Below, piece after piece: positions 1-64,000 of a stretch of 64,000 nt of DNA. The DNA lies in contig JBLDXI010000009.1 in NCBI GenBank assembly GCA_047495785.1, positions 1 through 64,000 on the forward strand, in the 5' to 3' direction. Under the pieces are notes generated by a model. That model was not told the DNA's origin. It saw only the letters and a list, made by a program, of their open reading frames with translations, and made no database searches. How positions within the stretch are numbered: the first letter of the stretch is position 1; each line of letters starts with the position of its first letter. The translations under genes were made by a program, and so were the position numbers. Origin of the DNA: Lepidodermella squamata (lineage: Eukaryota; Animalia; Gastrotricha).

Positions 1-17
1 ACACATCTCGTGAGAGT
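1..17 (+). other. Sequencing barcode remnant (PacBio bc1003 + T)
   Basis: ACACATCTCGTGAGAGT at the very start of the contig, matching the PacBio barcoded overhang adapter bc1003 as recalled from memory; it recurs at 6216 and 36913. Confidence 0.8.
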
Positions 18-2188
18 GCAACTTGTGATGAAATTTGAAACCTCAAAAAATTAATTTTACACTTCGAAATAGGTCATTTGGCATCGCTCTGGAACCTTTT
101 CGGTCAACGCAACTGGCAAAGTGACTTGATATTCACGATCAGCGGTCCTTGTAGTACTAATTCCGTGAAATATTCATGACTTGGTTCAGGATTGAGCAAC
201 TTGTGATGAAATTTGAAACCTCAAAAAATTAATTTGCAACTTCGAAATAGGTCATTTGGCATCGCACTGGAACCTTTTCGGTCAACGCAACTGGCAAAGT
301 GACTTGATATTCACGATCAGCGGTCCTTGTAGTACTAATTCCGTGAAATATTCATGACTTGGTTCAGGATTGAGCAACTTGTGATGAAATTTGAAACCTC
401 AAAAAATTAATTTTAAACTTTGAAATAGGTCATTTGGCATCGCTCTGGAACCTTTTCGGTCAACGCAACTGGCAAAGTGACTTGATATTCACGATCGGCG
501 GTCCTTGTAGTACTAATTCCGAGAAATATTCATGACTTGGTTCAGGATTGAGCAACTTGTGATGAAATTTGAAACCTCAAAAAATTAATTTTAAACTTTG
601 AAATAGGTCATTTGGCATCGCTCTGGAACCTTTTCGGTCAACGCAACTGGCAAAGTGACTTGATATTCACGATCAGCGGTCCTTGTAGTACTAATTCCGT
701 GAAATATTCATGACTTGGTTCAGGATTGAGCAACTTGTGATGAAATTTGAAACCTCAAAAAATTAATTTTACACTTCGAAATAGGTCATTTGGCATCGCT
801 CTGGAACCTTTTCGGTCAACGCAACTGGCAAAGTGACTTGATATTCACGATCAGCGGTCCTTGTAGTACTAATTCCGTGAAATATTCATGACTTGGTTCA
901 GGATTGAGCAACTTGTGATGAAATTTGAAACCTCAAAAAATTAATTTGCAACTTCGAAATAGGTCATTTGGCATCGCACTGGAACCTTTTCGGTCAACGC
1001 AACTGGCAAAGTGACTTGATATTCACGATCAGCGGTCCTTGTAGTACTAATTCCGTGAAATATTCATGACTTGGTTCAGGATTGAGCAACTTGTGATGAA
1101 ATTTGAAACCTCAAAAAATTAATTTGCAACTTCGAAATAGGTCATTTGGCATCGCACTGGAACCTTTTCGGTCAACGCAACTGGCAAAGTGACTTGATAT
1201 TCACGATCAGCGGTCCTTGTAGTACTAATTCCGTGAAATATTCATGACTTGGTTCAGGATTGAGCAACTTGTGATGAAATTTGAAACCTCAAAAAATTAA
1301 TTTTAAACTTTGAAATAGGTCATTTGGCATCGCTCTGGAACCTTTTCGGTCAACGCAACTGGCAAAGTGACTTGATATTCACGATCGGCGGTCCTTGTAG
1401 TACTAATTCCGAGAAATATTCATGACTTGGTTCAGGATTGAGCAACTTGTGATGAAATTTGAAACCTCAAAAAATTAATTTTAAACTTTGAAATAGGTCA
1501 TTTGGCATCGCTCTGGAACCTTTTCGGTCAACGCAACTGGCAAAGTGACTTGATATTCACGATCAGCGGTCCTTGTAGTACTAATTCCGTGAAATATTCA
1601 TGACTTGGTTCAGGATTGAGCAACTTGTGATGAAATTTGAAACCTCAAAAAATTAATTTTACACTTCGAAATAGGTCATTTGGCATCGCTCTGGAACCTT
1701 TTCGGTCAACGCAACTGGCAAAGTGACTTGATATTCACGATCAGCGGTCCTTGTAGTACTAATTCCGTGAAATATTCATGACTTGGTTCAGGATTGAGCA
1801 ACTTGTGATGAAATTTGAAACCTCAAAAAATTAATTTGCAACTTCGAAATAGGTCATTTGGCATCGCACTGGAACCTTTTCGGTCAACGCAACTGGCAAA
1901 GTGACTTGATATTCACGATCAGCGGTCCTTGTAGTACTAATTCCGTGAAATATTCATGACTTGGTTCAGGATTGAGCAACTTGTGATGAAATTTGAAACC
2001 TCAAAAAATTAATTTTAAACTTTGAAATAGGTCATTTGGCATCGCTCTGGAACCTTTTCGGTCAACGCAACTGGCAAAGTGACTTGATATTCACGATCGG
2101 CGGTCCTTGTAGTACTAATTCCGAGAAATATTCATGACTTGGTTCAGGATTGAGCAACTTGTGATGAAATTTGAAACCTCAAAAAATT
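18..2188 (-). repeat. 178-bp satellite, ~12 monomers, inverted relative to the rest of the array
   Basis: Period 178 (five units = 890 bp); exact reverse complement of ~2367-4537, including the order of variant monomers. Confidence 0.95.
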
Positions 2189-5100
2189 AATTTTTTGAGG
2201 TTTCAAATTTCATCACAAGTTGCTCAATCCTGAACCAAGTCATGAATATTTCACGGAATTAGTACTACAAGGACCGCTGATCGTGAATATCAAGTCACTT
2301 TGCCAGTTGCGTTGACCGAAAAGGTTCCAGAGCGATGCCAAATGACCTATTTCAAAGTTTAAAATTAATTTTTTGAGGTTTCAAATTTCATCACAAGTTG
2401 CTCAATCCTGAACCAAGTCATGAATATTTCTCGGAATTAGTACTACAAGGACCGCCGATCGTGAATATCAAGTCACTTTGCCAGTTGCGTTGACCGAAAA
2501 GGTTCCAGAGCGATGCCAAATGACCTATTTCAAAGTTTAAAATTAATTTTTTGAGGTTTCAAATTTCATCACAAGTTGCTCAATCCTGAACCAAGTCATG
2601 AATATTTCACGGAATTAGTACTACAAGGACCGCTGATCGTGAATATCAAGTCACTTTGCCAGTTGCGTTGACCGAAAAGGTTCCAGTGCGATGCCAAATG
2701 ACCTATTTCGAAGTTGCAAATTAATTTTTTGAGGTTTCAAATTTCATCACAAGTTGCTCAATCCTGAACCAAGTCATGAATATTTCACGGAATTAGTACT
2801 ACAAGGACCGCTGATCGTGAATATCAAGTCACTTTGCCAGTTGCGTTGACCGAAAAGGTTCCAGAGCGATGCCAAATGACCTATTTCGAAGTGTAAAATT
2901 AATTTTTTGAGGTTTCAAATTTCATCACAAGTTGCTCAATCCTGAACCAAGTCATGAATATTTCACGGAATTAGTACTACAAGGACCGCTGATCGTGAAT
3001 ATCAAGTCACTTTGCCAGTTGCGTTGACCGAAAAGGTTCCAGAGCGATGCCAAATGACCTATTTCAAAGTTTAAAATTAATTTTTTGAGGTTTCAAATTT
3101 CATCACAAGTTGCTCAATCCTGAACCAAGTCATGAATATTTCTCGGAATTAGTACTACAAGGACCGCCGATCGTGAATATCAAGTCACTTTGCCAGTTGC
3201 GTTGACCGAAAAGGTTCCAGAGCGATGCCAAATGACCTATTTCAAAGTTTAAAATTAATTTTTTGAGGTTTCAAATTTCATCACAAGTTGCTCAATCCTG
3301 AACCAAGTCATGAATATTTCACGGAATTAGTACTACAAGGACCGCTGATCGTGAATATCAAGTCACTTTGCCAGTTGCGTTGACCGAAAAGGTTCCAGTG
3401 CGATGCCAAATGACCTATTTCGAAGTTGCAAATTAATTTTTTGAGGTTTCAAATTTCATCACAAGTTGCTCAATCCTGAACCAAGTCATGAATATTTCAC
3501 GGAATTAGTACTACAAGGACCGCTGATCGTGAATATCAAGTCACTTTGCCAGTTGCGTTGACCGAAAAGGTTCCAGTGCGATGCCAAATGACCTATTTCG
3601 AAGTTGCAAATTAATTTTTTGAGGTTTCAAATTTCATCACAAGTTGCTCAATCCTGAACCAAGTCATGAATATTTCACGGAATTAGTACTACAAGGACCG
3701 CTGATCGTGAATATCAAGTCACTTTGCCAGTTGCGTTGACCGAAAAGGTTCCAGAGCGATGCCAAATGACCTATTTCGAAGTGTAAAATTAATTTTTTGA
3801 GGTTTCAAATTTCATCACAAGTTGCTCAATCCTGAACCAAGTCATGAATATTTCACGGAATTAGTACTACAAGGACCGCTGATCGTGAATATCAAGTCAC
3901 TTTGCCAGTTGCGTTGACCGAAAAGGTTCCAGAGCGATGCCAAATGACCTATTTCAAAGTTTAAAATTAATTTTTTGAGGTTTCAAATTTCATCACAAGT
4001 TGCTCAATCCTGAACCAAGTCATGAATATTTCTCGGAATTAGTACTACAAGGACCGCCGATCGTGAATATCAAGTCACTTTGCCAGTTGCGTTGACCGAA
4101 AAGGTTCCAGAGCGATGCCAAATGACCTATTTCAAAGTTTAAAATTAATTTTTTGAGGTTTCAAATTTCATCACAAGTTGCTCAATCCTGAACCAAGTCA
4201 TGAATATTTCACGGAATTAGTACTACAAGGACCGCTGATCGTGAATATCAAGTCACTTTGCCAGTTGCGTTGACCGAAAAGGTTCCAGTGCGATGCCAAA
4301 TGACCTATTTCGAAGTTGCAAATTAATTTTTTGAGGTTTCAAATTTCATCACAAGTTGCTCAATCCTGAACCAAGTCATGAATATTTCACGGAATTAGTA
4401 CTACAAGGACCGCTGATCGTGAATATCAAGTCACTTTGCCAGTTGCGTTGACCGAAAAGGTTCCAGAGCGATGCCAAATGACCTATTTCGAAGTGTAAAA
4501 TTAATTTTTTGAGGTTTCAAATTTCATCACAAGTTGCTCAATCCTGAACCAAGTCATGAATATTTCACGGAATTAGTACTACAAGGACCGCTGATCGTGA
4601 ATATCAAGTCACTTTGCCAGTTGCGTTGACCGAAAAGGTTCCAGAGCGATGCCAAATGACCTATTTCAAAGTTTAAAATTAATTTTTTGAGGTTTCAAAT
4701 TTCATCACAAGTTGCTCAATCCTGAACCAAGTCATGAATATTTCTCGGAATTAGTACTACAAGGACCGCCGATCGTGAATATCAAGTCACTTTGCCAGTT
4801 GCGTTGACCGAAAAGGTTCCAGAGCGATGCCAAATGACCTATTTCAAAGTTTAAAATTAATTTTTTGAGGTTTCAAATTTCATCACAAGTTGCTCAATCC
4901 TGAACCAAGTCATGAATATTTCACGGAATTAGTACTACAAGGACCGCTGATCGTGAATATCAAGTCACTTTGCCAGTTGCGTTGACCGAAAAGGTTCCAG
5001 TGCGATGCCAAATGACCTATTTCGAAGTTGCAAATTAATTTTTTGAGGTTTCAAATTTCATCACAAGTTGCTCAATCCTGAACCAAGTCATGAATATTTC

Positions 5101-5251
5101 ACGGAATTAGTACTACAAGGACCGCTGATCGTGAATATCAAGTCACTTTGCCAGTTGCGTTGACCGAAAAGGTTCCAGAGCGATGCCAAATGACCTATTT
5201 CGAAGTGTAAAATTAATTTTTTGAGGTTTCAAATTTCATCACAAGTTGCTC
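2189..5251 (+). repeat. 178-bp satellite block 1 (~17 monomers)
   Basis: Tandem near-identical monomers with four recurrent variants in 4/5-mer higher-order periodicity. Confidence 0.95.
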
Positions 5252-6060
5252 GATGACCGTCTGATATTTAATTTATGACATGGAACTGTTTATATGAGAT
5301 AAAATGATTACGATAATAAATACATTCGACATTTTCAATAAGTCACTAATAAATTATATTATGGGGAAATTTAAATGCTGCACGATAATAAAATAAAGTT
5401 TTTCACGCATGAAATCACGCATTCACGTGATCTTACACACACGCAAAAATTAAGCATGTGGCGCCTGACCTTGCTTGGATAAACGTGGCCTGCTGCCTAT
5501 TTAAGTGCTCAAGCTAGCAGAATAAAATCATTCTTTTGCAAGAGGTAAAAGTCACTGATGAGCTACCCTAGCCAAGTAGCGAAACCGGTCTGATAAAGGC
5601 TACCTCTTAGTTTACGGTTACATTTCATTCATGGTTTATGCAGTTACAATTGCTGGTTTAACTGGTTTAAGCAGTTACAAACGACAACTTTCTTTGGAGT
5701 TTCGGTAATGAACTTGTTTAATTAATGTTTGCGAGTTTATACAGCAGTCCCCCGTGACTATCTAATTATATCGGCGAACCCCTCGTGGTCCTGATATTGA
5801 ATATTATCGGATTAATCTCGCGCGGTTTCCGATCGTTCCATTGTTTGTTCTGATCACTGAGACCACGTTCTCTGGATCGGCTCCCGAGGGAGTAGTGGTA
5901 GGGCCCGGTGTCATTCTCTTCGGAGAATCCCCGGTTTACAGCTCGTCTGTATTAAATCATTACAATAACCCTAACTGATCTTGCCCGTTCGGTACAATGT
6001 ATCACCAAGAAACCAAAGGGGCTGTGAAGGGGAACGAGGTGCTCTTGAGCGAAACCAAAA
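5252..6060 (+). mobile_element. Family-1 pseudo-LTR/3' module, copy 1 (promoter-like motifs, hammerhead, structured region, TAACCCTAAC, 85-bp tail)
   Basis: Unique sequence interrupting the satellite; appears identical to 11282-12090 and nearly identical to 16245-16957; contains a hammerhead core. Confidence 0.85.
5540..5608 (+). ncRNA. Type I hammerhead ribozyme, predicted cleavage after C5590
   Basis: GTCA-CTGATGA-GCTAC(cctagccaa)GTAGC-GAAA-CCG-GTC^TGAT; distal stem AAGAGGTA/TACCTCTT; minimal palindromic stem III (ACCGGT) as in PLE hammerheads. Confidence 0.92.
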
Positions 6061-9000
6061 GACCTATTTCAAAGTTTAAAATTAATTTTTTGAGGTTTCA
6101 AATTTCATCACAAGTTGCTCAATCCTGAACCAAGTCATGAATATTTCACGGAATTAGTACTACAAGGACCGCTGATCGTGAATATCAAGTCACTTTGCCA
6201 GTTGCGTTGACCGAAACACATCTCGTGAGAGTTCAAATGACCTATTTCGAAGTTGCAAATTAATTTTTTGAGGTTTCAAATTTCATCACAAGTTGCTCAA
6301 TCCTGAACCAAGTCATGAATATTTCACGGAATTAGTACTACAAGGACCGCTGATCGTGAATATCAAGTCACTTTGCCAGTTGCGTTGACCGAAAAGGTTC
6401 CAGAGCGATGCCAAATGACCTATTTCAAAGTTTAAAATTAATTTTTTGAGGTTTCAAATTTCATCACAAGTTGCTCAATCCTGAACCAAGTCATGAATAT
6501 TTCTCGGAATTCGTACTACAAGGACCGCTGATCGTGAATATCAAGTCACTTTGCCAGTTGCGTTGACCGAAAAGGTTCCAGAGCGATGCCAAATGACCTA
6601 TTTCGAAGTGTAAAATTAATTTTTTGAGGTTTCAAATTTCATCACAAGTTGCTCAATCCTGAACCAAGTCATGAATATTTCACGGAATTAGTACTACAAG
6701 GACCGCTGATCGTGAATATCAAGTCACTTTGCCAGTTGCGTTGACCGAAAAGGTTCCAGTGCGATGCCAAATGACCTATTTCGAAGTTGCAAATTAATTT
6801 TTTGAGGTTTCAAATTTCATCACAAGTTGCTCAATCCTGAACCAAGTCATGAATATTTCACGGAATTAGTACTACAAGGACCGCTGATCGTGAATATCAA
6901 GTCACTTTGCCAGTTGCGTTGACCGAAAAGGTTCCAGAGCGATGCCAAATGACCTATTTCGAAGTGTAAAATTAATTTTTTGAGGTTTCAAATTTCATCA
7001 CAAGTTGCTCAATCCTGAACCAAGTCATGAATATTTCACGGAATTAGTACTACAAGGACCGCTGATCGTGAATATCAAGTCACTTTGCCAGTTGCGTTGA
7101 CCGAAAAGGTTCCAGAGCGATGCCAAATGACCTATTTCGAAGTTGCAAATTAATTTTTTGAGGTTTCAAATTTCATCACAAGTTGCTCAATCCTGAACCA
7201 AGTCATGAATATCTCTCGGAATTAGTACTACAAGGACCGCCGATCGTGAATATCAAGTCACTTTGCCAGTTGCGTTGACCGAAAAGGTTCCAGAGCGATG
7301 CCAAATGACCTATTTCAAAGTTTAAAATTAATTTTTTGAGGTTTCAAATTTCATCACAAGTTGCTCAATCCTGAACCAAGTCATGAATATTTCTCGGAAT
7401 TAGTACTACAAGGACCGCTGATCGTGAATATCAAGTCACTTTGCCAGTTGCGTTGACCGAAAAGGTTCCAGAGCGATGCCAAATGACCTATTTCGAAGTG
7501 TAAAATTAATTTTTTGAGGTTTCAAATTTCATCACAAGTTGCTCAATCCTGAACCAAGTCATGAATATTTCACGGAATTAGTACTACAAGGACCGCTGAT
7601 CGTGAATATCAAGTCACTTTGCCAGTTGCGTTGACCGAAAAGGTTCCAGAGCGATGCCAAATGACCTATTTCAAAGTTTAAAATTAATTTTTTGAGGTTT
7701 CAAATTTCATCACAAGTTGCTCAATCCTGAACCAAGTCATGAATATTTCTCGGAATTAGTACTACAAGGACCGCCGATCGTGAATATCAAGTCACTTTGC
7801 CAGTTGCGTTGACCGAAAAGGTTCCAGAGCGATGCCAAATGACCTATTTCAAAGTTTAAAATTAATTTTTTGAGGTTTCAAATTTCATCACAAGTTGCTC
7901 AATCCTGAACCAAGTCATGAATATTTCACGGAATTAGTACTACAAGGACCGCTGATCGTGAATATCAAGTCACTTTGCCAGTTGCGTTGACCGAAAAGGT
8001 TCCAGTGCGATGCCAAATGACCTATTTCGAAGTTGCAAATTAATTTTTTGAGGTTTCAAATTTCATCACAAGTTGCTCAATCCTGAACCAAGTCATGAAT
8101 ATTTCACGGAATTAGTACTACAAGGACCGCTGATCGTGAATATCAAGTCACTTTGCCAGTTGCGTTGACCGAAAAGGTTCCAGAGCGATGCCAAATGACC
8201 TATTTCGAAGTGTAAAATTAATTTTTTGAGGTTTCAAATTTCATCACAAGTTGCTCAATCCTGAACCAAGTCATGAATATTTCACGGAATTAGTACTACA
8301 AGGACCGCTGATCGTGAATATCAAGTCACTTTGCCAGTTGCGTTGACCGAAAAGGTTCCAGAGCGATGCCAAATGACCTATTTCAAAGTTTAAAATTAAT
8401 TTTTTGAGGTTTCAAATTTCATCACAAGTTGCTCAATCCTGAACCAAGTCATGAATATTTCTCGGAATTAGTACTACAAGGACCGCCGATCGTGAATATC
8501 AAGTCACTTTGCCAGTTGCGTTGACCGAAAAGGTTCCAGAGCGATGCCAAATGACCTATTTCAAAGTTTAAAATTAATTTTTTGAGGTTTCAAATTTCAT
8601 CACAAGTTGCTCAATCCTGAACCAAGTCATGAATATTTCACGGAATTAGTACTACAAGGACCGCTGATCGTGAATATCAAGTCACTTTGCCAGTTGCGTT
8701 GACCGAAAGGTTCCAGTGCGATGCCAAATGACCTATTTCGAAGTTGCAAATTAATTTTTTGAGGTTTCAAATTTCATCACAAGTTGCTCAATCCTGAACC
8801 AAGTCATGAATATTTCACGGAATTAGTACTACAAGGACCGCTGATCGTGAATATCAAGTCACTTTGCCAGTTGCGTTGACCGAAAAGGTTCCAGTGCGAT
8901 GCCAAATGACCTATTTCGAAGTTGCAAATTAATTTTTTGAGGTTTCAAATTTCATCACAAGTTGCTCAATCCTGAACCAAGTCATGAATATTTCACGGAA

Positions 9001-11281
9001 TTAGTACTACAAGGACCGCTGATCGTGAATATCAAGTCACTTTGCCAGTTGCGTTGACCGAAAAGGTTCCAGAGCGATGCCAAATGACCTATTTCGAAGT
9101 GTAAAATTAATTTTTTGAGGTTTCAAATTTCATCACAAGTTGCTCAATCCTGAACCAAGTCATGAATATTTCACGGAATTAGTACTACAAGGACCGCCGA
9201 TCGTGAATATCAAGTCACTTTGCCAGTTGCGTTGACCGAAAAGGTTCCAGAGCGATGCCAAATGACCTATTTCAAAGTTTAAAATTAATTTTTTGAGGTT
9301 TCAAATTTCATCACAAGTTGCTCAATCCTGAACCAAGTCATGAATATTTCACGGAATTAGTACTACAAGGACCGCTGATCGTGAATATCAAGTCACTTTG
9401 CCAGTTGCGTTGACCGAAAAGGTTCCAGTGCGATGCCAAATGACCTATTTCGAAGTTGCAAATTAATTTTTTGAGGTTTCAAATTTCATCACAAGTTGCT
9501 CAATCCTGAACCAAGTCATGAATATTTCACGGAATTAGTACTACAAGGACCGCTGATCGTGAATATCAAGTCACTTTGCCAGTTGCGTTGACCGAAAAGG
9601 TTCCAGAGCGATGCCAAATGACCTATTTCGAAGTGTAAAATTAATTTTTTGAGGTTTCAAATTTCATCACAAGTTGCTCAATCCTGAACCAAGTCATGAA
9701 TATTTCACGGAATTAGTACTACAAGGACCGCTGATCGTGAATATCAAGTCACTTTGCCAGTTGCGTTGACCGAAAAGGTTCCAGAGCGATGCCAAATGAC
9801 CTATTTCAAAGTTTAAAATTAATTTTTTGAGGTTTCAAATTTCATCACAAGTTGCTCAATCCTGAACCAAGTCATGAATATTTCTCGGAATTAGTACTAC
9901 AAGGACCGCCGATCGTGAATATCAAGTCACTTTGCCAGTTGCGTTGACCGAAAAGGTTCCAGAGCGATGCCAAATGACCTATTTCAAAGTTTAAAATTAA
10001 TTTTTTGAGGTTTCAAATTTCATCACAAGTTGCTCAATCCTGAACCAAGTCATGAATATTTCACGGAATTAGTACTACAAGGACCGCTGATCGTGAATAT
10101 CAAGTCACTTTGCCAGTTGCGTTGACCGAAAAGGTTCCAGTGCGATGCCAAATGACCTATTTCGAAGTTGCAAATTAATTTTTTGAGGTTTCAAATTTCA
10201 TCACAAGTTGCTCAATCCTGAACCAAGTCATGAATATTTCACGGAATTAGTACTACAAGGACCGCTGATCGTGAATATCAAGTCACTTTGCCAGTTGCGT
10301 TGACCGAAAAGGTTCCAGTGCGATGCCAAATGACCTATTTCGAAGTTGCAAATTAATTTTTTGAGGTTTCAAATTTCATCACAAGTTGCTCAATCCTGAA
10401 CCAAGTCATGAATATTTCACGGAATTAGTACTACAAGGACCGCTGATCGTGAATATCAAGTCACTTTGCCAGTTGCGTTGACCGAAAAGGTTCCAGAGCG
10501 ATGCCAAATGACCTATTTCGAAGTGTAAAATTAATTTTTTGAGGTTTCAAATTTCATCACAAGTTGCTCAATCCTGAACCAAGTCATGAATATTTCACGG
10601 AATTAGTACTACAAGGACCGCTGATCGTGAATATCAAGTCACTTTGCCAGTTGCGTTGACCGAAAAGGTTCCAGAGCGATGCCAAATGACCTATTTCAAA
10701 GTTTAAAATTAATTTTTTGAGGTTTCAAATTTCATCACAAGTTGCTCAATCCTGAACCAAGTCATGAATATTTCTCGGAATTAGTACTACAAGGACCGCC
10801 GATCGTGAATATCAAGTCACTTTGCCAGTTGCGTTGACCGAAAAGGTTCCAGAGCGATGCCAAATGACCTATTTCAAAGTTTAAAATTAATTTTTTGAGG
10901 TTTCAAATTTCATCACAAGTTGCTCAATCCTGAACCAAGTCATGAATATTTCACGGAATTAGTACTACAAGGACCGCTGATCGTGAATATCAAGTCACTT
11001 TGCCAGTTGCGTTGACCGAAAAGGTTCCAGTGCGATGCCAAATGACCTATTTCGAAGTTGCAAATTAATTTTTTGAGGTTTCAAATTTCATCACAAGTTG
11101 CTCAATCCTGAACCAAGTCATGAATATTTCACGGAATTAGTACTACAAGGACCGCTGATCGTGAATATCAAGTCACTTTGCCAGTTGCGTTGACCGAAAA
11201 GGTTCCAGAGCGATGCCAAATGACCTATTTCGAAGTGTAAAATTAATTTTTTGAGGTTTCAAATTTCATCACAAGTTGCTC
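6061..11281 (+). repeat. 178-bp satellite block 2 (~29 monomers)
   Basis: Same monomer; one 1-nt deletion near 8707; barcode overwrite at 6216-6232. Confidence 0.95.
6216..6232 (+). other. Barcode bc1003 replacing satellite sequence
   Basis: The equivalent position at 12246 reads AAGGTTCCAGTGCGATG; here a same-length barcode sits in its place. Confidence 0.8.
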
Positions 11282-12090
11282 GATGACCGTCTGATATTTA
11301 ATTTATGACATGGAACTGTTTATATGAGATAAAATGATTACGATAATAAATACATTCGACATTTTCAATAAGTCACTAATAAATTATATTATGGGGAAAT
11401 TTAAATGCTGCACGATAATAAAATAAAGTTTTTCACGCATGAAATCACGCATTCACGTGATCTTACACACACGCAAAAATTAAGCATGTGGCGCCTGACC
11501 TTGCTTGGATAAACGTGGCCTGCTGCCTATTTAAGTGCTCAAGCTAGCAGAATAAAATCATTCTTTTGCAAGAGGTAAAAGTCACTGATGAGCTACCCTA
11601 GCCAAGTAGCGAAACCGGTCTGATAAAGGCTACCTCTTAGTTTACGGTTACATTTCATTCATGGTTTATGCAGTTACAATTGCTGGTTTAACTGGTTTAA
11701 GCAGTTACAAACGACAACTTTCTTTGGAGTTTCGGTAATGAACTTGTTTAATTAATGTTTGCGAGTTTATACAGCAGTCCCCCGTGACTATCTAATTATA
11801 TCGGCGAACCCCTCGTGGTCCTGATATTGAATATTATCGGATTAATCTCGCGCGGTTTCCGATCGTTCCATTGTTTGTTCTGATCACTGAGACCACGTTC
11901 TCTGGATCGGCTCCCGAGGGAGTAGTGGTAGGGCCCGGTGTCATTCTCTTCGGAGAATCCCCGGTTTACAGCTCGTCTGTATTAAATCATTACAATAACC
12001 CTAACTGATCTTGCCCGTTCGGTACAATGTATCACCAAGAAACCAAAGGGGCTGTGAAGGGGAACGAGGTGCTCTTGAGCGAAACCAAAA
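11282..12090 (+). mobile_element. Family-1 pseudo-LTR/3' module, copy 2
   Basis: Direct repeat of 5252-6060 at +6030 bp. Confidence 0.85.
11570..11638 (+). ncRNA. Type I hammerhead ribozyme, cleavage after C11620
   Basis: Identical to 5540-5608. Confidence 0.92.
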
Positions 12091-15000
12091 GACCTATTTC
12101 AAAGTTTAAAATTAATTTTTTGAGGTTTCAAATTTCATCACAAGTTGCTCAATCCTGAACCAAGTCATGAATATTTCACGGAATTAGTACTACAAGGACC
12201 GCTGATCGTGAATATCAAGTCACTTTGCCAGTTGCGTTGACCGAAAAGGTTCCAGTGCGATGCCAAATGACCTATTTCGAAGTTGCAAATTAATTTTTTG
12301 AGGTTTCAAATTTCATCACAAGTTGCTCAATCCTGAACCAAGTCATGAATATTTCACGGAATTAGTACTACAAGGACCGCTGATCGTGAATATCAAGTCA
12401 CTTTGCCAGTTGCGTTGACCGAAAAGGTTCCAGAGCGATGCCAAATGACCTATTTCAAAGTTTAAAATTAATTTTTTGAGGTTTCAAATTTCATCACAAG
12501 TTGCTCAATCCTGAACCAAGTCATGAATATTTCTCGGAATTCGTACTACAAGGACCGCTGATCGTGAATATCAAGTCACTTTGCCAGTTGCGTTGACCGA
12601 AAAGGTTCCAGAGCGATGCCAAATGACCTATTTCGAAGTGTAAAATTAATTTTTTGAGGTTTCAAATTTCATCACAAGTTGCTCAATCCTGAACCAAGTC
12701 ATGAATATTTCTCGGAATTAGTACTACAAGGACCGCCGATCGTGAATATCAAGTCACTTTGCCAGTTGCGTTGACCGAAAAGGTTCCAGAGCGATGCCAA
12801 ATGACCTATTTCAAAGTTTAAAATTAATTTTTTGAGGTTTCAAATTTCATCACAAGTTGCTCAATCCTGAACCAAGTCATGAATATTTCACGGAATTAGT
12901 ACTACAAGGACCGCTGATCGTGAATATCAAGTCACTTTGCCAGTTGCGTTGACCGAAAAGGTTCCAGTGCGATGCCAAATGACCTATTTCGAAGTTGCAA
13001 ATTAATTTTTTGAGGTTTCAAATTTCATCACAAGTTGCTCAATCCTGAACCAAGTCATGAATATTTCACGGAATTAGTACTACAAGGACCGCTGATCGTG
13101 AATATCAAGTCACTTTGCCAGTTGCGTTGACCGAAAAGGTTCCAGAGCGATGCCAAATGACCTATTTCGAGGTTTAAAATTAATTTTTTGAGGTTTCAAA
13201 TTTCATCACAAGTTGCTCAATCCTGAACCAAGTCATGAATATTTCACGGAATTAGTACTACAAGGACCGCTGATCGTGAATATCAAGTCACTTTGCCAGT
13301 TGCGTTGACCGAAAAGGTTCCAGAGCGATGCCAAATGACCTATTTCAAAGTTTAAAATTAATTTTTTGAGGTTTCAAATTTCATCACAAGTTGCTCAATC
13401 CTGAACCAAGTCATGAATATTTCACGGAATTAGTACTACAAGGACCGCTGATCGTGAATATCAAGTCACTTTGCCAGTTGCGTTGACCGAAAAGGTTCCA
13501 GAGCGATGCCAAATGACCTATTTCAAAGTATAAAATTAATTTTTTGAGGTTTCAAATTTCATCACAAGTTGCTCAATCCTGAACCAAGTCATGAATATTT
13601 CACGGAATTAGTACTACAAGGACCGCTGATCGTGAATATCAAGTCACTTTGCCAGTTGCGTTGACCGAAAAGGTTCCAGAGCGATGCCAAATGACCTATT
13701 TCAAAGTTTAAAATTAATTTTTTGAGGTTTCAAATTTCATCACAAGTTGCTCAATCCTGAACCAAGTCATGAATATTTCTCGGAATTAGTACTACAAGGA
13801 CCGCCGATCGTGAATATCAAGTCACTTTGCCAGTTGCGTTGACCGAAAAGGTTCCAGAGCGATGCCAAATGACCTATTTCAAAGTTTAAAATTAATTTTT
13901 TGAGGTTTCAAATTTCATCACAAGTTGCTCAATCCTGAACCAAGTCATGAATATTTCACGGAATTAGTACTACAAGGACCGCTGATCGTGAATATCAAGT
14001 CACTTTGCCAGTTGCGTTGACCGAAAAGGTTCCAGTGCGATGCCAAATGACCTATTTCGAAGTTGCAAATTAATTTTTTGAGGTTTCAAATTTCATCACA
14101 AGTTGCTCAATCCTGAACCAAGTCATGAATATTTCACGGAATTAGTACTACAAGGACCGCTGATCGTGAATATCAAGTCACTTTGCCAGTTGCGTTGACC
14201 GAAAAGGTTCCAGAGCGATGCCAAATGACCTATTTCGAGGTTTAAAATTAATTTTTTGAGGTTTCAAATTTCATCACAAGTTGCTCAATCCTGAACCAAG
14301 TCATGAATATTTCACGGAATTAGTACTACAAGGACCGCTGATCGTGAATATCAAGTCACTTTGCCAGTTGCGTTGACCGAAAAGGTTCCAGAGCGATGCC
14401 AAATGACCTATTTCAAAGTTTAAAATTAATTTTTTGAGGTTTCAAATTTCATCACAAGTTGCTCAATCCTGAACCAAGTCATGAATATTTCACGGAATTA
14501 GTACTACAAGGACCGCTGATCGTGAATATCAAGTCACTTTGCCAGTTGCGTTGACCGAAAAGGTTCCAGAGCGATGCCAAATGACCTATTTCAAAGTATA
14601 AAATTAATTTTTTGAGGTTTCAAATTGCATCACAAGTTGCTCAATCCTGAACCAAGTCATGAATATTTCACGGAATTAGTACTACAAGGACCGCTGATCG
14701 TGAATATCAAGTCACTTTGCCAGTTGCGTTGACCGAAAAGGTTCCAGAGCGATGCCAAATGACCTATTTCAAAGTATAAAATTAATTTTTTGAGGTTTCA
14801 AATTGCATCACAAGTTGCTCAATCCTGAACCAAGTCATGAATATTTCACGGAATTAGTACTACAAGGACCGCTGATCGTGAATATCAAGTCACTTTGCCA
14901 GTTGCGTTGACCGAAAAGGTTCCAGAGCGATGCCAAATGACCTATTTCGAGGTTTAAAATTAATTTTTTGAGGTTTCAAATTTCATCACAAGTTGCTCAA

Positions 15001-16244
15001 TCCTGAACCAAGTCATGAATATTTCACGGAATTAGTACTACAAGGACCGCTGATCGTGAATATCAAGTCACTTTGCCAGTTGCGTTGACCGAAAAGGTTC
15101 CAGAGCGATGCCAAATGACCTATTTCAAAGTTTAAAATTAATTTTTTGAGGTTTCAAATTTCATCACAAGTTGCTCAATCCTGAACCAAGTCATGAATAT
15201 TTCACGGAATTAGTACTACAAGGACCGCTGATCGTGAATATCAAGTCACTTTGCCAGTTGCGTTGACCGAAAAGGTTCCAGAGCGATGCCAAATGACCTA
15301 TTTCAAAGTATAAAATTAATTTTTTGAGGTTTCAAATTGCATCACAAGTTGCTCAATCCTGAACCAAGTCATGAATATTTCACGGAATTAGTACTACAAG
15401 GACCGCTGATCGTGAATATCAAGTCACTTTGCCAGTTGCGTTGACCGAAAAGGTTCCAGAGCGATGCCAAATGACCTATTTCAAAGTATAAAATTAATTT
15501 TTTGAGGTTTCAAATTGCATCACAAGTTGCTCAATCCTGAACCAAGTCATGAATATTTCACGGAATTAGTACTACAAGGACCGCTGATCGTGAATATCAA
15601 GTCACTTTGCCAGTTGCGTTGACCGAAAAGGTTCCAGAGCGATGCCAAATGACCTATTTCAAAGTATAAAATTAATTTTTTGAGGTTTCAAATTGCATCA
15701 CAAGTTGCTCAATCCTGAACCAAGTCATGAATATTTCACGGAATTAGTACTACAAGGACCGCTGATCGTGAATATCAAGTCACTTTGCCAGTTGCGTTGA
15801 CCGAAAAGGTTCCAGAGCGATGCCAAATGACCTATTTCAAAGTATAAAATTAATTTTTTGAGGTTTCAAATTTCATCACAAGTTGCTCAATCCTGAACCA
15901 AGTCATGAATATTTCACGGAATTAGTACTACAAGGACCGCTGATCGTGAATATCAAGTCACTTTGCCAGTTGCGTTGACCGAAAAGGTTCCAGAGCGATG
16001 CCAAATGACCTATTTCAAAGTATAAAATTAATTTTTTGAGGTTTCAAATTTCATCACAAGTTGCTCAATCCTGAACCAAGTCATGAATATTTCACGGAAT
16101 TAGTACTACAAGGACCGCTGATCGTGAATATCAAGTCACTTTGCCAGTTGCGTTGACCGAAAAGGTTCCAGAGCGATGCCAAATGACCTATTTCAAAGTT
16201 TAAAATTAATTTTTTGAGGTTTCAAATTTCATCACAAGCTGCTC
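12091..16244 (+). repeat. 178-bp satellite block 3 (~23 monomers)
   Basis: Same monomer, with block-specific variants (AAAGTATAAA, AAATTGCATC, CGAGGTTTAA). Confidence 0.95.
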
Positions 16245-16489
16245 GATGACCGTCTGATATTAAATTTAGGACATGGAACTGTTTATATGAGATAAAATGA
16301 TTACGATAATAGAAACATTCGACGTTTTCAATAAGTCACTAATAAATTATATTATGGGGAAATTAAAATGCTGCTCGATAATAAAATAATGTTTTTCACG
16401 CATGAAATCACGCATTCACGTGATCTTACACACACGAAAAATCAAGCATGTGGCGCCTGACCTTGCTTGGATAAACGTGGCCTGCTGCC

Positions 16490-16525
16490 TATTTAAGTGC
16501 TCAAGCTAGCAGAATAAAATCATTC
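16490..16525 (+). promoter_or_regulatory. Candidate Pol II core promoter (TATTTAA + Inr TCATTC); also at 5498-5533 and 11528-11563
   Basis: TATTTAA begins 32 nt upstream of the A in TCATTC (TCAKTY consensus), just before the hammerhead. Confidence 0.45.
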
Positions 16526-16531
16526 TTTTGC

Positions 16532-16600
16532 AAGAGGTAAAAGTCACTGATGAGCTACCCTAGCCAAGTAGCGAAACCGGTCTGATAAAGGCTACCTCTT
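16532..16600 (+). ncRNA. Type I hammerhead ribozyme, cleavage after C16582
   Basis: Same sequence as the other family-1 hammerheads. Confidence 0.92.
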
Positions 16601-16957
16601 AGTTTACGTTTACATTTTATTCATGGTTTATGCAGTTACAATTGCTGGTTTAACGGGTTTAAGCAGTTACAAACGACAACGTTCTTTGGAGTTTCGGTAA
16701 TGAACTTGTTTAATTAATGTTTGCGAGTTTATATAGCAGTCCCCCGTGACTATCTAATTATATCGGCGAACCCCTCGTGGTCCTGATATTGAATATTATC
16801 GGATTAATCTCGCGCGGTTTCCGATCGTTCCATTGTTTGTTCTGATCACTGAGACCACGTTCTCTGGATCGGCTCCCGAGGGAGTAGTGGTAGGGCCCGG
16901 TGTCATTCTCTTCGGAGAATCCCCGGTTTACAGCTCGTCTGTATTAAATCATTACAA

Positions 16958-17048
16958 TAACCCTAACCCTAACCCTAACCCTAACCCTAACCCTAACCCT
17001 AACCCTAACCCTAACCCTAACCCTAACCCTAACCCTAACCCTAACCCT
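16958..17048 (-). repeat. Telomeric repeat tract (TTAGGG)15, between two retroelements
   Basis: Perfect (TAACCC)n on the + strand. Confidence 0.97.
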
Positions 17049-17192
17049 TTAAGAAGTAAAGGCGTCAACGTAACCTGTAACTTCCAAAAGATGGTAGTAG
17101 CAGGACACTTTTCATGCTGTACTTTATCTCTTCCATCTTCTTTGTTTTAAATAGACTTGTGTTAAATTAAAACGATTTATCAAAGCAATATC

Positions 17193-18109
17193 ATGAGCAT
17201 GCCGCATAAACACGCCAAGTTCAACAACGAAGCGGACAATCAAGGATACAGTAACTACGGCAACCAACGTGGTCGCGGAAGTTACCGCGGAAACCGAGGT
17301 GGATCATCGAACCGAGGTTATAACCACAACAATTTCTCGGGCCAATCGGGCAAGCGTCCCAACAACGAACAAGGAAATGTGGACAACGACCTTCTGGCGA
17401 TCGTCGAAGAGTACACCAGCAACAAGGGCCAGACCGGCTCCACTGACCACGATGCTATGCGTAAGAAAATGTTTTCGGCTCTGAACACTACACTGGAGGC
17501 TACGAAATCGCTAAAAAATCTAGCGGTGCGTAAGAGCGAGATTACCAATAGATCGACGAACGTTATGAGCCTTCTCAAGATAATCAACTCACAGACGGAA
17601 TTCAAGGCCGTGGTTCACGACAACCTTGAAAAGGTAAGAATTGATCGTATTTGACGACTCTATTCAAATTTATAAACAGGCCATGGATCTGGTTCGCAAA
17701 GGCATTCAAAACGAGACAATTGTCTGCTTGATGAAAGCTATGACCGAATGGCTCAACCTGAAGAGCATCTACGACGGAACCGACGAGACCAAGCGCGCAG
17801 AACTCAAGCAAGTCCTCACATCGGTATGGTTGGGTTTTGCAGAGGCTAACGCAGATCTTCAGGGTGAAATGAAACTCGATTGGAACGGGTTCCCAAAGAT
17901 CAGCATGCCAAACGCATTGGAGAAATCGATTACCGAGGCAACAATTTTCAAAATCGCTGTTAAACTTCACGACGAAAAGCAAGCCGACGCTGCCTTAATG
18001 GATCTCACCACGAACTTTTGGCGAATTATCCGCCGCCAAGACGATATGCTCAGTGACGAGCTAGTTCGCAACGGTATCCCGATGGATATAAACCAAGAAG
18101 AGAATCCAA
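17193..18109 (+). CDS. ORF1 of the PLE: RGG/Asn-rich N-terminus plus helical (coiled-coil-like) region; exons 17193-17633 and 17680-18109, continuing via a second intron
   Basis: A 46-nt GTAAGA...AACAG intron (17634-17679) joins the 153-aa and 165-aa ORFs in frame (..LEK|AMDL..); GTAAGT donor at 18110. Confidence 0.8.
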
Positions 18110-18164
18110 GTAAGTTAAAACTTCTTACCTCCGTCTAATAGACTTAAAATTATAATTTGAATAG

Positions 18165-20161
18165 CTCTAACTTGGATAAAATTACTGGATTTCCACGGAA
18201 AAAATTCGAACAGGAAACATAACTCTATTGCGGTTTCTTTGACAACATTATTATTCAACCAAAACTGGAACTTCTCACTAGTTGGGAAATTTTGCCCTTT
18301 CTACCCAAATAAGCTATTATCTTCAAAATTAAAGGAGGACCTAGTGACTACTGCTGTCGAATGTCGGGAACATAAAATCGAGTTTTTGAACAAAAAATCC
18401 CTATTAAAACATTTGACAGCACGGCATTTGATTGATCTAGTTGATATTGAACAAATACCTGAGCTAACTAACACTATTTACCCCGGAGGACAAAAAATCT
18501 TCAACAGTATAGTTATTCACAAAACCGACCCCCCAGCGTTCCCATTATCAAACGAAAATCAAATCTGGGCCGATAAAGGAATTATCGACCTTACCGGGAA
18601 ACTCTCTGATGAGGTGAAGAAGACGCTTTCTCTCGGTTTACAAAGTGTGGTGTTGACTAAACAATGTATCCTTGAAAACTTTGAGGAATTTCAGACACTT
18701 CAAAATCATCTAAAAACAAAAATCCCTCGAAAATTGAACCGAGAATTGGGCCTAGCAACTAATAAACTGCTGAGGAACTCGACAAGCAAACTGGAAATAG
18801 CCCCAGACTCTGTCTGGATTACTAAGGGTGATAAAGGTAATACGATTGTCGCCCTAGACAGAGAAACCTACCAAAGAATGGGGGAAAAATTCTTAGCAAA
18901 TCCCAACACCTATGAACCTTTTACTAACGATGGAAAAGATGACTTTTTGAAATCATTAACCGAATTGAAGAGCTACTGGTTTCGTAATTCGCCTAGCACT
19001 TTCCCAAGCTGGAAAGGTCTTTTCAAAGTAAAAACCGAGCTTCGCACTAAATTCATTTACTTTCTACCAAAATTACACAAAAACCTTGATGAGGAGGGAC
19101 TCTTAAAAGTCCGACCAATTTCTGATTGCACTAACACCTTCACTTCTACTGCTGACAAATTCATCCACAAAAAATTAAGAAACGCGAGGAAAACGTTGGA
19201 AACAGTGGTTCACAGCAGCACCGAAGTATTGGAAAAAATTAGAAAGCTTAATAACTCTCAGGAAGGGTTGGCTCGAGCGGTACTTATCACTGCTGACATC
19301 AGCGATATGTACAACCAAATACCACTTACCGAAGCGGTTGACGCAATAGCCAACTACCTAAATGAATTTGAAGTACTCCTCCCTGAAGCAAGACCCCTAG
19401 TATGTCGGGCAATTTACATTATCCTAAGTAGCAGCATCGTTAAGTTTAACGGAAAATGGTACAAACAAAAACAAGGATTGGCCATGGGAGGCCATCTATC
19501 TCCTTGGGTTGCTAATAATTGGCTCTTCTACATGGAACGAAAACTGTGGCTACTATTCCGGCCCATCCTGGCTTGCCGTTATCTAGATGACCTATTTTCC
19601 ATGTTCCTAAATACAGATAGGGCAGATGCGTTCATGAATGAATACGGAAATCTACACCCTAACATCAAACTGGAAATCACACGCTCAAACCAAAAAGTCC
19701 AATATCTCGACCTAGTCATTTTCAAAGAAGGGAATAAAATCAACACAAGTGTCTTTTTCAAACCCACGGACGGTTTGCAACTACTACACCGCTCATCAGT
19801 CCACCCTGATCACATTTTTACGGGAGTTGTAGAATCCCAAATCTTACGCTATTTCCGAATTTGCTCGGAGTATCGAGACTGGTTAAGGGCATGTCTAAGC
19901 CTATGTAGTAACCTATTAAGGCGGGGATATTCTTGGGAAACACTGGCAAGTTCTGTGAGAAATACTACTATTAAAATCTCCGATCGACCGTGGCCTTTTA
20001 CGGCCAAGAAACGGGGTAACCAAAAGTTCGAAACCAGAAATGTTATTCGATACTGCCCAAGCCTAGAGAAAGGCTACAACTATCTGAAAAAACATGGGCG
20101 GCTCACCTTGAAAATTAATCATAACCTACGAAAGAAATATTGTCGGTCGGAATTCAAATGA
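18165..20161 (+). CDS. Penelope-like reverse transcriptase, no endonuclease; probably translated as a spliced ORF1-RT fusion
   Basis: Motifs KGDKG, YFLPKLHK, RPIS, LITADISDMY, QGLAMGGHLSP, RYLDD, YLDL, LHRSSVHP; stop codon shortly after the thumb with no GIY-YIG; no ATG near the start; frame open from 18161. Confidence 0.93.
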
Positions 20162-20308
20162 ACATGTTTAACTCTAACTCTTTTCCAGGTCACTGAAACA
20201 ATCACGAAGGCATCAATAGCTGGGAGAAAAGACAATGAATTTACTCATTATCCTTTGAATTTAACTCGAATCGAATAAAAACGTTGTGTTCATCTGAAAG
20301 TTTTTTTC

Positions 20309-20866
20309 ATGGTAAAAGGTAACAATCCTAATGTAGCATGGCTCGCTGATCAAGCGGAGGAGGATGTAACAACGAAGTACAGCGATTCATCTGAGGCCTC
20401 TTCCTTAGAAGAATCGGAGAATGACGCCGCAAATACGGCTTTGATCACAAGTAGCAACATCGACCCTACAACTCTAAACCTGATTAGTACACCGCGAATG
20501 AACCTGGCAAGTCACAGTAACTCAACACCGGGTTGCTCAAAATCAAACACCAATACACCTATCGCCTTGAGTCAGAAGAGAAAACGATCTTATGGTTTAC
20601 CTAATGAATCCTACGAACCAGTTAGTCAAAAAGCAAAACGAGAACTAGACTGGTGGGGAAAGATGCAAGAATCGCCACAAGCCTCAAAAATCATGGTATT
20701 CACGAAACTCGGACCGAAACGCTACGGATGTTGCGTCACTGACTGCGATGAAGAACGCCAGCGAGTCGACGGTATGGAAAACCACTTTTTGAACGATCAC
20801 CCTGACCTCTTAGGGATGGCCAAAACACTGATCGCGTTGCGAGATCTGAACAAAAAAGCTAAATAA
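20309..20866 (+). CDS. ORF3 of the PLE: acidic/Ser-rich N-terminus, NLS-like KRKR, C-terminal C2H2 zinc finger
   Basis: 185-aa ATG ORF; C-x4-C-x12-H-x4-H (CCVTDC...HFLNDH); AATAAA at ~20900. Confidence 0.7.
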   Translation: MVKGNNPNVAWLADQAEEDVTTKYSDSSEASSLEESENDAANTALITSSNIDPTTLNLISTPRMNLASHSNSTPGCSKSNTNTPIALSQKRKRSYGLPNESYEPVSQKAKRELDWWGKMQESPQASKIMVFTKLGPKRYGCCVTDCDEERQRVDGMENHFLNDHPDLLGMAKTLIALRDLNKKAK

Positions 20867-21106
20867 GTTGTAGCTCACCTATGCTCTCTGATATGGACAA
20901 ATAAAACGTGAAAAGAGAATGGTACAGTATCTGTAAAACACCGCAACACGGATAACAAATACGAAACTTCACAAACGTAACAAGGCAACGAATGGGAAAC
21001 ATTAAATCAGAACATGTCAAGTTTTACTTAACTCAGATATTAATAGCTAAAACTTGTCAAATTCAAAATAAAAATTATTCTCTTGATCTCACCCCAGTTT
21101 CCATTA

Positions 21107-24100
21107 AAAGCAAGTCCATGGTACTTCTGAGTCCTACGAGTCCGAATATGGTACCAGATTTACGAAGGAATCTCGGGAAAAGATTCCAGGTCGATTTTAG
21201 ATGGCCAATTCTGAAAATTTTGGACCTTTCAAATTTTTCTGAAATTTTTCGGATCTCCGTGCTTTTATCGATGGAAAGCAAGTCCATGGTACTTCTGAGT
21301 CCTACGAGTCCGAATATGGTACCAGATTTACGAAGGAATCTCGGGAAAAGATTCCAGGTCGATTTTAGATGGCCAATTCTGAAAATTTTGGACCTTTCAA
21401 ATTTTTCTGAAATTTTTCGGATCTCCGTGCTTTTATCGATGGAAAGCAAGTCCATGGTACTTCTGAGTCCTACGAGTCCGAATATGGTACCAGATTTACG
21501 AAGGAATCTCGGGAAAAGATTCCAGGTCGATTTTAGATGGCCAATTCTGAAAATTTTGGACCTTTCAAATTTTTATGAAATTTTTCGGATCTCCGTGCTT
21601 TTTTCGATTGAAAGCAAGTCCATGGTACTTCTGAGTCCTACGAGTCCGAATATGGTACCAGATTTACGAAGGAATCTCGGGAAAAGATTCCAGGTCGATT
21701 TTAGATGGCCAATTCTGAAAATTTTGGACCTTTCAAATTTTTCTGAAATTTTTCGGATCTCCGTGCTTTTATCGATGGAAAGCAAGTCCATGGTACTTCT
21801 GAGTCCTACGAGTCCGAATATGGTACCAGATTTACGAAGGAATCTCGGGAAAAGATTCCAGGTCGATTTTAGATGGCCAATTCTGAAAATTTTGGACCTT
21901 TCAAATTTTTCTGAAATTTTTCGGATCTCCGTGTTTTTTTCGATTGAAAGCAAGTCCATGGTACTTCTGAGTCCTACGAGTCCGAATATGGTACCAGATT
22001 TACGAAGGAATCTCGGGAAAAGATTCCAGGTCGATTTTAGATGGCCAATTCTGAAAATTTTGGACCTTTCAAATTTTTCTGAAATTTTTCGGATCTCCGT
22101 GCTTTTATCGATGGAAAGCAAGTCCATGGTACTTCTGAGTCCTACGAGTCCGAATATGGTACCAGATTTACGAAGGAATCTCGGGAAAAGATTCCAGGTC
22201 GATTTTAGATGGCCAATTCTGAAAATTTTGGACCTTTCAAATTTTTCTGAAATTTTTCGGATCTCCGTGCTTTTATCGATGGAAAGCAATTCCATGGTAC
22301 TTCTCAGTCCTACGAGTCCGAATATGGTACCAGATTTACGAAGGAATCTCGGGAAAAGATTCCAGGTCGATTTTAGATGGCCAATTCTGAAAATTTTGGA
22401 CCTTTCAAATTTTTATGAAATTTTTCGGATCTCCGTGCTTTTTTCGATTGAAAGCAAGTCCATGGTACTTCTGAGTCCTACGAGTCCGAATATGGTACCA
22501 GATTTACGAAGGAATCTCGGGAAAAGATTCCAGGTCGATTTTAGATAGCCAATTCTGAAAATTTTGGACCTTTCAAATTTTTCTGAAATTTTTCGAATCT
22601 CCGTGCTTTTATCGATGGAAAGCAATTCCATGGTACTTCTGAGTCCTACGAGTCCGAATATGGTACCAGATTTACGAAGGAATCTCGGGAAAAGATTCCA
22701 GGTCGATTTTAGATGGCCAATTCTGAAAATTTTGGACCTTTCAAATTTTTATGAAATTTTTCGGATCTCCGTGCTTTTTTCGATTGAAAGCAAGTCCATG
22801 GTACTTCTGAGTCCTACGAGTCCGAATATGGTACCAGATTTACGAAGGAATCTCGGGAAAAGATTCCAGGTCGATTTTAGATGGCCAATTCTGAAAATTT
22901 TGGACCTTTCAAATTTTTCTGAAATTTTTCGGATCTCCGTGCTTTTATCGATGGAAAGCAAGTCCATGGTACTTCTGAGTCCTACGAGTCCGAATATGGT
23001 ACCAGATTTACGAAGGAATCTCGGGAAAAGATTCCAGGTCGATTTTAGATGGCCAATTCTGAAAATTTTGGACCTTTCAAATTTTTATGAAATTTTTCGG
23101 ATCTCCGTGTTTTTTTCGATTGAAAGCAAGTCCATGGTACTTCTGAGTCCTACGAGTCCGAATATGGTACCAGATTTACGAAGGAATCTCGGGAAAAGAT
23201 TCCAGGTCGATTTTAGATGGCCAATTCTGAAAATTTTGGACCTTTCAAATTTTTCTGAAATTTTTCGGATCTCCGTGCTTTTATCGATGGAAAGCAAGTC
23301 CATGGTACTTCTGAGTCCTACGAGTCCGAATATGGTACCAGATTTACGAAGGAATCTCGGGAAAAGATTCCAGGTCGATTTTAGATGGCCAATTCTGAAA
23401 ATTTTGGACCTTTCAAATTTTTATGAAATTTTTCGGATCTCCGTGCTTTTATCGATGGAAAGCAAGTCCATGGTACTTCTGAGTCCCACGAGTCCGAATA
23501 TGGTACCAGATTTACGAAGGAATCTCGGGAAAAGATTCCAGGTCGATTTTAGATGGCCAATTCTGAAAATTTTGGACCTTTCAAATTTTTATGAAATTTT
23601 TCGGATCTCCCTGCTTTTTTCGATTGAAAGCAAGTCCATGGTACTTCTGAGTCCTACGAGTCCGAATATGGTACCAGATTTACGAAGGAATCTCGGGAAA
23701 AGATTCCAGGTCGATTTTAGATGGCCAATTCTGAAAATTTTGGACCTTTCAAATTTTTATGAAATTTTTCGGATCTCCGTGTTTTTTTCGATTGAAAGCA
23801 AGTCCATGGTACTTCTGAGTCCTACGAGTCCGAATATGGTACCAGATTTACGAAGGAATCTCGGGAAAAGATTCCAGGTCGATTTTAGATGGCCAATTCT
23901 GAAAATTTTGGACCTTTCAAATTTTTATGAAATTTTTCGGATCTCCGTGTTTTTTTCGATTGAAAGCAAGTCCATGGTACTTCTGAGTCCTACGAGTCCG
24001 AATATGGTACCAGATTTACGAAGGAATCTCGGGAAAAGAATCCAGGTCGATTTTAGATGGCCAATTCTGAAAATTTTGGACCTTTCAAATTTTTATGAAA

Positions 24101-27100
24101 TTTTTCGGATCCCCGTGTTTTTTTCGATTGAAAGCAAGTCCATGGTACTTCTGAGTCCTACGAGTCCGAATATGGTACCAGATTTACGAAGGAATCTCGG
24201 GAAAAGATTCCAGGTCGATTTTAGATGGCCAATTCTGAAAATTTTGGACCTTTCAAATTTTTCTGAAATTTTTCGGATCTCCGTGCTTTTTTCGATTGAA
24301 AGCAAGTCCATGGTACTTCTGAGTCCTACGAGTCCGAATATGGTACCAGATTTACGAAGGAATCTCGGGAAAAGATTCCAGGTCGATTTTAGATGGCCAA
24401 TTCTGAAAATTTTGGACCTTTCAAATTTTTATGAAATTTTTCGGATCTCCGTGTTTTTTTCGATTGAAAGCAAGTCCATGGTACTTCTGAGTCCTACGAG
24501 TCCGAATATGGTACCAGATTTACGAAGGAATCTCGGGAAAAGATTCCAGGTCGATTTTAGATGGCCAATTCTGAAAATTTTGGACCTTTCAAATTTTTCT
24601 GAAATTTTTCGGATCTCCGTGTTTTTTTCGATTGAAAGCAAGTCCATGGTACTTCTGAGTCCTACGAGTCCGAATATGGTACCAGATTTACGAAGGAATC
24701 TCGGGAAAAGATTCCAGGTCGATTTTAGATGGCCAATTCTGAAAATTTTGGACCTTTCAAATTTTTATGAAATTTTTCGGATCTCCGTGCTTTTATCGAT
24801 GGAAAGCAAGTCCATGGTACTTCTGAGTCCCACGAGTCCGAATATGGTACCAGATTTACGAAGGAATCTCGGGAAAAGATTCCAGGTCGATTTTAGATGG
24901 CCAATTCTGAAAATTTTGGACCTTTCAAATTTTTATGAAATTTTTCGGATCTCCGTGCTTTTATCGATGGAAAGCAAGTCCATGGTACTTCTGAGTCCTA
25001 CGAGTCCGAATATGGTACCAGATTTACGAAGGAATCTCGGGAAAAGATTCCAGGTCGATTTTAGATGGCCAATTCTGAAAATTTTGGACCTTTCAAATTT
25101 TTATGAAATTTTTCGGATCTCCGTGCTTTTATCGATTGAAAGCAAGTCCATGGTACTTCTGAGTCCTACGAGTCCGAATATGGTACCAGATTTACGAAGG
25201 AATCTCGGGAAAAGATTCCAGGTCGATTTTAGATGGCCAATTCTGAAAATTTTGGACCTTTCAAATTTTTATGAAATTTTTCGGATCTCCGTGTTTTTTT
25301 CGATTGAAAGCAAGTCCATGGTACTTCTGAGTCCTACGAGTCCGAATATGGTACCAGATTTACGAAGGAATCTCGGGAAAAGATTCCAGGTCGATTTTAG
25401 ATGGCCAATTCTGAAAATTTTGGACCTTTCAAATTTTTCTGAAATTTTTCGGATCTCCGTGCTTTTTTCGATTGAAAGCAAGTCCATGGTACTTCTGAGT
25501 CCTACGAGTCCGAATATGGTACCAGATTTACGAAGGAATCTCGGGAAAAGATTCCAGGTCGATTTTAGATGGCCAATTCTGAAAATTTTGGACCTTTCAA
25601 ATTTTTCTGAAATTTTTCGGATCTCCGTGCTTTTATCGATGGAAAGCAAGTCCATGGTACTTCTGAGTCCTACGAGTCCGAATATGGTACCAGATTTACG
25701 AAGGAATCTCGGGAAAAGATTCCAGGTCGATTTTAGATGGCCAATTCTGAAAATTTTGGACCTTTCAAATTTTTATGAAATTTTTCGGATCTCCGTGTTT
25801 TTTTCGATTGAAAGCAAGTCCATGGTACTTCTGAGTCCTACGAGTCCGAATATGGTACCAGATTTACGAAGGAATCTCGGGAAAAGATTCCAGGTCGATT
25901 TTAGATGGCCAATTCTGAAAATTTTGGACCTTTCAAATTTTTATGAAATTTTTCGGATCTCCGTGTTTTTTTCGATTGAAAGCAAGTCCATGGTACTTCT
26001 GAGTCCTACGAGTCCGAATATGGTACCAGATTTACGAAGGAATCTCGGGAAAAGATTCCAGGTCGATTTTAGATGGCCAATTCTGAAAATTTTGGACCTT
26101 TCAAATTTTTATGAAATTTTTCGGATCTCCGTGTTTTTTTCGATTGAAAGCAAGTCCATGGTACTTCTGAGTCCTACGAGTCCGAATATGGTACCAGATT
26201 TACGAAGGAATCTCGGGAAAAGATTCCAGGTCGATTTTAGATGGCCAATTCTGAAAATTTTGGACCTTTCAAATTTTTCTGAAATTTTTCGGATCTCCGT
26301 GCTTTTTTCGATTGAAAGCAAGTCCATGGTACTTCTGAGTCCTACGAGTCCGAATATGGTACCAGATTTACGAAGGAATCTCGGGAAAAGATTCCAGGTC
26401 GATTTTAGATGGCCAATTCTGAAAATTTTGGACCTTTCAAATTTTTATGAAATTTTTCGGATCTCCGTGCTTTTATCGATGGAAAGCAAGTCCATGGTAC
26501 TTCTGAGTCCTACGAGTCCGAATATGGTACCAGATTTACGAAGGAATCTCGGGAAAAGATTCCAGGTCGATTTTAGATGGCCAATTCTGAAAATTTTGGA
26601 CCTTTCAAATTTTTCTGAAATTTTTCGGATCTCCGTGCTTTTTTCGATTGAAAGCAAGTCCATGGTACTTCTGAGTCCTACGAGTCCGAATATGGTACCA
26701 GATTTACGAAGGAATCTCGGGAAAAGATTCCAGGTCGATTTTAGATGGCCAATTCTGAAAATTTTGGACCTTTCAAATTTTTCTGAAATTTTTCGGATCT
26801 CCGTGCTTTTATCGATGGAAAGCAAGTCCATGGTACTTCTGAGTCCTACGAGTCCGAATATGGTACCAGATTTACGAAGGAATCTCGGGAAAAGATTCCA
26901 GGTCGATTTTAGATGGCCAATTCTGAAAATTTTGGACCTTTCAAATTTTTATGAAATTTTTCGGATCTCCGTGTTTTTTTCGATTGAAAGCAAGTCCATG
27001 GTACTTCTGAGTCCTACGAGTCCGAATATGGTACCAGATTTACGAAGGAATCTCGGGAAAAGATTCCAGGTCGATTTTAGATGGCCAATTCTGAAAATTT

Positions 27101-30100
27101 TGGACCTTTCAAATTTTTATGAAATTTTTCGGATCTCCGTGTTTTTTTCGATTGAAAGCAAGTCCATGGTACTTCTGAGTCCTACGAGTCCGAATATGGT
27201 ACCAGATTTACGAAGGAATCTCGGGAAAAGATTCCAGGTCGATTTTAGATGGCCAATTCTGAAAATTTTGGACCTTTCAAATTTTTATGAAATTTTTCGG
27301 ATCTCCGTGTTTTTTTCGATTGAAAGCAAGTCCATGGTACTTCTGAGTCCTACGAGTCCGAATATGGTACCAGATTTACGAAGGAATCTCGGGAAAAGAT
27401 TCCAGGTCGATTTTAGATGGCCAATTCTGAAAATTTTGGACCTTTCAAATTTTTCTGAAATTTTTCGGATCTCCGTGCTTTTTTCGATTGAAAGCAAGTC
27501 CATGGTACTTCTGAGTCCTACGAGTCCGAATATGGTACCAGATTTACGAAGGAATCTCGGGAAAAGATTCCAGGTCGATTTTAGATGGCCAATTCTGAAA
27601 ATTTTGGACCTTTCAAATTTTTATGAAATTTTTCGGATCTCCGTGCTTTTATCGATGGAAAGCAAGTCCATGGTACTTCTGAGTCCTACGAGTCCGAATA
27701 TGGTACCAGATTTACGAAGGAATCTCGGGAAAAGATTCCAGGTCGATTTTAGATGGCCAATTCTGAAAATTTTGGACCTTTCAAATTTTTCTGAAATTTT
27801 TCGGATCTCCGTGCTTTTTTCGATTGAAAGCAAGTCCATGGTACTTCTGAGTCCTACGAGTCCGAATATGGTACCAGATTTACGAAGGAATCTCGGGAAA
27901 AGATTCCAGGTCGATTTTAGATGGCCAATTCTGAAAATTTTGGACCTTTCAAATTTTTATGAAATTTTTCGGATCTCCGTGCTTTTATCGATGGAAAGCA
28001 AGTCCATGGTACTTCTGAGTCCCACGAGTCCGAATATGGTACCAGATTTACGAAGGAATCTCGGGAAAAGATTCCAGGTCGATTTTAGATGGCCAATTCT
28101 GAAAATTTTGGACCTTTCAAATTTTTATGAAATTTTTCGGATCTCCGTGCTTTTATCGATGGAAAGCAAGTCCATGGTACTTCTGAGTCCTACGAGTCCG
28201 AATATGGTACCAGATTTACGAAGGAATCTCGGGAAAAGATTCCAGGTCGATTTTAGATGGCCAATTCTGAAAATTTTGGACCTTTCAAATTTTTATGAAA
28301 TTTTTCGGATCTCCGTGCTTTTATCGATTGAAAGCAAGTCCATGGTACTTCTGAGTCCTACGAGTCCGAATATGGTACCAGATTTACGAAGGAATCTCGG
28401 GAAAAGATTCCAGGTCGATTTTAGATGGCCAATTCTGAAAATTTTGGACCTTTCAAATTTTTATGAAATTTTTCGGATCTCCGTGTTTTTTTCGATTGAA
28501 AGCAAGTCCATGGTACTTCTGAGTCCTACGAGTCCGAATATGGTACCAGATTTACGAAGGAATCTCGGGAAAAGATTCCAGGTCGATTTTAGATGGCCAA
28601 TTCTGAAAATTTTGGACCTTTCAAATTTTTCTGAAATTTTTCGGATCTCCGTGCTTTTTTCGATTGAAAGCAAGTCCATGGTACTTCTGAGTCCTACGAG
28701 TCCGAATATGGTACCAGATTTACGAAGGAATCTCGGGAAAAGATTCCAGGTCGATTTTAGATGGCCAATTCTGAAAATTTTGGACCTTTCAAATTTTTCT
28801 GAAATTTTTCGGATCTCCGTGCTTTTATCGATGGAAAGCAAGTCCATGGTACTTCTGAGTCCTACGAGTCCGAATATGGTACCAGATTTACGAAGGAATC
28901 TCGGGAAAAGATTCCAGGTCGATTTTAGATGGCCAATTCTGAAAATTTTGGACCTTTCAAATTTTTATGAAATTTTTCGGATCTCCGTGTTTTTTTCGAT
29001 TGAAAGCAAGTCCATGGTACTTCTGAGTCCTACGAGTCCGAATATGGTACCAGATTTACGAAGGAATCTCGGGAAAAGATTCCAGGTCGATTTTAGATGG
29101 CCAATTCTGAAAATTTTGGACCTTTCAAATTTTTATGAAATTTTTCGGATCTCCGTGTTTTTTTCGATTGAAAGCAAGTCCATGGTACTTCTGAGTCCTA
29201 CGAGTCCGAATATGGTACCAGATTTACGAAGGAATCTCGGGAAAAGATTCCAGGTCGATTTTAGATGGCCAATTCTGAAAATTTTGGACCTTTCAAATTT
29301 TTATGAAATTTTTCGGATCTCCGTGCTTTTATCGATGGAAAGCAAGTCCATGGTACTTCTGAGTCCTACGAGTCCGAATATGGTACCAGATTTACGAAGG
29401 AATCTCGGGAAAAGATTCCAGGTCGATTTTAGATGGCCAATTCTGAAAATTTTGGACCTTTCAAATTTTTATGAAATTTTTCGGATCTCCGTGCTTTTAT
29501 CGATTGAAAGCAAGTCCATGGTACTTCTGAGTCCTACGAGTCCGAATATGGTACCAGATTTACGAAGGAATCTCGGGAAAAGATTCCAGGTCGATTTTAG
29601 ATGGCCAATTCTGAAAATTTTGGACCTTTCAAATTTTTATGAAATTTTTCGGATCTCCGTGTTTTTTTCGATTGAAAGCAAGTCCATGGTACTTCTGAGT
29701 CCTACGAGTCCGAATATGGTACCAGATTTACGAAGGAATCTCGGGAAAAGATTCCAGGTCGATTTTAGATGGCCAATTCTGAAAATTTTGGACCTTTCAA
29801 ATTTTTCTGAAATTTTTCGGATCTCCGTGCTTTTTTCGATTGAAAGCAAGTCCATGGTACTTCTGAGTCCTACGAGTCCGAATATGGTACCAGATTTACG
29901 AAGGAATCTCGGGAAAAGATTCCAGGTCGATTTTAGATGGCCAATTCTGAAAATTTTGGACCTTTCAAATTTTTCTGAAATTTTTCGGATCTCCGTGCTT
30001 TTATCGATGGAAAGCAAGTCCATGGTACTTCTGAGTCCTACGAGTCCGAATATGGTACCAGATTTACGAAGGAATCTCGGGAAAAGATTCCAGGTCGATT

Positions 30101-30645
30101 TTAGATGGCCAATTCTGAAAATTTTGGACCTTTCAAATTTTTATGAAATTTTTCGGATCTCCGTGTTTTTTTCGATTGAAAGCAAGTCCATGGTACTTCT
30201 GAGTCCTACGAGTCCGAATATGGTACCAGATTTACGAAGGAATCTCGGGAAAAGATTCCAGGTCGATTTTAGATGGCCAATTCTGAAAATTTTGGACCTT
30301 TCAAATTTTTATGAAATTTTTCGGATCTCCGTGTTTTTTTCGATTGAAAGCAAGTCCATGGTACTTCTGAGTCCTACGAGTCCGAATATGGTACCAGATT
30401 TACGAAGGAATCTCGGGAAAAGATTCCAGGTCGATTTTAGATGGCCAATTCTGAAAATTTTGGACCTTTCAAATTTTTCTGAAATTTTTCGGATCTCCGT
30501 GCTTTTATCGATGGAAAGCAAGTCCATGGTACTTCTGAGTCCTACGAGTCCGAATATGGTACCAGATTTACGAAGGAATCTCGGGAAAAGATTCCAGGTC
30601 GATTTTAGATGGCCAATTCTGAAAATTTTGGACATTTCAAATTTT
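21107..30645 (+). repeat. 168-bp satellite (~57 monomers) inside the PLE
   Basis: Period 168 bp, no indels seen, few recurrent SNP variants. Confidence 0.97.
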
Positions 30646-30948
30646 GGATCAACTCCTTGGATTTTTATGTTTACCCCGATTTTTTAATTGGAGCAGAATC
30701 TGTAGGGACTCCTTAGCACGAATATCAACATTTTAAACGGTCATGATTGAAAACGGAAACGCTGTAATAAGAATTAAAGTTTAAAGAAAAAATGTAATTT
30801 TGGCACCAGATGTGCCCTGAAAAACATGTTTTGTTTCGTCATTAACTAATCGCGTGCGCCACATGCGCCACTACGACTCAGTCTGTTACGCTCATTCAAT
30901 TTATCAAAGCCTTTAAAAGGCATTAAAATCGTATACAAATTTATTATT

Positions 30949-31019
30949 GAGGTTTTAAATGTCACTGATGAGCTACCTTAGCCAAGTAGCGAAACCGGTC
31001 TGACAATTAGGCTAACCTC
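30949..31019 (+). ncRNA. Type I hammerhead ribozyme (family 2), cleavage after C31000
   Basis: GTCA-CTGATGA-GCTAC(cttagccaa)GTAGC-GAAA-CCG-GTC^TGAC; distal stem GAGGTT/AACCTC. Confidence 0.92.
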
Positions 31020-31107
31020 TTATATTCACTCTTCCTCATGCTACCTTTACCTCTTGGATCCTAAAAAAAAAAAAATTATAGGAACCTAGGTTACTTACCG
31101 CTATTTA

Positions 31108-31219
31108 ACGGGCGCCTCCCAGGAGCGTGGTACGTTAGTTGGTGGACGGGCGCCTCTTCGGAGTGTGGTACGTCGGGTTATGGATGAGACGCGCGCCTCT
31201 ACGGAGTGTGGAACGTCTC
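31108..31219 (+). ncRNA. Three tandem hairpin modules (two with UNCG tetraloops) in the PLE 3' region
   Basis: GCGCCTC-(CCAG/TTCG/TACG)-GAGYGTGG, closed by AACG/CGTT, GACG/CGTC and GAGACG/CGTCTC. Confidence 0.6.
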
Positions 31220-31340
31220 GGTCACTGTCTCCTTAACAGAGCAGGACCTATGATGAGCTTTGCTTTTGGAAGATAATCCTGATTAGGATTCCTTGCCGGG
31301 GATTTCGAAATAAGAAACCCGACTGGTAACTACTTTTGAT

Positions 31341-31346
31341 CTAACC

Positions 31347-31387
<41 letters not shown>

Positions 31388-31450
31388 CCCTAACCCTAAC
31401 CCTAACCCTAACCCTAACCCCAACCCTAACCCTAACCCTAACCCTAACCC
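31341..31450 (-). repeat. Telomeric repeat tract (TTAGGG)~18, the proximal attachment site
   Basis: (CTAACC)n with two variant units (CTAAACC, CCAACC). Confidence 0.97.
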
Positions 31451-31457
31451 GCAAGTC

Positions 31458-34400
31458 TCACTTCTTCATCTCATACAAAAAACTGACAAACGAAAAAAAT
31501 GGGGTAAAAGGAGGATTCGAACCCCGGATAATTATTAAAACGGCTTTAGGTTTAGCTACGTAGCTGACTTTATTTCTTCTTCTTTATTATCAAAGTTATG
31601 CAAAGTTAAATATTTACAAGTTTACAACGTTTACAAGGCTTTAGCCAGCGCCTTAGCAGCTCATTTGGAACCCCTGACTTATTAGTTCCTGCAATGACGT
31701 GATTTTTAACGAGTGGTTATGATCGTCATGTGGCTGGTCGATTTGTCTTAGCTCGGACAGTTCGAGGCTGATCATTTGATTGTTATTGATGTATTGCGGA
31801 GGTGCTCGAAAAATTGATCAAGCTGACCGGGCATCATAAAAACGAAACTCAGCATTTTAACGCAGTATCGTTTTCATTTACAGCGCAGGAAGCAACAGCA
31901 AGCAGATATTTGCACAGCAGTCGTATGCACTCCAAATTTACCCGTCTCTAATTTGTAGGAAAAACAAAATGAATTAATGAGTACTTCTCTTCGCCATTTT
32001 CGCCAATGACCTACCTGTAAAAGATAATCGTGGCGGGTCGCGGAACGAAACAAGTCAGATCAAAATTCAGGCGCATCTTTGCGAGGAAAACCGGTACCAG
32101 GACATTGGCAGCAAAACACCACCTACAAATCTGCCTAGCGAAACCCTCAAGCCAGCAGCGAAACATCAAGCCATACGAGAGAGTCGAGAAAATAATACAG
32201 CTATGGAACGGAATACCGAAAACCTGCTTTCCGGAAATTGTTAATATTGACCTTTTCAGATGCTACATGAACGAACTAGGGATGTCGTTATAGTCATCAG
32301 TACGCACCCGAAAGATTATGTAAATAAAAACAAAAACTAACGTATTAGCATAAATGGAGGAGGTGGCCGGAATTAGGGCACCCGGTGCCAATTTGGACGA
32401 TTTTACTTTGATTTATGGCTTTTGTGGTCACCTAGACTCCTGGCCGCTGGAAGGACTTGCGGAATCGGGCACTCGATAGCTCAAGAACTCCTCTATAAAT
32501 CTGAATATTTTCTAAAAATCCACCTGGGTGGCGAAATAGGAAAATCCCAAAAAGTTGCCGAATTTAGGGCGCGATGCTCTATGCTCCCTCATTTAGCACT
32601 GAAGTACTGCGCACTCAACATGAATGTACTACGCGCACATGATATCAGTTAGTTCTGCGTTAGTTTTACAGACAATTTGTGTAATTAAGAAAAGTTCCCA
32701 ACTACTTTCCATGCTTTTTTCGCAGATAGTGGCTCAATATAAACTGAACGATTCACTTTTTAAAGAACTAAACGTTATTCGATTCATTTTCATCACACGC
32801 CCAAGCCCACGCTTCTATGTCCACCAGCAGAGAGAGCGAAAGAAGGAAAGAAGAAAGAAACACGTGTAGCATGGACAAGACCAAATATATAACAATTTGT
32901 CGGTTAAATCGCTCACGATGGGCGTAACTTGTTCAGCAAAAAATGTAATAATTGAGTAAATGATATTTATTTACCTATACCTGATTTCTGAACCAATCAA
33001 ATCAAATCGATATTTAAAGAGGGATGGGGTAGCTGCACGTGCGCGGTGAACGGAATAGGTCTTGTAGGGTAAATACGTAAAGATACGAAGAGATAGTAAT
33101 GATTAACACGCGGAACGGCATGTTGTCGAATTTTTTTTCCAGCGATCGGTATTATTTACTTGTCGAAACTGCGCATCCCATTTAGAATGCACTTATTGTT
33201 TGAAAGGTTTCCCGCATCGGAAGACAGTGATACGGCTTACACAGCTATACTTCGAAGTAATACTTACGGAGGTTGAAACAGGGGTGTTTACGTACTTTTG
33301 ATGATCGAGCAGTGTTCCTCTTCCCTTTTTTATTCTTCCTACTCTTCTTCCAATCTCAACTTTTTGGAAATAAAATGGAAGACGAGTGGAAGAGTAGAAG
33401 GATGGAGATAGAGAAAGGAACAACAGAGAGGAAGAACGGAGAAGGAAGAAGAAGAAGCAGGTCAATTCCTGCTGTAAGTTATCAAAATCACTCGTCGCCT
33501 CGTCCGTGATGTAATCCAGTTTTGACTGAGAATTGTAGCATGAGAGTATGGTTCAAGCCTTTTTCTAAGGGTCCTCCTGTCAGCGGAACCAAATTTTTTA
33601 ATTTTCTAGTAGCCTGAAATCGCCTGAAATTGTCGGGGATTTCTTGCGGGTCAAGATTGGCCACAATAATTATAGAAAAATCACCAGTAAATCAAGCGCA
33701 ACATTCTCTACAAGACAGAGTGCTCAATTTAGAATTCATGCCTCGCCAAAAATTCGTAGAATTATTCAAAAAATGACTCTGCAGATTTTGACTTTGGTTC
33801 CGCAAAAAGCAAATTTGGTTCTGCTACAGCATATTTGGTTCTGATACAGCAAATTTGGTTCCGCTCACTGTAACTTTGGTTCCGCTAAAAGATATTACGG
33901 TTTAAATCAAGCCCAGATCAGGCAACATTTTCTCCGCTTTTGCAAAGAAAAAGGTACCAGTAAAAATATTATTGTCTACGGTTGGTTTTACATGACAGGT
34001 ATTTAAAAATTAACTGCACGTGCTCAGAGCTCAAAGGTACCTTTTCATATAAATAAACAAATTACTTAATAATAGGTATCATGAGCTTAGAATCTATTTA
34101 CGAAGAGAAAATGGCGAAGAGAAGTACTCATTAATTCATTTTGTTTTTCCTACAAATTAGAGACGGGTAAATTTGGAGTGCATACGACTGCTGTGCAAAT
34201 ATCTGCTTGCTGTTGCTTCCTGCGCTGTAAATGAAAACGATACTGCGTTAAAATGCTGAGTTTCGTTTTTATGATGCCCGGTCAGCTTGATCAATTTTTC
34301 GAGCACCTCCGCAATACATCAATAACAATCAAATGATCAGCCTCGAACTGTCCGAGCTAAGACAAATCGACCAGCCACATGACGATCATAACCACTCGTT

Positions 34401-34650
34401 AAAAATCACGTCATTGCAGGAACTAATAAGTCAGGGGTTCCAAATGAGCTGCTAAGGCGCTGGCTAAAGCCTTGTAAACGTTGTAAACTTGTAAATATTT
34501 AACTTTGCATAACTTTGATAATAAAGAAGAAGAAATAAAGTCAGCTACGTAGCTAAACCTAAAGCCGTTTTAATAATTATCCGGGGTTCGAATCCTCCTT
34601 TTACCCCATTTTTTTCGTTTGTCAGTTTTTTGTATGAGATGAAGAAGTGA
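31458..34650. mobile_element. Foldback-like element: 544-bp inverted repeats (31458-32001, 34107-34650) around a 2.1-kb spacer
   Basis: Arms are reverse complements wherever compared, with both ends in register; no transposase ORF and no clear TSD. Confidence 0.7.
32030..32340 (+). pseudogene. Possible 3' remnant of a non-LTR retrotransposon
   Basis: KIIQLWNGIPKTCFPEIVNIDLFR resembles the R..xLWNxLP...FK C-terminus of CR1/L2/Jockey-group ORF2; followed by AATAAA and an A-rich tail. Confidence 0.4.
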
Positions 34651-36328
34651 CGAAACGACGAAACGACGAAGCAACGAAAAAAAAATGCCTCAGAACCAAC
34701 TATTCATACCACGTGACCACGCGGACTTTGATCCTGCAAGAAAGCATAATGAGTCCAAATATATCCCTGGTCCAAAAATCGGAGAAATATCGTTAGCTAA
34801 AGCTCGCTTCGATCGCAGGTGGCTATTTTTCGAGTTGCCAAGGCTCAAAAATAAAAGAAAATTGTTTTAAACCAGTCGAAACCCGCGACAGATTGCAACG
34901 AATGATTGCAACGAATGATTGCCGTTTCCGACCGTGGACCACTCTGGATTGGACAACAGAGTGGTCTCTGTTTGGTCCAACGCTTTATTCTTGGCTGATA
35001 CCTATAAATCGCGTACATGAATGACGCCGGCTGTTTATCAAAAACACGAAACACATAACACCTAACACACAGCCAGACGCGTTGACAACTTGACAACGAG
35101 CATCTGACATTTACATGCGGCAAAAGTAGTGTCTGAAATCATTATAAAGTAACAAATTTTGTTGAAAATTAGTCAAAATTCCACAGAAATATTTTTTTTG
35201 TTTTTTCGTAATTCACATCCCTTCTTGTTCGCGTGTTGGCGGTTTCCCAACGGAAGAGCGCGCTTTCATGAATCCCTGTAATTCGCCCCTATTTTTAGGT
35301 GTCCAGAGGGTTTCTCAGCGTTCTTCGCAACATTTGTCGTAGTTTCTTGAGCAATTTAGGTCAATAGCTATTGAACTAGGTTATCGCGATAACTGCCACC
35401 GAAGTTATACGGCCAATAATCAGGCTAACTGCCGGTGGAAAACATCTGAATGTTCTTTCAGCGTCTCATTGATTCACGTTACCTGTGATTATCCATACTT
35501 CTGAATGTTTTTTTATCAAGGCCAGTTTCAAATTTCAGGTGGAGGGACAAACAATTAAGCCCAAAGCTATGATCTATGGTGGCCCGTCGTTCTCATGAAG
35601 TCCGCTCCATAGAAAGCTGTACTTATTCAGACTTCAGACCTGGAGCCAGCGTTCTGCCCGAGACGCTAGAAGCAATATAACGTCATACGTAATACATTCA
35701 CTAATTTATGAGAAGTACGCTCGTGACTTCGACGTGGATTGCGCTATGAAATGGGTTGTAGTGAAGCGAGCTGTAGCAGGTGCTAGGTGTAACGATTGAC
35801 TAATCCTTAGTCCTCTCTTTTACGTGAAGTTTTCGGCATTCGGTCCCCTTTAGGGTGTTATCAAATGGCAAAACGCGAAAGGTATCGCTCTTACCTTCTA
35901 TCTCACTTGCAAATGTTGCTCCTTTTCTTAAAAACTGCCTAACATCGGCTTGACATATTTTTGCCAAGTTGTGGGATATGTGCTGGTCCATATGTCGATG
36001 ATGACTGTCCAGAATGGCCCGATGTCTTGGATAGCATATTTGAATTTAAGTTCTGTTTGCATTTCGCAATCCACGCGGCGTTCTTGCCATTCTTGAAAAG
36101 GTCGGCACTTGTGCATTGTGCACTATTGTACGGGCGCTGGCGAACCAGCTGAGCTACCACAATTGTAGTCTTACTGTCTATTTTCTACTACTTTTATTCC
36201 AAGGTACAAGTCATGTCTCGGAGGCACATATAACACAGCTGCCCCATTTAAATATTTACTAGGACATATATGATGTTTAGTTGAAGCAGCTCTTGCTATC
36301 ACTTCGCTGAAAAACCCTCCCTCAACAA

Positions 36329-38242
36329 ATGGAGGTCCCAATTAACGCTCATGGCAAGAAAATATACCGGCTGGTATTAACTGGGGGTTTGTTATGCCTA
36401 AACCCGCATTACTTGTATGATCGATTACTTGTATCTAGGGCCATGTGGCGGAAAAACTACGGCTCAAGCAGTCCTTACTACAGTATTCGAAACGTTGGGT
36501 TGGAAGGTAAGCTTATATTGAATTAAATAGAAAGGCTGATGGTCAGGAGCATTATATCTACCAAATGATAACGCACAGCTTTCGTCTGTTGCCCTTCCTA
36601 TTTATTGCAAAGATTGACTAGAGAAGAGTAAAGATTAAGTTTTGATGAGAATATTAAGAAGTGTAACGTAACTTCTTAAAAATGCTGTTTATAAAATTAC
36701 AATTGAAAAGCAAATTAGTGTCTATCTTTTTGCGGATTTATTTTGGATGACTTTCTTTGTTTAGGTATATCGCACTCCGGAGGTGGCGACGATTCTGCTG
36801 AGGTTATTAATTTAGTTATTCATCTCGCGTCATATAGTTGACGATTAATTGTTTCAGCGGTGGGGTCAAATTCGCCGAGCTGAGCCGCGCTGATGTCTAC
36901 CGGTTTCAGGAGACACATCTCGTGAGAGTCATGCAAATTGAGCAAACATTTTACGATTTAGCGATGACTCAAAACCGTGATGTTTGTTTTTCAAACTCGC
37001 TGAATGCATTTTATGGTATGTAAAATATTTCATATTAGGTTCTTCTCGTGTGCGATCGGGGTTTCATGGATGCCGTTGCATGTGAGTGAGCGCAAAGTTT
37101 TTAATGCGCGTTTTGAGAGTCTTTGATTATGCAGATATGGACCCTGATGACTGGTCTGAATTGAAATCGATAAATAATTGGAACGAAGTCACATTGCGTG
37201 ATAAGCGCTACGACCATGTAGTGCACTTGGTCACAGCTGCTGACGGTGCCGAAGCGTTTTACACCACAGCGAATAACTCAGCGCGCAGCGAACCGGCCGA
37301 TTTGGCAAAGGAGCTCGATAATCGATGCCAGCGCGCGTGGATCGGTCACCCTTATTTCGACGTCATTGACAATTCGACCGCTTTTCCGGAAAAAATCAAC
37401 CGCCTGATCAGATGCGTGGCGACGCGCATGGGTATCGATTTGTCTGACCGTTTCGACGCATGTTCCACGAAGCGCAAGTGGCTGGTCAAGTCTTTGCCAG
37501 CGGACGCCGCCTTTCTCAAGTATGAAGATTTCGACGTGCAGCACATTTACCTTTTATCGCCGACACCTGGCGTCGAAGCCCGCATCCGCCGCCGCGGGAA
37601 GCCTGGGGCTGTTTGCTCGTTCCAACACACCTTGCGTCGCCAAATCGAAGGCCGGCGAGTGGAAACTCGTCAGCAGCTGACGCATCGCGACTACGACATG
37701 TTCGTGACTCAACGCGACATGGACCATTCTATTGCTGAAATGAAGAGGCGGTGCTTCATCTACAATAACCACTATTTCCAAGTGAGCATGACTGAATTTC
37801 GATCAGATTTAGTTCAATTCACAAATAAATTTAATTTCAGCTCGACGTGTACCTATTGCCATCGAACTGTGCAGGGCTAACACTGTTGACTACTTATACC
37901 CTGCAGGGCAGGGACGTCAAATTGCCGGACTTTTTGACGATCGAACGCGAGGTGACGAAAGATCCTGCGTTCTCCATGTATAATCTGACTCGTAAAGGGG
38001 ATTTCGAGTCGACTGAGAACAAACCTGCTCAGCCGGCGGAAAGCAACGGGTCTGCTAAACGGGTCGTCTGTCAGAACAACCACTGCAACGGCAACATCGA
38101 GCATATATGCGGCGTGATGAACGGATCACAGGCGTCCGGAAAAATGATCGAAGAGCTCGTCGAGTCATGCTGCTTAAAGCATGGACACAGCTGTTCAAAC
38201 GGTACCACTGCGGTCGCGGGTGGATCGACTCCGGCGTCTTAG
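36329..38242 (+). CDS. TTD14: TRPL translocation defect 14-like protein (NadR/Ttd14 AAA domain + CYTH-like domain), multi-exon
   Basis: Spliced P-loop RLVLTGG|PCGGKTT; CDRGFMD; RYDHVVHLVTAADGAEAFY; WIGHPYFDVIDN; KRRCFIYNNHYFQ. Confidence 0.85.
36913..36929 (+). other. Barcode bc1003 sequence within a TTD14 exon
   Basis: Exact 17-mer ACACATCTCGTGAGAGT. Confidence 0.75.
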
Positions 38243-39684
38243 CTGGCTGTTATATATCGACCGCCGGGACATCTTTGCCATATTGCAGACCATAATACTA
38301 CTATTATACTTTTTGTTGTTTGTTTGTGTTGTTGATTTTTCTATCTACACCCAAGTCAATAGGTTTTCGTAGCCAGTCGAATTTCAATTGGTTGCTCGCC
38401 ATAATCAACATATGGCAATGAAAGCAGCCACGTCACTATCGATCTAAAGCCCGCCTCATCTCTCAGCTGAAAAAAGGCGCGCGTCGGGAGATAATCAAAG
38501 TTCCGATCTCGCATTGCTCCTCTCGCTTTTTGGCAGCAGATGCGCCGTCCTCAAAATTGTTAAGTGTGTCAAAAAGTGCGCCAATTATTGAATGACAGCC
38601 ACTGAATGCACTGGGCGACATCGCATTTCCCATCACTTTTTTCTCCTTTCGTTTGACTCGCATAATCAAATCTATATATCGAACAATGCTTATTCATTCA
38701 TTCTCTGTTTCTCTTAATTTGATAATGCTGCGTGTGGTGGCTTTTTTTATTCTAGCGTATTATCTTGGAGACGGCGATAGATTGGAATCGAAGTCTTGTA
38801 GAATCAAGCTTACCGTAATTCTCATTATAGTTTGCATAAGTGATTTCTCATAGTCCTCTCCGCCCTAGTCAAGTTTTTGTTCCCGTCGTAGCCTAATGAT
38901 GTTTCCGAGCGTTAACTACACACTTATTAACTCATCAGAGTGTCTACCTGAAATTTTCTATATGACCAAATATTATTTGTTATTTTCACGGAATTGCAAT
39001 CATGACAACCTATATTTTCGATTAGTTACTCAGGATTATTCGTGAGACCGCAAAGACCGGCTCTCGACTGCTGTAAATCCGATGGAGAAGCTTTTTCATC
39101 CATTCGTCTCCATTCGCTGAGGTTTGTGCCGACCCCGATGTATTGCCTGGAGCTTGAATGTTTTCCCGGCAGCCGGTGTGTATGAGAGGATTGACCGTCA
39201 ATCGTTTGAGTTCCTAGTTTTGCGTTCATTAGTTTCTTGGTTTCCTAAAATAATTGAACTCTTATATGTAATGTAAATCAAATTGTAATTTTGAAATTCT
39301 TAATTACCTGATGGTCCAAATTTCCTCCGACTCCGTTGTTTCGATTTATTGTAATAAAAAAATCACGACCGTCCGATCATCGGGACGTCTCCATCCCATC
39401 TCGACTTGGAGCTATATTGTGATGCTATAAAAGATTATCCCTCGATTGATGATTCCTGTGCCTTGTAAAACTATTTCCTTACACCTAGACGATCGGCATG
39501 CTGACTCCGTTGATATCAGCGGATCGGCTGTTATTGTTTGGACCGGTCGGTTTTGAATTATTATCACGAACATCGCAATAAATCAGAACATTTCAAGTTG
39601 AACGTGTTTTGCTTTTTATTTCGTCAAATGGACAACTAGATCAAAAATTTTGAGCGTTAAAAATCCCGGCTATGCAGAGAGAGT

Positions 39685-42164
39685 TCAAGAAACAGTATAT
39701 TCTTCAATCACAGGTTCCGCCGCATCTGCGTCGAATTGATTTGCCAACTGGCTGGCACGAGCAGAAGTTCCGAGGCGTTCTTCGCGCTGCTCGGTAGCTG
39801 CCTCACTTTCACTCTGATCATCGTCATCAGCGTCGCTGTCTTGCTGGCTACCGCTGTTCCACTCTGACTTTTCCTGCATGGCGCCGTATGCCGATAACGG
39901 TTCATCGTCAGCGTGGGCGTATTCACGACGCACGTCGTCGTAGCGCCACGCCGTCAATCGATCGCGGCCGCGCTTTGCGTGACTGCCGGCGGCAGAGCTG
40001 ACAAGAACACCGCCTTGAACGACTGCGTCCCAACATGCCGCAAGTTGACACACCTGCGCAGCCAATAATTTCGTGAGCAACTCAAGAGAGCTCTTGGCAT
40101 CGGGGCGTGAGGCTGACTTCATTAGCAACTTGCGGCCGATTTGAACATTGACGTCGTCTTCAATTTGCTGTTACAGAATAAGCACAGAATAAGTTAAAAT
40201 AAAAATTGATGATGAAAACTTACATCTAGAATTACGCTCGTTTCGCTTTTACCGACACCAGTGGCTGATAGGGCAAAGAGAGGCCACTGACAAGGGTATG
40301 CTGCTGGAATTATGACATCGGCCACAAGAGTCACTATAAAAATAATACATCTAGCGATACTTGAGAGCATCAGGCCCGGACACTTACACTTAGCCTTCTC
40401 AAGTTTAATTCGGTAGTAGAACCCTCGCTCGTTCATGCTCGTAAAAGAGGTACTGCGCAAAGCAGCCTGGGGCAGCTCCAACTGATTGGCGGCGGCCAAG
40501 TCAACGGCGGCTTTCGACCCATCCAATTGGCCTAATAGATTGAATTCGGTGATACGAACATTAGCAGCGAGGTGTGACGGGAACGGGATTGCATCCAGTC
40601 CCTGAAGCACGCTCAAGGGAAACTGCTGCGTTTCGACGTCATCGAGAATGTTGTACAATGCCAGCCTAGAAGAAACACGTTCCGCAATAGCAGCGACAAA
40701 TTTGTCGGCTGTTAGAGCTGATTTCAAGAATTCGGTCTGTTCGAGGCAGTCGATTGTAATTGGAAGGGCCCCGCCAAACGATTGCAGCCAGGGGTGGGCA
40801 GCGTTCAACGCTGCGCTTGCTGCCGGCGTCAATGAGCTAGGCAGCTTTCGGCGAACGGCGGCGGATATAAAAACAGGACGACGGCGCTTCTTGATCAGGT
40901 CAGCCAAGAGCAACTGCGGACAGTCGAGGAGTGGCATAATCTTAGCCGGTATCATCGTAGTCAGGACGTTGCCCATCGAGTCTATAAGAGAAAGCTTGGC
41001 CTCAGCAACGAGCAGCTCATTGAGGTCTGGAAAACACGAAATCACCACTCGCAACTGTGCACTGGCTGCGTGGAGAACCAGGGCCACGCTGAAATCATGA
41101 ACATGAGTCGAAAGGTCTTTGAAAGCTGACGATGCTATGGATGAATTGGCGGTGGTCGGCACAATGTCGACGCTTTTCAGCTGACTCTCGGCGCCGACTT
41201 CTAACAGTGCACGCAGTTTGACGAAAATAGCATGAAGAGGCTGCGGCAAGTTCGCAGACTTTTCCGCCTGATAACGAATGGATTGATCGCTGATAGGCGC
41301 CGCCGAAGCCTTGCCGTTGCCCTTCAAAATCTCGTCCAAGCCACCGCTGGCTTCGATCACAGTCCGCAAACGCGGCCGCAGCGCATCGAGCAACGACCGC
41401 TTCGAGTCGATGCGGGCTGAGACGGCGTCGACCTCAGCTTCGACAGCTTTCAGCTGTTCAGCCAACGCCTTTCTTTGCTCCAACTCCCATGACAACCTAG
41501 CTTTAAACAGCTCATGGTCATTAGTACGAGTTTCCTCCGGCCTCGAAATCGAGCTTGGTGCTGCGGCATAGAATTCTTCGACTGGTACCAATGGAATGTC
41601 GTCGGCCCGTGATCTAAACATACGGCATGCCGCTATTTGGCGTTCTAAATGGCCAACTTCATAGAGCTAAGGAAGGAAAAATGTATACTTATTTTTGTCA
41701 TCACTCGAATTTCAGTTAATTACCAGATTCTCAAGTGCAAGATGCTTGTTTTCAGCAGATTGCCGCGCCGTCGCTACTGCGTCGCGAGATGATTTCAAGC
41801 GGAGTTGCAGCAATCTATTGACATTTCGCAATCCGACCAGGCTAACTCGAACGTTGGGGGCCTGAGCTTTCTTGGAAACCTCTTTCGGATCGCTGGAGAC
41901 CACACTTCTGACGACATCACACAGCTTGAGATCTTCAATGAGGCAGCTATCTGTTTTCATCGATGTCGCCGTGGATTCTTCAGCCGTATATGCCAGCTGT
42001 TCAACTTTGTCATCAACAGATGGCGCAGCATTTGAAGGCACTGATGTGGCTTCGGAAACAGGAGTAACTCGAGCAGTTTTCGCTACACTCCCAGTTTCAC
42101 TGGTGGTTTCAGTTTTTGCAGCGACACTGACTCGAGCTGTGCGCTTGGGAGCCGTATTAGACAT
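39685..42164 (-). CDS. THOC5: THO complex subunit 5 (FMIP), multi-exon
   Basis: LRNVNR...LENL|LYEVGHLERQIAACRMFRS...LVPVEEFY..AP...RLSWELEQRK; C-terminal RGRDR motif. Confidence 0.88.
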
Positions 42165-42311
42165 ATCTTATCAGGTTCAATTAATAACTTTCTAAAATAG
42201 AGCAGAGATCACACAATTGAACTGAATATATAGGCTTAAATTTGTATTTTATTCTCCAACAAATCATCAAGAGAAGCCACGCCAAACTTCCAGTGATAAA
42301 AAATGAGCAAT

Positions 42312-43310
42312 TTAGAGCACAAATCGACGGCGGCTCGCTTCCATCTCATGGTGTCTGAAGATCCATTCAAACTCTCCATGTTTGCAGTCGAAGGTGGTAG
42401 GCTGTAGCGCGCGTAATCTGAGAGTGAACCTCGGCCCAACTTCGTTGAGCTTGAACGGTCGAGAGGTCGTAGATGGACCAAATCGATGTTGCCGAAAGAA
42501 AATGTAATCACGCTGGTTGTGGAACGTAACAACGCGCCCATGCTCGACAGGTACTGGCGGGGCGTTACTGCAGCTACCTGGAAAAAGGCTAGCCAACAAA
42601 TTTCCAATGCGAACGCCCAAGCGTGTTGTAAAATTGTTGGCGAGCAGTTGCGGCGGCGGATCAACCTGTTGGCCGGACATGAGCTTCCTCCGCTTAGACG
42701 GCGGTGCTACTCTGGCACTTTGCTGGCGTGACATACCGTGCAGCTCACCTGCGAGTTGCATGCTGCTGAGTCGAAATCTCGCTGTCGGACCGTCAGGCAG
42801 ACGACTGATCAGCATACCTGTTGGCTCTTCGCGATTTTCCGTGACTATAACATATGTCGTGTATCCGAGTGCAACCAACTGTTTAGTCGAGCGCTTGATA
42901 GAGACCCTCCTCCGCCATCGAAACTCGCAGTTTGGAATAGTTGCGGCAAGTTGTCGACAAAACATTCTAGTGCGGCGCGAAGGTTCGATAGAACACGTTA
43001 GCAAAACTTTGTGGCTTGGTTCCACTTCATCTTCTACTGCTTCAACATCCGTGACATTTTTCAACTTTCCTTCGTCAATTAACACTTCTTCATCGCCAGA
43101 TGGAACCTCGGTGTTATCAAGTTCACGCATATTTTCAATAGTCTTGGGTATTTCTTTCGGTCGTCCATCAGCTAAACGCTGCTTCCGTCGAGCTATGCGC
43201 TCCTTTCGCTGCTGAATTTTCAAATCCCGAACAAGGCTCTTTCGCTTTTCCTTATTCTTTACATCTGACAATCTCGACTTCAAAAAATCAATGGTTCCTT
43301 CTTGCTCCAT
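42312..43310 (-). CDS. RPF1: Ribosome production factor 1 (Brix domain), single exon
   Basis: IPKTIENMRE, LPDGPTARFRLS, NNFTTRLG, VTFHNQRDYIFFR, EVGPRFTLRL, MEASRRRFVL. Confidence 0.93.
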   Translation of the reverse strand: MEQEGTIDFLKSRLSDVKNKEKRKSLVRDLKIQQRKERIARRKQRLADGRPKEIPKTIENMRELDNTEVPSGDEEVLIDEGKLKNVTDVEAVEDEVEPSHKVLLTCSIEPSRRTRMFCRQLAATIPNCEFRWRRRVSIKRSTKQLVALGYTTYVIVTENREEPTGMLISRLPDGPTARFRLSSMQLAGELHGMSRQQSARVAPPSKRRKLMSGQQVDPPPQLLANNFTTRLGVRIGNLLASLFPGSCSNAPPVPVEHGRVVTFHNQRDYIFFRQHRFGPSTTSRPFKLNEVGPRFTLRLRALQPTTFDCKHGEFEWIFRHHEMEASRRRFVL

Positions 43311-46073
43311 TGCCGAGGAAGTGATTAATAACAAACTATAAAATCGAACAACATATGAAATCGCAAGCTGTTCCGTGATATTAAATACAACAAATCAAGA
43401 TTTGGGGTCCCGAAAAGAATCTGCAATGATATCAAATGATTACGCTCCGATTTGAACTGGTCATCAAATATAAAAGCAGGCTCCGAGTCGGCGTGGTGTA
43501 ATACCCAAATACATTGGTTTGTGCGTGCAGTTTGAAGTCTATAGTATTAGGAATGGAGCAAACGCAGCGTGAATTACACTGCGCAAAATACCCGTCCATC
43601 GTAAATCAAAATAAGTATTCATGTTTCGCGGTAAATCTGAGGTGAATTTGTGCAAAAAATTAACCGATTTTTTTAGGATCGGGTATACTTCAAGAAAATG
43701 CAAAATGTTTACGGTGCAAACATGATTTATCGCAAACGACAAGCGAATCGCAGACCAGGGACAGGACTTTTAGCGCAGTTTACAGACTGGCTGAAATACT
43801 GCGAAAGTTTTCAACTTCGGACCAGCTTCGTGCCATTCACATCAGTACGAATTTGACTATCAATTTTTACATGCCCACAAAGTTCACATTTCGAGCCACT
43901 GAAAATGAACCGGATAAAAGTCTGTTAGGCAGCTTTCACTGTAAATATAATTTTTGTTCATCTTGGCATTGAAGACGCTGTTGACCGGCGAATAAGTAGG
44001 CCCAAAAATTGTAGGAGAACTAAGAACCAAGGGAAGTCAACATTTCATCAGAGGAAAGAGTGAAGTTGTTCTCACTAACAGTAAATTGCCCTAGGGATGC
44101 CGCCGCATTACAGAGCTCGTCACTATCATCATCTTCCGTTATATTGCAACAAGAAATGTAAACCCAATGAAACCAATGAAACGAATCCAAATCGTCGCTC
44201 GATTTGGTAAGGAAACTTAGTGTAATAATTTTATAAATATAGTTGCTCGCGTTTACAACTCAAACTTTAGGAAAAAGTATAATTTAAAGAGAGGTTAATC
44301 CTCAAATCGACCGTAGCACACACAAACTGCATCGAGTATTCCTGATGCAGAGTTCTTACTATGCTGGAGCGTCGAGTGGTGAGTGGTGAGTGGTCGCGCC
44401 GCGACTCCAGTCTTCACCCCCAAAATGACGTGTGGCCTACTTTGAAAAGCGACCACAGGGGGGACCCTTACTATTTATGGGCGTGGCGTACAAAAATTCG
44501 TTTCTCTAAATTTTCAAGTCTAATCGTCGCGACTGAAATACTGCGAAAAAACGAGGCATTTTATACCAGGCGGAGTAGTATTGGGATATTTAGCGAGCTT
44601 TGAGTGTGCTCCTGTGCTGATTGGCTGCTAAACTCGGAAATTGACACTACCCTACTCGGTGTGCGGCGTTCGCGCGCGATGGCTCGGTTTTGGATTATCT
44701 ACGCCACTGGGATTATCCGGGGATCCGTATCAGAGGCTTGAAATCGAAAGTCACAACACGCAAAACATCAGCCCAAGCTAAACAGCGTCATCAGCCAGAG
44801 AATGCGGCTTGAGAGCGCAGTTTGGAAAGTTCCTCGAACTAAAAAACATTCGTTATTTTTTCTTGACATTTAATAAAATGTGGCATTCTCGATGCATAAA
44901 TATTGTTACCTTATATAAAAAAATGAATGATTATGTTTTAAAATTACGGAAAACAGCTGATTTTAAATCTTCCCGGCTCCGCGTCAGCTGTTTTTTGACG
45001 GCGGTGTGGCGCTGCGTCTTTTGCTACGGTGTGTTAGTACGTGTTTTTGCAGCTATGATTTTTTTTGTCCGACTGTCGTGTGCACTACATTGTTTGAGCT
45101 ATTGGCGTGCATTAATATTTTTTCTCGTCAATATTCTTACAATGCCGACCACGAACCAGAGTTTATAGCTTGTTTTTGTTGAGAGATGCTGTCTGATTTT
45201 AGGCCGTGTTTGTTACCATCTTTAATCCTGGCTTCTCAGTGGAATAGATGAATTCACATTCATCTCTGCGAAGCCGCGTCACTTAGAGTCTTCTGATAGC
45301 ATATATTCTATTTCAGTCTTTAGTTTCTTTAGTAGTTTCCTTTTCTGTCATGTAGCATTTCTTTTTGGGTATGATGTAAGTATTTCAAAATCGAAATAAA
45401 TCTGTATTTGTATCTACGCTGCGCAAAAAAGTCCGGTCCACCTAGTCAAAATGATCATTTTCGTGGGGAATTTGTGCACAAGTTCTTTGAGATCGGGTAT
45501 GCATCAAGAATGCAAACCCTTCATAAATTTCACTTAATTACCTCTATATTCTATACTTCAAAAACCTCATGAATCCACCATTGGTTAAGAATTTATATTA
45601 GATAGATTCCAAGAATTATTTTTTTACAGCGGCTAACTTTCAACTTCCATAAGAAGGTTTGGTTGTATCAGACTGAAAGATTTTCCGGGTAAGAAAATTC
45701 AAGGAGAAAGCGAAGACAATAAATGTTTCATGTCCCTTCCGTGATCCCCTTATGAAAGCTTTATATCAAAGACTCAGTGTCGCTCTGATATATTTAAAAT
45801 GTTTTACATTCTGGCTTTGGATAGCAAACAACGCGTGTCGTAATCAAGGTGGATTTCCAACGAAGAGTGGAAGATGAGAGGGAAGAAGAAGAAGGAAGAA
45901 GAAGAAGGAAGAAAAGGAGACGGAAGAGGAAGAACGAATTACGCCGAATTTGAAATAGGGAGTGGCGTTCCTTTAACTTATCAGGTCGTATCAGGATCAC
46001 AAATTTTCCTTCATTCCCTTTTGAAATTTTATTCTTTCCGTAGATTGCTTTATAGCATAAATTGACAGTCAAA

Positions 46074-47558
<1,485 letters not shown>

Positions 47559-48494
47559 AACAATGACACCAACTTTCTAACAAGTGACTGCTTTACAAGC
47601 ACTTCCCCAATGTCTAGATATTAATCTTGATATTAGTCGAAAAATCGAATTTCCTCTCCAGCTCTCATCTTTCGCACGTAGATAGGCCTCGACAGTTGTT
47701 TCTTTCTCAAGAGATGAATTTTTGTGTTCTAATGATATTGTGCTAAAATCAGTATTCAACTGAACATTGCTTTCCATGGCAAATTGTTGCAAGATACAAC
47801 CATAAATTTGTAAATTTATTTTTTGATCCCTTTCTCGGTGATGGCTGAATGTGCAATAAATATAATATTCGCACTGCTAAGGAGGTCGTTTGTTGCTATT
47901 AACACGTGGGTAATTAGCCATGCTCGATGTCCATCATGAGAGGCGCGACATGCGATACTTGGTAGCTTGGATACCATCTAACAATAGTAATTGTTTAGAA
48001 TTACAGAGGTAAAATGTTTAACGCGCTTAATTAATTTATCGACTGACGGCGGCACTTATGATGGCAGTATAGATCGTTTTTCTAGAGCGTCCATCGCTGT
48101 ATTGTAATGGACTGGACTTTTACATCGATAGAAAACGGGAAAATACGCGCCTGTACATAACAACGCGGCGAGAAACCTAGCAACCACCCTCGTGTAAGCA
48201 TTGTACTACTACTGAGCGTACCCATCCACCTACAGTAATACAACATTATATTGATATGTGCCGTCTTTTCAATTGACGTCCCAGACCATATCGCAGTTAT
48301 AATATTTATTCAGGCGATGCGCATCTGCTGGACCCTCTATATTATTGAAAAAATTCTGCAGCTTATTGAATGGCCATACTTATTGAAAAATGTTGCAGAC
48401 TACTGCTCATAACTGTGCACCTTTAATTATAATTTAATCATGATTCCTTCACAAATTACGAATTTTTAGGCAGCTCTTATCAAGTTTCGTCGAA

Positions 48495-50480
48495 ATGCCC
48501 GTTTTGCCGCAAGCCTTTTGGTACAAGGTAGATGGAAAGCTCAAACAAGTTTTCTTCGAGGAGGCGAAAATACCACGTAGGTGGTCGCTAAACTTGAATT
48601 TGACTGCAAACATGCACATTTTATTATTTGACTGATAATAACACAGAGGAGAAGCGCGATGCCTTGATGAAACATCTACAGCGAACACGCGACTACGCAG
48701 GCCGAGCTGGCGGCACCCCAGTCGCTGGCGAAGATCACCAGCCACCGCAAGGCACAGAGCGAGAAAAAACTTACGGCTGGTACCCACCAGCCCCAGGCGC
48801 TCAGTTCATGACCAACAACCAAGCGCGGCTTGATAGACGTGTCTTGAAGCCTAACGAGCATCGCGCTGTAATGGCTGTTCCCGATGATAGGATTCGCGAA
48901 CCCGTCTCGACGCAATACGGCCCGGATGGAACGCCTGCCTGCATTCCGCCTTACCCGACTGATCCGCTGGCGTACAAATACTCAATTGAAAACACGACTC
49001 ATTTACCTGTGCCAAAAGCCGCGCCAGATTTCAACAGATGGGAGCTCGAAGAAGCAGGTTGGCTGATAACATAATATTATTAGCTCAAATAGCCACAATT
49101 AATTGACGCTTGATCAGTATTAATGGGATAAGTCGCTTATCATTGAATCATCGTTAATAGGTCGCATCCCTCAGTGGAACGACGTGGTGACTTTTCACGG
49201 AACATCAACAAAAACCGACTACCGCCCTCGAACAATAGCTGCAGTGCAAGTAGCCGAAGATGCCATGGCCGAGCTGAATCGTCTGAAGCCAGCGGCTCAA
49301 ACAGATCACCCGCACGGCCGGCCGCTGACACTGCCAACAAACGGCAGAAAGTCGCCTGCTCCGCAACCCGCCGCCACGGAGCAATCACGTGAGTTTTTCT
49401 TAGTTGAACTGCGTTCTTAGTTTTCAGCGTTTGACCCGTGATCTCAAATTTTAGCTCGGCGAGGAAGTGCACGCGGCGTGAAGGTGGACGCGACTCCGAT
49501 CATCAACAAAATAAATGCAGCGGTCAGCCACAGTATTTCAGCGGCTCCCAACGGAAGCGGCCGACAGGCGCGCAACCGCAACGCCATGTCCCATTCGACG
49601 GCGGCTACGCCCCCAACTCAGAACCTATCGTTGCGCGAGATTCAGGAAATGCAAAAACGTCTAGCGACAGGTTAATTTCGCTGCCTATGAACTATATGCC
49701 ATTAATCTTTCTTGCGGTTATAGACTACCGGTGGCGTTTCCACGTACAAGGCGACCCGTTTGCTGTAAAGGTTAGCTTTCTTTTTTTACTTGTCGATTTC
49801 TCCCCGCAATGCAGATATTATTAGACATCAGGAATTTTCGCCACGAGGGTAATTTTCCACTATTAGATACTTGATTTTCATGCTACACTTAGCAGGCTAT
49901 TCATGTCTTCTGTTTATACAAAGTTTCAGCACTAGACAACTCGCCCTACCGGGGAGCTCTGAAATAAATAATGAAAATAAAATTTCAAGACAACATAGAT
50001 TCTTGAAACTCTCTATGAACACGTTATATTATGTTGTTTCAAAGATTACTTCAGCTAACATTTTTTGACCGACTTGTTGATGAGATTTTTTTATATTGCT
50101 TTATAGAGTAAAGCCAGGCCGGCCCGACATCCACATTACATGAACACGAAGGCTGAAGCGCCAAGGAACGTTGAGCGCCACGTTCACTACGCCGATTCGT
50201 CGACTTTCTTCTACAACACAATTCCGATAATTCCTCTCTCCTTCGACGTTGGTGAGTGCCTTCGAAAAACGCATCCCATGCATTTGTCAAATTTCTTTGA
50301 AAGCGATCAAAATTCAAACATTAGTCATCGTCTTTTTTATAGGAGCGATTTTCTCCTTGTTGTCAACTGTTGAGTTTTAGTAATTATTTTTCGATTATTT
50401 TTCAGGACAAGGCCTGGCTTCGGAGAAGATAATCCGGGAACGAAATGCCAAGCAAAAGTTCGCTCCGAAATCAACTAAAG
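48495..50480 (+). CDS. Hypothetical multi-exon protein
   Basis: Successive GC-richer open segments separated by short GT-AG introns (e.g. the 148-aa ORF 48628-49074); no recognisable domain; end approximate. Confidence 0.4.
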
Positions 50481-50896
50481 ACGATCGGTACTTCATCCCA
50501 GCTTTCATTTACTGACGAAATCTGGAAGTGGTACGCGACCCTCCTGAAACATATATTATTTCTTGTCTCATTTTTGTAAGAACTAATTTTCGAACTGATT
50601 TTCGATCTGATGTGGCTCATCTGTCTTTGACTGATAAGGCTATTTGTTGCGCTTTGTTGCGGGCTTGCATCGATGCCATGCCGACCGGCTAAAGCCAATT
50701 TCAAGTTATTTTACAGCTTGTGAATCTACGAATCTGATTTTTAGGCGATGTATTTATTAACACAATACATGCATTCATTATTTCGCATTTGTTTACTTTT
50801 ATAATTCGTTCCTTTTTTATTCGAATTCGAAGACTTTACGAAAACACTTGCAAATGAATAAAATACTCGAGTTTTAACATGACTTCCCTTTTTTAA

Positions 50897-51812
50897 GTGC
50901 GGTTCACCAACTCGTGTGTAAAATACACATTCATGATTCATCGTTCTTTTCTTATGCGCAAAATCCATCTCTTGCAAAAAGCGGTCGAGAAGCCATTTGA
51001 ATCATGAACGATGAACGAAACCCTTTCACAATTTTGTTTGTTTGCGACTTTGTGTTGATCGAAAACAAACGAAGCCGCCACTGAGCACAGAACCTATGAT
51101 GTTGGTTTCGCACGTTCAGAGCTGAACCACTATACCACTAGCGAGCTTCGGTGATTGCGGCCGTTTCTGTCATTATCTTGCATTTTTGCTATTGACTTAC
51201 AGTATCAGAACTGTAGAACTAGCGTTAATTCAATTTTCGAATTCTTCTCGACTACATTCCCCGCTTTAACGCTAGCCATTCGGATTCAAAGCTATGGCCG
51301 CGATGTCATTATCGCCAAAAATAACTGAATCAGCTAGTTTGAAGCCCCTGTTTAATATTTCAGACAATTTTACAATTTTATCAGTGTCGACTAATTAATC
51401 GGCCCAATTAGAGTGCTCTAACTGAAGATAAAGGTCAAAGGATTGTAATTTATTGAAATGGGTTTTAAAAATAATTGAATTGTAATGAATTGTTTCCAAT
51501 AATATCCATAATATCCAAGTCAACAGCGAAAATAGAAGATGATGACATAAACGCCTGAATTAACGCAAGCTCACTGGTGGCATAGTGGGTTAAGCTCGAA
51601 CTATCATGCCAAGTGTCGTGAGTTCTGTGCCTTGCGGCCGCATTCCTGTTTTTGACGCATATAAAAAGAAAAAATTGGCTAAGCAGCTATTTGAATCATG
51701 AATTATGAAAAATAATTTGTGAAAGGGTTTCGTTCATCGTTCATGATTCAAGTGAGCCTGGAAAAAATCTTTTGCATCATTCATGTGGAAAGCACGAGTT
51801 TGTGAATCGCCC
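50897..51812. mobile_element. MITE-like inverted-repeat element
   Basis: Perfect 35-bp inverted repeat 50997-51031/51717-51751; imperfect outer arms GTGCGGTTCACCAACTCGTG / CACGAGTTTGTGAATCGCCC; degenerate inverted tRNA-like segments inside. Confidence 0.55.
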
Positions 51813-54800
51813 TTACACTTTATATTATCTTCAATTTCTTTTTATTGTTCAGCTAGGTGACTGATTGCACTTAGGTCTTGGGTTCGATTCCCAGCCGTAC
51901 GTAAATTTTGACGAAAGAGAAATTTGCGACACAAAGCCTTGATTCACGTAGACGGCACCCGGATTATCACGCTGGCTAAATAAATAAATGGGACAAATTA
52001 TCGGTTCTACGCTATTTGCACACACGAAAATAGCGCAACGAAAATGAAGCAGCAAGAACTATTTCAACTTCTGCCCTATTGAATGCCTGCTGTTTCAGCA
52101 TAATAGATTCAGCGATTTTGTCTTAATTTGTGGTCCAATCTGAGCAAAACGTCCTTTCTAGGTCATGCAATCTAGGCCGCGTCTGTTGATCTTGAGGGAA
52201 GAAGACGAAGAAGGAAGAATAGGAGAAGGAAGAGGAAGATCAAGTGCACCCATTATCAGAGTTATTTAAAATGTACCCCGCAAATAAGAAGCTACCGCAA
52301 AACCTATGGCGAAATTCATTTATCATGAATCGGGAGGGCAGGCAGCAGGGAAGCGGCGAATAAAAGTAGCGGAATGCGGCGCGCTCTCCCTCGTGGCTTG
52401 CGACATCGCGGGTAAAACGTGATAAAATTATGTGCGCTGCGACGCCAAACGACGTTGCCGGACCATTTTTTTCGCCCAAATTGAGTAAGAGCACCAACGG
52501 ATGAAAGTAGGAAAGCGCACGATCTTCTTTGTCGTAGAGTGAAATGCAGTTATCAGTTTTGGGCGCAATTTTTCTACGGCGAGTATCAGGGCGGGCAGCG
52601 CAACAGTGCACAAGCCGCGCAAAAAATAGCCGCAAAGAGTTAAGTAGGTCGCGTAATAGCATTGCGGGAGCTCATGGATGCCAGTTTGCGGTGCTTCATT
52701 TTTTCACCCATAAACCAGCAGATTCGAGGACGTCAATTTTTTAATTAGTCTGTGCAGCAATTAACGCGCTCAGTGTCGCAGTGGCGCAAGTTTTGACGCG
52801 CCATGTAGTCGCCAGCGTTAATTGCAATGTTAACTGATGGCCGCGCACCCGCCGTCGAGAGCCGGTGCGATTCGTAGAGATTTTTTACAGCTGCACTCCA
52901 ATATTTACTGGGCAAACTCTACGTGACATCGTGCCACTTCCGCGCCGCGATTTGTTTACATCGAAAACACGCCGGCGTGAAGTGCTCGCCTTACTCGTCG
53001 ATATGGATTTTTCCGAACTCGATTTCACAACCATGAATTATTAACTTGAAACGACGAGCGGTTCCGAACTGCACTTTTCGCTGGTGATTTTTCTTTCTTT
53101 CTGCAACTCGCAAGTCGGTGCGCTCGCTAATCAGCGCACGGGTTCACCGTGAGGCGGATCCGATTTCACTTTAGTAAATAACATTTCCCCGAACGACAAG
53201 TATAAGCCATTATTCTCCATCTTCCATTAGTAATCCGGGCCAGCCCCATGCTGCTGTTAACACGTGTGCGTGCTTGGCAAATGAACTATAATATTGTAAT
53301 AGCTATAATGCTTAGCGAGATGGCTGCTGCTGGCTTCACGAAAATGTTCTCGGGCTTGACGTGCTTTGCTGCCTGTTGCCGACGTGACCCGAAAAAAAGA
53401 ACTAGCTGCAACACCTGTCGCCCTAATTATTAACTAAATTTCGCGTGGGCACGTACGGCCGATTGCGGTCAAATTAGTTTTTGCCGACTGATAAGCAGAT
53501 TGCGAAGCCCAGCTTTACTTGATGATTGTTATATATAGCAAAATAATAACAATAATAATAATTTATCCGCTATATTCGCGGCGCATAGCAACTCGCTGTA
53601 TACCATCCGTCCGTGCCCCAGCTATTGAAGCCAAAAATCGGTTTGCTGAGATGCAAGCGATCCACCAACCATCTATCCCCAGTGAAGTGAGCGCATCGCA
53701 TAACGGTTCGGCGCTATTTTTCGGCATGTCGGGAGACGATGATAATAGCCGACGTATAGACACGGAAGCGCTTGCTACTTGCTATATATACACTCTCCGC
53801 AGCGCTGCAAAGCTGGCAAGCGGCGGCCCTCGGTTTTTTGCTCAGATGTGTTGCCGAATTGCCCATCTAAGTTTCAACTCTTGCGGTGCGTTGCCTGATT
53901 ACCCGCTAGCCGCTATAGGCAAACGCGCGCGATCTTCTGTTATTGTTTTTTATTTATTCTTCGACGCTCGACTCAAATGTTGTTGTTGGTGCTGTTGCTA
54001 ATATTCATGATATTCACCGTGAATGGGCGATCGAACCGCCCACTACAATGCAGTAGTGAAAGGAAACTCCGCACTAGTTCTGTTTTTTAAAAGAAAGCAA
54101 TTAGGGAGCACTTAGTGGGTCAAAAAACAGCACAGCCTTGGTTGTTGCTGGCACTTGTCGCCGCTAACAAGATGTGACAGGCCATCACTACTTCCTGCTC
54201 GCCGGCAGAGCGCGGCCCGATTTGCATAGCGCCGCGTGCCACTATATAATGATAACGCCGCCGATGCATATCAGCGCTCGCCTCTTGACAGGCGTCGACG
54301 AGCGGCTAAGTGCGTCGATGATCGCATTTCCATATTTGGATGCGCCTGCGCCAATTGGTCCGGTGGCGCCGATCGACGCCAACGCCGCCAGCCGCGCGAC
54401 TGGCCTTGGTGCCACCTAGGTTGCCAAGGCCGAGCACTGATTTGCCGCCCGCGCGTCGCACTCATTTAACGCTCCGGCCTATGAGCGTAAGGGCCATTTC
54501 CGGCCGGCACAGCGAGTGGCGCCGCAAAAAACGTGTCACGGGCGCACTTGACGGCAACGAGAGGCCAATCCAAATTGTTTCCTGACAGCGTGCTATTTCA
54601 GATTCACAACTTCCGCCATCACGAAGTTGTTTGACATCGCTGTCATTTCCTTTCTCGATGTTGCCGTCGCTCGCTCTCCTCGATCGACCGTGCGCGTTTG
54701 AGGCTACGCATGCGGCTGCGGTAAGCGCTCACCCTGTCATCATCCCGCGCCGCAGCTGCCGCCGAGATAATGTACAGCAGGTAGCAATATTGCGGTTCGG

Positions 54801-55436
54801 CTTGATTAGTCCTGTGCTCCTAAAATCGACGCTACGTTGACGCGCCTTGCTCTTGTCGATAATTACGCACATCATCTAATCCCAAGCTTAGCGAACGTGA
54901 TAACGGTGCTCGACGCTGTTTCCCTTTCGGCGATTTTTTTTTACTCCCCTAACCTCGATCGATTGTTTACATTTATTAAATCATCCGCCGGGTGTTGCGC
55001 GCACCCGTTATTGTTTTTGTAGATTTCATGGTTTTTTCAATGGAGTTTACGCAGCCGCTGCCGCCACCGCCGAGCATGGCGCCGCCACCAGCTGTTCTTC
55101 CATGAACTAACGGCGTCGATGCACGTCCGCGCACCGACGCGCGATCCGCACTGAACGCCGCTTTCAGGACTCTGTCGAATGCCAGTGGTTTCAACTCATC
55201 GAACTCGCCAGCCGTCAGCTATCAGCAATCAGCGCCATTCGTCGCCTGTTTACTACGCAGTTGTTGCGCCACTGCTCGCCGCTGTAGTCATTGCTAACAT
55301 TGTCAGCTACCGACAGATCAACGCCCTTGAAACCAGACCCTTTGCGGCCCCGTCCAGTGGCTCAGGGGCTGATTCGGACCCGGATGCATCAAGTAACTCT
55401 CGTAGACGTCCGCCAAGGCAATGTTCGTTTTTTATC

Positions 55437-58345
55437 ATGGGTCCTAATTTCTTGTGTTTTATCAACCTCCTTGTTTTTGTAACAGCAGCAGAAGGCGAGA
55501 CAACAACGGACGGTGCACAGCACGTGACAATATCACCGACTAACGAACCAAGACTTGTTCGAGTTCGCCCGCCAGCCGAACAGCGCCTTTACTCCTACCT
55601 GTTCGATTCGCCTAGCGCCTACCTGAAACACGTTCGGCCGGTTATTGATCATGCAACTAGTGTCAAAGTGCGCCTCGGTGTGTGTATCATGACTGTGGAC
55701 GATATAGTCGAAAAGGACCAGACCATGCTCAGTACCGGCTGCGTTAAGATGGTGAGTGTCCCAAGAAACTAGTCCATATGATACATGTACCAAACTAGGT
55801 CATTATTTTTGACACTGATTTTTTTTTGGTTTACAGAAATGGATTGACGAAGTTCTGCGATGGGACCCAGCTCGATTTGACAACCTTACATGGATAGTGT
55901 GAGTAAATCGACAAATTGCTGTTACCTTATTCCTTGTAACTCATTTGTTTTATGCAGCATACCGAGCACAGAAATATGGATACCAGTAAGTTGGATTCTT
56001 TCGGTATTGCCTTTTGAACTGAATAAATTTTATCACAGGACATTGCTCTGGTTAACTCGCCCGATCCGTTTCACATGACGAAGAAGATATCTAACGTTGA
56101 GCTATCGTATACTGGCGAAGTTGGCTACTATCCTTCCGGTCGATTCTCAACCCGATGCCCCGTAACTTTGACGTACTTTCCGTTTGATGCTCAGGTGAAT
56201 ATTCCCAACATAATTTTACTTTGAAACAAGCCTGATAATTTTGCATCCATTTCCGCCAGCTTTGTGAGTTGCAGTTTGAGTCGTGGGCCTATCCGGTCCA
56301 GCAACTCGAATTAGTCGCCTGGCCGGTCGATCCGGTCGACATGAAGTCTTTCGTTACTAATCATCAAGTAAGCGAAAGCCATCTAGCTCGGCAGCAGCCT
56401 TGAATGGTATTTTTTCAATTTTCAGTGGCTGCTAGATGGCGTTAATGTGCAACCGTTGCAAACTTTTTACGACGGTTTCAACTTTTCCACTGTTCGCTTT
56501 CACTTTTTCTTCCATCGTCGCTCGCTCTATTACACGGTATATGCTGTTTATCCGGTGAGTCGATATTACTTTTTGAATTGTACAAGTGAATCTAATTCGA
56601 ATATCTTAAACAGTGCCTTCTCATGGCTGCTCTACAACTATTTTCGCACACTTTACCTGGTAAATGAGGACATTTTGCTCTTGATGATTTGACCTAGTTT
56701 TTTCCGTTCAATAGTCGAGCACCCTGGTCGCATGGCGCTTCTGACTTCTTTGTTCATTGGCAGCAGTGTAGTACAGTCTTCAATCACGGCATCGATGCCC
56801 AAGTCGTCAGACGGTGTCTCGGTCATCCAGGTCTACTTGATGCTCTACTCGGGCTCGCTGCTACTCTCTATCATCGTCACTGCTGTTAACATGCATATAT
56901 TTTACCGAACTCCCGACGACAGCGCTCCGGGAATAGTGCCCCTGTTTTCATCCTTTCTTCTCACGTTCGGTATAAGGCCTATGCAGAAGCCGCCGCCTCC
57001 AGACGCCGGTATAACCCGCCCGGCTGCTGCCAACGCACCGCCTGGTGCAGTCGTCGCTCGAACTCCGCTGCGCTACCAGGCGAGCGGTGACACCAATTCG
57101 TCGCCAGGATCGGCCTTGCGTCCGCGGTCTTCGGCCCCGGCGCCAGTTGGTAGCCAGCGAAGGCGCAGTGATTACCGCTCGCTCCTGCCTCCTCAATCCA
57201 AGTCGGCATCAAATCGTCCGTCTGCTACTGTGACCAACGTCGACGAAGCTCAGCGGCCGTCTACCGAGCCCAAGCGTTCCGGCAACGGCAACGCTTTCAA
57301 TACAGCAGAAGTTCCACCCGAAGCACCGGCATCGCCGAGTGTGGTGGATCTTCTCGGCGACGAGGACAACAGTTTCATCGACGAAGAGTCACCGCCGTGC
57401 AGTCGCAACTCACTCGCCGTTGCGGCACCCACTACTGCTGTAAAGCCAGTCGCCTATGAATTTGCACCATTTGTCGAGCCTGCCCCGCCTCCGCCGCCGC
57501 CCGGTACCTCGCCGCCATTCCTCAAAAGCGTTGTGCGTTCTAACACGACGCCAGTGATGCATGCAACGTCGTCGACGAACACGCCGGTGAAAATGCGCCG
57601 CCCAAGCAAAGCGGCTCAGCCTGGTAACCTCGGGCGCTCGCCTCCAGGCCGAGGCCGGGCCGGAAGGCGCTCGTCAAGCATGCTCATGGGCGGCGGCGGC
57701 GGTAACCCGCGCCTATCAACGTTTCTCAGCAGCCGCGAAGCCGGCCAAGACTGGACGGAGAACAATCGGCGTTGGTCAATAGCCCCGCCTCCATCTATTT
57801 TCACCGCGAGCCAAGCGGCGGCCGCAATCGCGTCGAAACTCGTACCCGACGACCCGGTTATTGAGGAGGAGGAAGGCGGCGGGTCCGGAGGCAGCGAGTT
57901 GGATGAGCTGATTGAAGCGCATCCCGCCGACATTGGTATGCACGACATGAACGAATCGATGATGCCGGCCGACGAGGCGGCGCAATTCGCAGAACCTCAA
58001 CCCGCGACGCAATTGCGCCGGCGCACCGGTTCGAACGCAGCTAACGCAGTCGAGTCTTCCTCGATGCACACGGTGGCGACGTCTGCGTCAACGGGAGCTG
58101 TGACGGCTGCCGAGCGGGCGCGCGCCAACGCTCGCTCGGAAAAGGCGGAAGCGGCGTCACGTGTTCGAATCCGCCACGCCTGGCTCACTTATGCTGCAAT
58201 CATCGACAAGTTTTTCTTCTACGTCATGGGCGTTGTCAACTTCATCGCCCCCGTTATTCTGTTTCTCGTTATGCCGGCCATGCAGAGTTACCCTGGGGCG
58301 GCTAACAACTTGCCTACGATCCCGACGCCGGATACGATCAAATAA
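55437..58345 (+). CDS. Cys-loop ligand-gated ion channel, nAChR-like non-alpha subunit, multi-exon, long M3-M4 loop
   Basis: Signal peptide; VRPV, W.DEVLRWDP, IWIPDIAL, Cys-loop CPVTLTYFPFDAQLC, ESWAY; four TM segments; no vicinal Cys in loop C. Confidence 0.88.
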
Positions 58346-58834
58346 CAATATTTCTTTGCTCTGAGTGAAACTTCGCCTAGTGCCATAGCTATGCGACTTG
58401 AACTGATGATGCAGCTACGATCGTTTGAATGTTCAAAAACTTAGTGACTTATTTCGCGTCGATGGTCGTGTGTAGCTGCATCGCGCCGCTTTTATCAGTA
58501 TTATCTACATGCCCGGAAAAATGTTGTCTCGTTTTCTTTCGTGCTAACGCCTTTGTAAAGTAAGAAAAAGCGACAAGTCTTTGAACGAAAGCGAAAGAAT
58601 TAATATAAATATTTTGATGATTAAATTTGGCTATATGCATAGTTTTGGAGGAATATGAACCATATATTCATGGATCGCCGCTATTGACAAAGCGTTTTTT
58701 ACTTTATAAAAGATGAGAAATACATGAGGAATAAACACTGAAACTGCGAAAATGTCAATGCTTTATTGTGTAACTTTCATTTCTTTCATCCGTTTTATAA
58801 GGGTGAAAGACAGCTTTATTTCTGCTTTCATTCG

Positions 58835-59243
58835 TCAGTAGACTTTGCGGTGGGTGACTCCGAAAATTCTCTGCAGGTGGAACGAGACTGATTTGCGGCG
58901 CCTCTCCGCCTCGTCGTCACTGTCTCGTTCGGTGTTCCCTGGCTTACTTTGTTGACTATCGTCCGCTTTACCAAGTTTATTCTTAACGTTGGTTATCACA
59001 GCTTCGCGGAATTCAGCACTAAGTACTCGTGGAACTTCGCTTGGCAGTTTGGCCATTATTTTCTGAAGCAGAGATGAAAAAACGTTTACAAACACCGACA
59101 GTGGTGAACTTGGAGCAGAACTATACCTGATGTAAGTTGGTGGGCGGAGGCAAGTCCTCGTCGTAGATTAGGCGCTCGTTGATTTCTTTCGGTGCCAATA
59201 GCTGGCCTTTCAGCCCTACCCATACGCGCATTTCAGGATTCAT
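58835..59243 (-). CDS. Small hypothetical protein, probably two exons
   Basis: MNPEMRVWVGLKG...NLHQ|KIMAKLPSEVP... joined in frame by a short GT-AG intron (~59064-59126). Confidence 0.45.
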
Positions 59244-62200
59244 TATCAATCTCCAGTTAATTTAGACTGTAAGCTAAATAAATATACAACAAAATGAATT
59301 ATTAAACTGATTATAGAAACACGAAATTTTAGGTGCCTCACTAAACTATTCTAGAACGAATATAAGTCTTATAGGCTTTGTCAACCCGCTAACAGACTTA
59401 ATGTGTCGTTTTGTAAGTAACTCTGATCCTATGTAACCACAATCAATTTTAAACTATTAGCAAGGTTATCTGTTCAAGATGATGAAACAAAGTATACAAA
59501 ATAGCTATTATAGGTCAAATCTAGTTAGTTGTTTCGCAGATATGAGACGGTTTGGTTTGAAGTAAGCAAGATAAATCCTTGCTAGGCGAAAAATTGCGGC
59601 CACCATAAATGGAGAACCTGGAGAGGGTAGGTTTTTGAAAGAATTTGCAACACCAAGAGGAATTCAGCTGAAATAGCCCCTGTATAAGTAGCTGTATCTG
59701 TTGCGTCTCTGAAATGCCGTGGCAAATGCTTTGGCAGAGACAGAAAATTCGTGGTGTAAGAAATGCTACAATCCGTGGAGTTGTGGTGTGTGTACAAAAT
59801 TATTGCCCTATACGCATGTAAGGTGCCTCAAGACCTTGAGACATTTTTTGAATAGGATTGGTTGAAAATTCTCGAGCTGTATAACGACGGCGTTTTCTTG
59901 TTGTTTTTCTCATTTTTTATACACCTGTAGCTGATATTTTCTCACCATGAAGTTGGCGAATCTTGGCTTTTGAGTGACGCATGACGATAAAAAATAACAC
60001 AGATATATAACGTTTTTTCAACCTAATAACAACACCTGCATCACCAAAAATAACTGGAGCAGAGGATATTATAAAAGAGTGCCATTTTCAGCCATGTGAA
60101 AGACAGCAGTTGACAAGACGTCTTATTTTTAATGTCTGATATGTATGTATCGGCATACGGCATAAACACACAAACGCTCAGTTCTGGAGACGAAGCTCCA
60201 ATGGAACGTAAAGATAATCCCCAGAAGATAGTAAAATCTTGGCACCCATTTTATGACAGGGGCCGAAGTTTTTGGTCGGCTTGATTGGCTGTTCCTATAG
60301 CAATCGGCTATAGGATACTGCTAGAAGTCGGCACTAAAAACGAAAACTGATCTGGCACGTAGCCAAACGATTTTAAAAAGAAGGAGTTTCAGTAAAAAGC
60401 CAAGTTACTTTTCAATGGTATAGATTTGGAAAAATTGCGGCCAGCAACTGCTTTTGCATGGGCCAGCCATCAGGCCAATCAACATGTGTACCTCGTGATA
60501 TCCACTTATTCCGGATGTAATATAATTATGCAGCTTTATTCAGGTGCATTTTCGACCACTATTTTCTCTTGCTGAACGTGTGCCGATATGTCGAACGTGA
60601 CCCGCCTATAAATGAAAATCTGAGGAACGACAATAGTGAGGAAAGTAATCCTGAATAACATAAACATTAGAAGATGTGTGGCTATTTTTGCTAAAAATCG
60701 ATCGCTTTAATGAACGTGAAACATTGCTATGGTTGCAAGTGGCCAGCTCAAAGCACCGGAATCTGACTGCCGAAAAAATGCGTTTGATGCAAGCCCCCAA
60801 TCGCCACGCCGCGCCCGGTGCCGCATTTTCTCCGCCTATTCGTCTTGCACTTTTCTTTTTCTCAGCAGTTATATTCGTAGTTAATCATTAACCAGTCTTA
60901 CAAGTCTTGAGACTAGCCCATCTATTTGATCGCTGATGTAAATATTCTTGTCACCAGTTCAAGCGAAATTTGCTGAATTTATACCTGTATCAGATTTTAG
61001 ATCATGTACTTGCAATGACGGATAAAGCGACACCTAATAAGCCAGCTGGTATCATCAAACCAGCTATCACTACTCAAGAAACAGGCTCGCAGACAGTCAG
61101 TCGCAGCGTAAAACCGGATGCTGGTAAGGTGAAATTTGCAGCTTTCTTAGTTGCGGCGAGCACCAGTCAAGAAGACTCGCCAAATAGCGGCAATAATAAC
61201 GATTACTTTGAAGCCGGTGTGTTCACCTATAACGAAAAGGAGTTTTCGTTCGGAGCGTAAATTTAGCTGTCATAATATTATAAAAATTTATATTCCAATC
61301 TAATTTCATCAGAGGAGCGGCCGTGTCCATCATCAAATCACGTTTGGTGAAGCTCATGGGCTCCGATGTTATTCGAATCTTGGATCGTGAATGGTTAGCA
61401 GCATTGGGGGCGAAAATTCAGGAGCAATATGAAGTAAACAATTTAGAATGAGCTTTTTGCGCTTGAATTTAGCATCAACTTCATTTCCTTCCGCACTGCC
61501 GAGCAATAATTGTCTTTGACCTTCCTTTTTTGCAGGAGGACATGCGGCAGCAAGAAAAACGTCTGCAAGAAGCCGAGGTAGCTCGAACAATGCGGCTGTC
61601 ATCGGTGGAAGCTGCGATGCCATTGCTTGGCAATGATGACAGCGAAGCCTCAACGCCAGTTAACCGAGTACTTGTACCAGGGATTGTGATAAAATCCATA
61701 GATGGCTGATTGATGGCCATCATGCCAACAAGCTTAGCTGTGATTTCTTGTCGAAGCTAACCAATTTTCCTTTTCGAATATACTCACATATAAGTCTTAA
61801 GCTATACTCATATTATACCAGAGACTTGAAGAACACCTAACATGGAGACGAGGAGAGAAGTAATCGCGTAGCATTTATTGAATAAAGAATGAAGCAATAT
61901 ATCCAATATGGTAGTGCCCACTGCACACAATGAAAGATGAAGGTGTGTGTAATGATGGATGAAGTAATTTTCATTTGATTCCAAACCTTTCAATTAATCA
62001 TTCCGTTTTCCCACATTTTCCTCAAACCAAATGGTCATCTCGTCCTATATGCGGCAGCAGATGACTATGCACGCAGGATGATCTTCTCGAGCGAAAATCA
62101 ATCGAAATATTTCACTATGTTCCACGCGTTCCAAAGCCTGGTTGATTAAATCATGCAACCCCTTGCAAAATGAGTAAACTCTTCAGTCATAATAAATGCA

Positions 62201-64000
62201 TGAGAAAATCAGATCTTCACTACCGGATGGGTTGGGTGGACAATTTAAGGTATCATTCTAAATGAAAAATTATTAACCCTTGTATATTGGAGAAGAATTA
62301 TCGCCCGAATCAGGGAATTTTACATCTAATAATGCAGGTCGACCTCATTTTATCTGGAGTGGAATATCGGCGGCGTCAAGCATTCACCATCCGAAGCTTT
62401 CGAGCTATTTTTAGGTAGAATAGCTCTTTGACTTGCCGACAGTTCAAACTGTTAAATCTGTCAAACAGTATAAGTCGGCGTTATTGTTCAAAGAGCATCG
62501 ACGTATTCATCGAATATCGATGTATTTGAAACTATACATTCAAAAATAATTAATAGTAATGTTTTTATTTATCCTCTCTCTTAGACTTTTGCTTCTATAT
62601 CATTTCCGGTTTTGGAGAGGTCGAAGTCAAGCGAAAGATGGAAATCACCCACCCCCACCGCTGAATATCTTCCTCTTCCCAAGAATTCGTATTTATCAAG
62701 CGAGTTGACAATCGTGCGCCATTCGTATCGGTCAAACGATAATAATTCTGTCAATGGAAAATCAGAAATAATTTTGATTTGGAATTCATGTTTTTCACCG
62801 TGTTTTTTTCTTTTTAACCGGTTTTTTATCTTTTTGTTTTTGGGTTACCTTTTCTTCGGCGAACCTCCTTAACAATGCCAAGAACCTTGTGTAGACTTCT
62901 CTTGGTACAGTCTATCCACCTGGTTCGGGGTCTGCCTTTTGGGGCAAACCATCCGAACGGAGGAGACCATTTTGTCACTTTTTGTTTCCGCTCTGCGGTG
63001 TTATTCTTCATTTTCGATCCTCATCATCGTTCTCGATACACACGAATAATAAAATGCGTGTTTATTATAGGTACGCTTTTGAGATTCCCGTGCTGTGCGC
63101 ACGCGTGAACAGCAACTAACATCGACTTATTGCGCCTTCTTGAGTAATGCACGCACACACAGTATATTCAAAAAGGAATAAAACATGAATAAAAAATGCA
63201 CCTTAATAATTTTCAAATTGAAATTTGTCGAAAGCTTATTGGCTCGTCAGTGACTCTAAAAGCCAGAAATTAGTCTATAAAAGGGAAAAAATGGAAGAGC
63301 TAAGGAAGAAGAGGTGGAAGACAGAAGGAAGAAGGAAGAAGAAGGGAAGAGCAGAGAGATGGAAGAAAGGAAGAATAAGAGAAGGAAGAGGAAGAGCGTC
63401 GTTGCCAAGGATTACGGATTACTCTCAACTCTCAACGCTGAATGACTTCGTCTCGCCAATTCTTTAAGCTTCTATTTTGAATATCTCCGGTCCGTGGGTT
63501 AATATTTATGTAACAATAAACAGAGAAGGAATAGATGTTGCCGTTTGAGGAATAGAGGATGACATGAGGTCCTAATCGTTTTCGCGAGTCGCACGTTGAT
63601 GTACATGGCGCTAATAAAATAGCATCAGATCTAGCGAATAATTTCACAGCTCGTGTAATTGTTGTTTGATAAACTGCGGCTCTGGTGATGGTGATGGTTG
63701 CAGTAAGGTTTTATTCAAGCCCACGTATTCGACGTCAAGTAGGATAGCTAATAAGCCAGCTAGCTACAAGAAAGCGCAGCCACGGCGAAAGCTACTGGTG
63801 TTGAGTTGGCCGGAGAGCACGCGGAGCGTTGTGTTGCCCGAGCGCGTTGTCCCTCGACGCCGGTGGCTGGCAAGACGACAGTCTTTTTTACGTTCGCGAG
63901 GCTCTTTTCAAGCCTGCGCTCGTTTATGCATCAACGGCGGTGCTGGCACATCACAACACTACGCGCTGCGAGTAATAATAATAATAATAAATAATATGAG

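Follow-up and report, generated by a model that had tools for sequence, protein, structure and literature searches.

The closest described counterparts of the locus reported here are the Athena elements and Terminons, for which the published accounts describe an overhang-attachment mechanism of the kind considered below (PMC8557442, PMC6431247) and, in the case of Athena, a rotifer-specific distribution (PMC8557442). Features given in these accounts and shared by the present locus include a Penelope-like element (PLE) reverse transcriptase (RT) without the GIY-YIG endonuclease (EN), a chromosome-terminal location, an ORF1 that precedes the RT, a 3' end carrying telomeric repeats in reverse complement, a hammerhead motif in the 3' region, 5' truncation by short telomeric stretches and head-to-tail arrays. 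Coprina elements, known from fungi, protists and plants (PMC8557442, PMC4209133), are likewise EN-deficient and telomere-associated PLEs, and many of their hosts share the TTAGGG type of repeat. The HeT-A/TART/TAHRE elements of Drosophila (PMC5537684, PMC13534243) likewise form terminal head-to-tail arrays of autonomous and non-autonomous members, whose 5' truncation varies and whose 3' ends face the centromere; however, these are non-LTR elements of the jockey clade in a telomerase-less host, whereas the PLE-type elements described here alternate with telomerase tracts.

The window analysed comprises the first 64,000 nt of contig JBLDXI010000009.1 (C9) of the gastrotrich Lepidodermella squamata. 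Judged from its sequence, the first ~31 kb of the contig reads as a head-to-tail stack of EN-less PLEs and protein-less relatives, i.e. an established mode of chromosome-end construction that here takes a new form in a new, non-rotifer TTAGGG host. TTAGGG repeats adjoin each element at a fixed nucleotide, and most of the element is taken up by a satellite peculiar to it, of 168 or 178 bp (sat168 and sat178). Likeness to Athena, Terminons and Coprina, judged by features and literature descriptions, supports an Athena/Terminon-type reading of the region. Host genes begin near 37 kb and are of animal type, unlike those of Coprina hosts, and no telomere- or subtelomere-like similarity was found to the right of the innermost tract (beyond 31450).

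Compared with the Athena and Terminon systems, several traits differ. The host is not a rotifer, and its telomere repeat is TTAGGG rather than TGTGGG (PMC7943196). The hammerhead is located 340–376 nt upstream of the telomere complement and not immediately beside it, as in Terminons (PMC6431247), and a conserved terminal hairpin module is situated between the two. A homogeneous 168-bp satellite accounts for two-thirds of the RT element, its ORF3 bears a single zinc finger, and the partner elements are protein-less and filled with satellite. Accessory ORFs of the Terminon type (exonuclease, esterase, Rep and others) are absent, the element encoding only ORF1-RT and ORF3, with satellite as its extra length.

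Features of the stacked elements in the window, in order along the contig
Feature	Position	Strand	Description
17-mer ACACATCTCGTGAGAGT	1–17	.	Probably left over from a sequencing adapter or barcode
Inverted sat178 copy (foldback)	18–2194	-	100% identical reverse complement of 2361–4537, 2177 nt
sat178 array, unit A	2183–5251	+	TRF period 178, 98% matches; 17.2 monomers, shortened by the foldback
tail1, unit A	5251–5975	+	~290 nt, hammerhead 5542–5606, 376-nt terminal region, AACCCTAAC 5967–5975
71-nt leader, 5' end of unit B	5976–6046	+	Leads into diverged first monomer at 6047
sat178 array, unit B	6047–11281	+	TRF; 29.4 monomers; start and end phase as in other arrays
tail1, unit B	11281–12005	+	Hammerhead 11572–11636; terminal AACCCTAAC 11997–12005
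Leader, unit C	12006–12076	+	Identical to 5976–6046
sat178 array, unit C	12077–16244	+	TRF; 23.4 monomers, 98–100% identical to their consensus
tail1, unit C	16244–16958	+	Hammerhead 16534–16598, predicted cleavage after 16582; class I terminal module
(CCCTAA)15 telomere tract, unit C/RT element	16959–17048	+	Ends ...CCCTAACCC before the next 5' end
5' untranslated region of RT element	17049–17192	+	Starts right after the telomere tract
ORF1-RT gene, 3 exons	17193–20161	+	Exons 17193–17633, 17680–18109, 18165–20161
ORF3, 185 aa	20309–20866	+	Terminal single C-X4-C-X12-H-X4-H zinc-finger-like motif
sat168 array	21098–30645	+	56.8 monomers, 98% matches; monomers 98–100% identical to consensus
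tail2	30646–31341	+	~300 nt, hammerhead 30949–31019 (predicted cleavage after 31000), hairpin repeats, class II module
Innermost (CCCTAA)~18 tract	31342–31450	+	Adjoins unique host DNA

The module composed of satellite, hammerhead, a 340–376-nt region and a CCCTAA tract is present four times in a single orientation, each copy ending in ...AA/CCCTAA, and is represented by three non-coding sat178 units and one unit that bears the RT and a sat168 array of 9.5 kb. The first-pass annotation had recognized this order correctly but had counted two copies; the number is four because full tails, each with a hammerhead, AACCCTAAC and a leader, split the 178-bp array (2183–16244 overall) into three units, the dividing tails of ~715 bp being located at 5251–5965 and 11281–11995. 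Its coordinates for (CCCTAA)15, the ORFs (17193–20866), the 168-bp array, the hammerhead and (CCCTAA)~18 were all retained.

The sat178 units are 4.9–6.0 kb in length and differ from one another by 0.6–2%. Their tail1 copies represent three haplotypes that are 9–15 positions apart, with no differences between A and B and 15 between C and A/B; cleavage in tail1 of unit A is predicted after 5590. The 71-nt leader is identical at 5976–6046, 12006–12076 and on contig C21, and in a diverged family (C13:20709–20760) the same AACCCTAAC junction runs into a homologous leader. Elsewhere in the genome, sat178 was found only at C21:2659038–2661250. All sat178 arrays are bounded by the same leader and tail, their edges are diverged partial monomers, and the monomer counts of unit B (29.4), unit C (23.4) and C21 (12.4) share the same.4 ending. 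No telomere tract or element end was found inside any array, and the sat178 monomers themselves do not contain a ribozyme.

The RT element (17049–31341) is present as a single copy in the genome. Removal of two GTAAG...AG mini-introns (46 and 55 nt) from its first gene yields a stop-free frame of 955 aa, collinear with an intronless 944-aa ORF on contig C57, in which an RG-rich N-terminal stretch is followed by a helical ORF1 portion and an EN-less PLE RT. As had been annotated, the unit combines ORF1, an EN-less PLE RT and a zinc-finger ORF. The RT matched RVT_1 (E=2.9e-8), with the motifs DKG (DKGNTIVALD) and YFLPKLHK (FIYFLPKLHK) being readable in the ORF; its relatives bear DUF8422, HTH_animal and RVT_1, and 266 library proteins matched it at E≤1e-30. 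Profile searches (E≤1) detected no GIY-YIG domain in ORF1a, ORF1b, the RT, ORF3 or either terminus, nor in the full 944-aa C57 ORF or the telomeric families C19/C26 and C21/C46; an EN-positive PLE of the same genome (L029), which served as positive control, scored above the cut-off. Assignment to the Naiad/Chlamys PLEs, which carry an N-terminal GIY-YIG and a CxC linker, was rejected, as no GIY-YIG was present in the N-terminal 290 aa or in full-length relatives. ORF3 had no match in Pfam, and is homologous to the ORF3 of the C13 element (E=2e-5); the copies on C13 and C57 preserve its zinc-finger-like motif, and the DG..HF core is found in other organisms as well.

The sat168 array is situated between ORF3 and the hammerhead and is the sole sat168 locus in the genome; its word depth in Logan contigs (~1160–2255 versus 18.3) fits ~60 copies. 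An independent Logan contig, from the one public run with this DNA, matched 17060–21136 with 0 differences and crossed the ORF3-to-satellite junction near 21107 by 38 nt, thereby covering one of the junctions.

In each unit, ~290–300 nt separate the array from the hammerhead. The Rfam score of the tail2 hammerhead (24 bits at 30947–31022) is below the gathering score of 52, and the tail1 copies were unreported. Despite this sub-threshold score, comparison across loci supports a type I hammerhead of the metazoan type (Rfam HH9): on nine distinct loci, 99% of the cells of the canonical type I structure pair, compared with ≤38% in slid controls, and compensatory changes at five pairs were matched by 0 of 500 shuffles. 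The cores CUGAUGA and GAAA are invariant, a GUC cleavage triplet and helices I–III are present, and distal helix I is exchanged from GAGGUA/UACCUC to GAGGUU/AACCUC and to GCAAC/GUUGC. Helix III is the short palindrome ACCGGU, as in PMC4209133, and is thus of the metazoan type, unlike the long helix III of the monomeric fungal and protist PLE hammerheads (PMC4209133). A hammerhead dimer probably cuts read-through transcripts that span several units.

The telomere complement follows the hammerhead at 340–376 nt in the window and at ~860 nt in the RT elements of C13. This interval had been described as a structured region, a view that does not hold for it as a whole: its folding does not surpass that of shuffled sequence (z=0.12 and −0.89), and conservation is confined to local hairpins, including the terminal hairpin module. 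In tail1, this module (class I) is composed of TGGTAGGGCCCGG, a hairpin and CCCCGGTTTACAGCTCGTCTGT, while the class II module of tail2 (GCCGGGG...CCGACTGGTAA) is common to the RT-bearing relatives on C13 and C57; tail2 also contains three 43-nt hairpin repeats at 31108–31217. A terminal module of UGGUAGGGCCCGG, a hairpin and CCCUAAC is present also in an element of another organism.

The polarity noted earlier, with the sense strand C-rich and the 3' end inward as in Athena and Terminons, extends across a dozen contig ends. This hammerhead variant occurs 12 times in the genome, in every case at a contig end with the 3' end inward, and both these copies and all close RT relatives lie within ~40 kb of a contig end, on the + strand at left ends and on the − strand at right ends. 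Among the tract-to-5'-end junctions read on C9 and C13, eight end in ...CCCTAACCC and the ninth (C13 near 15707) in CCCC, and all three on C21 end in CCC; head-to-tail junctions retain exactly AACCCTAAC. A second contig end, on C21, consists of (CCCTAA)26, tail1 positions 494–714, the AACCCTAAC-leader and 12.4 sat178 monomers, followed by a full tail1, (CCCTAA)10, tail1 positions 529–714 and (CCCTAA)15. One and the same 3' nucleotide thus meets different flanks, and telomere repeats cap two 5'-truncated tail1 copies. The copies on C20 and C54 start, at their 5' ends, at the hammerhead. RT relatives in four environmental or other samples are followed on the sense strand by CCCTAA and not by the rotifer CCCACA, and the genome possesses a TERT gene.

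From these observations, the stack was most plausibly made by repeated terminal addition of EN-less PLEs in alternation with telomerase, a reading to which a probability of roughly 0.65 is assigned. The participants would be one autonomous element and at least three copies of its protein-less leader-sat178-tail1 relative. Directly 3' of the conserved terminal hairpin module, the element RNA would bear a short stretch complementary to the telomere, AACCCUAAC; this stretch would base-pair with the TTAGGG 3' overhang, which would then prime reverse transcription by the RT of the element. The new DNA end would correspond to the 5' end of the element, or to the point at which it was truncated, and would be re-capped by telomerase beginning with GGG, after which the cycle would repeat. 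Both satellites would represent internal arrays born from element sequence, with fixed boundaries and mobile with the element, as opposed to host subtelomere, and their lengths would drift afterwards by whole monomers.

Alternation of telomerase capping and retrotransposition, which the first-pass annotation had proposed, agrees with the tracts between units, the truncated capped copies and TERT, but does not by itself account for the chains, which are also shaped by duplication at the DNA level. Such duplication is certainly acting, because units A and B do not differ in tail or leader and C13 contains a 5741-bp tandem duplicate (99.98% identity) that takes in two telomere tracts of equal length; unequal exchange between DNA copies probably added unit A or B and homogenized the arrays. 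The same facts argue for the most serious alternative, namely that only progenitors with a short array or none were retrotransposed, the long arrays and the multi-unit chain being formed later in place by replication slippage, unequal sister-chromatid exchange and break-induced replication from interstitial telomere tracts. In keeping with this, the nearest RT relatives (on C13, on C57 and in L083 of another organism) have no array from ORF3 to the hammerhead. In addition, the arrays are 98–100% homogeneous and differ by whole monomers, and break-induced replication primed in a TTAGGG tract also predicts the same 3' nucleotide with a different proximal flank. However, sat178 is found at two contig ends with the same leader and tail, the tail haplotypes are 9–15 positions apart, and solo 5'-truncated tails occur between telomere tracts. 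Furthermore, the sister family on C13 consists of non-coding units with ~3 kb of old 178-bp monomers (60–70% alike) that were copied several times as intact blocks with 91–94% identity. Break-induced replication alone copies everything distal, whereas C21 leaves C9 at tail position 494, at a telomere cap. Formation in place is accordingly considered a real but minority possibility, ranking well behind terminal addition.

Considerably less probable is that the sat178 units are giant retrozyme-like elements, whose RNA would be cut by the hammerhead dimer, circularized and copied by rolling-circle reverse transcription from the internal CCCUAAC, predicting tandem units with a constant tail-AACCCTAAC-T-leader junction. 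With animal non-LTR retrozymes (PMC7229834; bioRxiv 10.64898/2026.07.22.740005), regarded as passengers of PLEs, the units share a tandem, non-coding organization with one type I hammerhead each and a minimal palindromic helix III, a form thought to act as a dimer (PMC4209133). The same head-to-tail junction occurs twice in C9 and also in C21, is kept in the diverged C13 family and is out of phase with telomerase-made tracts, and internal initiation of reverse transcription by a PLE has been shown in vitro (PMC11167929). Conversely, known animal retrozymes measure 170–400 nt, far below the length of the present units, which moreover end in telomere complement and occur only at chromosome ends. 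The array lengths differ, and tail C is 15 positions away from tail B, so that the units were not copied from a single circle; the junction would be explained equally well by a template jump or by inheritance from an ancestor.

Nucleosome-length subtelomeric satellites are common in eukaryotes, and most of the region consists of the arrays, as would be expected if telomere-seeking elements had landed later in or beside pre-existing host satellites. This explanation is largely refuted. Genome-wide mapping placed neither satellite anywhere without its element, the word depth of the independent contig set agrees with the assembled copy number, the leader and tail boundaries are constant around arrays free of telomere tracts and element ends, and homologous diverged arrays occupy the same position in related elements. 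Equally improbable is a chain that is mainly an assembly artefact, produced by collapse or chimerism of satellite reads where a contig ends: the perfect 2.2-kb foldback, the adapter-like 17-mer and the identical tails A and B would fit it, but the independent contig is exact over 17060–21136 and reaches into sat168, the units are not identical, and the same modules and junction types recur with consistent polarity at about a dozen other contig ends.

That the region is a chromosome end, as originally annotated, is deduced from its position on the contig and its polarity; the contig opens with an inverted satellite copy and not with a telomere. It lacks a terminal telomere tract because its start consists of the foldback, joined at a 12-nt palindrome (AAAATTAATTTT), and the 17-mer, presumably a PacBio barcode, which also breaks the telomere tract of C13 near position 1117. 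The foldback is likely to be either an artefact of the library or assembly or a palindrome of very recent origin.

Satellites that arise from transposon-internal repeats are a general phenomenon, exemplified by pvB370/pDv of Drosophila virilis. The arrays described here similarly appear to have grown from element sequence, with diverged partial monomers at their edges, but differ in being kept inside a telomere-attaching retroelement at one or two chromosome ends. Within the preferred reading of terminal addition, a more far-reaching and distinctly tentative proposal is that of a portable subtelomere, in which nucleosome-length satellite arrays inside telomere-attaching PLE RNAs would be reverse-transcribed onto chromosome ends and capped by telomerase, the terminal module serving as RT handle and as a template-like primer-docking site. 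The suggestion of the first-pass annotation that satellite DNA is delivered through RNA is upheld in part: both satellites are confined to their elements, and sat178 with its tail is present at a second end, whereas the RT element and sat168 are single-copy, so that an RNA stage of the sat168 array is conjectural. If this proposal is true, blocks of subtelomeric satellite would be seeded, and moved between chromosome ends, through RNA.

The start of contig C9 (5.65 Mb, of which the first 64 kb constitute the window; the genome comprises 121 Mb in 151 contigs, and all results rest on this one assembly) was resolved into three non-coding units, designated A, B and C and each composed of a leader, an array of a 178-bp satellite (sat178) and a tail (tail1), followed by an autonomous Penelope-like element (PLE) that carries ORF1, a reverse transcriptase (RT), ORF3, an array of a 168-bp satellite (sat168) and a second type of tail (tail2). 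The first-pass annotation had recognized the order satellite, hammerhead, tail and CCCTAA tract and had counted two such modules; the order was confirmed, with four modules rather than two being present in the window. The inner two non-coding tails exhibit exactly AACCCTAAC as their terminal sequence, followed by a 71-nt leader and then the following array. To the right of position 31450 the DNA is unique, with neither telomere-like repeats nor likeness to other chromosome ends found there, and ordinary animal genes (THOC5, a Brix-domain protein, a glyoxalase and a Cys-loop channel) occur from ~37 kb. Although tRNA-like in appearance, the surroundings of the innermost tract yielded no tRNA.

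Features identified at the start of contig C9
Position	Strand	Feature	Details
1-17		Adapter-like 17-nt string	ACACATCTCGTGAGAGT
18-2194		sat178, inverted copy	Reverse complement of 2361-4537 (100% identity)
	+	Three non-coding units	sat178 arrays of 17.2, 29.4 and 23.4 monomers, each then a ~715-nt tail
5542-5606; 11572-11636; 16534-16598		Tail hammerheads of the three non-coding units	
16959-17048		Telomere tract	(CCCTAA)15
17193-20866		ORFs of the coding element	
21098-30645		sat168 array	56.8 monomers
30646-31341		tail2	
ends at 31450		Innermost tract	(CCCTAA)~18

C9 was shown to start in a foldback, not in a telomere. The inverted satellite duplication is perfect over 2177 nt, with its joint at the palindrome AAAATTAATTTT, and the inverted copy represents either a library or assembly foldback artefact or the product of a hairpin-type event that occurred very recently at a DNA end. 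The 17-mer ACACATCTCGTGAGAGT, which was also observed to break the terminal CCCTAA tract of C13 (~1117-1133, in L064), resembles a sequencing barcode or adapter left untrimmed, presumably of PacBio origin, which would indicate where read ends were incorporated into the assembly.

Among retroelements, PLEs lacking an endonuclease (EN) are most closely related to telomerase. The 640-aa RT ORF was shown to encompass an RVT_1 domain and the PLE hallmarks DKG and YFLPKLHK, and its relatives bear the PLE-type Pfam families DUF8422 and HTH_animal. A GIY-YIG endonuclease was searched for at the C- and N-termini of the window element and its full-length relatives and was not found, an EN-bearing PLE of the same genome exceeding the Pfam GIY-YIG cut-off as a positive control; the initial designation of the RT as EN-less Penelope-like is thereby borne out. 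EN-bearing PLEs of this genome were located far from contig ends (L029, C24:4307784-4311920; L030, C13:1589889-1594037). ORF1a, ORF1b and RT occupy three different frames, which two predicted GTAAG...AG mini-introns (17634-17679, 46 nt; 18110-18164, 55 nt) would unite into a stop-free frame of 955 aa, collinear with the uninterrupted 944-aa ORF of the C57 relative. In the relatives on C13 and C57 the ORF continues without interruption at the site of the second mini-intron, which is missing there. Since an independent contig agrees exactly with the window (zero differences across 17060-21136), the frame changes are not assembly errors, this contig having been drawn from the sole public run holding this DNA, which is perhaps also the source of the assembly.

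The C-terminal end of ORF3 was shown to consist of a C-X4-C-X12-H-X4-H motif, which is conserved in relatives sharing 25% identity. A 2707-aa 'ORF' spans sat168 (22564-30687) because the 168-nt monomer corresponds to 56 codons with one stop-free frame; it displayed no family match and is probably meaningless. That the RT part and the sat168 unit represent two separate insertions was considered and rejected, as neither a telomere 9-mer nor a tail lies between ORF3 and the array. Assignment of tail2 to class II of the terminal modules (see below), as in RT-bearing relatives, argues that the ORFs, sat168 and tail2 constitute one element; on sequence grounds, they are treated here as such, or as one chimeric cDNA.

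Both satellites were mapped genome-wide and, in line with their initial description as part of the elements, neither was found outside them. sat178 is confined to C9 and C21:2659038-2661250, always flanked by the same leader and tail1, and sat168 to the window. The word depth of sat168 in the contigs of the independent set agrees with ~60 copies, so that there is no large hidden array. Array edges consist of diverged partial monomers, and copy numbers of 29.4, 23.4 and (on C21) 12.4 for sat178 all end in.4, so that arrays vary by whole monomers between fixed boundaries. A register comparison of the C21 array with those of C9 yielded 97.6-98.0% in every register. Direct comparison of sat178 and sat168 revealed weak likeness (66% over 71 nt), their kinship being visible only via diverged arrays on C13. 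The related non-coding units of that contig contain ~3 kb of old 178-bp monomers (60-70% alike) and were copied as entire blocks (91-94% identity), indicating that arrays of 178-bp period belong to the element family as a mobile component passed on by descent and do not represent invaded host subtelomere. The description of the autonomous element as satellite-carrying holds for the single-copy RT element of the window and does not extend to its nearest autonomous relatives (C13, C57 and L083, the latter from another organism), in which the interval between ORF3 and the hammerhead is free of an array, being 19 nt in L083.

Close relatives of the RT (50-55% identity) were located on C13 (5-12 kb from its start), C57 and C20, and more distant EN-less families on C21, C46 and C54. 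The RT loci and 12 out of 12 copies of this hammerhead variant lie no more than ~40 kb from a contig end. Left ends (C9, C13, C20 and C41) carry them on the + strand and right ends (C21, C38 and C54) on the - strand, with other tail or RT matches on C32, C46, C55 and C57 obeying the same rule (C13 was read across 1-38500 except for 503 bases, and C55 and C57 in part). C13 starts with ~135 CCCTAA repeats, followed by a chain of the same kind. With elements present at about a dozen contig ends of a TERT-bearing TTAGGG animal, telomerase and retroelements are seen to alternate at the same ends. The host TERT gene was recognized by a Telomerase RBD domain (C21:879202-879639, 63.9 bits), the match containing one in-frame TGA that perhaps reflects an intron. 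An internal fragment on C15 (3519577-3519756, L028), which matches the final 60 aa of the window RT at 88% identity and is located 1.7 Mb from the nearer contig end, adjoins short TTAGGG stretches and other element tails and may be the remnant of a former chromosome end.

Among the junctions between a telomere tract and the 5' end of the next element, eight on C9 and C13 end in ...CCCTAACCC and a ninth (C13, ~15707) ends in CCCC, and all three on C21 end in CCC, a phase that fits telomerase beginning at GGG on every new DNA end. The C21 right end, read in element orientation, consists of (CCCTAA)26, tail1 positions 494-714, AACCCTAAC joined through a T to the leader, and sat178 (12.4 monomers), continuing with a full tail1, (CCCTAA)10, tail1 positions 529-714, (CCCTAA)15 and another PLE; thus, one 3' nucleotide joins telomere repeats before differing proximal neighbours. 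The two tail1 copies shortened at different 5' points are telomere-capped, and copies at other contig ends start at the hammerhead or just inside it. These junctions and truncations are evidence for retrotransposition onto chromosome termini. The four full tail1 copies represent three haplotypes, with A and B identical, C differing from these at 15 positions, and the C21 copy differing by 9 and 14. On C13, a 5741-bp tandem duplicate (21070-26810 and 26811-32551; L065, L041, L066 and L040) was observed with one mismatch (99.98%), each block containing a non-coding unit and a small two-monomer element along with telomere tracts of 11 and 8 repeats. Both tracts keep equal length in the duplicate, which represents either a DNA-level or an assembly duplication. 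As judged from the sequences of tails A and B and of this duplicate, it appears evident that DNA-level events are also at work.

The 340-375 nt following the hammerhead had been described as a structured region; this was not borne out for the region as a whole, which folds no more stably than shuffled sequence, the terminal hairpin alone being retained. Its last ~90 nt could be sorted into classes. Class I (tail1 and others) comprises TGGT[A/T]GGGCCCGG, a 5-6-bp hairpin whose sequence is different in each of six families, and then CCCCGGTTT[A/G]CAGCTCGTCTGT. Class II (tail2) corresponds to GCCGGGG...CYGWCTGGTA and is common to the RT-bearing relatives on C13 and C57, RNAalifold revealing no convincing structure for this module. 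An element on L084 (4715-4854; an ENA metagenome contig from another organism, RT ~41% identical) ends in GGTGGTAGGGCCCGG, a hairpin and (CCCTAA)9, and has the invariant TGGT[A/T]GGGCCCGG box and the following hairpin in common with tail1, the downstream block having diverged; no hammerhead was found on this contig. The tail RNA would carry a AACCCUAAC stretch. Tail2 contains three 43-nt repeats (31108-31217) that fold individually into similar hairpins of small size, with CAGG, UUCG or UACG as the loop; hairpins related to these are present in the C20 tail.

Rfam returned no match of any kind in the window at the gathering score and, at a lax E-value threshold, the second hammerhead copy only (24 bits, compared with a gathering score of 52); the motif was therefore tested by covariation, using the canonical type-I structure and nine distinct loci of the same genome. 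Type-I pairing was observed in 99% of cells, with compensatory changes in five pairs; 0 of 500 shuffles reached the observed level and slid controls paired at ≤38%. No variation was seen in the CUGAUGA and GAAA cores or in the GUC triplet, and outer helix I changes in the series GAGGUA/UACCUC, GAGGUU/AACCUC and GCAAC/GUUGC. Helix III is the palindrome ACCGGU; a short helix III of this kind characterizes the type-I hammerheads of metazoans, which are believed to work as dimers (PMC4209133). A different hammerhead, with a GGCAC.../GUGCC helix II, is present on both strands of the EN-bearing L029.

Among animals, the EN-less Athena clade has been described as rotifer-specific (PMC8557442), the rotifer telomere repeat being TGTGGG (PMC7943196). 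Athena and Terminons are described as having 3' reverse-complement telomeric repeats, a hammerhead, telomere-stretch 5' truncation and head-to-tail arrays (PMC8557442, PMC6431247). The pattern observed on C21 and C9 is the same, and the system operates in the manner of Athena and Terminons and shares most of their defining features, a likeness in features. Unlike in Athena and Terminons, the host is not a rotifer, satellite bodies lie inside the elements, and protein-less, satellite-filled partner elements are present; in addition, the hammerhead lies at a distance from the telomere complement and the accessory genes of Terminons are absent. RT relatives in four other samples likewise have CCCTAA downstream on the sense strand. 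A search of a literature library retrieved no description of telomere-attaching PLEs dominated by satellite arrays.

The EN-less PLE way of life is encountered here in an animal whose telomeres are of the ordinary TTAGGG type and that possesses TERT. Testable handles are offered by the fixed junctions, by a terminal hairpin module that is conserved and by the constant phase of telomerase (GGG first). These elements join three topics that are usually apart, i.e. retrotransposition targeted to telomeres, non-coding passengers with hammerheads and the emergence of satellites of nucleosome length, and, if the arrays do pass via RNA, they would represent a concrete mechanism for the origin of subtelomeric satellites and their spread between chromosomes.

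Follow-up and report, generated by a model that had tools for sequence, protein, structure and literature searches.

Candidate alternative splice acceptors around the reverse transcriptase of a telomere-attached Penelope-like retroelement

An endonuclease-free retroelement at a chromosome end

The window, by which we mean the whole 64,000-nucleotide stretch of DNA that was analysed, lies at the very start of contig C9. On its + strand, which carries all features described below, region 17193–20905 holds the coding core of a Penelope-like retroelement (PLE) that is intact, 14.3 kb long, telomere-attached and endonuclease-free, and is flanked by two (CCCTAA)n tracts. The first tract (16958–17048) forms the 5′ boundary of the element and is at the same time the 3′ tail of the upstream unit; the second (31341–31450) is the element's own 3′ tail. 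The coding core consists of a first open reading frame (ORF1) in two exons, a reverse transcriptase (RT) exon and a zinc-finger frame (ORF3). The 3′ part of the element holds a 168-bp satellite (21098–30645; ~57 copies, 98% identity), in which a 2707-aa "ORF" turned out to be translated repeat that contains no real domain. It is followed by a hammerhead ribozyme motif, CUGAUGAG...CGAAAC...GUC (30947–31022), which matched Hammerhead_HH9 at 24 bits (E = 0.0012), a weak family match beside the gathering score of 52; a search of Rfam at the gathering threshold gave no match. Elsewhere the window contains a Cys-loop receptor gene, THOC5 and a Brix-domain gene, and the host is an animal.

The RT frame contains the Pfam domain RVT_1 (E = 3.2e-8, exceeding the curated cut-off), and its translation shows the motifs ITKGDKGN and YLDD, as expected of a PLE-type RT with an upstream DKG motif. 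The closest database relatives of this RT carry RVT_1, DUF8422 and HTH_animal. Assignment to the PLEs is based on the Pfam domain, the DKG motif and the architecture of the element. RVT_1 was the sole Pfam match in the RT frame and the next ORF encodes a C2H2-like zinc finger, leaving no GIY-YIG domain after the RT. At the 3′ end, the hammerhead is followed by reverse-complement telomeric repeats, as is typical of endonuclease-deficient telomeric PLEs. The element sits at a chromosome end in head-to-tail arrangement, with its 3′ end facing inward. Paralogs at the start of contig C13 and the end of contig C57 adjoin long CCCTAA tracts in the same orientation, and are truncated at their 5′ ends by telomeric repeats.

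PLEs of this kind, in the Athena and Coprina groups, were reportedly described as endonuclease-deficient and telomere-associated by Gladyshev and Arkhipova in 2007. They are summarised in PMC8557442, where the Athena clade is rotifer-specific; the legend to Fig. 1 of that paper presents PLEs with conserved introns and mentions that a frameshift can set ORF1 apart. Like the element studied here, Athena and Coprina PLEs combine an RT without GIY-YIG, an upstream ORF1 and retained spliceosomal introns, end in a hammerhead followed by reverse-complement telomeric repeats, and lie head-to-tail at the chromosome end with the 3′ end inward. Their tail is (ACACCC)n, whereas it is (CCCTAA)n here. The Athena-based Terminons of bdelloid rotifers (PMC6431247) share large size, telomeric position, the hammerhead and telomere-repeat 3′ end and 5′ truncation by telomeric repeats, but carry accessory enzyme ORFs such as DEDDy, GDSL and Rep where the present element has its satellite. 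With 9.5 of its 14.3 kb made up of the 168-bp repeat and no accessory enzyme ORFs, it is not a Terminon.

ORF1 and its junction with the reverse transcriptase

ORF1 starts with an ATG and has an RG/RGG-rich N-terminus. Its first exon (17193–17633) is separated from the second (17680–18109) by a 46-nt phase-0 intron (17634–17679, GTAAGA...ACAG), without whose removal the two ORF1 frames stay apart. Exon 2 breaks off one base into a codon (phase 1), at the donor on which the rest of this analysis centres, a GT at 18110–18111 in the context ...GAGAATCCAA|GTAAGT. The 55-nt proximal intron that starts there (18110–18164, GTAAGT...ATAG) contains TCTAAT at 18134–18139 and ends with the AG at 18163–18164. 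Joining 18109^18165 reads ...ENP-T-L-T-W... into the frame of the RT exon (18165–20161), which has no ATG of its own and ends with TGA at 20159–20161. Between 17100 and 20161 only two donors score 6/7 on a simple consensus, and they lie exactly at the two frame breaks; GTAAGT occurs once in the whole element. On a generic score the proximal acceptor ranks only 66th of the 205 AGs of the element, though it is required for the RT.

Both short introns agree with an intronless paralog, lineage C, in which ORF1 and RT form one continuous ORF of 944 aa. Exon 2 matches residues 127–259 of this protein (BLASTP, E = 1e-7), its first residue aligning at residue 127, and the RT frame matches residues 284–940 at 48% identity. 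The latter match starts directly after the proximal acceptor at LTW, part of a conserved (L/I)TW motif that begins just 3′ of that acceptor. Three lineages from other samples (L047, L048 and L052) have the same phase-1 donor, each with its own proximal intron. Fusion of ORF1 to the ATG-less RT by removal of a 55-nt intron is well supported, as a sequence-only reading of the window had anticipated. The RT frame opens only at 18161, just past a TGA at 18158–18160, and since ORF1 has already stopped at 18136–18138, a frameshift from one to the other is impossible. The coordinates given in that reading for the donor (18110), the acceptors (18164 and 20188), both short introns and the AATAAA at 20274 were all exact, and the signals are beyond chance.

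The donor is also found where there is no intron to remove. Six intronless lineages have a donor-like GT at the same position of the linker, again in phase 1, and no other site in the ORF1 part reaches 5/7 in lineages E, F or L054. In the intronless lineages the site encodes a conserved Gly, and it could instead have been kept for that residue. Public protein sets contained no match to the ORF1 portion of the intronless paralog, and L048 ORF1 matched only itself.

Splice and polyadenylation signals beyond the reverse transcriptase

Past the RT stop by 27 nt lies a distal acceptor, CTCTAAC-TCTTTTCCAG (20174–20188), composed of CTAAC, a pyrimidine tract and CAG, with its AG at 20187–20188. The join 18109^20189 reads ...ENP-S-H-stop. 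A poly(A) signal, AATAAA (20274–20279), comes next and is followed by a GT/T-rich stretch. We defined a composite motif (CTRAY, at most 20 nt, at least six pyrimidines, AG), which has four + strand instances and no − strand instance in the 64 kb of the window, a single one of them inside the element, at 20174–20188; shuffling gave an expectation of ~0.004 per given 60-nt stretch. Splice sites were scored generically because the window yielded no more than four or five definable host introns, too few for a host-specific profile. By this score the acceptor at 20188 is second among the 205 AGs of the element.

To ask whether these signals are conserved, we compared 13 related lineages. Seven of them come from this genome and the other six from different samples. 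The sequence-only reading had named the lack of a post-RT acceptor in related copies as evidence against its model; instead, most of the lineages have counterparts of both the 20188 acceptor and the 20274 AATAAA in equivalent positions. A convincing acceptor lies within ~30 nt of the RT stop in seven of nine tabulated lineages, and further examples come from lineages J and L054. Of ~200 AGs, the RT-end acceptor ranks second in lineages A and F and first in lineage E. Joins to it from the phase-1 donor give tails of 1–15 residues. In the four lineages in which it overlaps RT codons, the AG persists even as the amino acid at that codon changes (S, L, I or P). In eight of nine lineages an AATAAA follows the RT stop and lies 39–82 nt ahead of the zinc-finger acceptor; per-lineage shuffles gave P = 0.03–0.31 and a product of ~1e-8, but as with all P values across these kin sequences, shared ancestry means that independence is overstated. 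An 81%-identical fragment on C15 was set aside as conservation evidence: it is 5′-truncated, has a stop in ORF3 and has lost the AG at 20336, and because this copy is dead, its retained 20188 acceptor says nothing about selection.

ORF3 (20309–20866) encodes an acidic, Ser-rich region and a single C-terminal C2H2-like zinc finger, whose profile match spans 20534–20857. Previously taken as unrelated to the element, it turned out to be homologous across all lineages. In the window it has its own ATG, at 20309; in the other lineages it mostly lacks a usable early start codon. Every lineage has, ahead of this ORF, an acceptor whose phase matches that of the ORF1 donor; the window offers two candidates, phase-1 AGs with ends at 20318 and 20336. 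When acceptors at the opening of the zinc-finger frame were scored generically, the best one was a phase-1 site in 12 of 13 lineages (binomial P = 1.7e-5 for a null of 1/3, and ~5e-4, a manual calculation, if the null is set to the 45% share that phase-1 AGs were observed to have). Both sites in the window are mediocre, that at 20336 ranking 49th of 205; the join 18109^20337 reads ...ENP-T-W-L-A-D-Q... for 176 aa to the stop at 20866. A second AATAAA (20900–20905) lies 34 nt past this stop, and one is present within 100 nt of the zinc-finger stop in seven of nine lineages.

The zinc-finger fold was predicted confidently (pLDDT ~90 for residues 40–110). It had no PDB match at E ≤0.001, only weak matches to Ars2/SERRATE and classical C2H2 proteins, and comparison of the protein with a protein atlas gave zf-BED-like entries scoring below 0.9, which we treat as leads only. 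Against 1.84 billion representative proteins, the true relatives found by the zinc-finger profile measured 95–305 aa, all called as stand-alone ORFs; longer matches were ordinary multi-finger proteins. No ORF1–zinc-finger fusion protein was found among these representatives or in word searches. Nor did we find a spliced-looking retrocopy lacking the RT among the 20 zinc-finger places of the genome, which adjoin RT copies or are truncated (C20:18462 was not inspected). Among public sequencing runs, one matched this DNA, the DNA source itself; it spans the stretch in a single contig at 100% identity and contains no splice joints. A fusion of RT to zinc finger through an intron from the RT end was rejected for the window and lineages E and F, where the RT stop precedes the site; the frames do fit in lineages C, D and L047.

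Possible outputs of the shared donor

To our knowledge, the protein expression of PLEs is little understood. The conserved signals suggest that the donor at 18110 can also skip the RT to make other proteins, and we consider it fairly probable that this one donor serves three outputs (ORF1–RT, a short ORF1 and ORF1–zinc finger) with two poly(A) sites. Here we infer the distal splices, and a balance between structural and catalytic protein, from observed signals, frames, homology and conservation. ORF1, freed of its 46-nt intron, is an RGG-rich, Gag-like protein ending at the phase-1 GTAAGT donor. Splicing to the AG at 18164 would yield the ORF1–RT fusion on an mRNA that ends at the AATAAA at 20274. 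Splicing to 20188 would remove the whole RT and leave ORF1 plus two residues, with poly(A) addition again at 20274. Splicing to a phase-1 AG at 20318 or 20336 would remove both the RT and the first poly(A) site, and the distal-most join would give ORF1 a zinc-finger tail of 176 residues on an mRNA ending at the AATAAA at 20900. Unspliced read-through RNA, with the satellite, the hammerhead and a (CCCUAA)n tail, would be the template copied onto chromosome ends; the introns kept in the genomic copy fit the earlier proposal that it is this RNA that is retrotransposed. Three outputs seem likely because ORF3 is conserved, usually lacks an early AUG and is reached by a phase-matched acceptor.

We weighed this against readings with fewer outputs. 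If only the two short introns were spliced, ORF1–RT would come from a single mRNA, the motifs after the RT would serve 3′ end formation or RT coding, and ORF3 would be expressed separately, from its ATG here and from an internal promoter, by reinitiation or from a non-AUG start elsewhere. The start codon of ORF3, present in the C15 fragment as well, fits such an arrangement, as do the overlap of the RT-end acceptor with RT codons in four lineages, the failure to find a spliced product in the sequencing run or the protein sets, and the short introns of the host, which measure 50–68 nt in the window, so that a distal intron of 2.1–2.2 kb would be unusual. It sits poorly, however, with an ORF3 that lacks any AUG in lineage E and lacks one before the conserved part in several others, with the phase-1 donor of the intronless lineages, with the preponderance of phase 1 among the best zinc-finger acceptors, and with an RT-end AG that persists as its residue changes; we judge it unlikely.

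The sequence-only reading had proposed one donor and just two acceptors, 18164 and 20188, giving ORF1–RT or ORF1 from mRNAs that both end at 20274, with ORF3 as a separate gene. In that model the choice of acceptor would set the ORF1:RT ratio. Both of its acceptor signals are present, and no 3′ splice motif in the element's coding part is stronger than that at 20188, which has counterparts in most lineages; every RT-end join stops within 1–15 codons, and the AATAAA downstream is conserved. Yet it missed the third outlet, leaving the ORF3 frames without early AUG and their phase-matched acceptors unexplained, and in L049 and L052 the sole RT-end acceptor opens directly onto the zinc-finger frame, which means that ORF1 alone is not an output there and is at best one output elsewhere. 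As a full account we find it improbable. A further variant treats 20188 as a recursive site, at which CAG|GT accepts the ORF1 exon and regenerates a donor for the zinc-finger acceptor, making ORF1–zinc finger the sole stable distal product. All sites involved are in phase 1, and GT follows the AG in six of eight lineages with the site (A, C, D, E, F and L047) and also in J. But G after AG is the usual consensus in any case, lineages B and L048 have no GT at the site, the donors that would be regenerated are weak ones (GTCACT in the window), and the AATAAA between both sites is better explained as a poly(A) signal in use; this variant is very improbable.

The three-output model covers three oddities of the element, namely an RT without a start codon, a zinc-finger ORF without one, and a donor kept in intronless copies. 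If true, it would add a splice-and-polyadenylation switch to frameshifting, readthrough and copia-type splicing as routes that balance structural and catalytic proteins, in PLEs, the closest relatives of telomerase, which here build chromosome ends. It would also improve annotation, as exons of the element are now called as separate orphan ORFs. More tentatively, the three-way switch may be conserved in telomeric PLEs of several animal hosts, such that an exon lying past the polymerase would supply the Gag-like protein with a C-terminus that binds nucleic acid, and the intron would be the polymerase itself, a strategy that would be undescribed for any class of retroelement. In the PLE literature that we compared, which did not include the primary Athena and Terminon papers (PMC1890498, PMC5850863), we met no description of a downstream zinc-finger ORF with a phase-matched acceptor or of an RT as optional intron.

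Partial parallels exist in other elements. Drosophila copia splices its polymerase region out and thereby makes structural protein in excess. In the plant Ty1/Copia element EVD, alternative splicing is coupled to premature termination, producing a short GAG-only RNA (PMC5580714). As proposed here, splicing in copia and EVD removes the catalytic region, is tied to poly(A) choice and leaves unspliced RNA as the template. Those are LTR elements of another RT clade, in which splicing was seen in RNA and the spliced RNA just ends Gag, whereas the present element, where splicing is predicted from sequence, would add a downstream zinc-finger domain through one outlet and, in this copy, also needs a splice from the same donor to reach its RT. 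In avian leukosis virus, the env mRNA joins the first gag codons in frame to env. Here too the polymerase would lie inside an intron and the downstream ORF would share an upstream N-terminus, but retroviral env shares few codons where this element would share the whole of ORF1, and the element has no LTRs and encodes a finger, not an envelope. Among PLEs, long-read cDNA of Chlamys-3_cRei shows alternative intron use that alters the protein N-terminus (PMC8557442); both of its isoforms keep the RT and endonuclease, whereas the alternative proposed here would drop the RT.

Anatomy of the telomere-attached element

The window makes up the first 64 kb of one contig of a 121-Mb assembly. In it, a 14.3-kb unit is bounded by two (CCCTAA)n tracts, 16958–17048 and 31341–31450, and comprises, in order, ORF1, a reverse transcriptase (RT), ORF3, a 168-bp satellite, a hammerhead core and the telomeric tail. 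The RT matches Pfam RVT_1 (E = 3e-8) and carries DKG and YLDD motifs; a Pfam domain search found no endonuclease in it. The hammerhead core matches HH9 with 24 bits, under the gathering score. Paralogs are arrayed head to tail at two contig ends, the start of C13 and the end of C57, in the same orientation and adjoining long CCCTAA tracts, and several are 5'-truncated by telomeric repeats. By its anatomy, the element is an endonuclease-free, telomere-attached Penelope-like element (PLE), a known kind whose anatomy has been described (PMC8557442, PMC6431247).

Within the element, the satellite (21098–30645; ~57 copies, 98% identity) separates ORF3 from the hammerhead. A spurious 2707-aa ORF (22564–30687) is this satellite translated through and has no real domain. 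The hammerhead is followed, ahead of the telomeric tail, by a 43-bp tandem repeat (2.7 copies, 31108–31217). Upstream of the element, three further hammerhead cores on the + strand (5555–5585, 11585–11615 and 16547–16577, the last ~380 nt ahead of the telomeric tract at 16958) are nearly identical to that at 30965–30995, and look like non-coding units that have the element's 3' end in common. The only close relative in the assembly is an internal 5'-truncated fragment on contig C15 (3519228–3519750, - strand), 81% identical to window 19985–20500, preceded by a short CCCTAA-like stretch and with its ORF3 interrupted by a stop; the window copy is therefore effectively single-copy. About 6 kb inward of the last telomeric tract, ordinary host genes begin (37000–58400). 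They include THOC5 (40194–42164, - strand, with a 57-nt intron), a Brix-domain protein (42312–43334, - strand), and a glyoxalase-fold protein and a Cys-loop receptor fragment within the same interval; THOC5, the Brix-domain protein and the receptor mark the host as an animal.

Joining of ORF1 to the RT

The sequence-only reading had placed the whole RT inside an alternative intron with one donor and two acceptors, giving either ORF1-RT or ORF1 only, and on direct reading of the sequence all of its coordinates proved exact. Two ORF1 frames are joined by removing a 46-nt intron (17634–17679). The single GTAAGT of the element starts at 18110, just past the first base of a codon, and a 55-nt intron is closed by the AG at 18163–18164, with TCTAAT ~25 nt upstream of this AG. 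Within 3 kb, just two donors reach the top score, and they are those at the two frame breaks. The RT frame opens at 18161, immediately 3' of a TGA and with no ATG near its start, and ends at the stop 20159–20161. Linkage of ORF1 to the RT by frameshifting is ruled out, because the RT frame opens only past the ORF1 stop.

We compared 13 lineages, seven from this genome (A, the window element, and B, C, D, E, F and J) and six from other samples (L047, L048, L049, L051, L052 and L054). Lineage C, on C57, has a single uninterrupted 944-aa ORF from an ATG. The second exon of window ORF1 aligns to its residues 127–259 (E = 1e-7), and the window RT frame, from its first residue, to residues 284–940 (48% identity), with a conserved (L/I)TW motif starting immediately 3' of the proximal acceptor. 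Lineages E and F (33% identity) likewise have single ORFs of 1040–1084 aa, and L047, L048 and L052 each have a proximal intron of their own (71 nt in L047, 128 nt in L048), which starts at this same phase-1 donor. The intronless ORF of lineage C, the position of the motif and these proximal introns bear out the proposed 55-nt intron and ORF1-RT fusion, which we regard as close to settled and very probably correct.

A donor-like GT in phase 1 is also kept in all six intronless lineages (B–F and L054), a few codons ahead of the RT N-terminal motif; no other donor in the ORF1 part of E, F and L054 reaches 5/7. In L047 (at 2244) and L052 (~965) the exon past the proximal acceptor starts with GT, such that proximal splicing would create a donor-like site anew where ORF1 meets the RT, and the intronless lineages may have come to retain their donor in this way.

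A further intron of 99 nt (17056–17154) is possible in the 5' UTR: GTAAAG begins 7 nt past the telomeric tract, and the acceptor at 17154, 38 nt upstream of the ORF1 ATG, outscores every other in the element. Strong acceptors also lie just upstream of the ORF1 ATG in lineages B (4003 on C13) and C (11014 on the reverse-complemented C57 end). The possible intron recalls the 5'-UTR intron of Penelope.

Candidate acceptors downstream of the RT

The RT-end acceptor, CTCTAAC-TCTTTTCCAG, ends at 20188, 27 nt 3' of the RT stop. The junction 18109^20189 translates as ...ENP-S-H-stop, and the first AATAAA follows at 20274–20279. The + strand of the 64-kb window has four motifs of this quality (branch, pyrimidine tract and AG), one of them in the element, and the - strand has none; ~0.004 are expected per given 60-nt stretch. 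The splice signals of the sequence-only reading are beyond chance.

The post-RT acceptor of the sequence-only reading has counterparts at the RT end in B, C, D, E, F, J, L047 and L054. In A, E, F and L054 it lies 16–27 nt 3' of the RT stop. In B, C, D, J and L047 it falls, in phase 1, just within the last RT codons; at sites overlapping codons, the AG is constant while the residue changes (S, L, I, P). Among ~200 AGs it ranks second in A, first in E and second in F on a generic score, and its join to the phase-1 donor reaches a stop within 1–15 codons in seven lineages. L048 offers a weak candidate, whose join runs on without an early stop. An AATAAA lies 39–82 nt ahead of the next acceptor in 8/9 lineages (per-lineage shuffle P 0.03–0.31, product ~1e-8, which overstates significance since the lineages are related).

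Through that next acceptor the ORF3 frame is entered in phase 1, 47–191 nt past the RT stop, and a second AATAAA follows within 100 nt of the ORF3 stop in 7/9 lineages. In a phase-blind test, acceptors were ranked by the generic score over the first 150 nt of open ORF3 frame, and the top one was in phase 1 in 12 of the 13 lineages (P = 1.7e-5 at a null of 1/3; with the null set at 45%, the proportion of AGs in these stretches that are in phase 1, a hand calculation gives ~5e-4; both overstate significance, the lineages being related). The spliced joins were assessed for reading frame only, and every search used sequence as it stands in the genome. The window has phase-1 AGs at 20318 and 20336, mediocre on the generic score; the required proximal acceptor scores no better. 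The junction 18109^20337 translates as ...ENP-T-W-L-A-D-Q..., with 176 residues to the stop at 20866, and in B and D a W likewise immediately follows the junction. In L049 (2571) and L052 (2986), from one metagenome project, the RT-end and ORF3 acceptors are one single site, which opens the zinc-finger frame directly, without an intervening AATAAA; this layout may be the simpler, ancestral form.

The C-terminal ~110 residues of ORF3 are alignable in all lineages (WW..K...PF...C-x4-C-x12-H-x4-H), with a weak Pfam zf-C2H2 match in 2/9 members. A confident structure model (helix, beta hairpin, helices) has no significant match in the PDB. A profile of ORF3 found 20 places in this genome, each adjoining an RT copy or truncated, and stand-alone relatives of 95–305 aa in other samples. 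Window ORF3 has its own ATG (20309). ORF3 of lineage E has no methionine at all, and C, D, L047 and L048 have none ahead of the conserved part; in these lineages the start codon must therefore come from an exon further upstream.

Proposed alternative 3' terminal exons

The layout reads best as a set of alternative 3' terminal exons supplied by one donor. RNA that is retained or proximally spliced and ends at the first poly(A) site would encode ORF1-RT; a short ORF1 would come from RNA spliced to the RT-end acceptor and ending at this site too; and splicing to the ORF3 acceptor would remove the first site and yield an ORF1-zinc finger protein ending at the second. The template would be unspliced read-through RNA with the hammerhead and telomeric tail, which fits the presence of introns in genomic copies.

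Host introns in the window are 50–68 nt, so an intron of 2.1–2.2 kb would be exceptional here. A search of public sequencing runs for this DNA returned one run, the DNA source of the sequence itself, and it shows no joints. Searches of public protein sets, including 1.84 billion representative proteins, turned up no ORF1-zinc finger fusion, and no spliced retrocopy was seen among the 20 zinc-finger places in this genome. On the sequence evidence, we consider it likely that the family as a whole makes use of a phase-1 ORF3 acceptor, and lean, somewhat less firmly, towards the use of at least one distal splice. For the window copy, use of its phase-1 ORF3 acceptor falls just short of an even prospect, and use of 20188 is, if anything, slightly more doubtful.

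In copia, and in plant Ty1/Copia elements (PMC5580714), splicing coupled to premature termination yields a Gag-only RNA. The proposed mechanism resembles these systems and retroviral env mRNAs. It differs from both in that the RT of the window copy also depends on splicing from the shared donor, and in that a domain encoded 3' of the polymerase would be added through one of the outlets.

A different PLE family lies in the same telomeric array on C57 (~203.7–207.5 kb; loci L030 and L041). Its ORF1 (701 aa) and RT (603 aa) overlap by ~140 nt in different frames, a frameshift-type linkage; beside the splice-type element, this genome thus holds two strategies of ORF1-RT linkage.
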